From NCBI GenBank assembly GCA_963716745.1, contig OY970320.1, positions 32,001-96,000 of the forward strand: a DNA stretch of 64,000 bases, written 5' to 3'. Each line of letters opens with the position of its first letter. Within the stretch, counting starts at the first letter, position 1. Source of the stretch: an uncultured Gemmatimonadaceae bacterium (lineage in GTDB: Bacteria; Gemmatimonadota; Gemmatimonadetes; Gemmatimonadales; Gemmatimonadaceae). The notes beneath the pieces were generated by a model that saw only the letters and a list, made by a program, of their open reading frames with translations, was not told where the DNA came from and did not search any database. This document shows positions 1 through 64,000 of the stretch, in pieces. Both the position numbers and the translations under genes were made by a program.

Positions 1-1195
1 CTGCTCACGCTGCGGAACATCTACGGCGGGATCTTCGCGCAGTACGCGAATTTCGGCTGGGCGCCGAGCGCGCAGGATCCCGCGGTCGCGGCGCGGCCCA
101 CGGTGGACCGCTGGATCCTGTCGCGGCTCGCGAGCGTGGAGAGTGAAGTGGACGCGCTCATGGCCCGCTACGAGGCGACGCTCGCGGCGCGCGCAGTGAT
201 GGACTTCGTCACCGACGACGTCTCGAATTGGTACGTGCGCCTCAATCGTGCGCGCTTCTACGACGTGGACACCGCCGACAGCCGCGCCGCGTTCGCGACG
301 CTGCACGAGGTGCTCACCGTCGCGTGCCGTCTGCTCGCGCCCTTCGCGCCCTTCCTCACGGACTGGATGCACCGCGAGCTCACCGGCGACTCGGTGCACG
401 TCGCGCCGTACGTGCGCGCCGCGGCGCCGGCGGTGGACCACTGCGCTCGAGCAGGCCATGACGCAGGTGCGCACGCTCGCGACGCTCGGGCGCGCCGCGC
501 GCGAGGAAGCCGACGTGAAGGTGCGGCAGCCACTCGAGCGGATCATTTGCGTGGTGCCGGGCAAGCGCGGCGCCGACCTGCGGGCGCTCGAGCCGCTGCT
601 GCGCGCCGAACTCAACGTCAAGCAGCTCGAGTGGGCCTCCAGCGGCGACGCACTGGTGCGTCTCGAGGCCAAACCGAACTTCCGCGCGCTCGGCAAGCGC
701 TTCGGAAAGGCGACGCCGATCGCCGCCCAGGCGGTGGTCGCGCTCACGTCGGAGGCGCTCATGCGCTTCGAACACGGCGAGCCGGTGGCGATCTCCGTTG
801 AGGGCGAGTCGCACACGCTCACGGCCGAGGATCTCGAACTGGTGCGGCGCGCTTCGGGCGAGCTGGTCGTGAAGGAGACGGGAGGTTTCTTCGTGGCGCT
901 CGATCCCACCGTGACGCCCGCGTTGCGCGAGGAAGGCATCGCGCGGGAACTCGTCAGCCGCATCCAGCGTTTGCGTAAAGAGGGGGGCTTGGCGGTGAGC
1001 GACCGCGTGCGTGTGGTCATAGCCGGCGCGCCCGAAGTGGAGGCGGCGGCGCGCGCGCGCACCGACTACATTTCAGCCGAAGTTCTGGCCCGGGAGATCG
1101 CGATCGGCGGCTCCGGGGCCGAAGCACCAGACGCGACGTCCACGGATGACCTCGATGGTTCCGCCGTGCACATCGCCATTTCCCGAGTGTCCTAG
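1..1195 (+). CDS. ileS: Isoleucine--tRNA ligase, C-terminal part (5'-truncated by window; apparent frameshift at ~440)
   Basis: DRWILSRL...SNWYVRLNRARF...LAPFAPF, continuing in a second frame as KVRQPL...ELNVK...EGIARELVSRIQRLRKE: the type-2 IleRS anticodon-binding and C-terminal domains. Removing one C at ~440 joins the two frames. Confidence 0.93.
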
Positions 1196-1705
1196 ATGCC
1201 GTCGTCTGCCCGGCCGAAGTCTAAGAAGCCCGCGAAAGCTACGAAGCAAGCCAAGGCCGCGAAGTCCGCGAAGCCCGCAAAGGCCGCGAAGCTGCCCAAG
1301 GCGCCCAAGATCAAGCCGATGAGCAAGAAGCTGCTCCAGCACTTCGAGAAACGTCTGCTCGAGGAGCGCCGGCGCGTGCTGAAGGAACTCGGCCAGTACA
1401 GCGAGACGTTCAACAACACGCCGCAGAGCGCGGACGGCGACCTCTCGTCGTACTCGTTCCACATGGCGGACCAGGGCACCGACGCGATGGAGCGCGAGAA
1501 GGCGTTCCTGTTCGCGAGCCAGGAAGGGCGTTTCCTCTGGCACATCGATGAGGCGCTCCGGCGGCTCTATCGCTCGCCCGAGACGTTCGGCCGCTGCCAC
1601 AGCTGCGGTGAGGAGATCGATTTCGACCGCCTCGATGCGCTCCCGCACGCCCGGCTGTGCATTTCGTGCAAGCAGCGTGAAGAGAATGGCAAGAAGCAGG
1701 CGTAA
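1196..1705 (+). CDS. TraR/DksA-family C4 zinc-finger protein with Lys/Ala/Pro-rich N-terminal tail
   Basis: Coiled coil, tip HMADQGTD, CHSC...RLDALPHARLCISC zinc finger; lies between ileS and lspA. Confidence 0.88.
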   Translation: MPSSARPKSKKPAKATKQAKAAKSAKPAKAAKLPKAPKIKPMSKKLLQHFEKRLLEERRRVLKELGQYSETFNNTPQSADGDLSSYSFHMADQGTDAMEREKAFLFASQEGRFLWHIDEALRRLYRSPETFGRCHSCGEEIDFDRLDALPHARLCISCKQREENGKKQA

Positions 1706-2222
1706 CGGACTCCTCTTCCTCTGGATCGCGTCGGTGATCGTGGTCGCCGATGTCATCACGAAGCGCCTGGCGGTCGCCGAGCTCGTGCCGCGCTATGTGC
1801 CGAAACAGGTGCTCGGCGACTGGATCCAACTGCGCCTCGTGTACAACCAGGGTGCCGCGTTCGGGATCTATCTCGGCGTGTGGTCGCGGTGGATCTTCGT
1901 GGGGCTCACGGTGGTCGCGGTGCTGATCCTCGGCCGCATGATCGCGCACACGAAGGAGGGCGACTGGTTCCGCGTCACGGCGATCTCGATGGTCGTCGGC
2001 GGGGCGCTCGGGAACCTCATCGACCGGCTGCGCTCGGCGCAGGGCGTCGTGGACTTCATTGACGTGGGCGTGGGCGCGCACCGCTGGCCAACGTTCAACG
2101 TGGCCGACATGGGCGTGAGCGTTGGCGCCGTGCTGCTTGCGTGGGTGCTCTGGCAGGAGGACGAGCAGAGCTCGCACGTCTCGGGCGGCACGCCGGCCGT
2201 GGTGACCGAGCGAACCACATGA
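1686..2222 (+). CDS. lspA: Lipoprotein signal peptidase II
   Basis: YNQGAAFG, GGALGNLIDR, VVDFID and FNVAD motifs; hydrophobic TM segments. Confidence 0.95.
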   Translation: MARSRRNGLLFLWIASVIVVADVITKRLAVAELVPRYVPKQVLGDWIQLRLVYNQGAAFGIYLGVWSRWIFVGLTVVAVLILGRMIAHTKEGDWFRVTAISMVVGGALGNLIDRLRSAQGVVDFIDVGVGAHRWPTFNVADMGVSVGAVLLAWVLWQEDEQSSHVSGGTPAVVTERTT

Positions 2223-3226
2223 CCGAGTCCGCAGCGCCGGGGCTCACGCCCGGGCGCCGGGAGCGGTGGACGGCCGAGGCGGACAGCGATGTCCGCCTCG
2301 ATCTGCTTGTGGCCCGCCGGCTCGAGCTGTCGCGCACGCAGGCGGCGACGCTCATCGCGAACGGGTGCGTCACCGTGGCGGGGCGGCGTGAGAAGGCCAG
2401 TTACAAGGCGGAGCCGGGCGAGGAGATCGTGGTGGAGATCCCGTCGAGCGCCCGGCGCGAGGTGGGCGCGGAGAAACTCCCCATCGCCGTCGTGTTCGAG
2501 GACGACGATGTGCTCGTCGTGGACAAGGCCGCGGGCATGGTCGTGCACCCGGCACCCGGGAATTGGACGGGTACGCTGGTGAACGCGCTCAAGGGGCGCG
2601 GGAGTGCGCTCGCGGCGGCCGCTGGCGGCGAGCGCGAGGGGATCGTCCACCGCCTCGACAAGGACACCTCCGGGCTGCTTCTGGTGGCGAAAACGGACCG
2701 GGCGCACAAGGCGCTCGCCGGGGCGATGGCGCAGCGGAAGATCGTGCGGCGCTATGCCGCTCTGGCGTGGGGTCATCTCGAGACCGACCGGCTCACGGTG
2801 GACCGTCCGGTGGGGCGCAGTCCGCGAGACCGAAGGCTCATGGCAATCGTCAGTACAGGAAGGGCGGCGCGGACGGATTTCGTCCGACTCGCCCGGTTCG
2901 ACGCGGCCGATCTTTTGCGCGCGCACCTGCACACGGGGCGCACGCATCAGATCCGCGTCCACCTGGCGTCGATCGGCCATCCAGTGGCGGGTGATGACGT
3001 GTACGGCGGAGGCGGAGCGCGTCGATTGCTGGCGCTGCCGCCGAAGCGACACTTCCTCCACGCGGCCTGGCTGATCTTTCCGCATCCGGTGACCGGGGAG
3101 TCGATCGAGCTCCGCGCTCCGCTGCCCGAGGACCTCGTGCGCTCGCTCGCTGCGGCCGCGGGGACGGACACGCCACTCGACCCGGATCCGCTGGCCCAAT
3201 TTGGCTTCTACCGTCTCTCCGACTGA
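2219..3226 (+). CDS. RluA/RluD-family 23S rRNA pseudouridine synthase
   Basis: S4-like N-terminus (RLDLLVA...SRTQA), VDKAAGMVVHP, HRLDKDTSG, TGRTHQIRVH. Confidence 0.93.
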   Translation: MTESAAPGLTPGRRERWTAEADSDVRLDLLVARRLELSRTQAATLIANGCVTVAGRREKASYKAEPGEEIVVEIPSSARREVGAEKLPIAVVFEDDDVLVVDKAAGMVVHPAPGNWTGTLVNALKGRGSALAAAAGGEREGIVHRLDKDTSGLLLVAKTDRAHKALAGAMAQRKIVRRYAALAWGHLETDRLTVDRPVGRSPRDRRLMAIVSTGRAARTDFVRLARFDAADLLRAHLHTGRTHQIRVHLASIGHPVAGDDVYGGGGARRLLALPPKRHFLHAAWLIFPHPVTGESIELRAPLPEDLVRSLAAAAGTDTPLDPDPLAQFGFYRLSD

Positions 3227-3647
3227 CATCTCTGCCCGCCGGCTGGTGGTCTTCCGGCTGGGGGATACGTCGTACGGGATCGACCTGGGTGCGGTGCGGG
3301 AGATCCTGCGCGCGCGCCCGGCCACGCGTCTGCCCGGCGCACCGAAGGCGGTGGTGGGGCTGATCAACGTGCGCGGTGCGATCGTGACGGTGATCGATCT
3401 CGGCGTGGCGCTCAGAGTGCGCACGGCGCCGGCAGGCGGCGCCGTGATGCTCATCGAGCACGGGCCGAAGCTGGTGGGCGCGATGGTGGACGAGGTGCTG
3501 GAAGTGCAGCGCGCGCCGGACGAAGCGCTGGAACCGGCGCCGCTCGACGTGCAGGCCGGAGGCGCGGTGCGCGCCCTCGGCACGCGCGAGGGCGGCGTCG
3601 TGATCGTGCTGGACATTCATGATCTGCTTTCGCACATGCTCGCTTAA
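3201..3647 (+). CDS. cheW: CheW-like coupling protein
   Basis: LVVFRLG..YGI..VREI...LPGAP..VVGLINVRGAIVTVIDL; start codon uncertain (TTG). Confidence 0.88.
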   Translation: MASTVSPTDISARRLVVFRLGDTSYGIDLGAVREILRARPATRLPGAPKAVVGLINVRGAIVTVIDLGVALRVRTAPAGGAVMLIEHGPKLVGAMVDEVLEVQRAPDEALEPAPLDVQAGGAVRALGTREGGVVIVLDIHDLLSHMLA

Positions 3648-3660
3648 CCGAGAGGTGACG

Positions 3661-4023
3661 GTGTCCCATACGGTATTGGTCTGCGACGACGCGATCTTCA
3701 TGCGCACGATGATCTCCGACATCCTCCAGCAATCCGGCTTCGATGTGATCGGCGAAGCGGAGACGGGAGTGGAGGCCGTGGCGCAGTATCGCAAACTCAA
3801 GCCGGACCTCGTGACGATGGACATCGTGATGCCCGACATGGGCGGCATCGATGCCGTGCGCGAGATCACGAAGTTCGATCCGAACGCCCGGATCCTCATG
3901 TGCAGCGCGATGGGGCAACAGGCGCTGGTGGTCGAGGCGATCCAGGCGGGGGCGAAGGATTTCGTGGTGAAGCCGTTCCAGCCGAGCCGGGTGCTGGAGG
4001 CGGTGCAGCGGGTCCTCGGCTGA
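3661..4023 (+). CDS. cheY: CheY-like single-domain response regulator
   Basis: VLVCDDAIFMR, MDIVMPDMGG, MCSAMGQ, FVVKPF; GAGGTG RBS before the GTG start. Confidence 0.93.
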   Translation: MSHTVLVCDDAIFMRTMISDILQQSGFDVIGEAETGVEAVAQYRKLKPDLVTMDIVMPDMGGIDAVREITKFDPNARILMCSAMGQQALVVEAIQAGAKDFVVKPFQPSRVLEAVQRVLG

Positions 4024-4040
4024 CTTCCGGGGCCGCCCGC

Positions 4041-5903
4041 ATGGACCTCACGCGCTACGCCGATCTCTTCCTCACGGAGAGCCGCGAGCACGTCTCGGCG
4101 CTGAACCATCTCCTGCTCTCGCTGGAGCGCGCGCCGCGCGCCACGGAGCCGGTGGCGGGGATGTTCCGCGCGGTGCACACGGTGAAAGGCATGAGCGCGA
4201 CCATGGGCTACGGCGGCGTGACGGCGCTGGCGCACGAGATGGAGTCGTTGCTCGACCAGGTGCGGCAGAAAGCGCGCAAGGTGACGCCGGAGTTGATGGA
4301 CCTGCTCTTCAAGAGCGTTGACGCGCTCGAGAAGGCGATCGCGGCGGCGGTCGCGGGCACGAGTGATGATCCGGCGGCGCTCGTGATGGCGAAGACGCTG
4401 AAGGACTACGCCGAGGGGCGCCGCGCATTGGCGGGCGGCCGTCGCAAACCGCCCCCGAAGGCCGCGAAGTACAAGGGCAAGCGCGGCGTCGCGATCCGCG
4501 TGGTGCTCAATGACGGCATCGCGCTCAAGGGCGCGCGGGCGTTCCTCGTGGTGAAGCGCGCCGAGGACTTCGGGCGCGTCCTCGCGGTGGAACCGCCGAT
4601 CGACGCGCTGCAGCGCGAGGAGTTCGGCCGCGAGTTCATGATCCGTTTGGCGCCGAGCGTGGAGCCGTCGATCGCGGCGGAGGCGCTGCGCATGGCAGGC
4701 GATGTCGCGTCGGTGTCGATCGACGGCGCGGCGGTGAGCGACGCGCCGGAGAACGCGGCGCCGGGCGCGACGCGGCACGTGCGCATCGAGCTCACGCGTC
4801 TCGACGCGCTCATGAACCTCGTGGGCGAACTGGTGATCGCGCGCGGCCAACTGCAACAGCTCGCGGGCGTGACCGGCGATGCCGCGCTGGAGGAGACCGT
4901 CGCGCAGGGCGCGCGGCTCATCGGCGAGATGCAGGATGAGATCATGCGCTGCCGCATGGTGCCGGTGGCGCAGGTGTTCGACCGCTTCCCGCGCCTCGTG
5001 CGCGACGCGGCGCGCGCGTTGCACAAGGAGGTCTCGTTCACGGTGGAAGGGCAGGAGAGCGAACTGGACCGCTCGATGCTCGACGAGATCGGGGAACCGG
5101 TGATGCACTTGCTGCGCAATGCGGTGGACCACGGGATCGAGATGCCGGCCGAGCGCGAGGCCGCGGGCAAGCCGCGCGAAGGGGCGCTCAAGCTCTCGAT
5201 CTCGCGCGAACGCTCGGCGGTCACGATCCGCGTGAGCGACGACGGGCGCGGCATCGACCGCGCCCGCGTGCTGGCGAAGGCGCGCACGATGGGGCTGGTG
5301 CTGTCCACCGTGAAATCGCTGCCCGACGAAGAGCTGGTGCGGCTCATCTCGCGGCCGGGCTTCTCGACGGCCGAGCGCGTGACCGATCTGTCGGGGCGCG
5401 GCGTGGGGATCGATGTCGTGCTCACACGCGTGCGCGCGCTCGGCGGCTCGGTGGAGATCAGGACCGTGGCCGGGGAGGGCACGACCGTCACCGCGCGGCT
5501 GCCGCTCACGCTCGCGATCGTGCGCGCGATGCTCGCGCGCGTGGGTGAGGAGACGTACGCCGTGCCGATGACGCACGTGACCGAGACCGTGGAGCTCGAC
5601 GCCGCGGGCGTGCGCACCGTGCGCGGGCGCGAGGCGATCGTCCTGCGCGACGACGTGCTGCCGGTCGTGCGCCTCCGCAACCGGCTGTCGCTCGCGGCGT
5701 CGAGCGCGCCGATGCAGCAGGTGGTGATCGTGGAAGTGGGCGAACGCCACGCCGCGCTCGTGGTGGACGAACTCGCGGGACAGCAGGACATCGTGGTGAA
5801 GCAGTTCGACCCGGTGCGCGGCGGCATGCCGCTGTTCAGCGGCGCGACGATCCTGTCCGATGGGGCGCCGTCGCTGATCCTCGATGTCGGCAGCCTACTC
5901 TAG
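4041..5903 (+). CDS. cheA: CheA histidine kinase (HPt-P2-dimerisation-HATPase-CheW)
   Basis: MFRAVHTVKGMS (HPt His), LDALMNLVGELVI, HLLRNAVDHG, SDDGRG, GFSTA..SGRGVGIDVV, C-terminal CheW domain. Confidence 0.96.
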   Translation: MDLTRYADLFLTESREHVSALNHLLLSLERAPRATEPVAGMFRAVHTVKGMSATMGYGGVTALAHEMESLLDQVRQKARKVTPELMDLLFKSVDALEKAIAAAVAGTSDDPAALVMAKTLKDYAEGRRALAGGRRKPPPKAAKYKGKRGVAIRVVLNDGIALKGARAFLVVKRAEDFGRVLAVEPPIDALQREEFGREFMIRLAPSVEPSIAAEALRMAGDVASVSIDGAAVSDAPENAAPGATRHVRIELTRLDALMNLVGELVIARGQLQQLAGVTGDAALEETVAQGARLIGEMQDEIMRCRMVPVAQVFDRFPRLVRDAARALHKEVSFTVEGQESELDRSMLDEIGEPVMHLLRNAVDHGIEMPAEREAAGKPREGALKLSISRERSAVTIRVSDDGRGIDRARVLAKARTMGLVLSTVKSLPDEELVRLISRPGFSTAERVTDLSGRGVGIDVVLTRVRALGGSVEIRTVAGEGTTVTARLPLTLAIVRAMLARVGEETYAVPMTHVTETVELDAAGVRTVRGREAIVLRDDVLPVVRLRNRLSLAASSAPMQQVVIVEVGERHAALVVDELAGQQDIVVKQFDPVRGGMPLFSGATILSDGAPSLILDVGSLL

Positions 5904-5913
5904 GGGAGCGCGC

Positions 5914-6534
5914 ATGTCCGATCTTCTGTCGCTGACGAAAGTGGAACTCGACGCGCTCCGCGAGACGGCGAGCATCGGCGCCGGCCACGCCGCGACCGCG
6001 CTGTCGCTCATGACGAACAGCCGGATCATGATCTCGGTGCCGCACATCACGATCGCGGCGCTCGAGGACGTGCCGCAGCAGATCGCGGACGAGGAAGAGC
6101 CGATCGCGGCCGTCATGATGCAGATGCTCGGCGATCTCACGGGACGGTCCCTGCTCGTATTCCCGCGGGCCACGGCGCTGCGCCTCGCGCAGCTGATGCT
6201 GCGGCGGCCGCGCGACGGAACCGCCCCCTTCGCCGAGCTCGAGCAGAGCGCGCTCAAGGAGGCCGGCAATATCCTGAGCGGCGCGTATCTCAACGCGCTC
6301 AGCGATTTCCTGGGCCTCATGCTGCTGCCGTCGCCGCCGAGCCTCGTGGTGGACATGTCGGCCGCGGTGCTCACCACCGCGCACGCGCAGTTCGGCGCGG
6401 ACCGCGACATGGTGTTCGCGGTGGAGACGCAGTTCCTGTTCGAGGACCAGGCGGACCACCTGCGCGGCTTCTTCCTGCTGCTGCCCGACTTCGCGTCGTT
6501 GCGCGTGATCCTGCGCGCCATCCGGATCGCGTGA
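5914..6534 (+). CDS. cheC: CheC-family CheY-P phosphatase
   Basis: DALRETASIGAGHAATALS and SALKEAGNIL repeats; position directly after cheA. Confidence 0.9.
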   Translation: MSDLLSLTKVELDALRETASIGAGHAATALSLMTNSRIMISVPHITIAALEDVPQQIADEEEPIAAVMMQMLGDLTGRSLLVFPRATALRLAQLMLRRPRDGTAPFAELEQSALKEAGNILSGAYLNALSDFLGLMLLPSPPSLVVDMSAAVLTTAHAQFGADRDMVFAVETQFLFEDQADHLRGFFLLLPDFASLRVILRAIRIA

Positions 6535-9248
6535 ACAGCCCCTCGTCCCCCGTCTCGCAGCGCGACCGCGACATCCTGCGGTCGTTCGCGCGGCGCATCG
6601 ATCCATCGGATGCGGGGGCGCATAACAACCTCGGCGTGCTGTATTACAACAAGGGGATGTACGCCGAGGCGGTGTCGAGCTTCGAGCAGGCGCTGGAGCT
6701 GGATCCGAAGATGCAGGTCGCCCAGCGCAATCTCGAGGTCGCATACTTCAACACCGGCTACTACGACCGGCGCGTGGCCGAACTGCGAGATCGGCTGCGC
6801 TCGCATCCGCACGACCGCGACGCGCGCTGGGAGTTGGGACGCGCGTACGCCGCGCTCGGCGATGTGCCCGAAGCGGTGGCGGAGTTCACGGCGATCCTCG
6901 AGCATCATCCCGACGACGCCGGCGCCATCGTGCAGCTGGGTCTCGCGGAGAAGGCGAGCGGCGACCTCGAGCACGCGCAGCGCTGGTTCGAGCGCGCGCT
7001 GGCGCTCGAGCCGAAGAGCCCGCTCATGAGCTTCTACATCGGCGAAGTGCTGTACAACCGCGGGCTGAACGAGGAAGCGCTCGTCGCACTGCGCCGCTCG
7101 ATCGACATCAATCCCGACAACTCCGACGCGCACTATCTGCTCGGCTTCGTGCTGGGCGACCTCGGACGCCACGAGGAGGCGCGTGCCGCGACGAAGCGCG
7201 CGATCCAGCTCAATCCGTCGCTGTCGCGCGCGCAGGCGAATCTGTCGATCGACCGTTACAACGCCGCGAAGTACGAGGAGCTCGTGCCGCAGCGGCACGA
7301 GCGGCGGTCGTCGCAAATGGAGGTGGCCGCTGAGGGTGGCCTCGCGCACTACAACCTGGGCCTCGCGTTCCGGCAGAAGGGTTACTACGCGGAAGCGCTG
7401 CGCGAATACCGGCTCGCACTCGAGCGGGAGGAAGACCGCGCGCTGGTGCTCCAGGCGATGGCCGAGGTGCACCTGCTCAAGCGCGATCCCAAGTCGGCGA
7501 TCGAACTGTACGACCGCCTGCTCGAAGAGGAGAGTGAGAGCCCCAAGCTCTGGTGCGAGCGCGGGGTCGCGCTGCATCAGGAGGGTCGGCATCAGGAAGC
7601 CGCTGAGAGCTATCGTCGCGCGTTGTCGCTCGACGCGGCGTACGCCATCGCGCACAACAACCTGGGCGTCGCGGAATATCACGGCGGGAACACCGACGCG
7701 GCGATCGATGCCTTCCGCGCCGCGCTCGCGGCGCATCCGGGCTTCGTGAAGGCGTGGCTCAATCTCGCGCTGCTGCTCTATCAGGGAAAACGGCTCCAGC
7801 TCGCGCTCGAAGCGTACCGTCAGGGCCTCACCGTGGATCCGGAGCAGCCGGTCGCGTGGAACGGCATCGGTCTCGTGCTGGCGGAGCTCAAGAAGTACGA
7901 GGACGCGCGCAACGCGTTCGGGCGTGCGATCCACACGCGGCCGAACTATGCGGAGGCGCACTACAACCTGGGCTTCACGCTCTCGAACCTCGGCGATTTC
8001 GAAGGCGCGCTGCGCGCGACGCGGCGCGCGCTGGAGCTGGACCCGTTCTACGTGCGGCAGAAGTTCGAGCTCGCGATCGACCTCGAGTACGAGGATCCCG
8101 ATCTCTCGATCGCGCCCGCGCTCGGCAATGCGCAGCGCGTGGAGCAATCGGTGGAGACGTTCGCGTTCGACGCGGCGCGGCTCGATGCGCTCTTTACCGA
8201 GCTGAAGCCGCTCGCGCCGGCGCCGGTGGAGACGGCCGCCGTGCCGCTCGAGACGGCGTACGCCATGGCGGTGGAGTATCTGTCGAAGGGCATGCTCGAC
8301 CGCGCCGCGGCCGAAGTGAACCGCGCGCTGGTGCGCGGCGCGAACACGGGCGAGGGTCTGATCCTGCTGGGCGACATCTTCCTGCGGCAGGGGCTGCATG
8401 GCGAAGCGCTCGAGCGCTACAAGAATGCGCGGAGCGTGACGGCCAATGCGGCGCGCGCACTCGCCGGCGAGACGCGCGCGCTGCTGCTGCTGGGGCGCGC
8501 GGAGCAGGCGCGCGCGGTGGCCGAGGAACTGCTCATCGCGGATCCGGCGACAGTGGAATCGATCCTGCTCGTGGCGAGCGCGCGCGCCGATGCCGGCGAT
8601 CCCGCGGCGGCGCGCGAGCTGCTCAAGAACGCGCGCCGTCTCGCGCCCGCGCGCGCCGACGTCCTGCGGCAGTTCGGCGACGTGGCGCGCGCCGCGGGCG
8701 ATGTGGAGGGCGCGATCGCGGCATACAAGAACGCGCTCGACCTCGATCCCGACGTCGCAGTGGTGCACTACGAACTCGGGCGGTTGCTCGCCGAGAGAGA
8801 CGACGCCACGGGCGCCGAGACCGAGTTGCTCGCCGCGCTGGAGGCGGTGCCGACGTACGTGGAGGCCACCCTCGCGCTGGCGCAGGTGCGCCGCCGCTTC
8901 GGCCGCGCGAAGGACGCCGTGCCGCCGCTCGTGGACCTGCTGCGGCGCGATCCGTACAACGTGGAGGCGCTGCTCGCGCTCGCCGAGACGCTGCTCGAGC
9001 TGGACCGGCCGCGCGATGCGGCGATCTCGATCGAACGCGTACTGCGCTTCGACCCGCGGCACGTAGGCGCGCTCTTCTTCCACGGCGTGCTCCTCGCGGA
9101 CCAGCACCGCTACCGCGAGGCGATCGGGGAATGGGAGCGCGTGGTGGAGCTGGAGCCCGACGGCGAGTTCGCCAAGAACGCACGTCGCGAGTCGCGCACC
9201 GCGTCCGACCTGCTGCGGATCTTCCGCCACCGGCAGGAGGCGAGCTGA
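6531..9248 (+). CDS. Large cytoplasmic multi-TPR protein (905 aa)
   Basis: Many TPR repeats (AHNNLGVLYY, AHYNLGLAF, AWNGIGLVL...ALELDP); no signal peptide seen. Confidence 0.9.
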   Translation: MNSPSSPVSQRDRDILRSFARRIDPSDAGAHNNLGVLYYNKGMYAEAVSSFEQALELDPKMQVAQRNLEVAYFNTGYYDRRVAELRDRLRSHPHDRDARWELGRAYAALGDVPEAVAEFTAILEHHPDDAGAIVQLGLAEKASGDLEHAQRWFERALALEPKSPLMSFYIGEVLYNRGLNEEALVALRRSIDINPDNSDAHYLLGFVLGDLGRHEEARAATKRAIQLNPSLSRAQANLSIDRYNAAKYEELVPQRHERRSSQMEVAAEGGLAHYNLGLAFRQKGYYAEALREYRLALEREEDRALVLQAMAEVHLLKRDPKSAIELYDRLLEEESESPKLWCERGVALHQEGRHQEAAESYRRALSLDAAYAIAHNNLGVAEYHGGNTDAAIDAFRAALAAHPGFVKAWLNLALLLYQGKRLQLALEAYRQGLTVDPEQPVAWNGIGLVLAELKKYEDARNAFGRAIHTRPNYAEAHYNLGFTLSNLGDFEGALRATRRALELDPFYVRQKFELAIDLEYEDPDLSIAPALGNAQRVEQSVETFAFDAARLDALFTELKPLAPAPVETAAVPLETAYAMAVEYLSKGMLDRAAAEVNRALVRGANTGEGLILLGDIFLRQGLHGEALERYKNARSVTANAARALAGETRALLLLGRAEQARAVAEELLIADPATVESILLVASARADAGDPAAARELLKNARRLAPARADVLRQFGDVARAAGDVEGAIAAYKNALDLDPDVAVVHYELGRLLAERDDATGAETELLAALEAVPTYVEATLALAQVRRRFGRAKDAVPPLVDLLRRDPYNVEALLALAETLLELDRPRDAAISIERVLRFDPRHVGALFFHGVLLADQHRYREAIGEWERVVELEPDGEFAKNARRESRTASDLLRIFRHRQEAS

Positions 9249-10675
9249 TGGCGATCGAAGGCCCGCTCCGCGAACTCGGCATCCACGATGTGTTCCAGCT
9301 GCTGGACCTGAGCCGGAAGACCGGCACGCTCACGGTCACGTCGGTGCTGCGCGACAACCAAGGCACCGTGTACTTCGATCGCGGCGGCGTGCTGTCGGCG
9401 TCGATCAGGAGCAATCCGCACCGGCTGGGCGAACTGCTGCTGCGCGCCGGCAAGATCACCGAGGGCGATCTCACGCGCATGCGCGAGCAGCAGCGTCGCG
9501 AGGGGGACAAGCGTCAGCTCGGAGCGATCCTGGTCGAGGCCGGTGCGCTGTCGCGCAAGGAGCTCGAGCGCCAGGTGCGCATCCAGGTGGAAGAGGTCGT
9601 GTTCGAGATGATGTCGTGGCGCGAGGGCTTCTTCTCCTTCGAGGAGGGCCAGGTCGCGGACGCGCCGATCGAGGCGGACATCCGCATCTCCACCGAATCG
9701 CTGCTCATGGAGGGTGCGCGCCGCATCGACGAGTGGTCGCTCATCGAGGGCAAGGTGCCGAACCTCGGCGTGGTGCCGGTGCTCGCCACCATGGAGAGCG
9801 ATCACGCGGGCGCGCTCGATCTGTTGCCGAAGGAGTGGGAGGTGCTCGCGCAGATCGACGGCGCGCGCGATCTGCGCGAGATCTCGAGCAGCACGTCGAT
9901 GAGCGAGTTCGACGTGGCGCGCGTGATCTACGGTCTCGTGACGACCGGCATCGTGGAATTGCGGCCGGGCACGGGAACGCCACCGCCACCGCCCGCGGTG
10001 CCGCCGCGCCGTGCGACGCCGCCGGCCCGCGCCGCCGAGGCGCCGGATGTGGTGACACTGCCCGGTTCGCTGCTACACACGCCGTCGCTCGAACACACGG
10101 GCATGCACCGCGTGGCGGCGATCGCGGAACCGCAGGGCGTGCCGATCATCACGGACGCGCCGCCCCCCGCGCCACGCGCGTCGCCGCCGACGCCGCCGGC
10201 GCCCGCGCCGGCACCGCGCGCATCGCGCGCCACGCGCAATATGCGCAGCACCCGGCTGACGCAGACCGTGAGACTCGACGGCGACGACGCCGTCGCGCAT
10301 CTCGAGCGTGCCCACGCCGCGCTGCGCGACGGCGCCATCGAAGCTGCGGTGGCGGCCGCGACGGCCGCCGTTGACGCGAGCGACGGCTCCGTGGAGGCGC
10401 GCACGGTGCTGGCACGCGCGCAACTCAAGGCGGGCCTCGTGGACGAGGCGTTCGACACGGTGTGCGCTGCGCTCGAGCGGGATGCGCTCAACCCCGCGCT
10501 CTACCTGCTGCTGGGCGCGTGCGCCGCGTCGCGCGGTGCGCTCGCCGACGCGGTGGCCGGGTGGGAGCGCTACCAGCGGCTCGCGCCGGACGCGGCCGAC
10601 ACCTCGCGTGTGCGCGCGGTGGCGGACGCGGCGGCGCGCCTGCGCGACGCGATGAAGGAGCTCGGCGATGTCTGA
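9248..10675 (+). CDS. DUF4388-like protein with MshEN-like motifs, Pro-rich linker and C-terminal TPRs
   Basis: MAIEGPLRELGIHDVFQLL..SRKTGTL...WREGFFSF...LLMEGARRIDEW; internal RLGELLLRAG motif; start overlaps the upstream stop (TGATG). Confidence 0.8.
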   Translation: MAIEGPLRELGIHDVFQLLDLSRKTGTLTVTSVLRDNQGTVYFDRGGVLSASIRSNPHRLGELLLRAGKITEGDLTRMREQQRREGDKRQLGAILVEAGALSRKELERQVRIQVEEVVFEMMSWREGFFSFEEGQVADAPIEADIRISTESLLMEGARRIDEWSLIEGKVPNLGVVPVLATMESDHAGALDLLPKEWEVLAQIDGARDLREISSSTSMSEFDVARVIYGLVTTGIVELRPGTGTPPPPPAVPPRRATPPARAAEAPDVVTLPGSLLHTPSLEHTGMHRVAAIAEPQGVPIITDAPPPAPRASPPTPPAPAPAPRASRATRNMRSTRLTQTVRLDGDDAVAHLERAHAALRDGAIEAAVAAATAAVDASDGSVEARTVLARAQLKAGLVDEAFDTVCAALERDALNPALYLLLGACAASRGALADAVAGWERYQRLAPDAADTSRVRAVADAAARLRDAMKELGDV

Positions 10676-11514
10676 CGAGATCCGCCGCCTCAGCGACGAA
10701 CTCGCGCGCGACCCGTCGAGCCTCGTGTTCCTCCAGCTCGGCGAGGCGCTGCGGAAGGGCGGGCAGCTCGAGCTCGCGATGAAGGTGGCCATGCGCGGCC
10801 TCGAGCGGCACGCGCATAATGCCGACGCGCACGATCTCCTCGCGCGCATCTGCGTCGATCGCAATGAGCTCGAGCAGGCGTTCGACGAGTGGGACATGGT
10901 GCTGCGTCTCGCGCCGAATCACGTGGGTGCGCGCAAGGGGATGGGCTACGTGCTGTACAAGCAAGGCCGGCTCGAGGAGGCCGAGGATCATCTCGAGCGC
11001 CGCCGCATCGGGCGACCGGACCGATGCGTCGATCTCCACCGCGCTCCGCATGGTGCGCCGGCTGCTGCGCTACGCGCGCCTCGCCGGCAACGGCGCGAGC
11101 GATCCGGGCCCGGCCGAACTCGAAGCGGCACAGCGGCGCGTGGAGGAAGAGGCGCACTTCCTATTCGCCGACATCCTCGGCGACAGCGAGCAGACGGCAC
11201 TGCTGCTGAATTCCGATGGCCTCGTGACCGCGGGCGCGTATCTCTCGAGCGACGGTGAGGATGTCGCGCAGGAAGTGGGTGCGCAGCTCTCGGGCGTGCG
11301 CGACGACGCGCAGCGCACCGTGCGCCACCTCGATCTGGGGGAGTGGAAGCTCGTGCTGTACGAGACCGACGTCGCCGTGGTCGCGATCGCGCCGGCGCTC
11401 GACGACTCCATGGTGCTCGTGGCCGCGTCGCACGTGATGCCGCTCGGATTCGTGCGCCGCGTGCTCGACCGCTGCGTGCGGCGCGCCACGATGTGGCTCT
11501 CGGAGGTCGGATGA
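10668..11514 (+). CDS. TPR + roadblock/LC7-like fusion protein (apparent frameshift at ~10999)
   Basis: N-terminal TPRs in ORF 10668. Removing one base joins it to the frame encoding ALLLNSDGLV...LGEWKLVLYETD...LGFVRR, a roadblock-like pattern. Confidence 0.7.
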
Positions 11515-11858
11515 GCTCGCCCTTCGAGGATCTCCTCGCGACGCTCATCCGCCAGCGCGGCGTGCTCGGCTGCCTCGTGGTGGGCGAGCGCGACGGCATC
11601 ATCGTGGACTCCAACGTCCAAGTAGGCGTGCCGGAGAGCGTCGTCGCGGCGCTGGCGGCCGCGCTCTTCCGCCGCGCGCGCCTCTCGTCGCAGGCGGCGG
11701 GGCTCGGGCAAGTGACCTTCCTGCAGCTCGAGGCCACCGACGGCCACGTGTGCGTGGTCGGGCGCGAAGGGCTGGTGATCGTGACGCTCGCCGAGCCGCG
11801 CGCGCACATCGGGCTCATCCGCGGCGCGATGCTGCAGAGCGTGGAGGCACTCACGTGA
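11511..11858 (+). CDS. Roadblock/LC7 (MglB/MglC-like) protein
   Basis: 115 aa; GVLGCLVVGERDGIIV...AGLGQVTFLQLE...IGLIR; upstream of mglA. Confidence 0.8.
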   Translation: MSSPFEDLLATLIRQRGVLGCLVVGERDGIIVDSNVQVGVPESVVAALAAALFRRARLSSQAAGLGQVTFLQLEATDGHVCVVGREGLVIVTLAEPRAHIGLIRGAMLQSVEALT

Positions 11859-12370
11859 AGACGCACGTCGCCGAGCCGTGGGTCGAGGCGCCGCTGCAGG
11901 AATTCGTGGACGACGCGCGGGTGCTGTTCGCGCTCCTGCTGCATCCCAGCGGGCAGGTGCTCGGGCAGTTCGGCTTCACGCGCGCGGTGGATGTGATGGC
12001 GGCGTGCGCGCTCGCCGCCGGCATCCACGCGTCGGCGGGCCAGCTCGGCAAGGAGCTCGACGGCAAACCCTTCCGCGAGCTGTACCACGCGGGGCGCGAG
12101 CGCCATGTGTTCATCGGCGAGGTGCGCACCGCGCGCGAAGCGTTCATCTTCCTGACGGCGTTCGGCGACGAGAGCTCGCTCGGTCTCGTGCGCGTGTTCT
12201 TCGGCAATCTCTCGGCGCGGCTGGCCACCGTCGTGCCGCCGCGCGCCGACGGGCCGCCGCTCGCCGCGGCGAGTCTCGAGCAGGATCTCGCGCGGAGTCT
12301 CGCGGCGCTGTTCGGCCGCGTGCCCGCGGGTGCTGGCAACGGGGACGGGTCCGTCCCCCCGACTTCCTGA
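11855..12370 (+). CDS. MglB-like roadblock protein (putative GAP for MglA)
   Basis: [16 protein letters not shown]...FRELYHAG...[11 protein letters not shown] resembles MglB; immediately upstream of mglA. Confidence 0.75.
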
Positions 12371-12377
12371 GCGCGAC

Positions 12378-12986
12378 GTGTCCCTCGTCAACTACGCCAC
12401 CCGCGAGATCACCTGCAAGATCGTCTACTACGGCCCCGGCCGTTCGGGGAAGACGACCAACTTGCATTACATTTACGAGCAGGTGCCGCGCGACCGCAAA
12501 GGGAAGATGGTCTCGCTCGCGACCCAGACCGATCGCACGCTCTTCTTCGACTTCCTGCCGTTCGACCTCGGGATGATCTCCGGTTTCACGACGCGCTTCC
12601 AGCTCTACACGGTGCCGGGCCAGGTGTACTACCACACCACTCGGAAGCTCGTGCTCCAGGGCGCCGACGGCGTGGTGTTCGTGGCCGACAGCCAGGCGCG
12701 CCAGCTGCAGGAGAACGTCGAGAGCATGCAGGACCTGCACACGAACGCCGCCGAGCACGGGATCGATGTGCGCACCATGCCGCTGGTCATCCAGTACAAC
12801 AAGCAGGACCTGCCGTCCGAGATGATCCTGGGCGTGCCGGCGCTGGAGGATGCGCTCAACTTCCGCGGCGTGCCGTCGTTCGCCGCCGATGCGCTGCACG
12901 GCGCCGGCGTGTTCGAGACGCTGCGGGGCATCGCCGAACTCGTGCTCCGGCGCCTGAGTGCCGCGGCGCCCGCGGGGAACCGGTGA
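12378..12986 (+). CDS. mglA: MglA-family small Ras-like GTPase
   Basis: [26 protein letters not shown] (G1), [10 protein letters not shown] (G2 with intrinsic Arg), LYTVPGQ (G3), NKQD (G4). Confidence 0.93.
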
Positions 12987-14914
12987 CGGCCGAACTGGAT
13001 CCGCGCTACCGCTTCGAGAACTACATCGTCGGATCGGCCAATCGTCTCGCGGTCTCCGCCGCGAAGGCGGTGGCCCAGGCCCCGGGCACCGCGTACAACC
13101 CGCTGTTCATCTACAGCAGCTCGGGGCTGGGCAAGACGCACCTCATGATCGCCGTCGGCCACATGGCGATCCAACTGCAGCCCAACCTGCGGTCGCTCTA
13201 CATCACGCTCGACGAGTTCGTGGAGGAACTCACCGCCGCCGTGTCGTCGGGCACGATCGAGAATTACAAGCAGCGCTTCCAGGACGTGGACATCCTGCTG
13301 CTGGACGACGTCCAGTTCCTCGCCGGCCGGCGCGAGACGCAGAGCGAGATGCTGCGGCTGTTCAACGCGCTGCAGCGCGCGGGCAAGCAGATCATCCTCA
13401 CGAGCGACCGCCCACCGAACGAGATCGCCGACCTCGACGAGCGCCTCATCTCGCGCTTCGCCGGCGGACTCGTGGTGGACGTCGGCCTGCCCGATTACGA
13501 GACGCGCGTGGCCATCCTGCGCGCGAAGTGCGAGGAGCGGAAGGAGACGTTCGAGACCGGCGTGCTGGACGAGGTCGCGCGCATGAACTTCTCGAACGTG
13601 CGCGAGCTGCAGGGCGCGCTCAACCGCCTCATCGCGTGCCAGTCGCTCGGCGAGGCCGAGGTCACGGTGCGGAACGTGCGCGAGTTGCTCGGTGAGAAGC
13701 CCGACGCCGGCCCCGTGATGGCGCAGGCGCCCGCGCGGGGCGAGGAATTCGCGAGCTTCCTCAGCGACCTGAGCGATGTGGTGGCGCAGCACATCGACAC
13801 GTGGCGCGTGCGCGTCGTGGAAGCGATGACCTACTGGCATCAGCTCGGTTACGGCACCACGCTGCTCGAGCGCACGCTCGAACAGTCGGAGGAGCCGGAT
13901 GTCGACGCGCTGTTGCAGGGCTACGAGGCGAACATCGCGCGGCTCCGCGCGCTCGAGCAAGAAGCGATGCGCTACGATCCGGTGCTCGCCGAGTCGGAGG
14001 TGTTCAAGGATCCCGAGCGCGTGGGCGAGGCGGAATTGCTCGTGGCGCGGCAGATGGGCGGCGCGGAACCGCCGCCCGGCCCCGATCCCGAGCTGACGCG
14101 TGCCACGTTCGAGGTCGGGCCATCGAACCAACTCGCGGTCCACGCGGCCGACACGGTCGTGCTCGAGCCGGGCAGAAAGTACAATCCGCTCTTCCTGTAC
14201 GGCCCGCCGGGCGTGGGCGTCACGCACCTGCTGAACGCGCTCGCGAACGAGATGATCACGGCGGGCGGCGGCAAGCGGCCCGTCGCGTGCGTGAACGCGC
14301 AGCAGTTCATCGACGAACTGATCGTCGCGCTGCAGGAAGGCACGATCGAGCGGTGGCGGGCGCGCTACCGCCTCGTGGACGCGCTCCTGATCGACGATGT
14401 GCAGCTCTGCGCGACGGGCGAGCGCACGCAGGAAGAACTCTTTCACGTGTTCAACAGCTTGTACTCCGCCGGCAAGCAGGTGGTGCTCGGTGCCGACCGC
14501 GCCCCGCGCCAGATCGAGCGTCTCGAGGACCGGCTGCGCTCGCGCTTCGAGGGCGGACTCGTGGTGGAGATCCAGCCGCCCGACCATTCGCTGCGCGAGA
14601 AGCTGTACGCGCGCATGTTCGCCGCCGCGGGACAGCACGCCGATCGCGTGCTCGTGGATTTCCTGTCGGCGCGCGCCGTGGCGAACGTCGCGGAACTCGC
14701 GGCCACGGTCGACCGGCTCGTGAAGGCGGCGGGCGTGGTGGGCGTTCCGCTCAATGCATCGTTCGCGCGCAAGGAGCTCGAAGGCGGCGGCATCGCGCCC
14801 GCGCCGGCCCGCGCGATCGACGGGCGCGAGGCCGACAGCTTCTTCCTCGACGAGGAGAAGGTGGTCTGGGACTGGCCTGACGTGGCTGGCCGCGCGATCG
14901 AGGACCTCCGGTAA
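12983..14914 (+). CDS. DnaA/Hda-related protein with two tandem AAA+ (DnaA domain III) modules; no domain I or IV
   Basis: Twice: F....G..N.LA, YNPLF.Y, Walker A, LL.DDVQ, F..FN.L...GKQ, DR.P, RL.SRF.GGLVV. No C-terminal DnaA HTH. Confidence 0.85.
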
Positions 14915-16541
14915 TGGCGATCAAGGGCAGTCTCAAGGAGGCGTCGCTCCCCGACGTCCTGCAGCTCCTCGCCATGGGCCAGAAGACCGGCTGCCTGTCG
15001 GTCGCCGACCGCAACAACTTCGGCTACATCTACTTCGACCGCGGCCGCATCTCGTACGCGTCGATCGTGAACCGGCGCGACCGGCTGGGCGACCTGCTCG
15101 TGAAGCACGGCGTCGTGACGCAGCTCGAGCTCGACGTCGCGATCGAAGCGCAGAGCAAAGCGCACCGCGGCAAGCGCCTCGGCGAGATCCTCATCGAGCA
15201 GCAGATCCTCACGCGCGAGGAGCTGCACCGCTACATCCGCGTGCAGATCGAGGAAGCCGTGTACTACCTCTTCACTTGGACGCAGGGGACGTTCAGCTTC
15301 GAGGCGGACATGCGCCCCGAGGAGCACGACGTCCTCGTGTCGATCAATCCCGAATCGCTGCTGCTCGAAGGCGCGCGGCGCGTGGACGAGTGGAGCCTGA
15401 TCGAGAAGAAGGTGCCGAGCTTCGACATCATCTTCGAGGTGGACCGGACGCGGCTGGCGCAGAGCGAAGCGCAGCTCACGCCGGCACAGGAGCAGCTGAT
15501 CCCGCTGATCGACGGGCGGCGCGACGTGACGACGCTCATCGATGCGTCGGGCATCGGCGAGTTCGAGGTAGGGAAGGCGCTCTACGCCCTCGCGACCGCC
15601 GGCTATCTGCACCGCGCCGGCAAATCTCGCCCCGTGGACGACGGCGTGCGCGAGGCGCGCGTGGAGGAGCACCGCAATCTTGGCGTCGCGTTCTACAAGA
15701 CGGCGATGTTCGAGGAGGCCACGCGCGAGTTCCGGCGCGTGGTGGAGCTGAATGAGACCGACGTGCCGGCGCGCTTCTATCCTGGGGCTCGTCGCGATGC
15801 GGGAAGGGAAGTGGAGTGAGGCGGTGCTCACGCTCCGCGAGGCGGGCGCGCAGCCCAACGTGCGCCCGGCGATTTTCCACAATCTCGCCTACGCGCTCGA
15901 GCGCATGGGCCACTACGACGACGCGCGCGAGGCGCTGCAGGAGGCGATCCAGCGCGGCGGCCAGGAAGATCCGCGCATCCGCACGTCGCTCGGCGTGCTC
16001 GCGCTCAAGAGCGGCGACGTGGATGAGGCCGATGCGCTCGCTCACGGCGTCGCGTCTCCTCTGGGCCAAGCGGTCGCCGTCGCCGGCGTGGTTCCACTAC
16101 GCCGCGCTCGCGGCGGCGCTCACCGGCGAACTCGACCGCGCGCTCGAGATCGTGGCCGAAGGCGTGGAGCTGCACCCGCACGCCGCCGTGCTCTACAACA
16201 CGCTCGCCGCGGTGCACGAGCGCCGCGGCGACATGGCCGCCGCCGCGCGGGCTGCGGAAAGCGGGCTGCACGAGGACGGCTCGATCCCGCAGCTCTTCAA
16301 GAATCTCGGCGACTGCCTCTACCGCGCGTCGCGCTACGACGAGGCGCTCGAGGCGTTCCAGCGGGCGGTGAAGCTCGATCCCGCGCTGGGCGACGATGTG
16401 TACTTCAAGCTCGGCAACATCCGGTTCAAGTGGCAGGAGAAGGAGCAGGCGCTCGCGTACTGGGAGCGCGCGCTGGCCCTGAATCCCGAGAACGAGGTGA
16501 TCCGCACGAATCTCGATCTCGTGCGGACGATGCCCGAATGA
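14914..16541 (+). CDS. Second DUF4388-like protein with MshEN-like motifs and C-terminal TPR array (apparent frameshifts at ~15781 and ~16040)
   Basis: [19 protein letters not shown]...LLLEGARRVDEW; TPRs continue through three frames, each joined by removing one base. Confidence 0.78.
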
Positions 16542-17360
16542 TCGCCGGCGCTCCGATGGCCGACGCCGATTTCGCGGCGCTCACGGCGAAGATCACGCGT
16601 GAGCGCGGCTTCGGCTGCGCGAGCTATAAGGAGAAGTGTCTGCGCCGCCGGATCGCGGTGCGCATGCGCGCGCGCGGCGTCCACACCTATCGCGACTACG
16701 CGCGCGTGCTCGACAGCGACGGCGCGGAGTACGAACGTCTTCTGGACGCGCTCACGATCAACGTGACGCGCTTCTTCCGGAATCCGGAGGCGTGGGAGGC
16801 GCTGGACGCGTTGGTGCTCGGACCCCTCATGACCGCGGGGCGGACGCCGCTGCGGATCTGGAGCGCCGGGTGCGCCTCGGGCGAGGAGCCGTACACGCTC
16901 GCGATCCTGCTGCAACGCCGCGCCACGCTGCTCGGCAAGAAGGCGCGGGCCGTTCGAGATCGTGGCGACCGACATCGATGCCGCGAGCCTCGAAGCCGCC
17001 GGGCGCGCCGTGTACGAGTCGTCGACGCTCGTGGACATGCCCGCCGATCTGCGCTCCGCGTACGTGACGGGCGACGGTCCCTTCACGATCGGTGCCGCGG
17101 TGCGCGCATCCGTGCGCCTGCGGCGCCACGATCTGCTGGGCGACGCGCCTCCCGGCGGTCCGTTCGATCTGATCGTCTGCCGCAACGTCACGATCTATTT
17201 CGACCGCCGCTCGCAGGAGGCGCTGCTCGAGCAATTCCACGGCGCACTCGCGCCCCTGGGCGTGCTCTTCCAGGGCAAGGTGGAGACGCTCACGGGCGCG
17301 GCGCGCGCGCGATTCGAGATCGTGGATGCGCGTGAACGCATCTTCCGCCGCGCCTCGTGA
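16538..17360 (+). CDS. cheR: CheR methyltransferase (apparent frameshift at ~16945)
   Basis: TINVTRFFRN, IWSAGCASGEEPYTLA, then ATDID and DLIVCRNVTIYFD in the next frame. Confidence 0.92.
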
Positions 17361-17839
17361 AGGAGATCCGCGTGCACGTCGCCGAGGCCGCCGTCGCTCA
17401 GGGGGACGCGATCATCGCCAGCGTGGGGCTGGGGAGCTGCGTCGCCATCGTGCTGCACGACGCCACCGCGAAGGTGGGCGGAGTCGCGCACGTGCTCCTG
17501 CCGAGCGACTCCATGGCGCGCGACCGCAGCAACCGCGCGAAATTCCCCTCGAGCGCGGTGCCGCTGCTGCTGGAGCAGATGCGCGCGCTCGGCGCGCTCG
17601 ACCGCCGGATCTCGGCGCGGCTCGTGGGCGGCGCGAGCATGTTCACCTCGCTCCTCTCGTCGGGCGGCATGCAGATCGGCGAGCGCAATCTGCTCGCGAG
17701 CCGCAAGGCGCTCGCGCTCGCGCGCATCCCGGTGATCGGCGAGGATGCCGGCGGCGGGCACGGCCGCAGCGTGTACCTCCACACCGGCGACGGGCGCCTG
17801 GAAGTGCGCTCGATGGCGAGAGGCAATGTCCTCCTCTAG
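17357..17839 (+). CDS. cheD: CheD receptor glutamine deamidase
   Basis: GLGSCVAI (catalytic Cys), AHVLLP (His), GGASMF, IGERN, EDAGG. Confidence 0.93.
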   Translation: MKEIRVHVAEAAVAQGDAIIASVGLGSCVAIVLHDATAKVGGVAHVLLPSDSMARDRSNRAKFPSSAVPLLLEQMRALGALDRRISARLVGGASMFTSLLSSGGMQIGERNLLASRKALALARIPVIGEDAGGGHGRSVYLHTGDGRLEVRSMARGNVLL

Positions 17840-18950
17840 TTCGCTCCGCACCGTCCTCGTCGTGGACGACAGCGCGTTCATGCGCAAGATCGTCGTGGAT
17901 CTCATCGACGGGTCGGGCGAATTCCGCGTGATCGGCACCGCGCGCCATGGCGCCGACGCGCTGAAGAAGGTGCGCGCGCTGGAACCCGACATCGTGACGA
18001 TGGACATCGAGATGCCGGAGCTCGATGGGCTCGCCGCGCTCGAGCGGATCATGCGCGATTCGCCGCGCCCGGTCGTGATGCTCAGTGGCGCCGCCACCGG
18101 CGGCGCACACGATCCCGTGCTCCGCGCGCTGGAGCTCGGCGCCGTGGACTTCCTGCGCAAGCCGTCGGGTCCGATCAGTCTCGACCTCGCCACGGTGCGC
18201 GAGCCGTTGCTCGAAGCGCTCCGCGCCGCGGCCGAAGTGAATCTCCGCGGCATGACCGCGCTCTCCGAGACGGTGGCCGGCGCCTCCGCGGCGAAGCATC
18301 CCGCGGCGGAGGGCGCGGCGTCGTGCGTCGTCGCGATCGCCAGCTCCACGGGAGGCCCGCGCGCGCTCGCCGAGGTCATCCCCGGCTTGCCGCGCACGCT
18401 CGACGCCGCGGTCGTGGTCGTGCAGCACATGCCCTCCGGATTCACGCGGAGTCTGGCCGAGCGATTGAACGCGCACAGCCGCTTGCGGGTGAGCGAGGCA
18501 CAGGACGGACAGCTGCTGCGGCGCGGTCATGTGTACGTCGCGCCGGGCGGCCGCCATCTGCGTCTGCGCGCGGGCACGGGTGGCGTACTACTCGCGCTCG
18601 ACGACACGCCGCCCGTGTGGGGCGTGCGCCCCGCCGCGGATCCGCTCTTCCGCTCGGCGGCGGAGTGCCTCGGCAACGCGGTCATCGGGATCGTGCTCAC
18701 CGGCATGGGCCGCGATGGCGCCGAAGGGTTGCGCGCGATCCGCGACGCCGGCGGCACCGGCATCGCGCAGGACCGCGCGACGTCGATCATCTTCGGGATG
18801 CCGCAGGCGGCGGCAATGGCGGGCGGCGCGACGCGTGTCCTGCCGCTCACGGAGATCGCCGCGGCCGTCGCCGAGATCGTCGCGCTGCGGCGCTCCGACA
18901 TCACCGCGCCGCGCGCCCGGCGCACGGTGGCCCGCAAGGAGGCGCCATGA
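17826..18950 (+). CDS. cheB: CheB methylesterase with N-terminal receiver domain
   Basis: VVDDSAFMR...MDIEMP; SSTGGP, VQHMP, LTGMGRDG catalytic motifs. Confidence 0.95.
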   Translation: MSSSSSLRTVLVVDDSAFMRKIVVDLIDGSGEFRVIGTARHGADALKKVRALEPDIVTMDIEMPELDGLAALERIMRDSPRPVVMLSGAATGGAHDPVLRALELGAVDFLRKPSGPISLDLATVREPLLEALRAAAEVNLRGMTALSETVAGASAAKHPAAEGAASCVVAIASSTGGPRALAEVIPGLPRTLDAAVVVVQHMPSGFTRSLAERLNAHSRLRVSEAQDGQLLRRGHVYVAPGGRHLRLRAGTGGVLLALDDTPPVWGVRPAADPLFRSAAECLGNAVIGIVLTGMGRDGAEGLRAIRDAGGTGIAQDRATSIIFGMPQAAAMAGGATRVLPLTEIAAAVAEIVALRRSDITAPRARRTVARKEAP

Positions 18951-19414
18951 GTCTCATCGACGTTACCCATGGCGCTCCGCTCACGGGACTCGCGGAATTC
19001 CTGCTGTTCCGCGTCGGCAAGGAGTACTTCGCCATGCCGCTCGCGAACGCGGAGGAGGCGGTAGAGCGTCTCGAACGTCACTCGCTCCCCGGCATGCCGC
19101 GCGACATGGCGGGCGTCGCACAGTACCGGGGCATGCGGCTCCCGGTGTACGGCGCGGAGCAAGTGCTCGAGGTGGCCCGCGATGGAGGCGACGAGGATGT
19201 CACGCTCGTCGTGCGCGGGAAGGGTGGCAAGGTGGGCGTCATCGTGGATGATGTGGAGGATGTGATCATCGTGGATCTCTCGAGCGTACGCGCCGTGCCC
19301 GGCGCCACCATTGGCGAACCCGTGCTCTCGGGCGTGATCCCGCGTGGCACCGAACTCGTGGCGGTGTGCGATCCCGACGCGCTCGTGCGCGCTTGCCTCG
19401 GAGCCCGCGCATGA
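18947..19414 (+). CDS. cheW: Divergent CheW-like protein
   Basis: LLFRVGKEYFA...LPGMP..MAGV..YRG..LPV...VGVIVDDV. Confidence 0.75.
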   Translation: MSLIDVTHGAPLTGLAEFLLFRVGKEYFAMPLANAEEAVERLERHSLPGMPRDMAGVAQYRGMRLPVYGAEQVLEVARDGGDEDVTLVVRGKGGKVGVIVDDVEDVIIVDLSSVRAVPGATIGEPVLSGVIPRGTELVAVCDPDALVRACLGARA

Positions 19415-19887
19415 GCGCCGTGATGCAGCAGGTGGTGACGTTCCGCCTCGGCGACGACCGGTTCGCCGGCAATGTCGCGGCCGTCGAGCGCGTGCTGCGC
19501 TGGGTGAAGCCCACCACGCTGCCCGGACTGCCCGCGTGGCTCGACGGCGTGATCGAGCATCAGGGACGCGTGGTACCGGTGGTGGACCTCCGCACGCGCT
19601 TCGGCCTCGAGCGCCGCGAGCCGAAGCCCGAGACGCGCATCATCCTCTTCGCATCGGGCGACGAATGGATCGGCGCGGTGGTGGATGCCGTGCTCGAGGT
19701 CGTGGCCATTCCCGCCGACCGCGTGGCCGAACCGCCCAAGGTGTTCCGCGGGCTGCGCGCCGAGTACCTGCGCGGTCTCGTGCGGCAGGACGACGGCCTC
19801 ATCATCTTCCTCGACGTGCCGCACCTGCTCAATGCGAGCGAGCGCGTCGAACTCAAGAAGGCGGCCAAGGCGGCGATAGATGGCTGA
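19411..19887 (+). CDS. cheW: CheW-like protein
   Basis: VVTFRLG...LPGLPAWLDGVI..QGRVVPVVDLRTRFG...IGAVVDAV. Confidence 0.88.
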   Translation: MSAVMQQVVTFRLGDDRFAGNVAAVERVLRWVKPTTLPGLPAWLDGVIEHQGRVVPVVDLRTRFGLERREPKPETRIILFASGDEWIGAVVDAVLEVVAIPADRVAEPPKVFRGLRAEYLRGLVRQDDGLIIFLDVPHLLNASERVELKKAAKAAIDG

Positions 19888-20740
19888 CGAAGCGAGCGGG
19901 TTCCGTCAGCAGTACGATGCGATCGCGGCGCGCCTCGAGGACGCGGGTGCGCCGGATGCGCGCGATGCGATCAAGGGCGAGATCATCGCGCTGTTCAAGC
20001 AGCTGGAACAGGAGATCGCGCAGATGTCGGTGTTGCGCGACAATGTGAAGAAGCTCGTCGAGCGGTGGAAGCAGCTGCAGCAGTCATCGGCGCCGTCGAA
20101 CGCGCCCGAATTCGCGAGCGAACGGCCGGTAGTCGCCGACCACATCGGTGCGTCCACGTTCGTGGAGAAAGGCTGGAGCCTCATCTCGCTCGGCGATCAC
20201 GAAGGCGCCGAGCGCGCACTGCTCAAGGCACTCGAACTGTCGCCGAACGATCCGCAGACCGAGTCGCTGCTCGGCTGGGCCCAAATGCTGCAGGAGAAAT
20301 ACGACGAAGCGCTGCTGAACTTCCAGAAGGTGCTCATGCGCCAGCCGACGAACTCGCTGGCGCGCATCAACCTCGGCTACATCTGTCTCAAGAAGAAGAT
20401 CTTCGGCGAGGCGATCGAGCATCTGTCCAAGGCGATCCGCCTCGACAACGATCGCAAGGCCACGCTGTACGCGCACTTCTACCTCGGCCTCACCTATGCC
20501 GAGCGCGAGATGTACGAGGACGCGCAGACCTTCTTCCGCAAGACGCTGTCGATCGGGCCGAATCTGATCGAAGCGTACTACGAACTCGGCCGTGCGCTCT
20601 GGTTCGAAGGAAAGCAGGACGATGCGAAGCAGGCGTGGCGCGACGGACTCGCCGCCAACAAGTTCAATCCATGGGGGAAGCGCTGCGGCGAGATGCTGAA
20701 GCACGTCGAGGACGGGGGCGTGCCCTCGCGATCGTCCTAG
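19880..20740 (+). CDS. Coiled-coil + TPR protein
   Basis: N-terminal heptad-like helix, then TPRs (ALELSPND, ARINLGY, AHFYLG, EAYYELG). Confidence 0.85.
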   Translation: MADEASGFRQQYDAIAARLEDAGAPDARDAIKGEIIALFKQLEQEIAQMSVLRDNVKKLVERWKQLQQSSAPSNAPEFASERPVVADHIGASTFVEKGWSLISLGDHEGAERALLKALELSPNDPQTESLLGWAQMLQEKYDEALLNFQKVLMRQPTNSLARINLGYICLKKKIFGEAIEHLSKAIRLDNDRKATLYAHFYLGLTYAEREMYEDAQTFFRKTLSIGPNLIEAYYELGRALWFEGKQDDAKQAWRDGLAANKFNPWGKRCGEMLKHVEDGGVPSRSS

Positions 20741-21714
20741 CGCTCCTGCTCGTGGCGGCGCCCGCGCGCGCGGCGCGCGCGCAAGACGCGAAGATCACGC
20801 GCCTCACGGCGGGACGATTCACCATCATGGCGGGCGATGCGGATCTTCCGCTCGCGCACACCCTGCTCGACAGCGCGGCGGCGCGCGATACGTTCCCCGG
20901 GCTCCCGCGTCCACGCGACGCCGTGCTCATCGCCATCGCCGGCGGTTCGCGCCAATTCCGGGAATGGGCGGGCGCCGGCGCGCCGGAGTGGGGCGCGGCC
21001 GTCGCCATCCCCGGGGAGCGGCGCATCGTGATGCAGGGCAGCCGCGCGGGATCGGACGCCGGCGAACCGGTGTCGGTGCTGCGGCACGAACTCGCGCATC
21101 TCGCGTTGCACGAGGCGATGGGCGATCTGCCGCCGCGCTGGTTCGACGAGGGATACGCGAGCTGGTGCGCGCGCGAGTGGGCGCGCGACGAGGTGCTCGC
21201 CGCGAGCGTCGGCCTCGTCCTGGGCGGCGTGCCCGCGCTCGACTCACTCGACGATGGGTTCACCGGCGGGGCGGTGCGCGCGGGCACCGCGTACGCGCTG
21301 TCGTATCGCGCCGTGGCGGACCTCGCGCAGCTCGACAGCGTGCGCGGGCTGTCGCTCTTCCTGGAACGGTGGCGCGCGACGGGCTCGATGGACCGCGCGA
21401 TGCGCGAGGCGTACGGACTCACGAAATCGTCGTTCGAGCAATCCTGGCGCGCGCGCACGATGCGCCGCTACGGTGCGCTGGCGATCCTCGCGAATCTCAC
21501 GGCGCTCACCGCGATCCTCGGCGTAGTGCTCATCCCGCTGTATGCGGCGCGGCGCCGGCGCGACCGCCGCCGTCTCGACGCGATGCGGGCGGCTGAGGAG
21601 GCGGCCGAGCGCGCGGCGCGGCAGAGTGCGATCGAGGCCCTGCTCGCGAGCGCCCGACCGGACCGTGCGCCACCCCGCGATGGCGAAGCGCCGCCCGGGT
21701 CGAACGAGCCCTAA
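20671..21714 (+). CDS. Exported HEXXH (clan MA-like) metallopeptidase-domain protein with C-terminal TM anchor; start uncertain
   Basis: Signal-like ALAIVLALLLVAAPARA, LRHELAH...PRWFDEGYA, C-terminal hydrophobic helix followed by an Arg cluster. Confidence 0.72.
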   Translation: MGEALRRDAEARRGRGRALAIVLALLLVAAPARAARAQDAKITRLTAGRFTIMAGDADLPLAHTLLDSAAARDTFPGLPRPRDAVLIAIAGGSRQFREWAGAGAPEWGAAVAIPGERRIVMQGSRAGSDAGEPVSVLRHELAHLALHEAMGDLPPRWFDEGYASWCAREWARDEVLAASVGLVLGGVPALDSLDDGFTGGAVRAGTAYALSYRAVADLAQLDSVRGLSLFLERWRATGSMDRAMREAYGLTKSSFEQSWRARTMRRYGALAILANLTALTAILGVVLIPLYAARRRRDRRRLDAMRAAEEAAERAARQSAIEALLASARPDRAPPRDGEAPPGSNEP

Positions 21715-21733
21715 CTGCCCACCGCATCGTTGC

Positions 21734-21762
21734 TTGACACTGCCAGCGGGGCGGCCTATCCT
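21734..21762 (+). promoter_or_regulatory. Sigma70-type promoter
   Basis: TTGACA (21734-39), 17-nt spacer, TATCCT (21757-62); upstream of a small ORF and tRNA-Val. Confidence 0.75.
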
Positions 21763-21771
21763 TTAGAACTT

Positions 21772-21942
21772 ATGCAGAAAACGGAATCGAAACCGCGCAT
21801 GAAGGCGGCACTCTGGTGGTCGCTCGCGGCGCTTGCGCTCGTCGTTGGCTATGCGGACCTCGTCCGTGGCGGCGACACCATCGCTCCGGTGCTCCTCGTG
21901 ATCGGCTATTGCGTGCTGGTCCCGGTGGCGATTCTCACGTAG
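21772..21942 (+). CDS. Small two-TM membrane protein (alternative start 21799)
   Basis: Two hydrophobic stretches separated by ADLVRGGDT; directly after the promoter. Confidence 0.55.
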   Translation: MQKTESKPRMKAALWWSLAALALVVGYADLVRGGDTIAPVLLVIGYCVLVPVAILT

Positions 21943-21968
21943 TTTCCCCCGTCGCCGACGATCGCGTA

Positions 21969-22042
21969 GGGCGAATAGCTCAGCTGGTTAGAGCGCCTGC
22001 CTTACACGCAGGATGTCGGGGGTTCGAATCCCTCTTCGCCCA
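21969..22042 (+). tRNA. tRNA-Val (TAC); CCA not encoded
   Basis: Acceptor stem GGGCGAA/TTCGCCC, D-arm AGCTCAGCTGGTTAGAGC, anticodon arm CCTGC-CTTACAC-GCAGG, T-loop GGTTCGAATCC. Confidence 0.97.
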
Positions 22043-22111
22043 TTCAGAGTCCCGCCGGACCTGCAATGTCGCGGTGGGGGTATCAGAATACACATTCGGA
22101 GGTTTGCGCCC

Positions 22112-23911
22112 GTGAAGGCAATGAATCGTGGTCCCGTCGCACTCTTCGCGCTCCTCGCTGCGGCGGCCGCCGCCGTGGGCCCGCTCGCCGCACAGAAGTC
22201 CGGCGAGGAGGTGCCGCGCCTGATGGTCCTGCCGTTCCGCGGGAACGAGAAGGGCCTCGGACCGCAGGCATCCGAAGAGGTCCGCCAGCACATCGCGTCG
22301 GATGTGAGCGTCAAGCAACTCGCGGTGATCGCGAAGACCACGGTGTGTGCGAACCTCGAGGCGTCGGGCTTCAGCTGCGATAGCGCGCCCAATGCGCTCA
22401 CCGCCCGGCTGCTCGCGACCACGCTGCGCACGGAAGAGTACGTCGAAGGCAACGTCACGAAGACGGGAGCGGCCTACAAGCTCGACGTCCGCTACTACGT
22501 CACCGGCTTCATCGATTTTGCGCAGCCGCTGCCCTCCGTGAGCGGTACCAAGCTCGGTGATCTCGCATCGCAGGTCTCCAAGTCGTTCCAGGCATCGCGC
22601 AAGCAGGTGCCCGACTTCGTGAACTGCATGCACAAGTATCAGAACAACGATCTCGACGGCGCGATCCTCTCGGCGCGCGCCGCCATCACGATCTATCCCA
22701 GTTCGACCATCGGCCGCGTTTGCCTGGCGAACGCCTGGGTGAAGAAGGACTACAACAGCGATTCGATCGTCGTCGTCGCGACGCGGGTCACCGAGCTCGA
22801 TCCGCGGAACAAGCTTGCGTGGGATATCCTCGGCGAGGAGTTCCGCAAACGGGGCCAGGCGGCGAAGGCGGCCGGCCAGCAGGACAGCGCGCGCTTCTAT
22901 CTCACGAAGGCCGTGGAAGCGTGGGGCAACCTGATCGCGATCGATCCGAAGAACCCGCAGCTGGTCTCGCGCGTCGTGAACCTCATCGGCGCAAGCGGGT
23001 ACGCGGCGGCGGCCAAGCCGATCATCATCAAGGCGGTCGATGAGAATCCGGGCGACCCCGATCTCATCAAGCTCGAGTGGCAGATCCTGCTCGCCACGCG
23101 CGACACCGTGGACACGCGCCGCGCGACGGTGATCGGTGAAGAGATGGTACGGGTCGATACCTCGGCCGCCGACACCACCTTCTTCATTCGCCAGGCGGCC
23201 GCGTACGCGCAGCTGCAGGAAGTGAAGCAGGCGGTCACTACGACGTCCACCGGCCTCGCGAAATTCCCGCTCAATCCGACGCTCTGGGCGATCAACTCGC
23301 AGGTGCAACGCCTCGCCGGCAATCCGCAGGCGGCGCTCAATGCGGCGAACCAGCTCATCAAGCTCGATTCCAGCAACAGTCACCCGTACATCCTCGCGGC
23401 GCAGGCGAACATCGACTTGCAGCGGCCCGACCAGGCGATCGCCATGATCCGGCTGGCGCTGAAGCCGCCGAAGGGTCCCGCCAAGTCGGGGCCCGATTCG
23501 GTGCATGCGGCGCAGCAGTTGAGCACCGACTCCGCCATCGCCGGCAAGCAGCTCCTACTCGTCGTGGGCAACCAGGCGTACAAGGCCGCCAAGGCGGCCC
23601 AGCCCCAGAATGCGGAGGACTACAAGCGCGCGGTCGCGATCCTGTCGCTCGACGACAGCATCGCGCCGAGCCCGCAGGCGAAGTTCGTGAAGGGCCTCGC
23701 CGCGTTCTCGGTGGGTGACATGGCGGTGCGTGCGAACGTGACGGCGAAGCGGTGCGATCTGGCGAAGGAGGCGCAGGACTATCTCCTCATCGCGCAGATC
23801 AACGTCGCCGCCGGTGGCTCGATCGACGCGAAGGTCGCGCAGCAGATCCTCGGTGCGCTGCAGCAGTACACCCCCGCCGTCGACGGACAGCTGAAGAAAT
23901 TCTGCAAGTGA
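22112..23911 (+). CDS. Exported TPR-like helical-repeat protein
   Basis: GGAGG RBS, signal peptide (ALFALLAAAAAAVGPLAAQ), repeated ..LDP.N TPR-like ends, several Cys. Confidence 0.75.
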   Translation: MKAMNRGPVALFALLAAAAAAVGPLAAQKSGEEVPRLMVLPFRGNEKGLGPQASEEVRQHIASDVSVKQLAVIAKTTVCANLEASGFSCDSAPNALTARLLATTLRTEEYVEGNVTKTGAAYKLDVRYYVTGFIDFAQPLPSVSGTKLGDLASQVSKSFQASRKQVPDFVNCMHKYQNNDLDGAILSARAAITIYPSSTIGRVCLANAWVKKDYNSDSIVVVATRVTELDPRNKLAWDILGEEFRKRGQAAKAAGQQDSARFYLTKAVEAWGNLIAIDPKNPQLVSRVVNLIGASGYAAAAKPIIIKAVDENPGDPDLIKLEWQILLATRDTVDTRRATVIGEEMVRVDTSAADTTFFIRQAAAYAQLQEVKQAVTTTSTGLAKFPLNPTLWAINSQVQRLAGNPQAALNAANQLIKLDSSNSHPYILAAQANIDLQRPDQAIAMIRLALKPPKGPAKSGPDSVHAAQQLSTDSAIAGKQLLLVVGNQAYKAAKAAQPQNAEDYKRAVAILSLDDSIAPSPQAKFVKGLAAFSVGDMAVRANVTAKRCDLAKEAQDYLLIAQINVAAGGSIDAKVAQQILGALQQYTPAVDGQLKKFCK

Positions 23912-23934
23912 CGGGTGCCGGAGTGCCCGACGCG

Positions 23935-23971
23935 CGAGCGCCCGCCGGGATCCGGCGGGCGCTCGTCGTTT
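23935..23971 (+). terminator. Probable intrinsic terminator
   Basis: 14-bp perfect stem CGAGCGCCCGCCGG-gat-CCGGCGGGCGCTCG followed by TCGTTT (short U tract). Confidence 0.65.
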
Positions 23972-23991
23972 AAGCCTTTGCGAGGTCGTGC

Positions 23992-24942
23992 ATGACGGGT
24001 ACGGCGGTGGACGGCAGCGGTTGGGCGAGCGAGTACCACGCGCCGGTGCTCGCGGCGGAGGTCCTCGCGCTGCTCGAGGGTGCGCACCGTGTCCTCGACG
24101 GCACGCTCGGCGGAGGCGGACATGCGCTCGCGCTGCTCGAGCGTGGCGCCCACGTCACCGGCTTCGACCGCGACCCGCGCGCGATCGCCGCGGCGCGTGA
24201 CCGGCTGGCCGCGTTCGCTGCGCGTGGCGCCTTCGAGGCGACTCAGGCGAATTTCTCGGACGAGGATGCGGTGGCCGTCGCGGCCGGGCCCGGATTCGAT
24301 GCGGTGCTGCTCGACCTCGGCGTCTCCTCCCGGCAGTTGGACGACGAGTCGCGCGGATTCTCCTTTCGCGCCGGCGCACCGCTCGACATGCGCATGGGCG
24401 ACGACAGTCTCGAGAGCGGTGCGGAGTGGCTCGACCGCGCGGACGAGACGGAACTGACCCACGCGTTCCGCGAGTACGCCGATGAACCGCGGGCCGGCCG
24501 CTTGGCGCGCGAGGTCATGCGGCGACGGGCCACGAGGCCCTACGCGACGAGCGACGATCTCGTGGGCGCGATCCGGGGCGCACTGGGGCCGCGCACCGGG
24601 CCGCCCGATTTCGCGCGCCTCTTCCAGGCGGTGCGGATCGCCGTGAATGGCGAGCTCGAGGGGCTCGAGCGCGCGCTGCCGATGCTGCGCGACCGGCTCG
24701 TGCCGGGCGGGACGCTCGCGGTGATCAGCTATCACTCGGGCGAGGACCGTCTCGTGAAGCACGCGTTCCGGGAGTGGAGCGCGGCCTGTGTGTGCCCGCC
24801 GCGGCAGCCGGTGTGCACCTGCCGCGGCCACGCGCTGGGCACGACGCTCACGCGCAAGGCCGTCGTTGCGGGCGCACTCGAGATTGCAAGCAACCCGCGC
24901 GCTCGCAGCGCACGGCTCCGCGCATGGCGAAAGGGCGCGTAA
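23992..24942 (+). CDS. rsmH: 16S rRNA m4C1402 methyltransferase
   Basis: HAPVL, DGTLGGGGH, DLGVSS.QLD..RGFSF, PLDMRM, SYHSGEDR, NPRARSARLR. Confidence 0.96.
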   Translation: MTGTAVDGSGWASEYHAPVLAAEVLALLEGAHRVLDGTLGGGGHALALLERGAHVTGFDRDPRAIAAARDRLAAFAARGAFEATQANFSDEDAVAVAAGPGFDAVLLDLGVSSRQLDDESRGFSFRAGAPLDMRMGDDSLESGAEWLDRADETELTHAFREYADEPRAGRLAREVMRRRATRPYATSDDLVGAIRGALGPRTGPPDFARLFQAVRIAVNGELEGLERALPMLRDRLVPGGTLAVISYHSGEDRLVKHAFREWSAACVCPPRQPVCTCRGHALGTTLTRKAVVAGALEIASNPRARSARLRAWRKGA

Positions 24943-25298
24943 CGGGAGGCGGCACGACGCCGCCGCGCTCGCAGGCGTCGCGCACGGGGAAGCGTCGCCG
25001 TGCGGGCGGCGCCGCACCGCGCGGCCGCACGTGGGTCGCGCTCGTGATCGCCGGTTTCCTCCTGCTGCTATTGGGCGTCATTTGGAGGAGGGCAGTGGGC
25101 CGTGCGCAGGCGCTCGAGCTGCAGGTGCTCGAGGCGCGGCGCACGCAGTTGGACGCACAGCGTTCGCAGCTCGAGAGCGACATCCGCGATCTCTCGAGCA
25201 GGGCGAAGCTGGCGCCGGCTGCCGAGAGCCGCCTCCACATGCACGTTCCGAACGACACCGAGCTCGTCATCCTTCGCCGGACGCCGCGCACGCCCTAA
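24924..25298 (+). CDS. ftsL: FtsL-like cell division protein (start uncertain)
   Basis: Basic N-terminus, single TM, coiled coil; lies between rsmH and ftsI. Confidence 0.7.
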   Translation: MAKGRVTGGGTTPPRSQASRTGKRRRAGGAAPRGRTWVALVIAGFLLLLLGVIWRRAVGRAQALELQVLEARRTQLDAQRSQLESDIRDLSSRAKLAPAAESRLHMHVPNDTELVILRRTPRTP

Positions 25299-27299
25299 AT
25301 GCTTCGCCCCAGTCGCCTCGCGCTCTTGCACGCGCTGCTCGTCCTCTTCGCTATCGCGCTCGTCGGGCGCGCGGGACAGGTGCAACTGTGGCAGCGGGGA
25401 CTTTGGGAAGCGCGCTCCGAAGCGCAGCACTTGAAGCCGGTGGAACTCCCGGCGCCGCGCGGCGACATCTTCGACGAGCGCGGGCATCCGCTCGCGGTCA
25501 CGCGTCCCGCCGTGCGACTTGGCGTAGCGCCGCGCGAGATCTTGCACGCCGACAGCGCGATGCGCGCGATGGCCCGCATGGGCGTGCCGGCCGACCTCAT
25601 GCGCCGCGCGGTGGACACGTCGAACGCGTGGGTACAGTTCCCCGGTCTCTACGCCCCGGCGCGCGCGGCGGGCTTCATGGCAATGCGCGGGGTGTACGCC
25701 GAGCCGACGCTCGAGCGCGTGTACACCGCGCGCGAGGCGACGCAGCGCGTGGTGGGCGTGGTGGATGGCGCGGGCGCGCCGGTGGATGGACTCGAGCTCG
25801 CGCTCGACACGGTGCTGCACGGCACGCCGGGGCGCGCGACGCTCGAGCGCCTCACGCGCGGCGGCCGCTTCGTGCTGGCCGGCGACACCGCGCTGCCGCC
25901 GCGCGCGGGTGATGTCGTGGTACTCACGATCAACGAGTCGCTGCAGGAGATCGCGCAGCGCGCGCTGGATTCCGCGGTGGCGGCGAGCGGTGCGAGCGGC
26001 GGCGATCTCGTGGTGCTCGACCCGGACGATGGCGAGATCCGCGCGATGGCGAGCCGGCGCCGCGATCCGCGCTCAGCGGGGAGCCCGGCGCTCGCCGAAC
26101 CGTTCGAGCCCGGCTCGACGCTCAAGCCGCTCATCGTCGCGTCGCTGCTCAGCGCGGGGCGCGCGCAGCCCGACGAGCGCATGAACACCGAGGGCGGCAA
26201 GTGGACCGTGGCGGGACGCACCATCACCGATGAGCATCCCGCGCCTTCGCTCACGCTGCGCGAAGTGATCCGCTGGTCGAGCAACATCGGGATCGTGAAG
26301 TTCTCCTCGCGCCTCTCGTCGCACGAGGAGTACGGCGTGCTGCGCGATTTCGGCTTCGGCACGGTGACCGGCGTCCCGTTCCCGTCGGAGGCGTCGGGCA
26401 CGCTGCGCGCGCCGGCGGCGTGGTCGAAGCAGTCGCCGGCGTCGCTCGCGATGGGCTACGAAGTGGCCGTGACGCCGCTGCAGCTCGCGGCGGCGTACGT
26501 GCCGATCGCGAACGGCGGCGAACTGCTCGAACCCGCGCTCGTGAAGGAGATCCGCGCGGCCGACGGCACGGTGCTGTACCGTCACCAGCGCCGCGTGGTG
26601 CGGCGCGTGATCGATCCCGCTTCGGCGGCGGCCGTGCGCGCCATGATGATCGACGTGGTGGACCTCGGCACCTCGCAGAGCGCCGCGATCCGCGGCTTCC
26701 AGATCGCCGGCAAGAGCGGAACCTCGCGCCGCGCGGCGCCGGGCACGCACGCCGGCTATACGGCGGGGCACTATACCGCGTCGTTCGTGGCGCTCTTCCC
26801 GGCCGAGCATCCGCAGTACGTGATGCTGGTGAAGCTCGACGATCCGCCGCGTCAGTATTTCGGCGGCCGGGCCGCGGCTCCCGTATCGAAGCTCGTGATC
26901 GAGGCGGCGCTCGCATCGCGCGATGCCTCGCTCGATCGCGACGCGTTGGCGGCGGAGTCGCTGAATTCCGGGGAAGCGGGCATCGCCCATCGTGCATCGT
27001 TCATCGCAAACCGTGCCGATTCCGATGCAGTTGCGATGCCCGATGCCCGAAGCACGATGCCCGACACAGCTATTTCTTTCGACATCGGCAGCCTCGTGCA
27101 CCCATCCGTCGCGGGTTCATCCGCGCACGCGGTTCCCGCCGTGAAGGGCCTGAGCATTCGCGCCGCCGTATTGGCGCTGCATCGCGCCGGATTCCGCGTG
27201 CAGGTCGGGAACGTCGGCGCGTCCGCGTCGGGTACGGTGCCGGCGGCCGGTGCCGCGCTCAAGTCCGGCGCGATCGTCCGCGTCGTGAGCGGGCCGTGA
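25299..27299 (+). CDS. ftsI: Class B PBP (FtsI) with C-terminal PASTA-like domain
   Basis: RGDIFD, EPGSTLK (SxxK), SSN, GKSGT; VPAVKGLS PASTA-like end. Confidence 0.93.
   Translation: MLRPSRLALLHALLVLFAIALVGRAGQVQLWQRGLWEARSEAQHLKPVELPAPRGDIFDERGHPLAVTRPAVRLGVAPREILHADSAMRAMARMGVPADLMRRAVDTSNAWVQFPGLYAPARAAGFMAMRGVYAEPTLERVYTAREATQRVVGVVDGAGAPVDGLELALDTVLHGTPGRATLERLTRGGRFVLAGDTALPPRAGDVVVLTINESLQEIAQRALDSAVAASGASGGDLVVLDPDDGEIRAMASRRRDPRSAGSPALAEPFEPGSTLKPLIVASLLSAGRAQPDERMNTEGGKWTVAGRTITDEHPAPSLTLREVIRWSSNIGIVKFSSRLSSHEEYGVLRDFGFGTVTGVPFPSEASGTLRAPAAWSKQSPASLAMGYEVAVTPLQLAAAYVPIANGGELLEPALVKEIRAADGTVLYRHQRRVVRRVIDPASAAAVRAMMIDVVDLGTSQSAAIRGFQIAGKSGTSRRAAPGTHAGYTAGHYTASFVALFPAEHPQYVMLVKLDDPPRQYFGGRAAAPVSKLVIEAALASRDASLDRDALAAESLNSGEAGIAHRASFIANRADSDAVAMPDARSTMPDTAISFDIGSLVHPSVAGSSAHAVPAVKGLSIRAAVLALHRAGFRVQVGNVGASASGTVPAAGAALKSGAIVRVVSGP
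26977..27063. repeat. Imperfect inverted repeat built of 7-mer units, inside ftsI
   Basis: (CATCGnn)x4 ... (CGATGnn-like)x4; 33-nt arms pair at 27/33. Confidence 0.7.
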
Positions 27300-28765
27300 A
27301 GCCCTTCGCCACCGCGCGCGTCGCGGACGCGCTCAAGCGGGCGGGGCTGCTCGTGGAGATCACCGGCGCGCTTCCCGAGCGCGCGGGCGACATCACCGAC
27401 GACAGCCGCGCGGTGACCACCGGCGCGATGTTCATCGCGGTGAAGGGCTCGATGCAGGACGGCCACGAATATCTCGAGGACGCGGCGGGTCGCGGCGCAT
27501 CGGTCGCGATCGTCGAGCAGCCGGGGCGCACCGCGCTGCCGTCCATCGTCGTGCGCGAAGGCCGGCGCGCCGCCGCCATCGCCGCCGCCGCGGCGTTCGA
27601 GGAGCCGGCGAATGCGCTGCGCATCGCGGCCGTCACGGGCACGAACGGCAAGACCACCACGGTCGGCATCCTGCGGCATCTGCTCGACGCGCCGGGCGCG
27701 CGCTCGGCGTCGATCGGCACGCTGGGCGTATTGCTCGGCAGCGCCGGCACGCCGGTGGAAGGCGGCGCGGGACTCACGACGCCCGGCCCTGTGGAGCTGC
27801 AGCGCGTGCTGCGTGCGCTCGTGGACCAGGGCGTGCGCTCGGTAGCGATGGAAGTCTCGTCGCACTCGCTCGACCAGCGGCGCATCGACGGACTGAAGTT
27901 CGAGGTGGCCGTGTTCACGAACCTTACGCGCGACCATCTCGACTATCACGAGACGATGGACGCGTACTTCTCGGCGAAGGCGCGGCTCATCGAGTATCTC
28001 ACGCCGCGCGGCGCGGCCGTGATCAACGGCGACGACCCGGCGTGGGAGCGTCTGCCGCCCGCGCCCTGCGTCATCACGTTCGGGCTCGGGCCCCTCGCGA
28101 CCGTGCGCGCCGAAGCCGTGCATTACCAGCCGCGCGGCAGCGAATGGCGGTTGTGCGCCGGTACGCAGCGCCACGCCCTGCGCTTGCCGCTCATCGGCGA
28201 TTTCAATGTGCGCAACGCGCTGGCCGCGGCGGGCGCGGCGTGGCACCTGGGTCTCACCTTCAGCGCGATCGCGGCGCGGCTGCGCACGGTGCCGCAGGTA
28301 CCGGGCCGCCTCGAGGTGATCCACGAGTGTCCCACCGTGCTGCGCGATTACGCGCACACGCCCGATGCGCTCGAACGCGCGCTCGCGGCGGTGCGTCCGT
28401 TCACGCGCCGGAAGCTCATCGTGGTGTTCGGATGCGGCGGCGATCGCGACCGCGGCAAGCGCCCCACCATGGGCGCCATCGCCGAGAGCAAGGCCGACAT
28501 GGTGATCCTCACGAGCGACAATCCGCGCACCGAGGATCCCGACGAGATCCTGGATGGCATCGAGCGCGGAATGCGCCGTGACAATCACGAGCGCCTCGAG
28601 GACCGGCGGCTTGCGATCGCGCGCGCGCTCGAGATCGCCCGCGCCAACGACGACGTGATCCTCCTCGCGGGCAAGGGGCACGAGACCTATCAGATCCGTG
28701 GCACGGCGCGCCTCCCGTTCGACGAGAAGGCGATCGTCGCCGAGCTGACGGGAGCCGTCGCGTGA
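27296..28765 (+). CDS. murE: UDP-MurNAc-tripeptide synthetase (meso-DAP type)
   Basis: VTGTNGKTT, MEVSSH, TNLTRDHLDYH, DYAHTPD, GCGGDRD, DNPR, AGKGHE. Confidence 0.96.
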   Translation: MKPFATARVADALKRAGLLVEITGALPERAGDITDDSRAVTTGAMFIAVKGSMQDGHEYLEDAAGRGASVAIVEQPGRTALPSIVVREGRRAAAIAAAAAFEEPANALRIAAVTGTNGKTTTVGILRHLLDAPGARSASIGTLGVLLGSAGTPVEGGAGLTTPGPVELQRVLRALVDQGVRSVAMEVSSHSLDQRRIDGLKFEVAVFTNLTRDHLDYHETMDAYFSAKARLIEYLTPRGAAVINGDDPAWERLPPAPCVITFGLGPLATVRAEAVHYQPRGSEWRLCAGTQRHALRLPLIGDFNVRNALAAAGAAWHLGLTFSAIAARLRTVPQVPGRLEVIHECPTVLRDYAHTPDALERALAAVRPFTRRKLIVVFGCGGDRDRGKRPTMGAIAESKADMVILTSDNPRTEDPDEILDGIERGMRRDNHERLEDRRLAIARALEIARANDDVILLAGKGHETYQIRGTARLPFDEKAIVAELTGAVA

Positions 28766-30132
28766 CCGCTCCGGTCGGGTTCTGGACGCTCGACCGGGTG
28801 GGTGCGGCGCTGGCACGGGAGCTCACGGGAGCGCGGCCCGCGGGGCACGAAGCGATCCGCGGTATCACGACCGACACGCGCGCACTGCAGGCCGGCGACT
28901 GCTTCGTCGCGCTGCGCGGTGAACGGTTCGACGCGCATGAGTTCCTGGCGGGCGCGGTGGCGTCGGGCGCCGCAGCCGTCGTGATCGACCGGCCGGTGCT
29001 CGCGCGCGCGCTTGGCGTGCCGGTGTTCGCGGTGCGCGACACGCTCGCGGCGCTCGGTGCCCTCGCGCATTTCCGGCGCCGCGCCTGGGGCGGTCCGGTG
29101 CTCGGCGTCGGCGGTTCGGCGGGGAAGACCACCACGAAGGATCTGCTCGCGGCCGCGCTCGGTGCGCGGCTCGACGTGCACGCCACGAGCGGGAATCTCA
29201 ACAATCTCATCGGCGTGCCGCTCACGCTGCTCGCGATGCCTGATCACAGCGACGTCGCGGTGGTCGAGATGGGGATGAACGTGCCCGGCGAGATGGAGCG
29301 ACTGCGCGGCATCGCGGCGCCCGACCTCGCGATCGTGACGGGCGTGTCGGAGGAGCATCTCGAAGGACTGGGCAGCCTGGACGGCGTGATGCGCGAGGAG
29401 ACGGCCATCTTCGACGGCGCCTCGATCGCGATCACGCCCGCGGCGCAGCCCGAGATCGCCGCGGCGGCCAAGGGGCGCGCTCGCCGCGTCATCCAAGTGG
29501 GTCTCGGTGAAGGCGACGTACGCGCCACGCGCTGGTCGATCGGCGCCGACGGGTTGGGCGAGATCCTGTTCGAAGGCGCCACGGTGCGGCCGCCGGCGCG
29601 CGGCGAACACAATCTGCGCAACGCGATGCTCGCGCTCGCGGCGGCGCGCGAGTGCGGCGTGAGCGCGGAAGACGCCGCGCGCGGCATGGCGGGCGCGAAG
29701 CTCTCCAAGATGCGCGTGTCGTGGGAGCCGCTGGGCAACGCGACGCTCATCAACGACGCCTACAATGCGAGCCCCGCGTCGATGCGCGCCGCGCTCGACC
29801 TGCTCGCGGGTTCGGGCGGTGGGCGCCAGCGTGTGGCGGTACTCGGCGGCATGCGCGAACTCGGCGCGCACGCGGCGCGGCTGCACGATGAGGTGGCGCG
29901 GTACGCGCTCGCGTCGAAGGCCGAAGTGATCGCCGGGATCGGCGAGCTCGGTGCGGCGCTCCGGGATGCGGGGCGCGATGACCCGCGCGTGGTTACGGCG
30001 CGCGACATCGACGACCTGTGGCCGGCGCTGGAGCCGCGCCTCAAGCGGGATGCGGTTATCCTTCTCAAGGCATCGCGCGGCGTGCAGCTCGAACGCCTCC
30101 TTCCGCAACTCAACGCCTGGTCTGTGCGCTAG
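28762..30132 (+). CDS. murF: UDP-MurNAc-pentapeptide synthetase
   Basis: GSAGKTTTK, NNLIGVPLT, EMGMN, NDAYNASP, ILLKASRG. Confidence 0.95.
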   Translation: MTAPVGFWTLDRVGAALARELTGARPAGHEAIRGITTDTRALQAGDCFVALRGERFDAHEFLAGAVASGAAAVVIDRPVLARALGVPVFAVRDTLAALGALAHFRRRAWGGPVLGVGGSAGKTTTKDLLAAALGARLDVHATSGNLNNLIGVPLTLLAMPDHSDVAVVEMGMNVPGEMERLRGIAAPDLAIVTGVSEEHLEGLGSLDGVMREETAIFDGASIAITPAAQPEIAAAAKGRARRVIQVGLGEGDVRATRWSIGADGLGEILFEGATVRPPARGEHNLRNAMLALAAARECGVSAEDAARGMAGAKLSKMRVSWEPLGNATLINDAYNASPASMRAALDLLAGSGGGRQRVAVLGGMRELGAHAARLHDEVARYALASKAEVIAGIGELGAALRDAGRDDPRVVTARDIDDLWPALEPRLKRDAVILLKASRGVQLERLLPQLNAWSVR

Positions 30133-31273
30133 TGTTCTACCTCCTGACGCAACTCACCGGCGCGTGCCGCGTGTGCGGCGTGTTCAACGTCTTCAACTAC
30201 ATCACGTTCCGCTCGGCGGGCGCCGCGGTGACGGCAATGTTCATCGTCTTCCTGATCGGGCCGGCCACCATCGCGCGCCTGCGCGCGATGCGCGTGAACC
30301 AGGGCGTGCGCGAAGGCACGCCGGATTCGCATCAGAGCAAAGGCAACACGCCGACCATGGGCGGCGTGATCATCCTCATCGCGGGACTCCTGCCCACCGT
30401 GCTCTGGGCGCGCCTCAGCAACCGGTACATCTGGATCGCGATCGCCGTCACGGCGTGGATGGGCGCGATCGGGTTCATCGATGATTACCTGAAATTGCGG
30501 CAGCAGCGCGAAGGGAAGAAGAACCAGGGACTGATCGAGCGCTACAAGCTCGTGGGGCAGGTCGCGATCGGCATCGCGCTGGGCGTGTGGCTCTGGCTCG
30601 ACCCGCTCTCGCAATCTGCCCGGGCGCCTCCAGCACGCTGCCGTTCTACAAGTACGTCCTCGTCGTGCCGATGTTCGCGTGGATGTACGTGCCCTGGGTG
30701 GCGTTCGTGCTCACCGGCGTCAGCAACGCGGTGAATCTCACCGATGGACTGGATGGACTGGCGGCCGGTCTCTCGGCGATCGCCTTCGCGACCTTCGGGC
30801 TGTTCGCGTACGTGATCGGCCGATCGGACACGAGCCATTATCTCCAGATCTATTATCTGCCGGGCTCCGGTGAGCTGGCGGTCTTCTGCGCGGCCATCAT
30901 CGGCGGGCTGATCGGATTCCTCTGGTACAACACGTATCCGGCGCAGGTCTTCATGGGCGACACGGGATCGCTCGCGCTCGGCGGCGCGCTCGGTGCGGTG
31001 GCGATCCTGCTCAAATCGGAATTCCTGCTGGTGCTGATCGGGGGTGTGTTCGTCGCCGAGACCGTGTCGGTGATCCTCCAGCGTTCCGTGTTCAAACAGC
31101 GGAAGCGCGCGCGCGGCGTGGAGTACGCGCGCGCGCACCGCGTGTTCCTGCGCGCGCCGGTGCATCATCATTTCGAGATGAAAGGGTGGAGTGAATCGCA
31201 GGTGGTGGTGCGCTTCTGGATCCTCGGGATCCTCTGCGCGCTCATCGCGCTCAGCACGCTGAAGCTGCGATGA
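30132..31273 (+). CDS. mraY: Phospho-MurNAc-pentapeptide translocase (apparent frameshift at ~30612-30620)
   Basis: TPTMGG, GFIDDY; then NAVNLTDGLDGL, FMGDTGS, APVHHHFE in a second frame. Confidence 0.94.
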
Positions 31274-32640
31274 TCCCCGCGGCCTGGCGCGCCGGGGAGA
31301 CGGCGGTGATCGGGCTCGGGAAGAGCGGTTCCGCGGCCGCCGAACTGCTGGCTCGCGACGGACTCACAGTGTACGCCTCCGACGCCGGCACGGGCGCGGA
31401 GCTCGACGCGACGGCGGTGCGGCTTCGCGCGGCCGGCGTGACCGTGGATGTCGGCCGCCACGATCTCGACCGCATCGCGCGCGCGGCGCTCGTGGTCGCG
31501 AGCCCCGGCGTGCCGCCCGAAGCGCCGCCGCTCGCGCGGGCCCGCGCGGCGGGCGTCGCGATCGTGAGCGAGGTGGAGGTCGGGCTGCACCATCTCAGCG
31601 GCGTACCCTACATCGCGATCACCGGCACGAACGGCAAGACCACGACGACCGCGCTCATCGCGCACCTGCTGCGCGCGCTCGGCGTGACGGGCGCCGTGGA
31701 TGCGGGGAACATCGGCACGCCGGTGTGCGCGCTCGCGCTCGCGGTCGCGCCGCCGGCGGTGATGGTGCTGGAGATGTCGAGCTTCCAACTGCACGATACG
31801 CCAGGCATCAAGCCGGCCGTGGGCGTGCTCACGAATCTGACGCCGGACCATCTCGACCGGTATCCGTCGATCGAGGAGTATTACGAAGACAAACTGCTCC
31901 TCTTCCGGAACTCGGATGCGCGCTCGCGCACCGTGCTGAACGCCGACGACAAGGAGTCGATGTTCCGCGCGCGGCCGGCGGGCGCGGTGAGTTGTTTTTC
32001 GGTGCACAGCGTGGAGGACGCGTGGTATGACCGCGCGGCGGGCGAACTGTTCGTGCATGGCGAACAGCCACTAATGGCGCGGCGCGACCTGCCATTGATC
32101 GGCGACCACAATGTGGCGAACGCGCTCGCCGCCGTGCTGGCCGTGATGGACTTCGACGAGGCGTACCGAACGCCCGACGCGCGCCGGCGCATCGCCGATG
32201 GCCTGCGTGCGTTCCGCGCACTGCCGCACCGCCTCGAGACCGTCGGCGAATATGGCGGCGTGGTCTGGATCAACGACTCGAAGGCGACGAACGTGAGTTC
32301 CGCCCTCGTCGCGATCGAAGGGATGACACGGCCCGCGGTGGTGCTGCTCGGCGGACGGCACAAGGGCGAGCCGTACGCGGCGCTCGTCGAGCCGTTGCGC
32401 CGAAAGGCCAAGGCGGTGATCGCGTACGGCGAGGCGGGCGCGCAGATCGCGTACGAGCTCGACTCCGTCGTGCCGGTGGAGCGCATGGGCGCCGATTTCG
32501 AGGCGGTGATCGCGCGGGCGCGCGCGCTCGCCGCGCCGGGCGACGCCGTGCTCCTCAGCCCGGCGTGCTCGAGCTACGACATGTTCACGAACTACCTGGA
32601 GCGCGGCGCGGCGTTCCGTCGCCTCGCGGCCGGCGCATGA
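31270..32640 (+). CDS. murD: UDP-MurNAc-L-Ala--D-Glu ligase
   Basis: GLGKSG, ITGTNGKTTT, EMSSFQL, DHLDRY, NDSKATN, LSPACSSYD. Confidence 0.96.
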   Translation: MIPAAWRAGETAVIGLGKSGSAAAELLARDGLTVYASDAGTGAELDATAVRLRAAGVTVDVGRHDLDRIARAALVVASPGVPPEAPPLARARAAGVAIVSEVEVGLHHLSGVPYIAITGTNGKTTTTALIAHLLRALGVTGAVDAGNIGTPVCALALAVAPPAVMVLEMSSFQLHDTPGIKPAVGVLTNLTPDHLDRYPSIEEYYEDKLLLFRNSDARSRTVLNADDKESMFRARPAGAVSCFSVHSVEDAWYDRAAGELFVHGEQPLMARRDLPLIGDHNVANALAAVLAVMDFDEAYRTPDARRRIADGLRAFRALPHRLETVGEYGGVVWINDSKATNVSSALVAIEGMTRPAVVLLGGRHKGEPYAALVEPLRRKAKAVIAYGEAGAQIAYELDSVVPVERMGADFEAVIARARALAAPGDAVLLSPACSSYDMFTNYLERGAAFRRLAAGA

Positions 32641-33815
32641 CCGCGCCCGCGAGACCGCTCGCGCGCGAACGCTGGCGCATGGGCGTCGAGGCGCGCGCGC
32701 TCGTGATCGTGAGCGCGGTGCTGCTCGCATTCGGCCTCGCGGTGCTGTACAGCGCGAGCCAGTTCCTGGCCGTGAGCGAGCATCATGGGAGCGCCTACTA
32801 TGTTTGGCTGCAGATGAGCGGCGTGGCCATCGGCATCGTCGCGTTCGCGTTCGCGGCGAAGCTCGACGCCGAGCGGTGGCGCGAATGGGCGTGGCCGCTG
32901 CTCGGCGTGAGCATCGTGCTGCTTCTCATTCCAGTCATCCCGGGCATCCCGTACATCGCGCCCAAGATCCACGGGTCGCGCCGGTGGATCCGCCTGGGGC
33001 TCACGTTCCAGCCGTCCGAGTTCGCGAAGTTCACTGTGATCGCGTGGACCGCCATGCTCGTGGTGAAGAAGGGTGACGCGTTGCGCCGGTTCACCACGGG
33101 GCTGCTGCCCTTCGTCGTGGTGCTGCTCGTGATGAGCGTGCTCGTGATCCTCGAGCCCGATCTCTCGATGGTGATGACGTTCGTCCTCCTCATGGGCGTG
33201 GTGCTCTTCGCCGGCGGCGTGCGCCTGGGTCACGGCCTGCTCCTCGGCGCGCTCGCGCTGCCGCTCATCTGGAAGCTGGTGGAGCGCGTCCAGTACGCGC
33301 TGCTCCGCATGACCTCGTTCCTCGACCCCGGAAAGGCGCCGACCGAGGCGAGCTATCAGCTCAAGCAGTCGTTGATCGCTGTCGGATCCGGCGGATTCTT
33401 CGGCGTGGGGTTCGGGCAAGGGAAGCAGCAGACCGGATTCCTGCCGTTCCCCTTCAACGATTTCATCGGCAGCAACATCGGCGAGGAGTGGGGATTCCTC
33501 GGCCTCATCGGCGTGACCGCGCTGTTCGCGCTCTATGGCTGGCTGGGCTTTCGCATCGCGAAGCAGGCGCGCACACCGTTCCAGCAGCTGCTGGCGCTCG
33601 GGATGACGTTCTGTACGGTGAGTACCGCGTACCTGCATCTTGGCGTCGTGATCGGACTCCTGCCGACGACCGGGCTCACGCTGCCATTCGTGAGCTACGG
33701 GCGCACGAATCTCGTGCTCACTATTCTCATGACGGGGATCCTCGTGAACATCGGGAGCACGCGCGAACGCGTCGCGCTGCGCGTGCCTACGGACCCGCTC
33801 TCGGTGGCGCGCTGA
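32637..33815 (+). CDS. ftsW: SEDS peptidoglycan polymerase FtsW
   Basis: RRWI..FQPSEFAK, EPD, IGEEWG, GLTLPFVSYG; multi-TM; in dcw cluster. Confidence 0.93.
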   Translation: MTAPARPLARERWRMGVEARALVIVSAVLLAFGLAVLYSASQFLAVSEHHGSAYYVWLQMSGVAIGIVAFAFAAKLDAERWREWAWPLLGVSIVLLLIPVIPGIPYIAPKIHGSRRWIRLGLTFQPSEFAKFTVIAWTAMLVVKKGDALRRFTTGLLPFVVVLLVMSVLVILEPDLSMVMTFVLLMGVVLFAGGVRLGHGLLLGALALPLIWKLVERVQYALLRMTSFLDPGKAPTEASYQLKQSLIAVGSGGFFGVGFGQGKQQTGFLPFPFNDFIGSNIGEEWGFLGLIGVTALFALYGWLGFRIAKQARTPFQQLLALGMTFCTVSTAYLHLGVVIGLLPTTGLTLPFVSYGRTNLVLTILMTGILVNIGSTRERVALRVPTDPLSVAR

Positions 33816-34907
33816 TGCGCGTGGTGTTCGCGGGCGGCGGCACGGGCGGGCATCTCGTATCCCGGGCTCGCGATCGCGCGCGCGCTCGTGCGCATTGCGC
33901 CGCAGGCGCGGCCGATGTTCATCGGTGCCCAACGGGGTGTCGAGCGCGATGTGCTCCCCGGTGCCGGCTTCGAGTATCAACTGCTCGATCTGCATCCGCT
34001 CTATCGCACGCAGCCGCTCCAGAATGTGCGCACGATCGGCGGCCTGCTCACATCGTTCGCGGCGCTCACGCGCATCTACTCCGTCGATCGGCCGGCGGTG
34101 GTCGTAGGCACGGGAGGATACGCATCGGGCGCCGCGCTCGGCGTGGCGCTCGCGGCCCGGATCCCGATCGCGCTACAGGAGCAGAACGGCGCCCCGGGGA
34201 TGACCACGAAATGGTTCTCGCAGTATGCGCGCGCGATCTTCCTTGGCGTTCCCGAGGGCGCGACCGGACTCAGAGTGCGCGACATGTCGGTGCTCGTCGA
34301 CACCGGCAACCCCATCGAACCGCCGCCCGTGCCGCGCCCCGATCGCCGCGCGGCGCGCCGCGCGTGGGGATTCGCCGAGAGCGGCGCGCCGGTGCTGCTC
34401 GTCACCGGCGGCAGTCAGGGCGCGCGCGCGATCAACGATGCCATGGCAGGATGGGTCGGACGCGGGCTCCCCGACGCGCTCAATGTGATCTGGGCGACGG
34501 GCAAGACTGACTACGATCGCTACGCAACGCACGCATCGCCGCGCGTCGTGGTGCGCCCCTATCTCTCGCCGATCGCCGACGCCTACGCCGCGGCCGATCT
34601 GGCGCTCACCCGCGCCGGCGCGCTCACGCTCGCCGAACTCTGCGCGTGGGGCATTCCCTCGGTGCTCGTGCCGCTCCCCACCGCCGCCGCCGACCACCAG
34701 ACGGTCAACGCGCGAGCGCACGAGGCCGCCGGCGCGGGCCTCGTGCTCACGCAGGACGAACTCACCGTCGACCGTCTCGCGAATAAAGTGGGCGTGCTCT
34801 CCGCCGACGCGTCGCGCCTCAATGCGCTCGCCGCCGCCGCGCGCGCCCGTGCGCGCCCCGATGCCGCGGCGGACATCGCGCGGCGCATACTCGCCCTCGC
34901 GCGGTAG
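33815..34907 (+). CDS. murG: MurG glycosyltransferase (apparent frameshift at ~33857)
   Basis: AGGGTGGH(L-YPG), GTGGYAS, QEQN, GGSQGA, RAGALT.AEL, DHQ. Confidence 0.94.
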
Positions 34908-34980
34908 GAGACGCACGACTCGTTCCTCCTCACGTACTTGAGAGATTCATCGCGCGAGCGCCGTATATTCGTCGCGCCGA

Positions 34981-36357
34981 ATGTCACTTCTCGATCTCTC
35001 CGATCCGCGCCCCATCCATTTCGTGGGGGCGGCCGGCGCGGGCATGAGCGCGCTGGCCGAGTTGTTCGCCCGCCGCGGCGCCACGGTCACCGGCTGCGAC
35101 GCCGCCGGAGGGAACGCCGACCTCGACCGTCTCGGGATCCCGGTGCACGTGGGCCACGCCGCCGCGCACGCCGAGACGGCGCGCGCGCTCGTCGTCACGT
35201 CGGCGATGCCGCACGATCATCCCGAGCTCGCGCGCGGCCGCGCGCTCGGCATCCCCGTGATCCGCCGCGCCGAGGCGCTCGCCGAGGCGGTGGCGGGGAG
35301 CTACGTGATCGGGATCGCCGGCACGCACGGCAAGACCACCACCACGGTCATGACCACCGTGGCGCTCACCGCCGCGGGACTCGCGCCCACCGGCGTCGCC
35401 GGCGGCCGCGTGGGCGCGTGGCAGGGCAATCTCAGCACCGGCGGCGACGCGCTGTTCGTCGTGGAGGCGGACGAATACGACCGCTCCTTCCTCGCGCTGC
35501 GCTGCGAGATTGCGGTGATCACGAACGTCGAGGCCGATCATCTCGACATCTATCGCGACTTGAGCGACATCCGCGCCGCCTTCGCCGAATTCGCATCGCA
35601 CGCGATCACGCTGGTGCAGTGCGCCGATGATCCCGGCGCGAACGCCGTGCCGGCCGCATCCGGCGCGCAGGTGATCCGCTACGGACTCACGAGTCCGGAT
35701 GCGCGGCTCGTCGCGCGCGACGTGCGCCCGGTGAATGGCGGCACCACGTTCACGCCGGTGTTCGACGGCAAGGTGCTGCCCGACGTGACGCTGCGCGTGC
35801 CCGGTGTGCACAACGTGCTCAACGCGCTCGCGGCGCTCGCCGCCGGACTCGGCCTCGGCGCGGATGCCGCGGGCATGATCGCGGGGCTCGGGACGTTCAC
35901 CGGCGTCGAGCGCCGCTTCCAGCGCCTCGGCGACGCGCGCGGCGTCACGATCGTGGACGACTACGCGCATCATCCCACGGAGATCCGCGCCACGCTCGCA
36001 GCGGCGCGCGCGGCGTTCCCGGGACGCCGGCTCGTCGCCGCGTTCCAGCCGCATCTCTTCACGCGCACGCGCGATTTCGCCGCCGAGTTCGGCGCGGCGC
36101 TCGCGACCGCCGATCTCATCTTCCTCACCGAGATCTATCCGGCGCGCGAGCAGCCACTGCCGGGCGTGAGTTCGGAATTGATCGTGCGCGCGCTGCGCGA
36201 TGCCGGCGCGCCGCTCGCCTGGCGCGGCGACCGCAAGCAGCTCGCCGCGGCGCTCGGTGCCGCCGTGCGCGAGGGCGACGTGGTGATCACGCTCGGCGCG
36301 GGCGACATCACGCACACGGGGCCCGAATTGCTCGCACAGCTCGAGGCGGCGGCCTGA
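34981..36357 (+). CDS. murC: UDP-MurNAc--L-Ala ligase
   Basis: GMSALA, GTHGKTTTT, EADEYD, DDYAHHPTE, FQPH. Confidence 0.96.
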   Translation: MSLLDLSDPRPIHFVGAAGAGMSALAELFARRGATVTGCDAAGGNADLDRLGIPVHVGHAAAHAETARALVVTSAMPHDHPELARGRALGIPVIRRAEALAEAVAGSYVIGIAGTHGKTTTTVMTTVALTAAGLAPTGVAGGRVGAWQGNLSTGGDALFVVEADEYDRSFLALRCEIAVITNVEADHLDIYRDLSDIRAAFAEFASHAITLVQCADDPGANAVPAASGAQVIRYGLTSPDARLVARDVRPVNGGTTFTPVFDGKVLPDVTLRVPGVHNVLNALAALAAGLGLGADAAGMIAGLGTFTGVERRFQRLGDARGVTIVDDYAHHPTEIRATLAAARAAFPGRRLVAAFQPHLFTRTRDFAAEFGAALATADLIFLTEIYPAREQPLPGVSSELIVRALRDAGAPLAWRGDRKQLAAALGAAVREGDVVITLGAGDITHTGPELLAQLEAAA

Positions 36358-37061
36358 TGGCGCGGGCGGCGGACGAGAAGCGTCCGTTCCCGTGGCGCGC
36401 GGCGGCCGCCGCGGCGCTCGCCGTCGTGCTCTTCCTGGCGCCGTGGTGGTCGCCGCCGCTGCTCGCGCACCTCGCGTTCTTCCGGGTGCGGCGGGTGGAA
36501 GTGAACGGCACGCATTACATTCAAGCCGATGACATCTACCGGCGTCTCCGGCTCGACAGCACCGCCAGCGTGTGGGATGACACCCGCCCGCTCGAGCGGC
36601 GGCTCGCGTCGCTCGCCGGCGTGCGCAGCGTGACGATCTCGCGCAAACTCCCGGCCACGCTCGTCGTGCAGGTGACCGAGCGCTCGCCCGTCGCGTTCGT
36701 GCCCTCGGCATCGGGGCTCCGCGCGGCGGATGGCGAGGGCAACCTCCTGCCGCTCGATCCGAGCCGCGTCGCGGTGGACCTGCCCGTGCTCGAGCGGCTC
36801 GACACTGCGCTCGTGAAGCTCCTCGCCGACGTTCGCAGCCAGAGCCCGGCGCTCTTCGACCAGATCAGTTCGGCGCGCCGCGCGTCGCCGGGCGAGATCA
36901 CGCTCGCCGTGAGCGGCGTGGTCGTGCGTGCGAAACCGAACATCTCCGCCAGCCGTCTAGCCGATATCATTCCCGTCGAGCAGGATCTCGCGCGCCGCGG
37001 CGCGCATCCGGCCGAGCTCGATCTCCGTTTCCGTGACCAGGTCATAGCCAAACTGCAATGA
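36357..37061 (+). CDS. ftsQ: FtsQ/DivIB-type POTRA protein
   Basis: Single TM, F.VRRVEVNG POTRA domain, C-terminal DLRFRDQV; precedes ftsA. Confidence 0.85.
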   Translation: MARAADEKRPFPWRAAAAAALAVVLFLAPWWSPPLLAHLAFFRVRRVEVNGTHYIQADDIYRRLRLDSTASVWDDTRPLERRLASLAGVRSVTISRKLPATLVVQVTERSPVAFVPSASGLRAADGEGNLLPLDPSRVAVDLPVLERLDTALVKLLADVRSQSPALFDQISSARRASPGEITLAVSGVVVRAKPNISASRLADIIPVEQDLARRGAHPAELDLRFRDQVIAKLQ

Positions 37062-38323
37062 ATCCTGAACGCTTGGTCGCCGGACTCGACATCGGCTCCG
37101 CGAAGACGACGGCGATCATCGCCGAGGTGGTCGGCGACATGCCGAAGCATCCGAAGGTCCGCGTGCTGGGCGTCGGCTCGGCGCGCACCGCCGGCCTGCG
37201 CAAAGGCGTCGTGTCGGATATCGAGGAGACGACGCGCTCGATCCAGCAGGCGATGACCGACGCCGAGCGGATGGCGGGCGTCGAGGTGGAATTCGTGTAC
37301 GCCGGCATCGCGGGCGAGCACGTGCAGGCGATGACGAGCCAGGGCGTCGTCGCCGTGAACGGCGAGGAGGTCACGCGCGCCGATGTCGAGCGCGCGCACG
37401 AGGTGGCGCGCGCGCAGCCGATCCCCACCGATCGCGAATTGCTCCACGCGATGCCGCAGGAATACCAGGTCGACAAAGAGAAGGGGATCCGCGATCCGGT
37501 GGGCATGATCGGGATGCGTCTCGAGACCGACATGTACCTCGTCACGATCGGCGTGTCGCCGGCGATGAACCTGCGCAAGGCGGTGGAGCGCGCCGGCTAT
37601 CGCGTGCGCGAGCTCGTGCTCGAGCCGCTCGCGAGCGCGTTCGCGGTGCTCACCGATGACGAGAAGGAACTCGGCGTGGCGCTCGTGGAGATGGGCGCCG
37701 GCACCACGGATCTCGCGATCTTCCAGGATGGAAAGATCCGCTTCCTCGGCACCGTCGCCTTCGGCGGCAACAGCGTGACGAACGACATCGTGCATGGACT
37801 GGGCGTGACGCAGACCGACGCCGAGCGCCTCAAGGAGAAATTCGGCTGCGCCTACGAGCCCAAGTGGGCGCATTCGCCGGAGATCATCCAGTTGCCGAGC
37901 ACCGGCGCGCAGGGCGACCGCCAGATCAAGCGCGAACTGCTCGCGCACATCATCCACCAGCGCATGGACGAGATCTTCGAGCTGGTGGACGCGAAGATCG
38001 CGCAGGCGGGATACGCCGGGAAATTGAGCGCGGGCATCGTGCTCACGGGTGGCGCGGCCGCGATCGATGGCGTGACCGATCTCGCGAGCGACCGTTTCGG
38101 CGTGGGGGCGCGCGTCGGTTCGCCGGCGGACAACGTGGGCGGACTCGCGGATTCCGTGGAGGAGCCTCGCTATGGCACCGTGGTTGGGCTCGCGCTCTAC
38201 GCCGGCCAGCGGATGGCCCAGGGCGTGACAGGCAGCGCCGGCGGCAGCCGCCGCGGCCGAGGCGGAGGCAGCATGAACGGCCTGGTAGAGCGGATCAAGG
38301 TCTGGCTCCAGGACTTTTTTTAG
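37058..38323 (+). CDS. ftsA: Cell division protein FtsA
   Basis: GLDIGSAKT, EMGAGTT, VLTGG, C-terminal amphipathic IKVWLQDFF. Confidence 0.96.
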   Translation: MNPERLVAGLDIGSAKTTAIIAEVVGDMPKHPKVRVLGVGSARTAGLRKGVVSDIEETTRSIQQAMTDAERMAGVEVEFVYAGIAGEHVQAMTSQGVVAVNGEEVTRADVERAHEVARAQPIPTDRELLHAMPQEYQVDKEKGIRDPVGMIGMRLETDMYLVTIGVSPAMNLRKAVERAGYRVRELVLEPLASAFAVLTDDEKELGVALVEMGAGTTDLAIFQDGKIRFLGTVAFGGNSVTNDIVHGLGVTQTDAERLKEKFGCAYEPKWAHSPEIIQLPSTGAQGDRQIKRELLAHIIHQRMDEIFELVDAKIAQAGYAGKLSAGIVLTGGAAAIDGVTDLASDRFGVGARVGSPADNVGGLADSVEEPRYGTVVGLALYAGQRMAQGVTGSAGGSRRGRGGGSMNGLVERIKVWLQDFF

Positions 38324-38376
38324 CCGCCGACAGTCTGTCGCTGTTGCAGCCTCACGTCCTTGCCGCGAAACACATG

Positions 38377-38581
38377 AATCACGGTTCATGTTTAACGGGA
38401 TGCGGCGGATGACAACGCGGATCGATCCCCTGTAAGAACGACGCCCCCGCGCCGAGCACGGTTTCTGTTTTTGTAGTTAACAACAGAATCACTAACGATT
38501 CGAGTTCCAGGAGGCGTCGCCGGCACGCGGAGTCGATCCGCGTTGTCATCCGCCGCATCCCCTTAAACATGAACCGTGATT
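38377..38581. repeat. 49-bp near-perfect inverted repeat flanking a 107-nt spacer with AT-rich core
   Basis: 38377-38425 vs 38533-38581: 48/49 complementary. Confidence 0.9.
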
Positions 38582-38644
38582 TCCGCCTGGGCGCCCCAGC
38601 CTAGGCTGGCGCACGGGCCCAGCCCCGAAATGGCCCTCCCAGAG

Positions 38645-38801
38645 CTATCCACCCCTTTCCACCCCGAGTTATCCACAATTAAGAATTTTGTCCACGGAGG
38701 GTGGCTTGCGCGGCGGAAAGCATTATATTACCGGAGGTTCAGGCTCGAGCCAGTAGACGCCGTAAGCGGTCTTGGCACATAGGCCGCTCAGGTTTTCCAC
38801 T
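38645..38801 (+). promoter_or_regulatory. Cluster of co-oriented DnaA-box-like 9-mers upstream of ftsZ
   Basis: Perfect TTATCCACA (38669-77), plus CTATCCACC (38645), CTTTCCACC (38655), TTGTCCACG (38688), TTTTCCACT (38793). Confidence 0.65.
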
Positions 38802-38819
38802 TCCGGAGCTCTCCTCGCC

Positions 38820-40025
38820 ATGCCCTTCGAGTTCGAAGAGAACACCTCGCAAAGCGCCCGCATGAAGGTGGTGGGTGTCGGTGGCGGCGGCGGCAATGCC
38901 GTGAACCGGATGATCGAGGAACATCTCAGCGGCGTCGAGTTCATCTCCGTCAACACCGACGCGCAGGCGCTGCTCGCATTGAAGTCTGATGTGAAACTCC
39001 AGATCGGCAAGAAGCTCACGCGCGGTCTCGGCGCCGGCGCGCGGCCCGAGATCGGCCGCCAGGCGATCGAAGAGAATCGCGAAGAGGTCGAGCGGATCCT
39101 CCAGGACGCCGACCTCGTTTTCGTCACGTGCGGCATGGGCGGCGGCACCGGCACCGGCGCGGCGCCCGTGATCTGCGAGATCGCGAAATCCTGCGGCGCG
39201 CTCACCATCGGCATCGTCACCAAACCGTTCCTCTTCGAGGGACGGAAGCGGATGCGTCAGGCCGAAATGGGCATCGCCGACATGCGCGGACTCGTGGACG
39301 CGATGATCGTCGTGCCGAACGAGCGCTTGCTCGCCGTGGTCGGGAAGGGGATCCCGATCGGCGACGCGCTCAAGAAGGCCGACGAAGTGCTGCTGCACGC
39401 GACGCAGGGCATCTCGAGCCTCATCAGCGTCATCGGTCTCGTGAACGTCGACTTCGCCGATGTGCGCACGGTCATGGCCAACGGCGGCTCCGCGCTCATG
39501 GGCACGGGCATCGGCCGCGGCGAGAATCGCGCGATGGAAGCGGCGCAGCAGGCGATCTCGTCGCCGTTGCTCGACAACGTGTCGATCGCGGGCGCCACCG
39601 GCGTGCTCGTGAACATCACCGGCGGCACCGATCTCACGCTCGGCGAAGTGCACCAGGTGAACGAGATCATCCACGATGCCGTGGGCGACGACGCCGAGAT
39701 CATCTTCGGTGCGGTGAACGAACCGGCGATGCAGGGCGAGATCCGCGTGACGGTGATCGCCACCGGCTTCGACCGCTCCTTCGACTCTGCGGCGCCCGAC
39801 TCGTCGGCGCGCGGCGGACAGACGCCGGTGATCCCGTTCCCGCGCCCCGCGACGCGCACCGGCACCATGGGCGCGGCGGGTATGCCCAGCGCGCGGCCGT
39901 CGGTCGAGCCGCAGCGCCGCACGGGTACCGGTCCGAGTGCGCCCAGTTCGCTCTCGTCGCCGGACAAGGCGACGGATGTGAACGACATGGAGATCCCGAC
40001 GTTCATTCGCCGGCAGATGGACTGA
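38820..40025 (+). CDS. ftsZ: Cell division protein FtsZ
   Basis: [28 protein letters not shown]-terminal [11 protein letters not shown]. Confidence 0.98.
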
Positions 40026-40078
40026 GCTTCACGCGCCGGCCGGGAACGGCCGCCGCGCCCGAAGGGTAGCTTCTCCCC

Positions 40079-41869
40079 ATGCTCGTCTGGGCCCTTTCCG
40101 CGATCGCGGGCGTCGCGCTCGCGCTCTTCTCGTATCGAGGGCGCATCGCGCCGCCGGTCGTCTTACGCGCGCTCGCGCTCACACTCGTGATCGCGCTCGC
40201 GGCCGGCGCACCTGCGCGTCCGCCGCGGCCACCCGCGCCGCTCGTCGCGCTCGACGTGTCGTCGAGCATGCGGCGCGGCGGCGACAGCGCGCTCTGGCGC
40301 GCGGCGCTCGCTCGCGTGAAAGCACTCGCCCCGGACACGCTCTGGCTCTTCGGCGATTCGTCGCGCGCCGGCAGTGCGCTCGCCGTGCCGTCGGATGCAT
40401 TGACGCGCGCGCTCGGCGTCGTCGACCGCGCACGCGCTGCCGGCCGGCCCGTGGTGCTCATTTCCGATGGCGAGGTGGACGACGCGGCGCAGCTCGGCGC
40501 ACTGCCGGCCGGCTCACGCGTGGAGCTGATCGCGCGAGCCCCGCTCCGCGACGCGGCGGTGACGGAGATCGAAGCGCCATCCCGCGCGGTGGCGGGCGAT
40601 ACGATCGCGATGCGGATCACGGTGCGCACCGCCGCGGGCGCGGTGCCGCACGCCGTGCTAAGCGTGCGTGCCGGAAGCCGCCTGCTCGTCGATGCGGTTG
40701 TGGACTCGATGGGAGCCGACGCGGAGCGGGTGATCGCGGTGCGCGTGGCCGTCCCCACGGTGCCCGGCGCCGCGCTGCTCACGGCGTCCATCGCCGCGCC
40801 GGGCGACGCCGAGGCGCGCAACGACAGCGCAAGCGTCACGCTCGAGGTGGCGCGCGCAGAGGGCGCCGTGTTCGTCTCGTCTGCGCCCGATGAGGAGATC
40901 CGTTATCTCGTGCCGGTGTTGCGCGGTGCGCTCGCGCTTCCGGCGCGCGGCTTCTATCGCGTGGCGCCGGGCGCGTGGCGGCGCGAAGGCACGCTCGCGC
41001 CGGTGCCCGAGAGTGAGGTGCGCGCGGCGCTGCGCGCGGCGCCGCTCGCGATCGTCCACGGCGACACCGCGATCCTGGGCGCGCCGCGCGTCGCGGCGTC
41101 GGGAGCGCTGCTACTCATGCCCGAGGGGAATCCCGTGCCGGGCGAGTGGTACGTGTCGGCCGCGCCGGCATCGCCGGTCGCGGCGGCGCTCGCCGGCGTG
41201 CCATGGGACAGCGTGCCTCCACTCGCGGTGCCCGACGTCGCGCCCGATGGCGAATGGGTGGCGCTCGCCGTCGCGCGCGCGCGTCGGTACGATCCGCGAG
41301 CGGCGATCGCGGGATCGGATCGTTCACGGCGCGTGGTGATCGCCGCCGCGATGGGCAGTTGGCGCTGGAAGTTCCGCGGCGGCGCGAGTGCGGCGGCGTA
41401 TGACGCGCTGTGGGGCGGTATAGTGGATTGGCTGGCAGCGGAACGCCGCGATCCGCGCGCCGCGGCGCCCGTAAGCGGACTCCTGCGCGCGGGCGAGCCG
41501 GTGCGGTGGCGGCGCGGCGGCAGCACGAGATCGCCCGAGGTGACCGTCGTCGCGAAGCGCCGCGGTGCGACGCGCGCCGATACGCTCGTGCTCCACTTCG
41601 CTCCGGATGCGATCTTCGCCGAGAGTGCGCCGATGGAGCCGGGCGTATACGACCTCACGGTGCCTGGGGGCGCGGCCGTGCTGGCGGTGAACGCGTCGCG
41701 CGAATGGCTGCCTCGCACCTCCGTGTTGCTTGCGGGTACAACCGTGCCGGGTGACTCGCCATTGCACGGCGATGCGCCACCGCTGCGCGACCGGGGATGG
41801 CCATATCTTCTGGCGATCGCCGCGCTGTGTTCCGAATGGATCCTCCGGCGGCGTGCCGGGCTGCGTTGA
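40079..41869 (+). CDS. Membrane protein, possible degenerate vWA and Ig-like domains
   Basis: N-terminal TMs, LDVSSSM and VLISDG vWA-like motifs, C-terminal TM + EWILRRRAGL. Confidence 0.6.
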   Translation: MLVWALSAIAGVALALFSYRGRIAPPVVLRALALTLVIALAAGAPARPPRPPAPLVALDVSSSMRRGGDSALWRAALARVKALAPDTLWLFGDSSRAGSALAVPSDALTRALGVVDRARAAGRPVVLISDGEVDDAAQLGALPAGSRVELIARAPLRDAAVTEIEAPSRAVAGDTIAMRITVRTAAGAVPHAVLSVRAGSRLLVDAVVDSMGADAERVIAVRVAVPTVPGAALLTASIAAPGDAEARNDSASVTLEVARAEGAVFVSSAPDEEIRYLVPVLRGALALPARGFYRVAPGAWRREGTLAPVPESEVRAALRAAPLAIVHGDTAILGAPRVAASGALLLMPEGNPVPGEWYVSAAPASPVAAALAGVPWDSVPPLAVPDVAPDGEWVALAVARARRYDPRAAIAGSDRSRRVVIAAAMGSWRWKFRGGASAAAYDALWGGIVDWLAAERRDPRAAAPVSGLLRAGEPVRWRRGGSTRSPEVTVVAKRRGATRADTLVLHFAPDAIFAESAPMEPGVYDLTVPGGAAVLAVNASREWLPRTSVLLAGTTVPGDSPLHGDAPPLRDRGWPYLLAIAALCSEWILRRRAGLR

Positions 41870-41889
41870 CCCTCACCCGCTCACCCCAA

Positions 41890-42825
41890 TTGGCCCGTAT
41901 TCAGCGCCGAGCCGGCGACCTCCCGACCCGATCGTTCTGGCAGCGCCTCAAGGACACCGCGCGGCTCGACGTGGGCGCGCTGGTGCGTGGCGAGCGCGTC
42001 GCCGGCTCGCTCGAACTGCTCGAAATGCTGCTGCTCGAAGCGGACTTCGGCGTGCCGGTGAGCGTGCGCCTCGTGGCGGGCGTGGAAGCGCGCGCGAAGC
42101 GCGGTGAGTTGCGGAGCGACGACGAATTCCGGGCGGCCCTCGGCGACGCGATCGAGAGCGCGCTGCGCGCTGGCAAGAGCGATCCGGCGATCGCCGTTGC
42201 CGCCGCGGCGCCGACGGTGATCTTGATCGTTGGCGTGAACGGATCAGGGAAGACGACGTTCATCGGCAAGCTCGCGGCGCGGCTGGCGGCGGAAGGGAAG
42301 TCGGTGCTCGTCGCGGCGGGCGACACCTATCGCGCGGGCGCGATCGACCAGTTGCGCCTCTGGGCGGAGCGCGCTGGCGCGCAGTTCGTCGGCAGTACGC
42401 CGGGCGGCGATCCGGCCGCCGTCGCCTGGGCGGCGCTCGACGCGGCCGCCGCTCGGGGCATCGACGTCGTGATCATCGATACCGCGGGGCGACTGCACAC
42501 GCAGAACGATCTCATGGTCGAACTCAAGAAGGTCGCGACGGTGGTGGCGAAGCGGCTCCCCGGGGCGCCGCACGAAACCCTGCTCGTGCTCGATGGCACG
42601 ATCGGCCAGAACGCGGTGGCGCAGGCGAAGGCATTCGCCGAGGCCGTGCCAGTCACTGGCGTCGTCGTGACGAAGATGGATGGCACGGCGAAGGGCGGGA
42701 TCGTGCTCGCGGTGCACGAAGCGCTCGACGTGCCGGTGAAGTTCGTAGGCGTCGGCGAGCAGGCCGCGGACCTCGAGCCGTTCGATGCCGCGCGCTACGC
42801 CGCGGAGCTCGTGCGCGCCGACTGA
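41890..42825 (+). CDS. ftsY: SRP receptor FtsY (short, NG domain only)
   Basis: GVNGSGKTT, DTYRAGA, DTAGR, TKMDGTAKGG, GVGE; TTG start inferred. Confidence 0.94.
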   Translation: MARIQRRAGDLPTRSFWQRLKDTARLDVGALVRGERVAGSLELLEMLLLEADFGVPVSVRLVAGVEARAKRGELRSDDEFRAALGDAIESALRAGKSDPAIAVAAAAPTVILIVGVNGSGKTTFIGKLAARLAAEGKSVLVAAGDTYRAGAIDQLRLWAERAGAQFVGSTPGGDPAAVAWAALDAAAARGIDVVIIDTAGRLHTQNDLMVELKKVATVVAKRLPGAPHETLLVLDGTIGQNAVAQAKAFAEAVPVTGVVVTKMDGTAKGGIVLAVHEALDVPVKFVGVGEQAADLEPFDAARYAAELVRAD

Positions 42826-44919
42826 TGCCGCCGCGTGAGGCCGCGCCGCGTCCGGCGCTCGCCCTCGACACTGGCGTCCGGTACCTCAAGGGCGTGGGCG
42901 AGGTGCGCGCCGGCCAGTTGATGCGGCTCGGTCTTCGCACCGCCGGCGATCTGCTCTACCACCTGCCGCACCGCTATGAGGACGCGACCACGGTCACGCC
43001 CATCGCGCGCCTCGCCACCGGCATGGACGTCACGATCATCGGAACGGTGATCTCCAAGGGGATCATCCCCACCCGCAAGGCGCTGCGCGTGTTCCAGGCG
43101 GTGGTGCGCGACGACAGCGGCATGATCGAGGTCGCGTGGCCCGGGCAGCCCTTCCTCGACCGCGTCATCCAGAAGGAGGACGTGCTGCTGCTCACGGGCC
43201 CGGTGCGCTTCTACCATGGGCGCCAGCTCGCGCCGCGCGAGTTCGTGAACCTCGGCGCGAACGCCGAGGGAACGAGTGGCGGGCGCGTGCTCGCGGTGTA
43301 TCCGGCCACCGAGGGGCTGTCGTTCAAGCAGATCCGCACGCTCATCGAGACGCATCTCGACGCGCTGCTGCCGCTCGCGCGCGAATGGCTGCCCGCGCCT
43401 CTGCTCGCGGCGGCAGGCGTCCCGGCGCTGCCCGAGGCGCTGCGCATGGTGCATCGCCCAACGTCGGTGGCGGAGGCGCACCGCGGGCGCAGCCGGTTCG
43501 CGTTCGAGGAACTCTTTGCGGTGCAGCTGCTGCATCATCGCGCCCGGGCGCTCGCACGCGAACAGCGCGACGGCATCCGCTTCGTGAACCGCCGCGAACT
43601 CACGACGCGGCTGAAGGCGACGCTCCCCTTCGCGCTCACCGGCGCTCAGACGCGCGTGACGCGCGAGATCTTCGCCGACATGTGCAGCGAGCGCCGCATG
43701 CACCGGCTGCTCCAGGGCGACGTCGGGAGCGGCAAGACGATCGTCGCGCTTTTCGCAGCGCTGCTCGCGGTGGAGAACGGCATGCAAGCGGCGTTCATGG
43801 CGCCCACCGAACTGCTCGCCGAGCAGCACGCGCGCAATTTCGAGCGCTTGCTCGATCCGCTCGGGATGCGCCCCGTGCTGCTCACCGGATCGCTCGGGAC
43901 GGCGGAGCGGAAGGAGGCCGAGGCCCGCCTCGCCGAGCGCGGCGCCGCTCGTGGCGGTGGGCACGCACGCGCTCGTGCAACAGCACACGGCATTCGGCCG
44001 GCTCGGCCTCGCGGTGATCGACGAGCAGCATCGCTTCGGCGTGGAGCAGCGCGCGGCGCTCGGCGAGAAGGGGAAGCGCCCCGACGTGCTGTTGCTCAGC
44101 GCGACGCCCATTCCGCGGTCGCTCGCGCTCACGATCTACGGCGATCTGGATGTGAGCACGCTCGACGAGCGGCCGCCCGGGCGCCACCCGGTACGCACCG
44201 CGATGCGTCCCGCCAAGGCGCGCGGCAGCGTGATGGATTTCGTGGACGCCGAGGTCGGACGCGGACGGCAGGCGTACATCGTGTATCCGGTGATCGAGGA
44301 ATCGGAGACGCGCGATCTCAAGGCTGCCACGAGCATGGCCAAGTCGCTCGCGGCCGGCGTGTTCGCGGCGCGGCGCGTGGCGCTGTTGCACGGCAAGATC
44401 CCGGCCGTGGAGCGCGACGCGATCATGCGGCAGTTCCGCGACGGCGCGATCGACGTGCTCGTCGCGACCACGGTGATCGAAGTGGGCATCGATGTGCCGA
44501 ACGCCACCGTGATGATCGTGGAGCATCCGGAGCGCTTCGGTCTCTCGCAGTTGCATCAATTGCGCGGCCGCGTGGGGCGCGGCGCGGAGGCGAGCTGGTG
44601 CGTGCTGCTCGGCGACGTGAGCCCCGACGTGCATGAGCGGCTGCGCGTGTTCGTGGAGACCGACGACGGCTTCGAGATCGCGCGCGAGGACTTGAGCCGC
44701 CGCGGGATGGGCGACCTCTTCGGCGAGCGCCAGCACGGAGAGGCGATGTTCAAGATCGCGGACCCGATACGGGATACGGAACTCAACGCGCTCGCGACCA
44801 CCGCGGCGGCTGAGCTGCTCGCGAAGGATCCAGGCCTGGCATCCCCCGAGCACGCCGAGCTTCGCCGGAGGCTTGGTGAGCGCTATGCTCGCGCCATCGA
44901 ACTATTTCGCGTGGGGTAG
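42825..44919 (+). CDS. recG: ATP-dependent DNA helicase RecG (apparent frameshift at ~43940)
   Basis: LKGVG, QGDVGSGKT, APTELLAEQH; then DEQHRFG, SATPIPR, QLHQLRGRVGRG. Confidence 0.95.
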
Positions 44920-44930
44920 TCGCGGTTCCG

Positions 44931-45009
44931 ATCATGTCAATCCTGTTAATCCTGTCCAATGCTTTTTTCGGTGAACTGCATTGGACAGGATGAACAAGAT
45001 TGACATGAT
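44931..45009. repeat. AT-rich inverted repeat built of 9-mer units
   Basis: ATCATGTCA-ATCCTGTTA-ATCCTGTCC-AATGC / 15-nt loop / reverse arm; 30/32 complementary. Confidence 0.88.
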
Positions 45010-45025
45010 GTGAACGGCAACAGCG

Positions 45026-45054
45026 TTGAAGTACTCCTGGCAGAGGACTACCTT
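45026..45054 (+). promoter_or_regulatory. Putative sigma70 promoter for asnS
   Basis: TTGAAG-17nt-TACCTT; the -10 ends 12 nt before the asnS ATG. Confidence 0.5.
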
Positions 45055-45066
45055 CCCCGATCCTAT

Positions 45067-46369
45067 ATGACAACGACATTCGCGCGTATCGATGAATTGA
45101 AGGATCATGCCGGCACCACGGTCACGGTGCGCGGCTGGGTGTCCCATCTCCGGTCGTCGGGGAAGATCGCGTTCATCGTCCTGCGCGACGGCACCGGGCT
45201 GTTGCAGTGCGTCGTCGTGAAGAGCGAAGTGAGCGCCGACGTCTGGGAGCGGTTCGGTGCGCTCACGATCGAATCGTCGGCCGCGGTCACCGGTGCGGTG
45301 CGCGCCGATGCGCGAGCGCCGGGCGGATTCGAGCTCGGCGTCTCGGCGCTCACGATCGTGGGCGCGAGTGCCGCTCGACTATCCGATCCAGCCGAAGGAA
45401 CACGGCGTCGATTTCCTGCTCGACAATCGCCACCTGTGGCTGCGGGCGCAGCGGCAGCGCGCCATCGCGCGCGTGCGCAACGAGGTGGAGCAGGCGATCC
45501 ACGATTTCTTCTATGAGCGCGGCTTCCTGCGCGTAGACACGCCGATCCTCACAGCGGCCATCGGCGAGCGATCCGGTCTGTTCGCCACCGAATACTTCGA
45601 CGAGGGGAACGCGTACCTCGCGCAGACTGGTCAGCTGTACGGCGAGGCGGCGGCCGCGGCGTGGGGGAAGATCTACACCTTCGGCCCCACGTTCCGCGCC
45701 GAGAAATCCAAGACGCGCCGGCATCTCACCGAATTCTGGATGATCGAGCCGGAGGTCGCGTGGAATGATTCGAATGACAACATGCGCCTGCAGGAAGACT
45801 TCGTCAGCTATCTCGTGCAGCGTGCGCTCGAGCGTTGCCCTGCGGAACTCAAGGAGCTCGAGCGCGACACCTCGCACCTGGTCAAGATCAAGCCGCCCTT
45901 CCCGCGACTGAACTACACCGACGCGATCGCGCTCGTGCAGAAGAAGGGGAGCACGACGCAATGGGGCGAGGACCTCGGTGCCGAGGATGAAGCGCTGATC
46001 GTCGCGGACTACGACCGGCCGGTGTTCGTGTTCAACTATCCGAAGGAGGCCAAGGCCTTCTACATGAAGGAGAACCCGGACGATCCGCGCACGGTGCTCT
46101 GCGATGACCTGCTCGCGCCCGAGGGATACGGCGAGATCATTGGCGGCAGCCAGCGCGAGGACGATCACGACAAGCTCGTCGCGCGCATCGAGGCCGAGAG
46201 ACTCCCGATGGACGCGTACGGCTGGTATCTCGATCTCCGGAAGTACGGCACGTTCACGCACGCCGGCTTCGGACTGGGTCTCGAGCGCACGGTCAGCTGG
46301 ATCTGCGGATTGCCGCATCTCCGCGAAGCGATCGCGTTCCCGAGGATGATGAATCGACTGCGTCCATAG
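45067..46369 (+). CDS. asnS: Asparagine--tRNA ligase (apparent frameshift at ~45370)
   Basis: [20 protein letters not shown] fold; [41 protein letters not shown]. Confidence 0.95.
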
Positions 46370-46372
46370 GGC

Positions 46373-46481
46373 GCGGGAAGCGGGAAGCGGGAAGCGGGAA
46401 GCGCCGCGGGAGGCGATGGCATGGGGGAGCACCCCGTTCGTTCTCGCTTCCCGCGGCGCTTCCCGCTTCCCGCTTGCCGCG
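46373..46481. repeat. (GCGGGAA)x4 heptamer array with inverted counterpart; probable bidirectional terminator between asnS and mazG
   Basis: Left arm 46373-46416; right arm ~46444-46481 (TTCCCGC units). Confidence 0.8.
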
Positions 46482-46484
46482 TAC

Positions 46485-47276
46485 TTATTCGGAGAGCTTC
46501 ACCTCGTCCCACAGCACGTCGAGCTCCGCGAGCGTCGCCTCGCCCATGACGATCCCTCGCGATTTCGCGAGCGCTTCGAGCTTTTCGAATCGCGCCACGA
46601 ATTTCTCGTTCGCGCGGTCGAGCGCCACCGACGCGTGAACGCCGGCCCGGCGCGCGAGATTCACGGCCGCGAACAGCAAGTCGCCGATCTCGAGCTCCAG
46701 CGCGCGGTGCGCCTCGTCGTACACCGGGCTCGCGTCCACGCCGTCGGTGCGCTGCGTCGGCGGATGAGCAGCCAGATGCTCGCGCACTTCGGCGAGTTCC
46801 TCTTCCACCTTCGCGGCGGGGCCGGCGGTGTCGTTCCAGTCGAAGCCCACGCCGGCGGCGCGTTCCTGAAGGCGATGCGCGCGGTGCAGGGCGGGGAGCC
46901 CGGCCGGCAGCCCCTCGGCGATCGACGCGCGCGACTTGGACTTCATCTTCTCCCACGGCTCGCGCGCGCCGCCGCCATACAGGTGCGGATGACGCCGCTG
47001 CATCTTCGCGATGAGCGCGCGCGGCACGTCGAGCGCCTGGAATTCGCCGGCACCTTCCGCGATCACCGCGTGGAAGAGCACCTGCAGCAAGAGGTCGCCC
47101 AGTTCATCGCGCATCGGGCCGGCGTCGCCCGCGCGGATCGCGTCGTCCAGCTCGTGCGCTTCCTCGATCAGGTACGGCCGCAGCGAGTCGTGCGTCTGCG
47201 CGCGGTCCCATTCGCACCGCGCGCGCAGGTCGCGCATCATCGCGAGCGCGTCGTCGAATGTCGGATTATCTTCCAT
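46485..47276 (-). CDS. mazG: Nucleoside triphosphate pyrophosphohydrolase MazG
   Basis: CEWDRAQT..SLRPYLIEE..E, DELGDLL, GFDW, EIGDLLF; AGGAGG RBS on the - strand. Confidence 0.93.
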   Translation of the reverse strand: MEDNPTFDDALAMMRDLRARCEWDRAQTHDSLRPYLIEEAHELDDAIRAGDAGPMRDELGDLLLQVLFHAVIAEGAGEFQALDVPRALIAKMQRRHPHLYGGGAREPWEKMKSKSRASIAEGLPAGLPALHRAHRLQERAAGVGFDWNDTAGPAAKVEEELAEVREHLAAHPPTQRTDGVDASPVYDEAHRALELEIGDLLFAAVNLARRAGVHASVALDRANEKFVARFEKLEALAKSRGIVMGEATLAELDVLWDEVKLSE

Positions 47277-47323
47277 CGCTCCTCCTGAGCCGACATACTA
47301 CCCGTTCGAGCGATGACGCGTCA

Positions 47324-48401
47324 ATGCATACGCACTTGAAACGCGCCTGGGTCGAGATCGACCTCGGCGCGTTGCTGCGGAATGGAGCCGTGATGGCGGC
47401 GCGCGGGGCCGCGCTCATCCCCATGGTGAAGGGAGACGCGTACGGTCTCGGCGCGGTGCGCGTGGCGCGCGCGCTCGACCGCCTCGATCCATGGGGGTTC
47501 GGCGTCGCCACGATCGAGGAGGGCCGTGCGCTGCGCGCGGCGGGCATCGACCGGCCCATCATCGTGTTCACACCGGTGACCGGCTCGGAGCTCGACGACA
47601 TCCGCGCCGCGCGCCTCACGCCGATCCTCGCGCGCGCCGAGGACATCGCAGCATGGCGCGGCACCGGCGGGGGCGAGTGGCAGCTCTCGATCGACACCGG
47701 CATGGGCCGCGACGGCGTGCGGTGGAGCGCGATGGCGAACGTGCTCGCGGAGACCGCGCTCTCCGCGCCGCAGGGCGCGTACACGCACTTCCATTCGTCA
47801 GAGGCGGACGCCGCGTCGGTCGCGGAGCAAGAGCGCCGCTTCGAGAATGGCGCTCGGCAGCCTACGCGTGCGGCCGCGGATGCTCCACACCGAGAATTCG
47901 GCCGCGCTCGCGCGCCGCGATCGCTCGGCGTGGAGTCACGCGCGCCCCGGGATCTTCCTGTATGGCGTGGGGAGCGGGCTTGCGGTGAGAGTGGCGCCTG
48001 AGCCGGTGGTCAGTTTGCGCGCCCGCATCGTGTCGATGCGCACGGTTTCAGCGGGCGATACCGTGAGTTATGACGCCACCTGGCGCGCGGGCGGCGAGCG
48101 CACGATCGCGACCGCCGCGATCGGTTACGCCGACGGCTATCGCCGTGCGTTCAGCGGCAAGGGTGCGGCGCTTCTGGGTGGCCGGCGCGTGTCGGTGGCG
48201 GGCGTGGTCACAATGGACATGACGATGCTCGACGTCACCGGCGTTCCGTGTGCGGTGGGCGATGTCGCGACGTTCATCGGTCGCGATGGCGCGAGCCTGA
48301 TCACCGTCGAAGATGCCGCGGTGCTGGGCGGGCTCTCGCCGTACGAATTGCTCACGGGACTTTCACAGCGCCTCGAGCACAGCTACCGCGAGGCGCCATA
48401 G
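47324..48401 (+). CDS. alr: Alanine racemase (apparent frameshift at ~47850)
   Basis: AWVEIDL, VKGDAYG (PLP Lys), IDTGMGR; then RPGIFLYG, VSY, GYADG, MDMTM. Confidence 0.92.
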
Positions 48402-49566
48402 TGCGCCGCGCGGCGATCGTCGTGCTCGACGGCGTGGGCATCGGCGAGGCGCCCGACGCCGCGGCCTACGGCGACCAGGGCAGCGACACGCTCGGCAACA
48501 TCGCGCGCGCGGTGGGCGGGCTCGATCTGCCCAACCTCGCCGCGGCGGGCCTCGGCCGCATCAAACCGCTCGCGGGAGTGCCCGCGGTGGATCATCCGCG
48601 TGGCGCGTGGGGATCCATGACGCCCCGGTCGCACGGGAAGGACAGCACCACGGGGCATTGGGAGATCGCCGGCCTCGAGCTCGTGCGCGCGTTCCCGACC
48701 TTCCCGCCGGATTCCCGCCGGCGGTCATCGCGGAGTTCGAGAAGCGCACCGGGCGCGGTGTGCTCGCGAACGTCGCGGCGAGCGGCACCGAGATCCTCAT
48801 GCGATTCGGCGAGGAGCACGAACGCACCGGAAAATGGATCGTCTACACGTCGGCCGACTCCGTTTTCCAGGTGGCGGCGCACGAGCGGGTGGTGCCACTC
48901 GATGAGCTGTATCGCGCCTGCGAGACCGCACGGGCGATGCTCGTTGCGCCGCTGGATGTGTCGCGCGTGATCGCCCGCCCGTTCACCGGAGCCGCGGGCG
49001 CGTACGTTCGCACGGCCAACCGGCGGGACTTCTCGATCCCGCCGACGGGTGAGACGCTGCTGGACGCTCTGGCCGCCGCCGGGATCCCGCGCACGGGGGT
49101 CGGCAAGGTGGACGATCTCTTCGCAGGGCGGGGCATCAGCTCGCGCCATACGGCCTCGAACGCCGAGGGCGTGCGGGCGATCTCCGACGCACTTCTTTCG
49201 ATGGAGAGTGGGTTCCTGTTCGCCAACCTAGTAGATTTCGACCAGCTCTGGGGGCACCGGAACGACGTAGCGGGGTTCTATGAGGGACTCCGCGCGTTCG
49301 ACCGCGCCCTCCCATCGCTGGTGCAGCTGCTTCGCGAGGATGATTTGTTCTTTCTGACGGCCGACCACGGCAACGATCCCACCACTCCGACAAGCGATCA
49401 CGCGCGCGAGCGCGTTCCGCTGCTCGCCCTCGGGCCGCGCGTGCGCGCGATCTCGCTGGGCGCGCGCGCGACCTTCGCGGACCTGGGTGCGACGGTCGCT
49501 GAGTGGCTTGGGTTGTCGTTCCGCGGCACGGGCACCTCGTTCCTTGCGCCGCTCGTGGGCGCGTGA
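48401..49566 (+). CDS. deoB: Phosphopentomutase (apparent frameshift at ~48710)
   Basis: [49 protein letters not shown]. Confidence 0.93.
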
Positions 49567-49973
49567 CGGCGGATCCGGGGCTCGACCGTTTGCGCGAGTC
49601 GGCATCGAAAGCGATGCGCGCCGCGTATGCGCCATACTCCGGCTTCCGCGTGGGTGCGGCGCTGGAGGCGCGCGATGGGTCGGTATTCGCGGGCTGCAAC
49701 GTGGAGAACGCGAGCTGGCCCGCGGGGATCTGCGCGGAGCGCGGGGCGGTGGCGGCGGCCGTCGCGTCGGGCGCGCGGCACTTCGCACGGATCGTGATCG
49801 TCACGGAGGCTTCGTCGGCCACGCCGCCGTGCGGGATCTGCCGGCAAGTGCTGGGCGAGCTGGCGCCCGAACTCGAAGTGATCAGTTGCACCCTTGCCGG
49901 GTCGGAGGCGCGCTGGAAGCTGGCGGCACTCCTTCCGCATCCATTCACCGCCGCATCGCTGGGTCGCGCGTGA
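49563..49973 (+). CDS. cdd: Cytidine deaminase (tetrameric type)
   Basis: AYAPYS.FRVGAA, NVENAS, CAER, PCGICRQ. Confidence 0.94.
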
Positions 49974-50010
49974 TCCCGGCTATCACACGATTCGTTCCGG
50001 AGAGTCTGTC

Positions 50011-51345
50011 TTGTTGAGTAGATCTCATTCGCTGGCGGTCCTCGCGATCGCCGCCTTGGCGTTGGGTGCCTGTCAGGAGAAGCTGACCGGGGGGAACGCC
50101 TGCCCGTCGCTTTGCACCGAGCAGACGGTCGGCTTCGTCGATACCGTGTTCACCGCGGATCAAGTGATCGACACGATGCTCACGCTGCCGGGGCTCCCAT
50201 CGATCGGGACCGAGCCTGGCATCCTGCTCGCGCGGTATGCGCAGAACGGTGATTCGGTCGTCTCGGTTGGCGTGTTCCGCTTCGACTCGATCAACCGGAG
50301 CTTCCTGCCGGCCGATACCGCTTCGCCTCCCGTCCCGTTGACCTCGGCCGACTCGTCGTTCCTGTCGCTCACGGTCACGGGCGCGCTCGACACGATCAAT
50401 GTGCAAGACACGGTCGTGTTCACCGCGTACAACGTGTACGCGAACGTGCCATACCTCGACACGGGCGTCGTGCACGCCAAGTTCTTGGGCACGCCGATCG
50501 GCACGGTCAGCGTGCCGCGCGATTCCGTCACCGGGATCCTGAAGATCCCGATCGATACGTTGTTGGTCACGCAGGCGATCCTGACCAACACTCCCGTGAA
50601 CATCGGGATCAGCGTGTCGAGCAAGAAACGGGTGAATCTCACGGTGCTTGCCTCCGAGGGCACGCCGAACGGCAATGGGGAAGCGGTGCTGAACTATCGC
50701 GGCATCGCGGATACGCTGAAGGAAGGGTTCCGGGTATTCCTGAACACGCAGGTCACGACGTTCGGGCCGCCGATCTCCGCGATGCGCGATTACCAGATGA
50801 GCTTCCAGGGATCTCCGCCCTATCCGGTCGGCGTCCTCGCGGTGGGAGGACTGCCGAGCAATCGCGTACTCGTGCGATTCAAGTTCCCGTCGTGGCTGAT
50901 CGACTCGACTACCACGGTGGTCCGCGCCGACCTCATCCTGAATCAGCAGCCATTCCCGGCCTTCCGCGTCGACAGCGACTCGGTCACGATGAATGGCTGG
51001 CCCGTCACCGCCAGCCCGGCGGTCACGGATCTGGTGAAGATCGGTACGATCATCGGCACCAGCTCGCTCGTGAGCCTGCGACAGGCGTTCCTGCCTCCGT
51101 ACGGCACCGGTGTCGATACGGTCTCGCTGATCCGTGAAGGCGTCGGGACCATCCCGGCGTTCCTCACAATGTTCTCGTACTGGAAGTTCCAGGGCGACCA
51201 GACGCAGCGTGCCATCGTGCTCGCGCTCGCGTCCGAGGGCACGGAACCACGCGAGCTCTGGTTCTACGGCACCTCGGCATCTCCGGCACTGCGGCCAAAA
51301 GTGCATGTGAGCTATGTCCCGCACTCTGTGATCGGTCTCCCGTGA
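50011..51345 (+). CDS. Putative beta-rich lipoprotein
   Basis: Hydrophobic leader ending in lipobox LGAC; Thr/Ser/Val-rich sequence. Confidence 0.7.
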   Translation: MLSRSHSLAVLAIAALALGACQEKLTGGNACPSLCTEQTVGFVDTVFTADQVIDTMLTLPGLPSIGTEPGILLARYAQNGDSVVSVGVFRFDSINRSFLPADTASPPVPLTSADSSFLSLTVTGALDTINVQDTVVFTAYNVYANVPYLDTGVVHAKFLGTPIGTVSVPRDSVTGILKIPIDTLLVTQAILTNTPVNIGISVSSKKRVNLTVLASEGTPNGNGEAVLNYRGIADTLKEGFRVFLNTQVTTFGPPISAMRDYQMSFQGSPPYPVGVLAVGGLPSNRVLVRFKFPSWLIDSTTTVVRADLILNQQPFPAFRVDSDSVTMNGWPVTASPAVTDLVKIGTIIGTSSLVSLRQAFLPPYGTGVDTVSLIREGVGTIPAFLTMFSYWKFQGDQTQRAIVLALASEGTEPRELWFYGTSASPALRPKVHVSYVPHSVIGLP

Positions 51346-52475
51346 AGCGATATCGTGTTGTATTGACCGCGCTGGTCGTTGCCGGCGCGGCCAGCGCCGC
51401 CGCACAGGGGACTCTGAGCACGCAGGGCTACGGCTATCCGGCGGGTCCGCTCTCCACGCGGGCGCTCACGCTGGGCGGCTCGGTGAGTGAGCTCGATCCC
51501 ATTAGTGCGGTGAACCCGGCGGCGCTTACGACGTGGGGGCGCTCGGGACTGTACGGCCAGTTCGGTCCGGAGTTCCGCACGGTGACCGCGAACGGCACCA
51601 ACGATGAGTCGACGGTCATTCGCTTCCCGCTCTTCGCGGGAGCGCTGGCCGTGAACGAGCGCCTCATCTTCGGCGTCTCGTTCTCGAATCTGCTCGACCG
51701 CACCTGGCAGACCGAGGTGAAGGGCTACTATCCGGTCGGCGGCGGCGACAGCGTGGCGTACGATCAGCTGTTCAGCTCGAGGGGGGCGATCACGAACGGC
51801 CGGATCGCCGGCGCGTACCGTCTCACGAACACGCTGCGGATCGGCTTCGGATTCCACTTCTACACCGGACAAACGACGCTCGGCATCATCGAGACCTTCG
51901 GCGACTCGACGTTCGCGGGGTTCACCCAGGCGACCGTCGTGAACCTCTCGGGCACGGGCTACAGCGGGGGACTCGCCTGGAGTCCGATCACCACGGTGGC
52001 GATCGGTGTGTCGGGCGAGCTGGGCGGTGTGATGCGCGCGCGCCGGAACGATACGCTCGTGACCAACGCTCATGTTCCCGATCGCGCCGGCGTGAGCATT
52101 CTCTGGGCAGGCATCACCGGCATCAGCGTCTCCGCCGACGCGGAGTGGACGCAATGGTCGGCGATGAACGGGCTCGCCCAGAGCCCGGTGCTCGCGGTGG
52201 ACACGTGGGATTACGGGGTCGGCGCCGAGATCAAGATCGGCGAACTCTCCGGCAATGGCGTGCCGCTCCGATTCGGGTATCGCGTGCGCGGGCTACCCTT
52301 CCAAGCCGATTCGGCGAATGTCACCGAGAGAGTCTTCTCGTTCGGCGGCGGCATCCCGCTCGCGCAGAACCGCGCGCGCATCGACATCGGGGTCCTCCAT
52401 TCGTCGCGCAGTGCGGACCTGCCGGTGAAGGAGAGCGCGTGGACCCTCAGCATCGGCATCCTCGTCCGCCCGTAG
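51342..52475 (+). CDS. Putative outer-membrane beta-barrel (FadL/PorV-like N-terminus)
   Basis: Signal peptide, R...LGG...NPAAL motif, alternating beta-strand pattern. Confidence 0.65.
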   Translation: MKRYRVVLTALVVAGAASAAAQGTLSTQGYGYPAGPLSTRALTLGGSVSELDPISAVNPAALTTWGRSGLYGQFGPEFRTVTANGTNDESTVIRFPLFAGALAVNERLIFGVSFSNLLDRTWQTEVKGYYPVGGGDSVAYDQLFSSRGAITNGRIAGAYRLTNTLRIGFGFHFYTGQTTLGIIETFGDSTFAGFTQATVVNLSGTGYSGGLAWSPITTVAIGVSGELGGVMRARRNDTLVTNAHVPDRAGVSILWAGITGISVSADAEWTQWSAMNGLAQSPVLAVDTWDYGVGAEIKIGELSGNGVPLRFGYRVRGLPFQADSANVTERVFSFGGGIPLAQNRARIDIGVLHSSRSADLPVKESAWTLSIGILVRP

Positions 52476-52479
52476 GCCC

Positions 52480-53646
52480 GTGACCGATCGCGCCGAGCGC
52501 TCGCCCCTGATCCTCGTGGCGGATGACGTGCCGGCCAACGTGGCCGCGCTCGAGGACCAGCTCACGACGCTCGGCTACCGCGTCGTGAGCGCGGTGGACG
52601 GCCCGGGAGCGCTCGCCGCGTGCCAATCGCAGCGTCCTGACCTGTGCATCCTCGATGTCTCGATGCCGCCGGGTTCGCTCGAATGCGACGCGCGCGACAC
52701 CGGGTTCGAGGTGTGCCGGCGCATCAAGCGCGATCCGCGCACCGCGCGCATTCCCGTGATCTTCGTCACGGCGCTCAACGACACCAGCGACCGCGTGAAG
52801 GCGATCGAAGCCGGCGGCGACGACTTCCTGAGTAAGCCGCACAGCCGCCAGGTGTTGAGCGCGCGCGTGCGGTCATTGCTGCGCCTCAAGTTCGCGACGG
52901 AGGCGCTCGAAGAGAGCTACGCGCGGCTCCGCGAACTCGAACAGGTGCGCGATGACCTCATGAAGATGATCGTGCACGACCTCAAGACGCCGCTCGCGAG
53001 CGTCCTCGCGTCGCTCGAGATGGTGCTCGACAACGATTTTGGCCCGGTCACGGAAGAGCAGCGCCGCGCGCTCGGCGATGCCGAGTCACGTGCCGAGGAG
53101 CTGCTCGCGCTCATCGAGGATCTCCTGGAGGTCGCGCGCATCGAGGAGACTTCGCTCGCGCTCGAACGCCGGCCCGTCGCGCCCGGTGCGCTGCTCACCG
53201 AGATCGCGCACGAATGGGGCGCGCGATTCCAACGCGCGCACACCACGGCGAGCGTCACCGCCGCGGATGATGCGCCGGTGTTCGAGGCCGACCGGGCGCT
53301 GCTCAAGCGCGTCTTCGGCAACCTGATCCAGAATGCCATCATGCACGGCGGTGAGCGCGTGACGCTGTCGCTCAGCGCCGAGCGCGACGCCGGCGATGGC
53401 GTGCTATTCACGGTTGCGGACGACGGCCCGGGCATCCCGGTGGAATTCCACGAGTCGATCTTCCGGAAGTTCGAGCGCGTGCGGAAGGCGGACGCGCCAC
53501 GCGTGCGGAGCTCCGGGCTCGGACTCACCTTCTGCAAGCTGGTGGTGGAAGCGCATGGCGGGCGGATCTGGGTGGAGAGCGTCGAAGGGAAGGGGAGCCG
53601 TTTCTTCATCGCGCTGCCCCCGGGCGCCGGCTCGTCCGCGGCATGA
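52480..53646 (+). CDS. Cytoplasmic hybrid kinase (REC-HisKA-HATPase)
   Basis: VADD...LDVSMP...KP; HDLKTPL, NLIQNA, DDGPGI, GLGL; no TM. Confidence 0.9.
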   Translation: MTDRAERSPLILVADDVPANVAALEDQLTTLGYRVVSAVDGPGALAACQSQRPDLCILDVSMPPGSLECDARDTGFEVCRRIKRDPRTARIPVIFVTALNDTSDRVKAIEAGGDDFLSKPHSRQVLSARVRSLLRLKFATEALEESYARLRELEQVRDDLMKMIVHDLKTPLASVLASLEMVLDNDFGPVTEEQRRALGDAESRAEELLALIEDLLEVARIEETSLALERRPVAPGALLTEIAHEWGARFQRAHTTASVTAADDAPVFEADRALLKRVFGNLIQNAIMHGGERVTLSLSAERDAGDGVLFTVADDGPGIPVEFHESIFRKFERVRKADAPRVRSSGLGLTFCKLVVEAHGGRIWVESVEGKGSRFFIALPPGAGSSAA

Positions 53647-54887
53647 GAGTATTCCTCGCAACCCACGGCTGCCGCGCGAACCAGTACGACAGCGCGGCCG
53701 TTCGCGCGATGCTGGAGAGCGAGGGGCACGAGATCGAGGGCGCGCCGGAACGCGCGGAGATGGCGGTGTTCAACTCGTGTGCCGTCACCGCGGACGCGGT
53801 CGCGGACCTGCGACAAGGAGTACGGCGCGCGGCGCGCCGCAATCCCGCGCTGCGCACGGTGGTGATGGGCTGCGCGGCGGCGCTGGATCGCGGCGAGATC
53901 GCGGCGCTGCCCACGGTGCGCGACGTGATCGGCGGCGCGCCGATGGATGCGATCGCCGCCGCGCTCGGACTCACGCCCGCGGCGGCGACGGTGCGCGCCG
54001 CCGAACAGACCGGCGTGCGCGCGCTGCTTCGCATCCAGGATGGGTGCGACGAACACTGCACCTTCTGCGCGACGACCATCGCACGCGGCGCGGCGCGCTC
54101 GCGGCCGGTGAACGAACTCGTTGCCGAAGCGTTGCGGCTCGCCGAGCATCACGCCGAGATCGTGCTCACCGGCATTCACATCGGGCAGTACGGACGCGAC
54201 TTTGGCTCGTCACTCGGCGACCTGCTCGAGACGCTCGTGGCGCGCGTGGACACCGTGCGCTTCCGGCTCTCCTCGGTGGAGGCGAGCGAAGTGGATGACC
54301 GGCTCGCGGACCTGCTCGCCGGCGACGCACGGCGCGTCGCGCCCTGGCTGCACGCGCCGCTGCAGTCGGGGTCGGACCGGATCCTGAAGCGGATGGGGCG
54401 GCACTGGTACTCCGCCGCACGCTACGCCGCCGCCATAGAGCGGCTGGCCGCGCGCACGCCGCTGCTCGGGCTCGGCGCCGACATCATCGCCGGCTTCCCC
54501 GGCGAGAGCGACGCCGATCACGACGCGACACTCGCGCTCGTGGCGCAGTTGCCCTTCACGGCCCTCCACGTCTTCCCGTACTCGGAGCGGCCGGGCACGG
54601 CCGCCGCGCGCCTCGGCGGTATTGTTCCGCGGCCGACGGCGATCCGCCGCGCCGCGGAGTTGCGCGCGCTCGGCGAGCGGAAGGCGGCGGCACATCGTGC
54701 CTCGCGCATCGGCGGCATGGCGGACGTGGTGGTGCTCGCGGGCGCGTCGCGCCGGGAGGGACTCACCGAGGATCACCTCACCGTGCGCCTGCGCGACGAG
54801 TCGCTGGCGCGCGGCGCCCGCGTGCGAGCGAGGCTGGAAGGCCAGTCCGGCGATGCGACTCTGTTCGCCCGCACTGGAGCGGAGTAG
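53643..54887 (+). CDS. mtaB: tRNA methylthiotransferase, MtaB-like
   Basis: HGCRANQYDS, NSCAVT, IQDGCDEHCTFC, HVFPYSERPGT. Confidence 0.85.
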   Translation: MRVFLATHGCRANQYDSAAVRAMLESEGHEIEGAPERAEMAVFNSCAVTADAVADLRQGVRRAARRNPALRTVVMGCAAALDRGEIAALPTVRDVIGGAPMDAIAAALGLTPAAATVRAAEQTGVRALLRIQDGCDEHCTFCATTIARGAARSRPVNELVAEALRLAEHHAEIVLTGIHIGQYGRDFGSSLGDLLETLVARVDTVRFRLSSVEASEVDDRLADLLAGDARRVAPWLHAPLQSGSDRILKRMGRHWYSAARYAAAIERLAARTPLLGLGADIIAGFPGESDADHDATLALVAQLPFTALHVFPYSERPGTAAARLGGIVPRPTAIRRAAELRALGERKAAAHRASRIGGMADVVVLAGASRREGLTEDHLTVRLRDESLARGARVRARLEGQSGDATLFARTGAE

Positions 54888-54895
54888 CTTTCCGC

Positions 54896-56234
54896 ATGGC
54901 CGAGCGTGGCGGGACCGTCTATATCGAGACGTACGGGTGCCAGATGAACGTGAGCGATTCCGAGCTGATGCTCGGCCGTCTCGCGGAAGATGGGTTCGTG
55001 CCGGTGGACGGCCCGGATGGCGCCGACGTCATCCTCGTGAACACGTGCGCGATCCGCGATCACGCCGAGCAGCGGGTGTTCGGCCGCATCGGCGAACTCA
55101 AGCGGCACATGACCGAGCGCACCGTGCTGGGCGTGACCGGCTGTATGGCGCAGCGCCTCGGCCCCGCGCTCCTCGAGCGCGCGGCGCACGTGGACCTCGT
55201 GGTGGGACCCGACGGCTATCGCGCGCTGCCGGCGCTCATCGCCGGCGCGCGCGAGGGCCGTCGTGCGGCGCGCGTGGAATTCGACATCGAAGAGCATTAC
55301 GAGGATTTCAGCGCGAGACGCTTCGAAGGCGTGCGCGCGTGGGTGCCCGTGCAGCGTGGTTGCGACTACAAGTGCACGTACTGCATCGTGCCAACGACGC
55401 GCGGCCCGGAACGCAGCCGCCGGCTGGCGGACGTCGTGCGCGAATCGCACGAGATCGCGGCGCAGGGGATCACCGAGATCACGCTGCTCGGTCAGACGGT
55501 GAACTCCTATCACGATGGCGAGCACGAATTCGGCGCGCTGCTGCGTGCGGTCGGCGCCGTGAACGGGATCCGCCGCGTGAGGTTCACGAGCCCGCACCCC
55601 AACGATTTCTCCAACGCGGTGCTCGCCGCGATGGCGGAGACGCCCGCCGTGTGCGAGCATGTGCATCTGCCCATGCAGTCGGGCAGCGATCGCACGCTCA
55701 AGCGGATGCTGCGCCGGTACACGCGCGACGAATACTTCGCGTGCGCCGAGCGGCTGCGCGCGGCGATCCCCGGATTGGCGCTGAGCACCGACGTCATCGT
55801 CGGCTTCCCGGGGGAGACGGACGACGATTTCGAGGAGACGCTCTCGGCGGTGCGAGCGCTCGCGTTCGACGATGCCTACACGTTCAAGTTCTCGCTGCGC
55901 GAGGGAACGCCCGCCGAACGGCTTCCCGCGGCGCTCACCGTGCCCGACGATGTCGCGAGCGAGCGGCTCGACCGCCTGATCGCGCTGCAGCGCGAACTCA
56001 CGCGCGCGCGCAGCCGGGCGCTGCTCGGCACGCGGCACGAAGTGCTGATCGAGAAGAGCGCACGCCGCGGCGGGCTGCTGCAGGGGCGCACGCGCCGGCA
56101 TCAGACCGTGCTCGTCGCCGGCGACGCGTCGCTCATCGGGACGCTACCTGACCGTGGAGCTCACGGGCACCACGGGCTCGACGTTCACCGGCGCGCCCGT
56201 CTCCTCGCGCGCGGCACTGCCGATGGCCGGATGA
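54896..56234 (+). CDS. miaB: tRNA-i6A37 methylthiotransferase MiaB (apparent frameshift at ~56144)
   Basis: ETYGCQMN..DS, NTCAIR, GCDYKCTYC, IVGFPGET. Removing one C restores the TRAM-domain end (YLTVELTGTTGSTFTG) with a stop at 56232-34. Confidence 0.92.
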
Positions 56235-56515
56235 AGAATCTCCTCGAGGGCTCCATTCGCGAGCTCTACCGCGAACTGCGCGAGAATTTCCCTGAAGCCT
56301 GCCGCTGCGACCGTTGCGAGAGCGACGCGATCACGTACGCGTTGAACCATCTCCATCCGCGGTACACCGTGGAGGAGAATCCCGGCCGGACGCTCGTCGC
56401 GGTGGACCTGCAGCGCGAGGGCACGCGCGCCGAACTCGCCGTGACCGTGATCGACGCGATCAAGCTCGTGGCGATGAATCCGCGGCATCCGCGCGCGCCG
56501 CGCGCGGCGGAGTGA
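56231..56515 (+). CDS. ComFB-family (late competence development) protein
   Basis: MKNLLE...CRCDRCESD...ALNHLHPRY...V..NPRH matches the ComFB signature; ATGA overlap with the corrected miaB stop. Confidence 0.8.
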   Translation: MKNLLEGSIRELYRELRENFPEACRCDRCESDAITYALNHLHPRYTVEENPGRTLVAVDLQREGTRAELAVTVIDAIKLVAMNPRHPRAPRAAE

Positions 56516-56607
56516 TCGGGACCTTCGCGCCACGGTAGGATGGCGGCCCGCGCAGGGGCGCGGCGCATGCTGGGAGATCGAGACTCCGGCGCCGCGCGCG
56601 CCGCCCC

Positions 56608-58916
56608 ATGCCCCTCATCGCGTACGCCGTCGCGTCGTTCGCGGCGGGATTGCTGCTCGGGTTCGCCGATCTGCCATTCGCCGGCGCCGTGTGCGCGGGA
56701 GCGCTCGCGGTCGCCGGCTTGTTGCGCGGACGTCGCGCGCTCGCCGCGTTGGGCGCGCTGGTGGCGGCGGGCATCCTCGTGGCCGGCGCGAGCGACGGGA
56801 TGCGCGAGCGCTGTGTGCGCCGCGTCGCCGCCGCGAGCGAATGGCGCGTCGTGCCCGATGACGATGCATCGCCGGGCGCGTTCGTCGGCGGCGAGGCTTC
56901 GGTCGACGGATGCACCGTGCATGCCTCGCTTTCCGTGGTCCGGGGCAATGCGCGCGCCGGCGAGGCGGTGGTCGTGCGCGGAGATGCCACGCGAGCGCCG
57001 CGGGGAGTGCGTATCGCGCACGCGGCCCTCGCGCCGGATGAGGGCGGCTCGGCGCTGATCCGCGCGCGCGCCGATGCCGGCGTGCGCATCGACGCGATCT
57101 TCGGCGCCGACGCGCCCATGGTGCGTGCGCTCCTCATCGCCGACCAGCGGGCGGTCGATCCGGCGATCCGCGACCGCTTCGCCGCAGCCGGCATCGTGCA
57201 CATGCTCTCGATCTCGGGACTGCACGTGGCGATCATCGCCGCCGCGGTGCGACTGCTCTTCCTCGCGCTGCGCCTGCGGAGCGGGCCGGCGACCGCCGCG
57301 ACGCTGGCCGTGCTCGCGCTCTATCTCGCGGTGATCGGCGCGCCGCCGCCGGCGCTCCGGTCCGGCGTGATGCTCGGCGCCGCCGCGCTCACTCGGCAGC
57401 TGCAGCGTCCCGTGTCGGCGTGGGCGGTGCTCGCGCTCGGCGCCGCCGCGCCGCTCGTGGATCCGCGCACGGTCACCGACCTTGGCTACCAACTCAGCGT
57501 GTTGGGCATGGCGAGCCTGATCGCCGGCGGCATCCTCGCGAAGAAGTGGTGCGCGAAGCTGGACGGCTGGCGCGCGACGATCGCGGCGGTCGCGCTCATA
57601 TCGACCATCGCGACGGTCGCGAGCGCGCCGCTCGTGGCGTGGTACTTCGGGCGCGTCAGCGTGATCGCGCCGCTCACGAACATGCTCGCCACGCCGCGTG
57701 GTCGGCGTGCTGCAGCCCACGCTCTTCCTGGCGCTGGCGCTCTCGCCATGGCGCGCGGGCGCGCGATTCATCGCGGACGCGGCGCATCCGATGCTCGCGG
57801 CGTTCGGGGCGATCGCAGCGGCCGGCGCGGCCGTTCCTGGCGCGAGTGTGCACGTCGCGCCAACGCTCGCGACCGCGATGCTCTACGGTGTGGCGGCACT
57901 GGCGTTGCTCGTCGCGTGCGCCAGTCATTTTCCCGAGCGGGCGCTCATCGCAGGACTCGCGGCGCTCGCCGCGGCGGTCTGGGCGCCCGACGTGCTCGCG
58001 CCGCCGCGCGGCATGGAGCTGCACGTGATCGACGTGGGGCAGGGCGACGCGGTGGCGGTGCGCACGCCGCGCGGCCGCTGGATCCTCACCGATGCGGGCC
58101 GCGCGTGGAATGGCGGTGACGCGGGACGCAGCACCGTGGTGCCGTACCTCCGGCGCTACGGCGGGGCGGTGGCGCTCTTCGTACTCACCCATCCGCACGC
58201 CGACCACGCGGGCGGCGCCGCAACCGTGATGCGCGCCCTTCATCCCGCAGCCTATTGGGACGGCGCCTTCGCCGGCACGAGCGATCCATATCGCGCGTCG
58301 CTCGCGGCGGCCGACAGCGGCGGCGTTCCCTGGCAGCGCGCGCACCCCGGCGACACGCTCTCCGTGGACGGTGTCACGCTCCGCGTGCTCGCCCCCGATT
58401 CGCTCTGGATGTCGGGACTCCGCGACCCGAACGCGGCGAGCGTCGTCACGCTCGTGGAATACCGGGACGTACGCTTCCTGCTCACCGGCGACGCAGAGGC
58501 GGGCGAGGAAGAGCGGCTCGTGGAGCGCTACGGCGCCACACTGCATGCCGCCGTGCTCAAGGTCGCGCATCATGGCAGCAAGACGAGCAGCACGCCCGAA
58601 TTCCTGGCCGCGGTCCATCCCCGGCTCGCGATCATCTCGGTGGGCGCCGGCAATTCCTACGGTCATCCGAGCGCCGAGACGCTCGCCGCGCTCGCGCGCG
58701 CCGGCGTTGCCGTGATGCGCACCGATCGCGCCGGCACGATCGTGGTGCGCACCGACGGCCATCGCGTCGTGCTCGCCGGATTCGCTCGGCGACTGGACGC
58801 TCCCCGCCGATCCGCCGATCGGCGTCACCCTTGCAGTATCCATCGCGGAGGGGGAAATTCCGCACGCCGGCGACAGTCGACACTCGACAGCCGAGACCCG
58901 TCTTCCGCCTCCATGA
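56608..58916 (+). CDS. comEC: ComEC/Rec2 DNA-uptake channel with MBL-fold domain (apparent frameshifts at ~57697 and ~58778)
   Basis: [14 protein letters not shown]; then DVGQGD, THPHADH, LTGD, KVAHHGS, NSYGHP, RTD..G. Confidence 0.88.
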
Positions 58917-59929
58917 GCGTGGTCAACCACACCAGCACGTCGGTCGTCACGATCGAGCGCTTCATCATCGAGCAGGAGCGCCTCCATCCCGAGGCGACCG
59001 GCGAACTGTCGGGCATCCTGTACGACATGGCACTCGCCGCGAAGATGATCGCGAACAAGGTGCGCAGCGCCGGGCTCGTCGACGTGCTCGGCTCGGCGGA
59101 CACCGAGAACGTGCAGGGCGAGGTGCAGCAGAAGCTCGACGTGATCGCGAACGAGATCGTGGTGAAGGCGATGGACCACGCCGGCCGCCTGTGCGCGATG
59201 GCGAGCGAAGAGGAGCCGGAGATCATCCAGATCCCCGAGGGATTCCGCCTCGGGAAATACCTGCTGATGTTCGATCCGCTCGACGGTTCGTCCAACATCG
59301 ATGTGAACGTGCCGGTGGGCACGATCTTCTCCGTGGTGAAGAAGATCACGCGCGGCGTGCGCGGCGAGCTCGAGGATCTGCTGCAGCCCGGCCGCCGCCA
59401 GGTCGCGGCGGGCTACGTGATCTACGGCTCGAGCACGATGCTCGTATACACCACGGGGCAGGGCGTCCACGGCTTCACCCTCGATCCAGCGATCGGCGAG
59501 TTCCTGCTCTCGCATCCCAACATCAAAGTGCCGGCCACGGGCCGCTATCTGTCGGTGAACGATTCGTACGAGCCGCTGTGGGATCCGCGCGTGCAGACGC
59601 TCATGCGCCAGTACCGCGGCCTCGAGGGCGGACGCAAGCCGCTCAACGTGCGCTACGTGGGCAGTCTCGTGGCCGACATCCATCGCAATCTGCTCGGCGG
59701 CGGCGTGTTCGCGTATCCGGCCAACACGAAATCGCCCAAGGGCAAGCTGCGGCTGCTCTACGAGGCCAATCCGCTCGCGTTCATCGTGGAGCAGGCGGGC
59801 GGCGCGGCGTCCGACGGCACGCGGCGCATCATGGACATCGCGCCGACCGAGCTGCACCAGCGCACACCGCTGTTCATCGGCAACAGCGACGAGGTCGCGA
59901 TGGCGGCCACCGCGCTCGCGGGCGCCTAG
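58913..59929 (+). CDS. fbp: Class I fructose-1,6-bisphosphatase
   Basis: [39 protein letters not shown]. Confidence 0.95.
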
Positions 59930-59971
59930 CGGCGCTGCGATGGCGCGCTCCGGTGCGCATCGCCACGGATC

Positions 59972-61558
<1,587 letters not shown>

Positions 61559-61631
61559 TCTCCACTCACGCCGTGTCAGTACCATGCGCCATACGCGCCT
61601 CTCAACGTAGTACCAATCTCGCCTCCCGCCG

Positions 61632-61660
61632 TTGAGTCGAACGCACATCGCGGGTAGCTT
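61632..61660 (+). promoter_or_regulatory. Putative sigma70 promoter
   Basis: TTGAGT-17nt-TAGCTT upstream of the FmdB-like gene and argS. Confidence 0.55.
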
Positions 61661-61693
61661 TAGCAGTTGATCTCTCCCTCGCGATAGAGCCAC

Positions 61694-62020
61694 ATGCCGA
61701 CGTATGAATACGCCTGTCCCCGCGGTCACCGCTTCGAACGGTTCGTCCGCAAGATCAGCGACGCCGAAGCCGCTCCCGCCTGTCCGGAGTGCGGTGAGAT
61801 CGCGTCGCGTCTGATCTCGGGCGCGGGGCTCGTCTTCAAGGGGTCGGGCTTCTACATCACCGACTACGGCAAGGACGGCAAGAAGAAGCAGGAGACCGCG
61901 GCGCCGAAGAGCGAGAGCGGCAAGAGCGATGGCGGCGCGCCCGCGTCGCCCGCGCCGGGCGCGTCGACGGAGAAGAAGCCCGCGAACCCTGCGCCGCCGA
62001 AGTCCAAGGGCGGGGAATGA
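61694..62020 (+). CDS. FmdB-family zinc-ribbon protein
   Basis: MPTYEYAC..GH.FE...CPECG...FKGSGFYITDY, low-complexity tail. Confidence 0.88.
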   Translation: MPTYEYACPRGHRFERFVRKISDAEAAPACPECGEIASRLISGAGLVFKGSGFYITDYGKDGKKKQETAAPKSESGKSDGGAPASPAPGASTEKKPANPAPPKSKGGE

Positions 62021-63660
62021 CCCCGCGCGATACGATCCATGCCGCGTTGGTGAAGGCGGCGCGCGCGCTCGGCGCGCCGGAGCCCATCGATCCGCTCATG
62101 GAGCGCCCGCGCGACGCGGCGCACGGGCATTGGTCCAGCAACGTCGCGATGACGCTCGCGAAACCGCTGCGCCGCAAGCCGCGCGAACTCGCCGACGCGA
62201 TCGTCGCGTCCCTCGATCTCGCGGCGGCCGGCGTGGAGAAGGTGGAGATCGCCGGCCCGGGCTTCATCAATTTCCACCTCGTGCCCGCGGCCAATGCGAG
62301 CGGCCTCGCCGAGCTCATCGCGGATGGCGATCGCTACGGCCATTCGGTGAACGGCGCCGGGAAGCCCGTGAACGTGGAGTTCGTGAGCGCGAATCCCACG
62401 GGGCCTCTGCATGTGGGCCACGGACGCCAGGCCGCGCTCGGCGACGCGATCTCGCGTCTGCTCGAGAGCGCCGGCTGGAAAGTGTCGCGCGAGTACTACT
62501 ACAACGACGCCGGCGTCCAGATCGCGAATCTCGGACTGAGCGTGCAGGCGCGCATCGCGCAGGCAGCCGGCCGCGATGTGGCCGTGCCGGAGGGCGGTTA
62601 CCAGGGCGAATACGTCGCGGAGATCGCCGCACGCTACGTCGCGGCGCATGCCGCCGACGCGGCCGGCGCCGACGCCGCCGCGATCACCGCGTTCGCTGTC
62701 GCGGAGCTGCGCAAGGAACAGGATCTGGACCTCCAGGCGTTCGGCATCGCCTTCGACACCTACTTCCTCGAGAGTTCGCTCTACTCGGGCGGCCAGGTGG
62801 AGCAGACGGTGAAGGCGCTCGTGGACGCGGGCCATACGTACGCGCACGACGGCGCCGTGTGGCTGCGCACCACGCAGTTCGGCGACGACAAGGACCGCGT
62901 GATGCGCAAGAAGGACGGCACGTACACGTACTTCCTGCCCGACGTCGCTTATCACGTCACCAAGTGGCGCCGCGGCTTCAAACGCGCGATCGATGTCCAG
63001 GGCTCCGATCACCACAGCACGGTCACGCGCGTGCGCGCCGGGCTGCAGGCGCTCGCGCTCGGCATCCCGCCGGGTTATCCCGAATACGTGCTGCACCAGA
63101 TGGTGACGTTGATGCGCGGCGGCGAAGAGGTGAAGTTCTCCAAGCGGTCGGGGAACATTGTGACGGTGCGCGAGCTGATCGACGAGGTCGGCCGCGACGC
63201 GACCCGGTATTTCTTCCTGATGCGCAAGGCGGATTCCTCGCTCGTGTTCGATATCGACCTCGCTCGCTCGCAATCGGAGGACAATCCCGTGTACTACGTG
63301 CAGATGGCGCACGCGCGCATGTCGGGCATCTTCCGCGCGGGCGCGATCGCGCCCGAGTCCGTCACCGGCGTTGGCGTGGACCTCGGCGTGCTTGCCGCGC
63401 CCGAAGAGCAGGCGCTCATCGCGGCGCTGCTCGATTTCCCCGATCTCGTGTCGGGCGCCGTCGGCGCGCTCGAGCCGCACCGCATCGCCGGGTATCTCCA
63501 CGACACGGCCGCGCTCGTGCATGCGTGGTATCACAAGCACCACGTGCTCGACGAACCCGAGCCGGTCACGCGCGCCCGCCTCGTGCTCGCGCGCGCCGCG
63601 CGCCAGGTGCTCCACAACGGCCTCGCGCTGCTCGGCATCTCGGCCCCGGATCGCATGTGA
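62017..63660 (+). CDS. argS: Arginine--tRNA ligase
   Basis: AGPGFINF, EFVSANPTGPLHVGH, SKRSG, NPVYYVQMAHAR, C-terminal PDRM. Confidence 0.97.
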   Translation: MTPRDTIHAALVKAARALGAPEPIDPLMERPRDAAHGHWSSNVAMTLAKPLRRKPRELADAIVASLDLAAAGVEKVEIAGPGFINFHLVPAANASGLAELIADGDRYGHSVNGAGKPVNVEFVSANPTGPLHVGHGRQAALGDAISRLLESAGWKVSREYYYNDAGVQIANLGLSVQARIAQAAGRDVAVPEGGYQGEYVAEIAARYVAAHAADAAGADAAAITAFAVAELRKEQDLDLQAFGIAFDTYFLESSLYSGGQVEQTVKALVDAGHTYAHDGAVWLRTTQFGDDKDRVMRKKDGTYTYFLPDVAYHVTKWRRGFKRAIDVQGSDHHSTVTRVRAGLQALALGIPPGYPEYVLHQMVTLMRGGEEVKFSKRSGNIVTVRELIDEVGRDATRYFFLMRKADSSLVFDIDLARSQSEDNPVYYVQMAHARMSGIFRAGAIAPESVTGVGVDLGVLAAPEEQALIAALLDFPDLVSGAVGALEPHRIAGYLHDTAALVHAWYHKHHVLDEPEPVTRARLVLARAARQVLHNGLALLGISAPDRM

Positions 63661-64000
63661 CGGTGCTCGTCGTGGGATCGGTGGCGCTCGATTCGGTCGA
63701 GACGCCCTTCGGCCGCGCCGACAACGTGCTCGGCGGTTCGGCCACTTTCTTCGCCGCCTCCGCGAGTCACTTCGCGCCGGTGCAGCTCGTGGGCGTCGTG
63801 GGTGCCGACTTCCCGCTCGACCAACTCAAGCCCCTCGAGCAGCGCGGCGTGGACCTGGGCGGGCTCGAGCACGCCGAGGGCGAAAGCTTCCGCTGGCGCG
63901 GCCGTTACCGCCACGACCTGAACACGGCGGAGACGCTCGAGACGCGGCTCGGCGTGTTCTCGCATTTCCGGCCGAAGATCCCGCCACAATTCCGCCGCGC
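63657..64000 (+). CDS. PfkB-family sugar/nucleoside kinase (3'-truncated by window)
   Basis: Translated by hand from GTG 63657: MTVLVVGSVALDSVETPFG..NVLGGSA...VGVVGADFP; no stop seen. Confidence 0.8.
   Translation, partial: MTVLVVGSVALDSVETPFGRADNVLGGSATFFAASASHFAPVQLVGVVGADFPLDQLKPLEQRGVDLGGLEHAEGESFRWRGRYRHDLNTAETLETRLGVFSHFRPKIPPQFRR

Follow-up and report, generated by a model that had tools for sequence, protein, structure and literature searches.

As in the locus described here, a chemosensory pathway and MglA with a roadblock-type GAP appear to cooperate in the Frz and MglA/MglB/RomR systems of Myxococcus xanthus. A second point of comparison is offered by the chemotaxis pathways of Bacillus, Thermotoga and archaea that contain CheC and CheD, two proteins typical of flagellar or archaellar pathways; these CheC/CheD pathways reportedly make up class F1 of Wuichet and Zhulin. 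Excerpts of PMC4316618 state that in M. xanthus the response-regulator and Frz partners of MglA are encoded away from mglA; they also state that MglA and MglB genes are now and then found close to PATAN genes. In excerpts of PMC11580455, SgmX is a 14-TPR MglA effector for PilB that co-occurs with PATAN proteins. In cyanobacteria (PatA, PixE, PixG) the PATAN/DUF4388 domain is found in a CheY-like signalling setting, and its known partners are the pilus ATPase PilB1, bound by PATAN-REC regulators (PMC9090330), and the divisome: PatA, the founding PATAN protein, binds division factors and makes the divisome less stable (PMC7380572).

Here we describe a locus of Gemmatimonadota in which che and mgl genes form one block, unlike in M. 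xanthus. It also departs from Frz in having CheC and CheD, a CheA without a fused receiver, and no receptor gene in the locus; no protein of the RomR, RomX, FrzZ or FrzS type was seen in it, and its additional proteins comprise three of roadblock type, two with a PATAN domain and an ATPase derived from DnaA. Literature searches returned no paper describing the combination of che genes, MglA and a DnaA-like ATPase.

Results

We analysed a 64,000-nt stretch of DNA from an uncultured Gemmatimonadaceae bacterium (the window), in which an 18-gene block occupies positions 3201-20740, with all coding signal on the + strand. The order is cheW1-cheY-cheA-cheC, TPR905, PATANa, a TPR-roadblock fusion (Robl1), Robl2, Robl3, mglA, dnaA2, PATANb-TPR, cheR-cheD-cheB-cheW2-cheW3 and TPR286. 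Pfam domain matches agree with the list and the count given by the first-pass annotation, and confirm that the che genes stand in two blocks with Mgl, roadblock, PATAN, TPR and DnaA-like genes between them. With our choice of start codons, on which these figures depend, neighbouring genes overlap by 1-14 nt at 12 of the 17 junctions and are separated by 7-17 nt at the other five; the TTG start of cheW1 overlaps the end of rluD, and an alternative start lies at 3246. A consensus scan found no promoter-like sites inside the block, and terminator-like sites in 2000-21999 are not enriched (6 seen versus 5.4 expected from shuffles). Judging only by the spacing of the genes, we infer that the block may be co-transcribed. 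The original proposal of an 18-gene operon stands as to content, order and packing. It overlooked that 3 of the 18 genes are not intact ORFs in the window: aligning intact homologues of relatives revealed four +1 frameshifts. Nor did it mention the c-di-GMP motif of the PATAN proteins, the constant place beside dcw or the clade without cheR-D-B-W-W, which are described below.

Synteny across Gemmatimonadota had been named beforehand as the decisive test, and its result was positive: 31 related loci from species-level genomes, all Gemmatimonadota, show an unchanged gene order over whatever part their contigs cover, with the locus placed between rluD and the dcw cluster. A gene order found again in 31 such genomes goes far beyond what chance would produce. 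Counting only loci whose contigs cover the position, cheY, cheA, cheC and TPR905 are each present in 19/19, cheW1 in 18/19, PATANa in 24/24, Robl3 in 29/29, mglA in 30/30 and PATANb-TPR in 27/27, and the adaptation block is found less often (cheR 20/27, cheD 20/26, cheB 18/24, cheW3 15/21). One clade lacks cheR-D-B-W-W and keeps cheY-A-C and the inner genes, together with TPR286 (present in 19/20 covering loci overall) and, in 2 of the 3 such loci reaching it, cheW1. The tree places this absence as a single loss (SH-aLRT 100), and as the adaptation block went while the rest stayed, the two che blocks can be separated. Conservation within the block is highest in CheY, MglA and PATANb, with median identities to the window of 87%, 80% and 71% in the 12 complete loci, compared with 64% and 59% for the neighbouring housekeeping genes rluD and rsmH. 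Identity of dnaA2 to the window ranges from 37 to 72% (best segment) across the 31 loci.

Downstream, the block is followed by two conserved neighbours on the + strand (20671..23911), a Peptidase_MA_2 protein (pepMA, present in 20/20 covering loci) and a TPR protein of 632 aa. The N-termini of the two resemble signal peptides, and both proteins probably lie outside the cytoplasmic module. The 298-nt gap after pepMA holds the only promoter-like site, and the dcw cluster begins with rsmH at 23992.

The first che block opens with cheW1 (3201..3647, 148 aa; Pfam CheW 104 bits) and cheY (3661..4023, 120 aa; Pfam REC 106 bits), which encodes a stand-alone receiver with D9, D10, D54, S82 and K104 present. 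CheY is the most conserved gene product of the block, with a mean column identity of 90% over 19 loci and a C-terminal half that is almost wholly invariant; that it tops the block in conservation suggests several fixed partners. Its best NCBIfam match is the archaeal-type CheY (132.7 bits, below the cutoff of 200). CheA (4041..5903, 620 aa; Pfam Hpt, P2, H-kinase_dim, HATPase_c and CheW) comprises domains P1 to P5, and its best NCBIfam match, archaeal CheA, is likewise below cutoff. CheC (5914..6534, 206 aa; Pfam CheC 65 bits in 2 stretches) is a predicted CheY-P phosphatase and reaches 164.7 bits to CheC_Thtogales, below the cutoff of 250.

In the second block, cheR (16538..17360, about 272 aa when intact in relatives) is interrupted by a +1 shift at about 16950, so that its domains are split over two frames, with CheR_N and positions 1-57 of the CheR profile in one and positions 64-193 in the next. 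CheD (17372..17839, 155 aa; Pfam CheD 90.9 bits) matches CheD_Thtga at 121.8 bits, below the cutoff of 240, and CheB (17826..18950, 374 aa), a REC domain (78 bits) plus methylesterase (CheB_methylest 220 bits), reaches 392 bits to PRK00742, above the cutoff of 293. The two remaining CheW proteins are CheW2 (18947..19414, 155 aa; 74 bits), which is divergent, with a median identity to relatives of only 32%, and CheW3 (19411..19887, 158 aa; 115 bits). CheA, CheW, CheY, CheC, CheD, CheR and CheB are the same set as in the CheC/CheD pathways. CheA is equally close to its T. maritima (320 bits) and E. coli (318 bits) counterparts, the archaeal and Thermotogales matches all fall below curated cutoffs, and a polarity cassette stands between the two groups of che genes, with no flagellar or archaellar genes nearby. 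Among the scanned window ORFs, which are part of the total, there was no MCP gene, and neither these nor the 31 loci contained receptor, pilus, flagellar or gliding genes. Against a single-module reading, CheC, CheD and the best NCBIfam matches leave room for a plain swimming role.

Between the che blocks lie the polarity genes. MglA (12378..12986, 202 aa; Pfam small GTPase) matches M. xanthus MglA (5ymx) over its full length with 247 bits, and the P-loop, TVPGQ and switch-I Arg signatures are all present; judged on these features it is a true MglA, a predicted Ras-like polarity GTPase. Directly upstream, Robl3 (11855..12370, 171 aa; Robl_LC7 27.2 bits) matches M. xanthus MglB (6h5b) with E 9.6e-7 and the NCBIfam MglB model with E 1.4e-4, below cutoff, which identifies it as a putative MglB-like roadblock protein. 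Robl2 (11511..11858, 115 aa; Robl_LC7 24.4 bits) matches roadblock proteins of solved structure weakly (E about 0.005). The TPRs of Robl1 (10668..11514) are read in the frame of 10668, and a +1 shift at about 10995 puts its Robl_LC7 domain into that of 10819; in one related locus (L003) the gene is a single 280-aa ORF.

The next gene, dnaA2 (12983..14914, 643 aa), matches Pfam Bac_DnaA with 363 bits in two stretches. These correspond to two copies of DnaA domain III, D1 (about 5-236) and D2 (about 368-598), joined by a helical linker (257-358) and followed by a C-terminal tail with a conserved, family-specific EKxVWxWP..R.IEE motif. In domain and profile comparisons, domains I and II and the DNA-binding domain IV of DnaA are absent, so that a pair of DnaA-type AAA+ domains is all that dnaA2 shares with DnaA. 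It passes the NCBIfam DnaA model (516.7 bits versus a cutoff of 343.9) with a match in two stretches, the best of which spans only profile positions 102-336 of 437. Public records name proteins of this type DnaA. A role as replication initiator was rejected, since domains I and IV are missing; for the same reason, the suggested link on to the cell cycle reduces to a matter of ancestry.

D1 superposes on domain III of B. subtilis DnaA (TM 0.94, rmsd 1.5 Å, 44% identity), with 213 bits to DnaA and only 30 bits to Hda. Walker A, Walker B, sensor II and Box VII motifs are present, the Box VII arginines being kept in 264/277 (R521) and 219/277 (R158) sequences, and the Walker A Lys of D2 is lost in the window's clade. 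D1 and D2 cluster separately from each other, and neither groups with true DnaA. No clamp-binding motif was seen at the N-terminus on comparison by eye. The named relatives of dnaA2 are all Gemmatimonadota. More distant relatives of the ATPase include P0165 and P0168, where MshEN is fused to a DnaA-type ATPase, P0202 (a single cluster representative), with a fused REC domain that seems to lack the usual acceptor Asp, and fusions of the DnaA-type ATPase to TPRs in proteins named Sumerlaeota and Hydrogenedentota.

Both PATAN proteins contain an MshEN-type motif for putative c-di-GMP binding. In PATANb-TPR (14914..16541, about 540 aa in relatives), a DUF4388 domain (136 bits) contains the motif at aa 54-114 and is followed by TPRs. 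It scores 48.8 bits to NF053729 (cutoff 38), matches MshE (5htl) by sequence, and gives a local fold match to c-di-GMP-bound MshE over 57 columns (rmsd 1.1 Å, 40% identity). Two +1 shifts, at about 15780 and 16037, break the gene in the window; it is one ORF in 27/27 loci. PATANa (9248..10675, 475 aa versus about 380 aa in relatives; DUF4388 110 bits) has an MshEN-like insert that is degenerate, together with a Pro-rich linker and, at its C-terminus, a region resembling TPRs; it remains below the NF053729 cutoff (32.5 bits), and most relatives have Pro in place of the motif I Arg. Only 2/28 PATANb and 0/18 PATANa sequences match the published 24-mer of MshEN in its strict form. Unlike in PatA-type regulators, PATAN is here fused to TPRs, the CheY receiver is a separate gene and the helical insert matches MshEN. 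An MshEN-type double motif beside an ATPase also recalls the ATPases of the MshE/PilB type, on which an N-terminal MshEN domain confers regulation by c-di-GMP, as it does in the P0165 and P0168 fusions, but the ATPase fold is that of DnaA-type AAA+ rather than a secretion ATPase, and the motif resides in PATAN proteins encoded beside dnaA2.

Two further TPR proteins, TPR905 (6531..9248, 905 aa; Pfam TPR families, up to 15 stretches) and TPR286 (19880..20740, 286 aa; Pfam TPR families), the last gene of the block, are cytoplasmic and have no TM-like segment. TPR905 resembles SgmX in kind only, as a large cytoplasmic multi-TPR protein associated with MglA; it is encoded within the operon, unlike SgmX, and since repeat proteins give unspecific matches this likeness need not mean homology.

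Discussion

We give about half of our credence to the view that the block is one vertically inherited Gemmatimonadota module, in which a complete chemosensory pathway would be joined to an MglA/MglB-type polarity GTPase switch. Receptors encoded elsewhere would signal to CheA through the three CheW proteins, with adaptation by CheR, CheB and CheD, and CheC would take the phosphate off CheY-P. Instead of a flagellar switch, CheY-P would act on the PATAN-TPR and roadblock proteins, for which cyanobacterial PatA-type regulators, with PATAN and REC in one protein, offer a precedent. The second input would be c-di-GMP, sensed via the MshEN-like insert of PATANb. These adaptors, the MglB-like GAP and the two other roadblock proteins might then determine which nucleotide MglA carries and at which pole it sits, and MglA-GTP, with the large TPR protein, would turn on a polar machine: by precedent most likely a type IV pilus, or alternatively a division or budding apparatus. 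In such a complex dnaA2 could serve as a scaffold or as a switch that uses ATP to drive assembly, D1 providing the conserved nucleotide site, and the regulators that are fused to the ATPase in other phyla (TPR, MshEN, REC) would be encoded beside it in this locus.

It is unlikely, though it deserves serious attention, that two systems share one place: an ordinary flagellar che operon, like those of Bacillus, Thermotoga and archaea, interrupted by the insertion of an Mgl-PATAN-TPR-ATPase cassette, with CheY-P acting on the motor only and the inner genes working independently. Cultured Gemmatimonas is described as flagellated, CheR, CheB and CheD need classical receptors, and the loss of cheR-D-B-W-W as a unit is modularity of the kind expected; the presence of CheC and CheD and the archaeal (CheA, CheY) and Thermotogales (CheC, CheD) best matches, all below cutoff, point the same way. 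Yet cheY-A-C stay with the inner genes in 19/19 loci (cheW1 in 18/19), even in the clade without adaptation genes, across junctions that overlap or leave at most 17 nt, and neither the scanned window ORFs nor the loci contain a flagellar gene. The several fixed partners suggested by the conservation of CheY also fit poorly with a motor as its only target. That the block instead controls division or the cell cycle, placing or timing the divisome (budding, asymmetric division) or modulating the real DnaA, seems improbable to us: the precedents for MglA are motility machines, and the ATPase lacks a DNA-binding domain and, by eye, an N-terminal clamp-binding motif. Hda reaches into the DnaA ATP site, and with its Box VII arginines kept dnaA2 could in principle do the same, but D1 is far closer to DnaA than to Hda. 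The locus does lie always just upstream of dcw, with rsmH following pepMA and the exported TPR protein in 16/31 loci and the window going on with ftsI, mur genes, ftsA and ftsZ, and PatA acts on the divisome (PMC7380572); adjacency to dcw, however, is not function.

We consider it very improbable that the block is decaying and non-functional in the source organism, with cheR, PATAN-TPR and TPR-roadblock as pseudogenes, as four +1 frameshifts across 3 of 18 genes might imply. Other genes of the window, essential ones included (ileS; alr; a metalloenzyme gene), are broken likewise, so the shifts seem to belong to the sequence at large and not to this locus, and poor sequence quality is a likelier cause than decay. 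Shifts aside, the affected genes are 48-85% identical to intact homologues in three close relatives, and the ATPase has close relatives at 86-97% identity. Hardly credible, finally, is the idea that the block is a defence island against phages, centred on an AAA+/STAND-like ATPase for which TPR proteins would be the sensors: the partners are chemotaxis and polarity genes, and a fixed chromosomal position with vertical inheritance across the phylum is unlike mobile defence islands. An ATPase with TPRs is a common defence architecture, but the 8 proteins scanned gave no meaningful PADLOC match, only weak ones (DrmD 26 bits, mad8 23 bits).

From these comparisons we infer that a module in which an MglA polarity switch receives both CheY-P and c-di-GMP as inputs is the best reading of the locus, and the block looks like an undescribed signalling machine of the Gemmatimonadota.

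Gene content and packing of the chemosensory block

G+C content of the window is about 70%, and the codon-position signal places coding in 1-24000 entirely on the + strand. Pfam and NCBIfam scans of the + strand ORFs in 3201-20740 reproduced the list and order of the 18 genes reported in the first-pass annotation. The block opens with cheW, cheY, cheA (domains P1 to P5, without a fused receiver) and cheC, followed by a 905-aa TPR protein (TPR905, 6531..9248), a PATAN/DUF4388 protein (PATANa, 9248..10675), a protein combining TPRs with a roadblock domain (TPR-roadblock), two further roadblock proteins and a small GTPase (mglA). Next come a 643-aa protein with two Bac_DnaA domains (dnaA2, 12983..14914) and a second PATAN protein with TPRs (PATANb-TPR, 14914..16541), then cheR, cheD, cheB and two cheW genes, and the block ends with a 286-aa TPR protein (TPR286), all on the + strand. 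Junctions had been described as mostly overlapping: with the start codons used here, 12 of the 17 overlap, and at the remaining five the genes are separated by 7-17 nt. A consensus scan found no promoter-like sites within the block, and terminator-like sites in 2000-21999 showed no excess over shuffles.

The block is preceded by ileS, a DksA-type zinc-finger gene, lspA and rluD, whose end overlaps the first possible cheW start. Downstream are a Peptidase_MA_2 gene (pepMA) and a TPR gene of 632 aa, each encoding an N-terminus that resembles a signal peptide, and then the dcw cluster (rsmH, ftsI, mur ligases, murG, ftsA, ftsZ). No receptor, pilus or flagellar genes were found among the part of the window's ORFs that was scanned.

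While the content of the 18-gene observation stood, its intactness did not: three of the 18 genes are frameshifted in the window copy. Alignment of intact homologues to the window located +1 frame changes near 10995 in TPR-roadblock, near 15780 and near 16037 in PATANb-TPR, and near 16950 in cheR; in related loci these genes are single ORFs throughout (approximately 280, 540 and 272 aa, respectively). Several genes outside the block show the same kind of split, and we therefore read the block frameshifts as a probable problem of sequence quality. In ileS, at the window start (1-1195), Anticodon_1 and DUF5915 lie in successive frames; an alanine racemase gene (47258-48401) has its N and C domains on overlapping ORFs, and a metalloenzyme gene (48248-49566) is likewise divided across frames. 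Together with the four +1 shifts, the split housekeeping genes point to frequent single-base errors. Pseudogene decay of the locus was rejected, since the frameshifts strike housekeeping genes too.

Some other ORFs of the window deserve mention. A methylthiotransferase-like radical-SAM protein (UPF0004 and Radical_SAM, 54299-56515) carries a C-terminal ComFB domain and is overlapped by a second MiaB-like ORF (53355-54887); a recent paper describes ComFB proteins as receptors for c-di-NMPs (PMC12448109). In an ORF of 754 aa (57665-59929), a metallo-beta-lactamase-fold domain is combined with a complete fructose-1,6-bisphosphatase; this may be a genuine fusion, or a sequence error may have merged two genes. 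A 405-aa hybrid REC-HisKA-HATPase_c kinase (52429-53646) has no obvious partner nearby. Between ftsZ and ftsY lies a 599-aa ORF (40070-41869; 79/61/84% G+C by codon position) without a Pfam match, overlapping ftsY (41755-42825) by about 110 nt.

The block is conserved across Gemmatimonadota

Relatives of the tandem ATPase are very numerous; its best 120 matches show 56-97% identity, and every organism name given is Gemmatimonadaceae or Gemmatimonas. A search of cluster representatives extended full-length relatives down to about 30% identity; a search seeded with a distant relative returned only the names Gemmatimonadales and Gemmatimonadota, and among Atlas clusters matching the ATPase in length Gemmatimonadota was commonest. 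A scan of one genome per species, seeded with a closer alignment of 10 ATPase sequences, yielded at least 80 loci. Among the matches listed, 31 (L001-L031) have the tandem form, all in Gemmatimonadota MAGs, among them a locus from Longimicrobiales and a chromosome of 5.4 Mb. The remainder (L032-L080) matched a single AAA+ domain and are regarded as ordinary dnaA genes from other phyla.

We mapped the window proteins onto these 31 loci, counting for each gene only loci whose contig covers its position. A synteny search across Gemmatimonadota had been proposed as a check on the block, and among the matches listed its gene order is the same wherever the contig reaches. Within the loci listed, cheY, cheA, cheC and TPR905 were each found in 19/19 covering loci, cheW1 (the first cheW) in 18/19, PATANa in 24/24, the TPR part of TPR-roadblock in 26/26, Robl3 (the roadblock gene adjoining mglA) in 29/29, mglA in 30/30, PATANb-TPR in 27/27, TPR286 in 19/20 and the pepMA peptidase in 20/20. 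Counts for the distal chemosensory genes, on the same basis, were 20/27 for cheR, 20/26 for cheD, 18/24 for cheB and 15/21 for cheW3. The other roadblock genes, Robl1 (23/28) and Robl2 (22/28), fell under the tblastn threshold at some loci, though room for them remains there. Of the 31 loci, 18 have rluD on the upstream side and 16 have rsmH on the downstream side.

The genes cheR, cheD and cheB and the two distal cheW are missing from six loci (L019, L020, L023, L027, L028 and L030). These form one group on the ATPase tree (SH-aLRT 100) beside lineages that have cheR-D-B-W-W, indicating a single loss. In the Gemmatimonadales clade formed by these six loci the first TPR protein is also much shorter (about 380 aa), and MglA is only 36-43% identical to that of the window. 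From L016, cheR alone is missing.

Across 12 complete loci, median identity to the window was 87% for CheY, 80% for MglA and 71% for PATANb, compared to 64% for rluD, 59% for rsmH, 48% for the ATPase and 32-47% for the roadblock and CheW proteins. Among 19 CheY sequences the C-terminal half hardly varies at all, and the phospho-acceptor residues are present.

A tandem ATPase related to domain III of DnaA

The dnaA2 product scores 363 bits on Pfam Bac_DnaA, in two stretches. It also passes the NCBIfam DnaA model (516.7 bits against a cutoff of 343.9, again in two stretches), with the best stretch spanning only profile positions 102-336 of 437. Its other Pfam matches are P-loop/AAA-type ATPase families and one sub-threshold Beta_protein only. 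The predicted model contains two AAA+ domains (D1 and D2), a helical linker between the halves (residues 257-358) and a disordered tail. In this model, D1 superposes on domain III of Bacillus subtilis DnaA (8bv3) with a TM-score of 0.94, an rmsd of 1.5 Å and 44% identity. The protein thus shares domain III with the DnaA initiator but lacks domains I and IV, which neither Pfam nor NCBIfam detected. Hda is a single domain III with an N-terminal clamp-binding motif, whereas dnaA2 is a tandem and closer to DnaA (213 bits for D1, versus 30 bits to Hda); judged by eye, no Hda-like clamp-binding motif is seen in its N-terminus. An Atlas search with the linker region (residues 240-365) gave no usable match.

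D1 and D2 are 38% identical. In a tree with 20 true DnaA domains, all D1, all D2 and the true DnaA domains form three groups (support 100/99, 98/84 and 100/94), placing the duplication before the family itself. Motif residues were tallied over 277 full-length sequences that are not independent of one another: Walker A Lys is present in 277/277 D1 and 254/277 D2 domains, Walker B Asp in 277/277 and 271/277, Sensor II Arg in 264/277 and 180/277 (aligned column for D2), and Box VII Arg in 219/277 and 264/277. Val replaces the D2 Walker A lysine (14204-14230, residues 408-416) in the window copy and in the 11 relatives closest to it, so that D1 emerges as the constant nucleotide site. At its end the tail carries a conserved EKxVWxWP..R.IEE motif, and W631 is kept in 272/277 of the same sequences. 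Public records widely mislabel this family as the replication initiator DnaA.

DnaA-type ATPases are also found in fusions elsewhere. P0202, a relative of dnaA2, joins the tandem ATPase to a C-terminal REC domain that seems to lack the usual acceptor Asp, and P0165 and P0168 bear an N-terminal MshEN domain on a DnaA-type ATPase. A search from P0165 recovered giants of this kind (one relative named Fermentibacteria), many proteins of 1360-2150 aa combining a DnaA ATPase domain with TPRs (named Sumerlaeota and Hydrogenedentota), and others with zinc-ribbon or HEAT repeats. The neighbours of the ATPase in the block, namely TPRs, MshEN within PATAN, and a receiver, hence occur in other phyla as fusions with this type of ATPase. 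Large proteins in which a DnaA-type ATPase is fused to MshEN, TPR, zinc-ribbon or HEAT repeats apparently make up a wider, unstudied set. Within a broader group of such ATPases, unstudied and with TPR, MshEN or REC as fusion partners, the dnaA2 family seems to be the branch found in Gemmatimonadota. Many members of the fusion set (P0165, P0168, P0391-P0396 and P0400-P0508) are annotated as replication initiators.

MglA, roadblock and chemosensory proteins

The GTPase shows full-length similarity to Myxococcus xanthus MglA (5ymx; 247 bits, residues 1-195) and scores 226 bits with Thermus thermophilus MglA (3t12). The MglA family is characterised by a G3 motif with Thr instead of Asp (TxxGQ) and by an intrinsic switch I Arg; the window protein has TVPGQ and TDRTLFFDF, aligned to the same residues of M. 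xanthus MglA. By its sequence the block GTPase is a true MglA, for which GTP binding and GAP-stimulated hydrolysis are predicted. MglA proteins also have a cognate GAP of the roadblock type, MglB, encoded beside them. In keeping with this, Robl3, directly upstream of mglA, matches M. xanthus MglB (6h5b, E 9.6e-7) and scores under the NCBIfam cutoff, while Robl2 matches generic roadblock structures only.

Signs that bear on a possible F1-class chemosensory system are indirect; CheA, for one, is equally close to those of Thermotoga maritima (320 bits) and Escherichia coli (318 bits). Frz-type systems are marked by the CheA-CheY fusion FrzE, the cytoplasmic receptor FrzCD and the dual-receiver protein FrzZ within the cluster. 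The block differs in all three respects: Pfam found no MCP or dual-REC protein in it, and its CheA is without a REC domain.

PATAN proteins with an MshEN-like motif

PATANa and PATANb score 110.1 and 135.7 bits on Pfam DUF4388 (cutoff 25). In contrast to PatA-type response regulators, in which PATAN is fused to a receiver, both lack REC and have TPR-like ends instead. The helical insert of both resembles an MshEN-type unit. On NF053729, the NCBIfam model of this c-di-GMP motif (cutoff 38), PATANb lies above (48.8 bits) and PATANa below (32.5 bits). Residues 54-114 of PATANb match Vibrio cholerae MshE (5htl) by sequence (E 3.5e-6), and in an AF2 model (pLDDT 86.1) also by local fold (57 columns, rmsd 1.1 Å, 40% identity); a fold search with this model gave no other solved fold at E <= 0.001. 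All 18 PATANa and all 28 PATANb sequences show a recognisable double motif. The strict 24-mer of PMC5013675 is satisfied by 2/28 PATANb and 0/18 PATANa sequences. The first Arg of the motif is mostly Pro in PATANa, and in the window PATANb Gln replaces the Gly of motif II. Scores, MshE matches and motif counts taken together make predicted c-di-GMP binding plausible for PATANb and doubtful for PATANa.

The window PATANa is 475 aa long, versus 327-387 aa in relatives; the additional residues form a proline-rich stretch that separates the PATAN domain from the TPR-like end.

Discussion

The analysis establishes the components of the block, their tight packing and their shared vertical conservation; how they would work together is an inference from precedents. 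On this basis we favour the reading of the block as one module that would link CheY-P and c-di-GMP to MglA. In Myxococcus, MglA and MglB set cell polarity and Frz acts on it, and mglA is not near the genes of its Frz/signalling partners (PMC4316618). The MglA effector SgmX has 14 TPRs, directs PilB to the pole and is found together with PATAN proteins (PMC11580455). The pilus ATPase PilB1 is a binding partner of PATAN-REC regulators (PMC9090330), and PatA binds division proteins (PMC7380572). In the openly accessible literature searched, we found no description of the block or of the tandem ATPase; the nearest statement there is that some MglA genes adjoin PATAN genes (PMC4316618). In such a module, CheY-P and c-di-GMP would act through the PATAN-TPR and roadblock proteins on MglA, with TPR905 as a possible effector arm and the tandem ATPase as a putative ATP-driven assembly switch. 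Precedent would make a pilus the output; the position of the block would suggest division or budding instead. A literature search on budding and motility in Gemmatimonas yielded nothing of use.

In the main rival reading, an ordinary flagellar chemotaxis pathway would simply occupy one site together with the inner genes. The presence of CheC and CheD and the separability of the adaptation block would fit such a pathway, but cheY-A-C stay with the inner genes in 19/19 covering loci listed and cheW1 in 18/19, which argues against it. A defence island was also considered and rejected, as a PADLOC scan of 8 proteins found nothing meaningful. A more far-reaching proposal, which we regard as unlikely, is that dnaA2 founds a new class of non-initiator DnaA-type switch, controlled by CheY-P and c-di-GMP via PATAN and coupled to MglA. 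Sensing would then be tied to polar growth, budding, division or licensing of the real DnaA, and the block would be a chemosensory controller of cell cycle and polarity rather than of movement.

To our knowledge, Myxococcus is the only case in which chemosensory control of MglA polarity has been worked out in detail, and finding the link there required years of genetics. The Myxococcus model is without the PATAN-TPR adaptors of the block and their likely, predicted c-di-GMP site, without its extra roadblock proteins and without an ATPase of two DnaA AAA+ domains. Gemmatimonadota are common in soil and their cell biology is little known. This phylum encodes the presumed partners in one block, and the gene order is therefore a testable parts list; given its fixed place next to the division cluster, a possible connection of sensing with division can be put to the test as well.

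Follow-up and report, generated by a model that had tools for sequence, protein, structure and literature searches.

Described relatives of DnaA2x

The AAA+ core of the replication initiator DnaA (domain III) and the regulator Hda/HdaA are the closest described relatives of the protein reported here. Hda is a DnaA-type AAA+ protein that lacks a DNA-binding domain, carries an arginine finger and is built of a single module (226 positions in the NCBIfam profile). Its amino terminus holds a beta-clamp-binding motif of the QL[SD]LF type. Clamp loaders and ORC/Cdc6 combine competent and degenerate nucleotide sites that act together through trans-acting arginine fingers, while p97 and NSF have two AAA+ modules in one chain (D1/D2, type II AAA+).

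Elsewhere, the MglA/MglB polarity module has been described in Myxococcus, Bdellovibrio and Thermus. In the passages covered on the M. xanthus system, the MglA effectors and regulators SgmX, RomR/RomX, MglB and MglC are encoded with MglA/MglB or act on them, and TPR and Roadblock proteins take part in the module (PMC4316618). PATAN genes are reported near some mglA genes, and the passages covered mention no DnaA-like gene (PMC4316618).

The DNA analysed is a stretch of 64,000 nucleotides from an uncultured Gemmatimonadaceae bacterium (the window). It codes, directly downstream of mglA, for a protein with two DnaA-type AAA+ modules, named here DnaA2x. The literature searched holds no description of this protein or of its architecture, and the tandem arrangement of DnaA modules in one protein appears to be undescribed there.

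The DnaA2x gene and its domain organization

DnaA2x (12983..14914, forward strand) is an ORF of 643 amino acids with a GTG start and two stretches matching Bac_DnaA (PF00308, E 2.8e-109 in Pfam). Its start shares 4 nt with the mglA stop (GTGA) and its TAA stop shares 1 nt with the ATG of the next gene (TAATG). The 120 homologues listed show 56-97% identity; with the query included, 116 of 121 proteins reach at least 630 amino acids. Full-length homologues number in the hundreds, so DnaA2x is a real gene and no assembly artefact; an artefactual duplication, which the sequence-only reading had named as a possible flaw, is contradicted by homologues with the same architecture. All 25 homologues whose organism is named belong to Gemmatimonadota.

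Module 1 (residues 3-238; 12989..13696, forward strand) is a complete AAA+ module like DnaA domain III, as judged by motifs, Foldseek and alignment. It superposes on domain III of B. subtilis DnaA (8bv3_A) with TMt 0.94, rmsd 1.7 and 44% identity, and aligns without gaps to 8btg_A over residues 5-236 (E 6.9e-62). Module 2 (about residues 365-600; 14075..14782, forward strand) is also of the DnaA type and has a degenerate nucleotide site, with GPPGVGVT as Walker A and Ala570 at sensor II. Aligned to each other over 213 amino acids, modules 1 and 2 share 38% identity (E 6.6e-49). Since their alignments to DnaA domain III show no large gaps, both keep the initiator-specific insertion.

Neither DnaA_N (PF11638) nor Bac_DnaA_C (PF08299) is among the 10 Pfam families listed for DnaA2x at E<=0.01. 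The alignment to DnaA domain III begins at residue 3-5, leaving no room for domain I, and only 43 residues remain downstream of module 2. By contrast, PF08299 is present in the canonical DnaA proteins P0253, P0263 and P0268 and in P0172, another protein with tandem DnaA modules. A tandem DnaA-AAA+ ORF of this length and position, devoid of DnaA domains I and IV and ending in an aromatic tail, had been described from the sequence alone; all these elements are borne out, the profile check giving two Bac_DnaA stretches and neither of the flanking domains.

Between the modules lies a helical linker domain peculiar to the family (about residues 255-360; 13745..14062, forward strand). Its AF2 model (residues 253-367; pLDDT 86.9, pTM 0.75) features five helices of at least 4 residues within 273-359 and a sixth, of lower confidence, at 254-266. 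None of the 30 PDB fold matches listed reaches E<=0.001 (best E 3.2), and a search of Atlas gave no usable match. The chain ends with a conserved tail (residues 619-643; 14837..14911, forward strand) of sequence FFLDxEKVVWxWP....RxIEExR, in which E625, K626, W631 and P632 are found in 51, 48, 53 and 51 of 56 deep representatives of the family, respectively. Model confidence is low in the tail (about 42-54), and the whole DnaA2x model, at pTM 0.44, gives no reliable relative orientation of the modules. The tail is the best conserved region, with a mean pairwise identity of 0.77 compared to 0.73 for module 1, 0.59 for the linker and 0.69 for module 2; purifying selection acts on the entire chain.

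Nucleotide sites and interface residues

Module 1 displays the motifs SSSGLGKT (45-52), LLLDDV (105-110), RLISRF (154-159) and NVRELQG (205-211). Its Walker A K51, Walker B D108/D109, box VII R154/R158 (the equivalents of DnaA R281 and R285) and sensor II R207 are each found in all 116 full-length close homologues. The corresponding motifs of module 2 are GPPGVGVT (407-414), LLIDDV (468-473), RLRSRF (517-522) and NVAEL (568-572). They agree with the sequence-only reading, which had assigned all four catalytic motifs to module 1, and to module 2 a Walker B and an arginine finger but no Walker A lysine or sensor II arginine.

The module 2 lysine is replaced by Val413, coded by GTC (14219..14221, forward strand). 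Five related loci (L001-L005) carry the identical GTC valine, which rules out a read error, already judged improbable before. The other Walker A matches to the family's two modules in the 80 loci have AAG or AAA lysine codons in 78 of 78 cases (the pattern gave 84 matches in all, including some module 1 sites and one unrelated hit). Among the 116 full-length close homologues the position is occupied by K in 102, V in 12, I in 1 and R in 1. The Lys-to-Val change is limited to the clade of the window protein and is not a family trait. The sensor II arginine is lost more widely, being kept in 28 of the 116 close homologues, yet in 36 of 56 deeper representatives.

The nucleotide site of module 1 is intact in 53 of 56 representatives (Walker A K 55/56, Walker B DD 54/56), while module 2 retains the lysine in 42, the DD pair in 40 and the arginine finger in 43 of them, with at least five changes of its site on the tree. 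The alignments and the tree show that the module 2 site was lost repeatedly across the family and that the module 1 site is nearly universal; judging by its residues, module 2 of DnaA2x is probably inactivated. Of 20 representatives whose module 2 site is dead, 17 keep the module 1 arginine finger, compared to 21 of the 36 whose site is intact; these counts are not of independent events. Tests for associated loss, of the module 2 site with the module 1 arginine finger and of the two arginine fingers with each other, relied on 7 independent pairs and gave median p values of 0.5-1.

In DnaA the residues of the H and B motifs serve ssDNA binding and the AID-1 residue serves the AID-1 contact, according to the passages of PMC5742627 covered. 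Module 2 has equivalents of the DnaA residues at I447 (H motif), R481 (B motif), R463 (AID-1) and L526 (AID-2), each in 116 of 116 close homologues. Module 1 features N, H or T at the H-motif position, Q, H, A or S at the AID-1 position and E118 at the B-motif position (116/116); the AID-2 leucine is retained in both modules. Across the deep family the H and B equivalents of module 2 are partially kept (I or V in 27/56 and R in 34/56, respectively). The H/B residues retained in the close family are as compatible with a function on nucleic acids as with signalling alone.

Origin and distant relatives

Modules 1 and 2 form separate clades (support 99 each in FastTree; SH-aLRT 95 and 99 in IQ-TREE). 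On this phylogeny a single ancient internal duplication, older than the diversification of the family, gave rise to both. Module 1 scores 231-239 bits against the canonical DnaA proteins P0253, P0263 and P0268 and 142 bits against its own module 2. Co-assembly of DnaA2x with DnaA is conceivable because module 1 is closer to the real DnaA than to module 2.

Tandem DnaA modules have more than one origin: a duplication of its own lies behind each of P0172 and P0248, and the P0164/P0165 group and the P0139 group stand apart. A member of the core family, P0200, has a carboxyl-terminal receiver domain, while P0164 and P0165, from an unrelated tandem-DnaA lineage, have an amino-terminal MshEN c-di-GMP domain. 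These fusions, together with an MshEN-like motif in the PATAN protein coded next to DnaA2x (see below), point to signalling.

Organization of the mgl-che operon

The genes from cheA to cheW lie on one strand, the forward one, with overlapping or near-touching ends. The array is headed by cheA and a cheC/cheX-like gene (3900..6534), recognized by the Pfam families Hpt, P2, H-kinase_dim, HATPase_c and CheW, and CheC/CheX. A PATAN (DUF4388)-TPR protein (9248..10675; PF14332, E 1e-32, plus TPR) precedes a TPR-Roadblock fusion gene (10668..11514) that is split over two frames, TPR and Robl_LC7 being in different ones; it occupies one stop-to-stop frame of 285-461 codons in 8 of 8 relatives checked. 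There follow a second Roadblock/LC7 protein (11511..11858; PF03259, E 7.3e-06, weak PDB Roadblock matches) and an MglB-like one (11855..12370; PF03259, E 9.6e-07 to M. xanthus MglB 6h5b_B).

The gene immediately upstream of DnaA2x is mglA (12378..12986, its start being inferred from the 5ymx_A alignment), coding a small Ras-like GTPase that matches M. xanthus MglA 5ymx_A over query residues 18-211 (E 2.9e-72). The 4-nt overlap between its stop and the DnaA2x start, pointed out in the sequence-only reading, is confirmed, and the gene is a true mglA.

A second PATAN (DUF4388)-TPR gene (14914..16541; PF14332, E 1.1e-39) lies downstream. It carries the MshEN-like c-di-GMP motif (NF053729, 48.8 bits compared to a cut-off of 38; MshE 5htl_A, E 3.2e-06) and is frameshifted, its ORF having 301 amino acids in the window compared to 542-544 in 8 of 9 relatives checked. 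The array ends with cheR, cheD, cheB and cheW (16538..19414); cheW was assigned by Pfam and the other three labels were read from ORF translations rather than from a family-library scan. The cheR gene is also frameshifted and is a single ORF in 8 relatives.

The Pfam scan found no MCP or CheY in the operon. No replication gene is present there either, and dnaN is absent among 35 further ORFs scanned across the 64-kb window, which contains no other DnaA-like segment. Around DnaA2x lie the che and mgl genes together with those for PATAN and TPR proteins, followed by the dcw cluster, and no transposase or helicase gene adjoins it among the window ORFs scanned.

The neighbourhood is conserved phylum-wide. 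Relatives were collected from species genomes with the tail pattern DxE[KR][VT][VI]W[DE]W, derived from a 5-sequence alignment, and 198 of its 228 matches encode a DnaA2x relative; the sample thus covers Gemmatimonadota members whose tail fits this pattern. In the best 80 of the 198, from 80 different assemblies, mglA directly precedes DnaA2x in 68 of 70 evaluable loci, and a PATAN-TPR gene directly follows it in 76 of 76. The upstream region includes three Roadblock genes in 49 of 55 loci, and in 59 of 60 both cheD and cheB lie downstream at a distance of no more than 4.5 kb. As far as gene order goes, DnaA2x and mglA are strongly linked, which by itself is no demonstration that DnaA2x binds MglA.

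Comparison with known AAA+ families

DnaA2x resembles DnaA domain III by the PF00308 match of both modules and, in module 1, by the superposition and the Walker A/B, box VII, sensor 2 and AID-2 residues. It differs from DnaA by having two modules per chain, by the absence of domains I, II and IV, and by the helical linker and WxWP tail, which have no DnaA counterpart. Module 1 is devoid of the H/B and AID-1 residues, and module 2 of sensor 2 and, in this clade, of the Walker A lysine. The mglA/PATAN/che context, distinct from dnaN or oriC, also sets it apart. A true DnaA was rejected since domains I and IV are missing and the gene is not beside dnaN.

With Hda, DnaA2x shares a DnaA-type AAA+ fold with an arginine finger and no DNA-binding domain; tandem organization, gene context and a named distribution confined to Gemmatimonadota distinguish it. 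The paired competent and degenerate sites, or tandem modules, recall clamp loaders, ORC/Cdc6, p97 and NSF, but the modules are of the DnaA type and not of the classic clade. A type II classic AAA+ protein (p97, NSF, ClpB) was discarded as Foldseek matches to p97/Rix7 have TMq 0.25-0.30 and rmsd 24-28 A. An anti-phage defence ATPase was likewise rejected: PADLOC gave weak P-loop matches to DnaA2x, none passing (best DrmD, E 1.4e-06), and no matches to its neighbours. DnaA2x is encoded with MglA/MglB, just as the M. xanthus partners SgmX, RomR/RomX, MglB and MglC are encoded with them or act on them; none of these known partners is an AAA+ ATPase.

A proposed role for DnaA2x

DnaA2x looks like a repurposed ATP switch rather than a replication protein because it lacks a DNA-binding domain and has a fixed place in a polarity/chemosensory operon. 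Our leading reading, which we hold with slightly less than even confidence, is that it is a Gemmatimonadota-specific DnaA-core ATPase recruited to an MglB-MglA-DnaA2x-PATAN/TPR polarity module within a Che-type operon, where it would act as an asymmetric ATP switch or scaffold and neither as an initiator nor as an Hda-type regulator. In its favour are the gene order with its overlapping start and stop codons, the conservation of the chain and of the module 1 site, the origin by one duplication, the signalling fusions and the lack of replication features. The operon without MCP or CheY, the closeness of module 1 to canonical DnaA and the H/B residues of module 2 speak against it. Module 1 would be a working ATP-binding and hydrolysing site. 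Module 2 would be its conserved, catalytically degenerate partner, keeping the arginine finger and the residues of DnaA-type module-to-module interfaces, so that each chain might form a built-in asymmetric AAA+ pair. The ATP state may then set the conformation of DnaA2x and its head-to-tail, open self-assembly, a ring not being expected. The linker and the WxWP peptide could be docking sites, most likely for MglA-GTP, for the adjacent TPR/PATAN proteins or for both. In this way an ATP timer would be tied to the polarity switch of the GTPase, with input from c-di-GMP and the Che kinase, serving polarity, surface motility or polar growth/division.

A more detailed version of this scheme is speculative and has perhaps one chance in a few of being correct. 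In it, a pair of initiator-clade AAA+ modules would have become the ATP-driven effector or timer of a small-GTPase polarity switch. MglA-GTP, with c-di-GMP acting via PATAN, would control the assembly of an open oligomer of the DnaA kind, perhaps along single-stranded nucleic acid. In Gemmatimonadota this oligomer would organize cell polarity, movement on surfaces or growth and division at the pole, and perhaps couple polarity to the chromosome.

A nucleic-acid-bound scaffold or positioning ATPase, whose tandem modules assemble on ssDNA or another nucleic acid via the H/B-type residues of module 2 and place chemosensory or polarity complexes relative to the chromosome, is an unlikely explanation that overlaps in part with the leading one and does not exclude it. 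The initiator-specific insertion kept in both modules, the invariance of I447 and R481 in close homologues and a che operon without a membrane receptor gene fit this scaffold, while the partial conservation of the H/B equivalents in the deep family and the lack of a dsDNA-binding domain speak against it.

We consider improbable, to a similar degree, an Hda-like regulator or cap, in which DnaA2x docks on DnaA-ATP oligomers by interfaces of the DnaA type and its arginine finger triggers hydrolysis or filament growth is blocked, perhaps under MglA control. The likeness of module 1 to B. subtilis DnaA domain III, the higher scores of canonical DnaA proteins than of module 2 against module 1, the two arginine fingers of the window protein, the AID-2 leucine of both modules and the AID-1 arginine and H/B motifs of module 2 would suit such an interaction. 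However, the genes that stay beside it across genomes are mglA, PATAN and che genes and not dnaA or dnaN, and the linker domain and tail are additions foreign to DnaA. The Hda models TIGR03420 (161.8 compared to 194.8 bits), NF005982 (68.1 compared to 268) and NF051883 (54.5 compared to 300) all score below cut-off, and four regular expressions found no beta-clamp-binding-like motif anywhere in DnaA2x. The capping or inactivation of DnaA filaments put forward in the sequence-only reading is thus not supported, given also the operon without replication genes and the replaced ssDNA and AID-1 residues of module 1.

A second, unconventional replication initiator or a helicase loader (DnaA, DnaC or IstB-like), as public names imply, is very hard to credit. 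The DnaA equivalog model TIGR00362 gives 516.6 bits, above its cut-off of 343.9, but the match covers profile positions 102-336 of 437 only and passes because the scores of the two modules sum. The missing domains I and IV and the lack of an adjoining transposase or helicase gene are further arguments against it. An IstB/DnaC/DnaI helper was rejected on models far under their cut-offs (NF038214, 103.5 compared to 200 bits; NF005931, 30 compared to 357; NF006505, 62.1 compared to 228).

A functionless, decaying duplicate or assembly artefact, suggested by the frameshifts in neighbouring genes and the catalytic residues gone from module 2, can be practically dismissed in view of the intact ORF, the many near-full-length homologues, the tail-pattern matches encoding relatives, the conservation of module 2 and tail, and a duplication older than the family's diversification.

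Implications for the DnaA family and genome annotation

If the more detailed scheme is true, DnaA2x would be the first relative of DnaA with a task other than replication control, and MglA would gain a partner of a new class. DnaA2x would carry the DnaA/Hda family beyond replication, as an initiator ATPase core that was doubled, turned asymmetric and wired into a signalling system. It would also add an ATPase to the MglA/MglB polarity module and give a testable entry to cell polarity in the poorly studied Gemmatimonadota.

Many records of DnaA2x homologues, including JGI ones, bear the name 'chromosomal replication initiator protein DnaA'. Annotation of Gemmatimonadota genomes, origin finding or genome rotation by the dnaA name could go astray as a consequence of this naming and of the TIGR00362 score.

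Domain organization and predicted structure

DnaA2x, a tandem DnaA-type AAA+ protein of 643 amino acids, is coded by an intact reading frame that starts with GTG (positions 12983-14914, + strand). Bac_DnaA (PF00308) matches two stretches of the protein (E 2.8e-109), and DnaA_N and Bac_DnaA_C are absent from the Pfam families found at E≤0.01. The anatomy proposed in the sequence-only reading, two Bac_DnaA modules without either of the latter domains, is thus correct, and domain content, all motif positions and the GTC codon of Val413 confirm the original observation. DnaA2x scores 516.6 bits with the NCBIfam DnaA equivalog TIGR00362 and clears the 343.9 cut-off because two partial matches, limited to profile positions 102-336 of 437, are summed. 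It falls under the cut-off of each of the NCBIfam models for Hda, IstB, DnaC and DnaI. Module 1 (M1) aligns without gaps to domain III of Bacillus subtilis DnaA (E 6.9e-62) and is 38% identical to module 2 (M2). No further DnaA-like segment was found within the 64-kb window.

The AF2 model, obtained with 46 homologues as input, has a mean pLDDT of 82.8. It features two AAA+ modules of high confidence (about residues 5-235 and 370-600) joined by a helical domain that is also confident; confidence is low between residues 239 and 256 and from residue 602 onwards. The relative orientation of M1 and M2 is left unfixed by the predicted model (pTM 0.44). Its top Foldseek match is B. subtilis DnaA domain III (8bv3_A; TMt 0.94, rmsd 1.7 Å, 44% identity), while the tandem classic AAA+ proteins p97 and Rix7 are poor matches (TMq 0.25-0.30, rmsd 24-28 Å). 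The linker modelled separately (pLDDT 86.9, pTM 0.75) gave no significant hit in the PDB (0/30 at E≤0.001) and no usable match in the Atlas.

Asymmetry of the two nucleotide sites

Residues of the two sites were counted in 116 close homologues and in 56 representatives of the deep family. The Walker A Lys, Walker B DD, both Box VII Arg, sensor I Asp and Arg, and sensor II Arg of M1 are present in 116/116 close homologues. M2 keeps Walker B (first D in 116, second in 115) and Box VII (R517 in 116, R521 in 115); its Walker A position is K in 102, V in 12, I in 1 and R in 1, sensor I has D in 62 and R in 65, and sensor II is R in 28, A in 54, S in 14, P in 7 and C in 4. Among the 56 deep representatives the counts for M1 and M2 are 55 and 42 for the Walker A Lys, 54 and 40 for Walker B DD, 38 and 43 for the arginine finger, and 49 and 36 for the sensor II Arg. 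The first P-loop Gly of M1 is replaced by Ser in 114/116 close homologues (SxSGLGKT; positions 13115-13138, residues 45-52), and in the deep representatives this position is G in 32 cases, S in 15 and A in 9. A Ser here is uncommon for Walker A, and M1 looks fully active in all other respects.

The tree of the 56 representatives requires at least 5 changes of the M2 Lys and at least 7 of the whole M2 site, while the M1 site is lost in just 3/56. Several lineages have M2 Walker A and B wholly erased with RLRSRF still present. A constant site 1 paired with a dispensable site 2 thus recurs as a theme of the family. The Lys-to-Val change noticed initially is confined to the window's own clade (P0001, the query, to P0015, and P0092) and always coded by GTC in five related loci (L001-L005). 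This change is recent and local. With mean pairwise identities of 0.73 for M1, 0.59 for the linker, 0.69 for M2 and 0.77 for the tail (the WxWP stretch, residues 619-643), M2 is not decaying.

Origin and distribution of the family

A word-indexed search with DnaA2x gave 120 homologues among the matches listed, 56-97% identical; with the query, 116/121 proteins have at least 630 amino acids. All 15 homologues named by organism among the matches listed are from Gemmatimonadaceae or Gemmatimonas. The named members of two more distant subfamilies, P0128 (47% identical, 6 names) and P0171 (32% identical, 4 names), are exclusively from Gemmatimonadales. An exhaustive search of representatives yielded 20,576 hits at E≤0.001, for the most part ordinary DnaA; two modules are found in 88/151 proteins (P0001 and the best 150 of these hits). 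A tree of 139 module sequences groups the second modules of 58 proteins in one clade (support 99) and places the first modules of the same proteins in another (support 99), with the three canonical DnaA proteins included branching outside both. IQ-TREE on a 75-row subset gave these clades SH-aLRT values of 95 and 99. This topology implies one duplication older than diversification of the core family, which, judging from these comparisons, is real, old and phylum-wide. No published description of it was found in the literature searched.

The module tree also suggests several independent tandem-DnaA duplications. P0172, which has two modules and Bac_DnaA_C (domain IV), and P0248 each have modules that pair together, and P0139/P0142/P0168/P0184 are another tandem group. 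Further architectures include giants of 1,876-1,990 amino acids with MshEN at the amino terminus and two DnaA modules (P0164/P0165), plain tandems with different tails, and a core-family member whose tail is replaced by a carboxyl terminal receiver domain (P0200). Homologues are labelled 'chromosomal replication initiator protein DnaA' in many JGI records and 'DnaA/Hda family protein' in NCBI records, likely a systematic misannotation in Gemmatimonadota.

Genomic context

The gene directly upstream of DnaA2x codes a true MglA (E 2.9e-72 to Myxococcus xanthus MglA), and the overlap of its stop with the DnaA2x start, noted at the outset, is borne out: they share the four bases GTGA. The last base of the DnaA2x TAA stop is the first of the ATG of the next gene, coding a second PATAN (DUF4388)-TPR protein. 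Genes for an MglB-like Roadblock protein, a second Roadblock protein, a TPR-Roadblock fusion, a PATAN-TPR protein and a 905-aa TPR protein lie ahead of mglA. The block has cheA and cheC/X on its upstream side and cheR, cheD, cheB and cheW on its downstream side, and every gene lies on the same strand. This che-type array (3900-19414) has no receptor (MCP) gene, and CheB is its sole receiver-domain gene. A dcw cell-division cluster (mraW, ftsI, murE, murF, murD, ftsW, murG, murC, ftsA, ftsZ; 23992-40025) follows a few kb downstream.

Gene order was compared in 80 loci, one from each of 80 assemblies with Gemmatimonadota in the title (the best 80 of 198 relatives), the genome scan for related loci being keyed on one tail pattern only. 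Among loci with sufficient flank, mglA is immediately upstream in 68/70, PATAN immediately downstream in 76/76, three Roadblock genes are upstream in 49/55, and cheD and cheB downstream in 59/60. According to the accessible text of PMC4316618, some mglA genes have PATAN genes nearby and Gemmatimonadetes possess group 1 MglA; no DnaA-like neighbour of mglA is mentioned there.

An alpha-helical insert in the PATAN domain of the downstream PATAN-TPR protein (14914-15780, residues 54-114) matches the MshEN-type c-di-GMP motif NF053729 (48.8 bits, cut-off 38) and MshE (5htl_A, E 3.2e-06). The equivalent insert of the upstream protein (9248-10672, residues 60-109) also matches the motif but reaches 32.5 bits, below the cut-off. 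Both may be c-di-GMP receptors.

Possible roles of DnaA2x

These comparisons show a DnaA-derived tandem ATPase, under purifying selection and hard-wired to mglA, mglB and PATAN. In kind, DnaA2x is a DnaA/Hda variant found here in a new setting. It is plausible, with nearly even confidence, that it acts as an asymmetric ATP switch or scaffold in the MglA polarity module. M1 would hydrolyse ATP, M2 would provide an arginine finger and an interface, and the linker and WxWP tail would dock partners. Gene order is the one line of evidence supporting the link to MglA.

DnaA-specific contacts, with roles taken from E. coli DnaA as given in the accessible text of PMC5742627, were mapped by gapless alignments and counted in the 116 close homologues. 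In M1 the H motif is swapped (N 59, H 35, T 21), as are the B motif (Glu in 116/116) and AID-1 (Q 59, H 34, A 9, S 7), while M2 retains Ile447, Arg481 and Arg463 (116/116 each). The AID-2 Leu is present in both modules. The deep family is less strict at the M2 positions (I or V in 27/56, R481 in 34/56). The ATP-competent M1 has thus lost DnaA's ssDNA and oligomer contacts, and the ATP-poor M2 has retained them. A scaffold anchored on nucleic acid, a close variant of the ATP switch or scaffold, is rather unlikely.

The capping or inactivation of DnaA filaments proposed initially is unsupported. An Hda-like cap agrees with the high similarity of M1 to DnaA, but neither genomic context nor motifs favour it and it is improbable. 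A true initiator or loader is very unlikely, and an artefact is scarcely credible.

Other features of the window

The TPR-Roadblock fusion (10668-11514), the downstream PATAN-TPR gene (14914-16541) and cheR (16538-17360) are broken across two or three frames and are single ORFs in relatives; the PATAN-TPR product has 301 aa in the window and 542-544 aa in 8/9 relatives checked. The recG gene (42825-44919) is probably split too, its wedge/DEAD and Helicase_C/RecG_dom3_C parts lying in separate frames. The split frames look like assembly indel errors or recent pseudogenes. Pfam had no family matching the ORFs 40079-41869 (596 aa), 49894-51345 (483 aa) and 51342-52475 (377 aa) with E≤1e-05. A MiaB-like radical SAM protein (54896-56515) combines UPF0004 and Radical_SAM with a carboxyl terminal ComFB domain, a family recently described, in the accessible text of PMC12448109, as c-di-NMP receptors.
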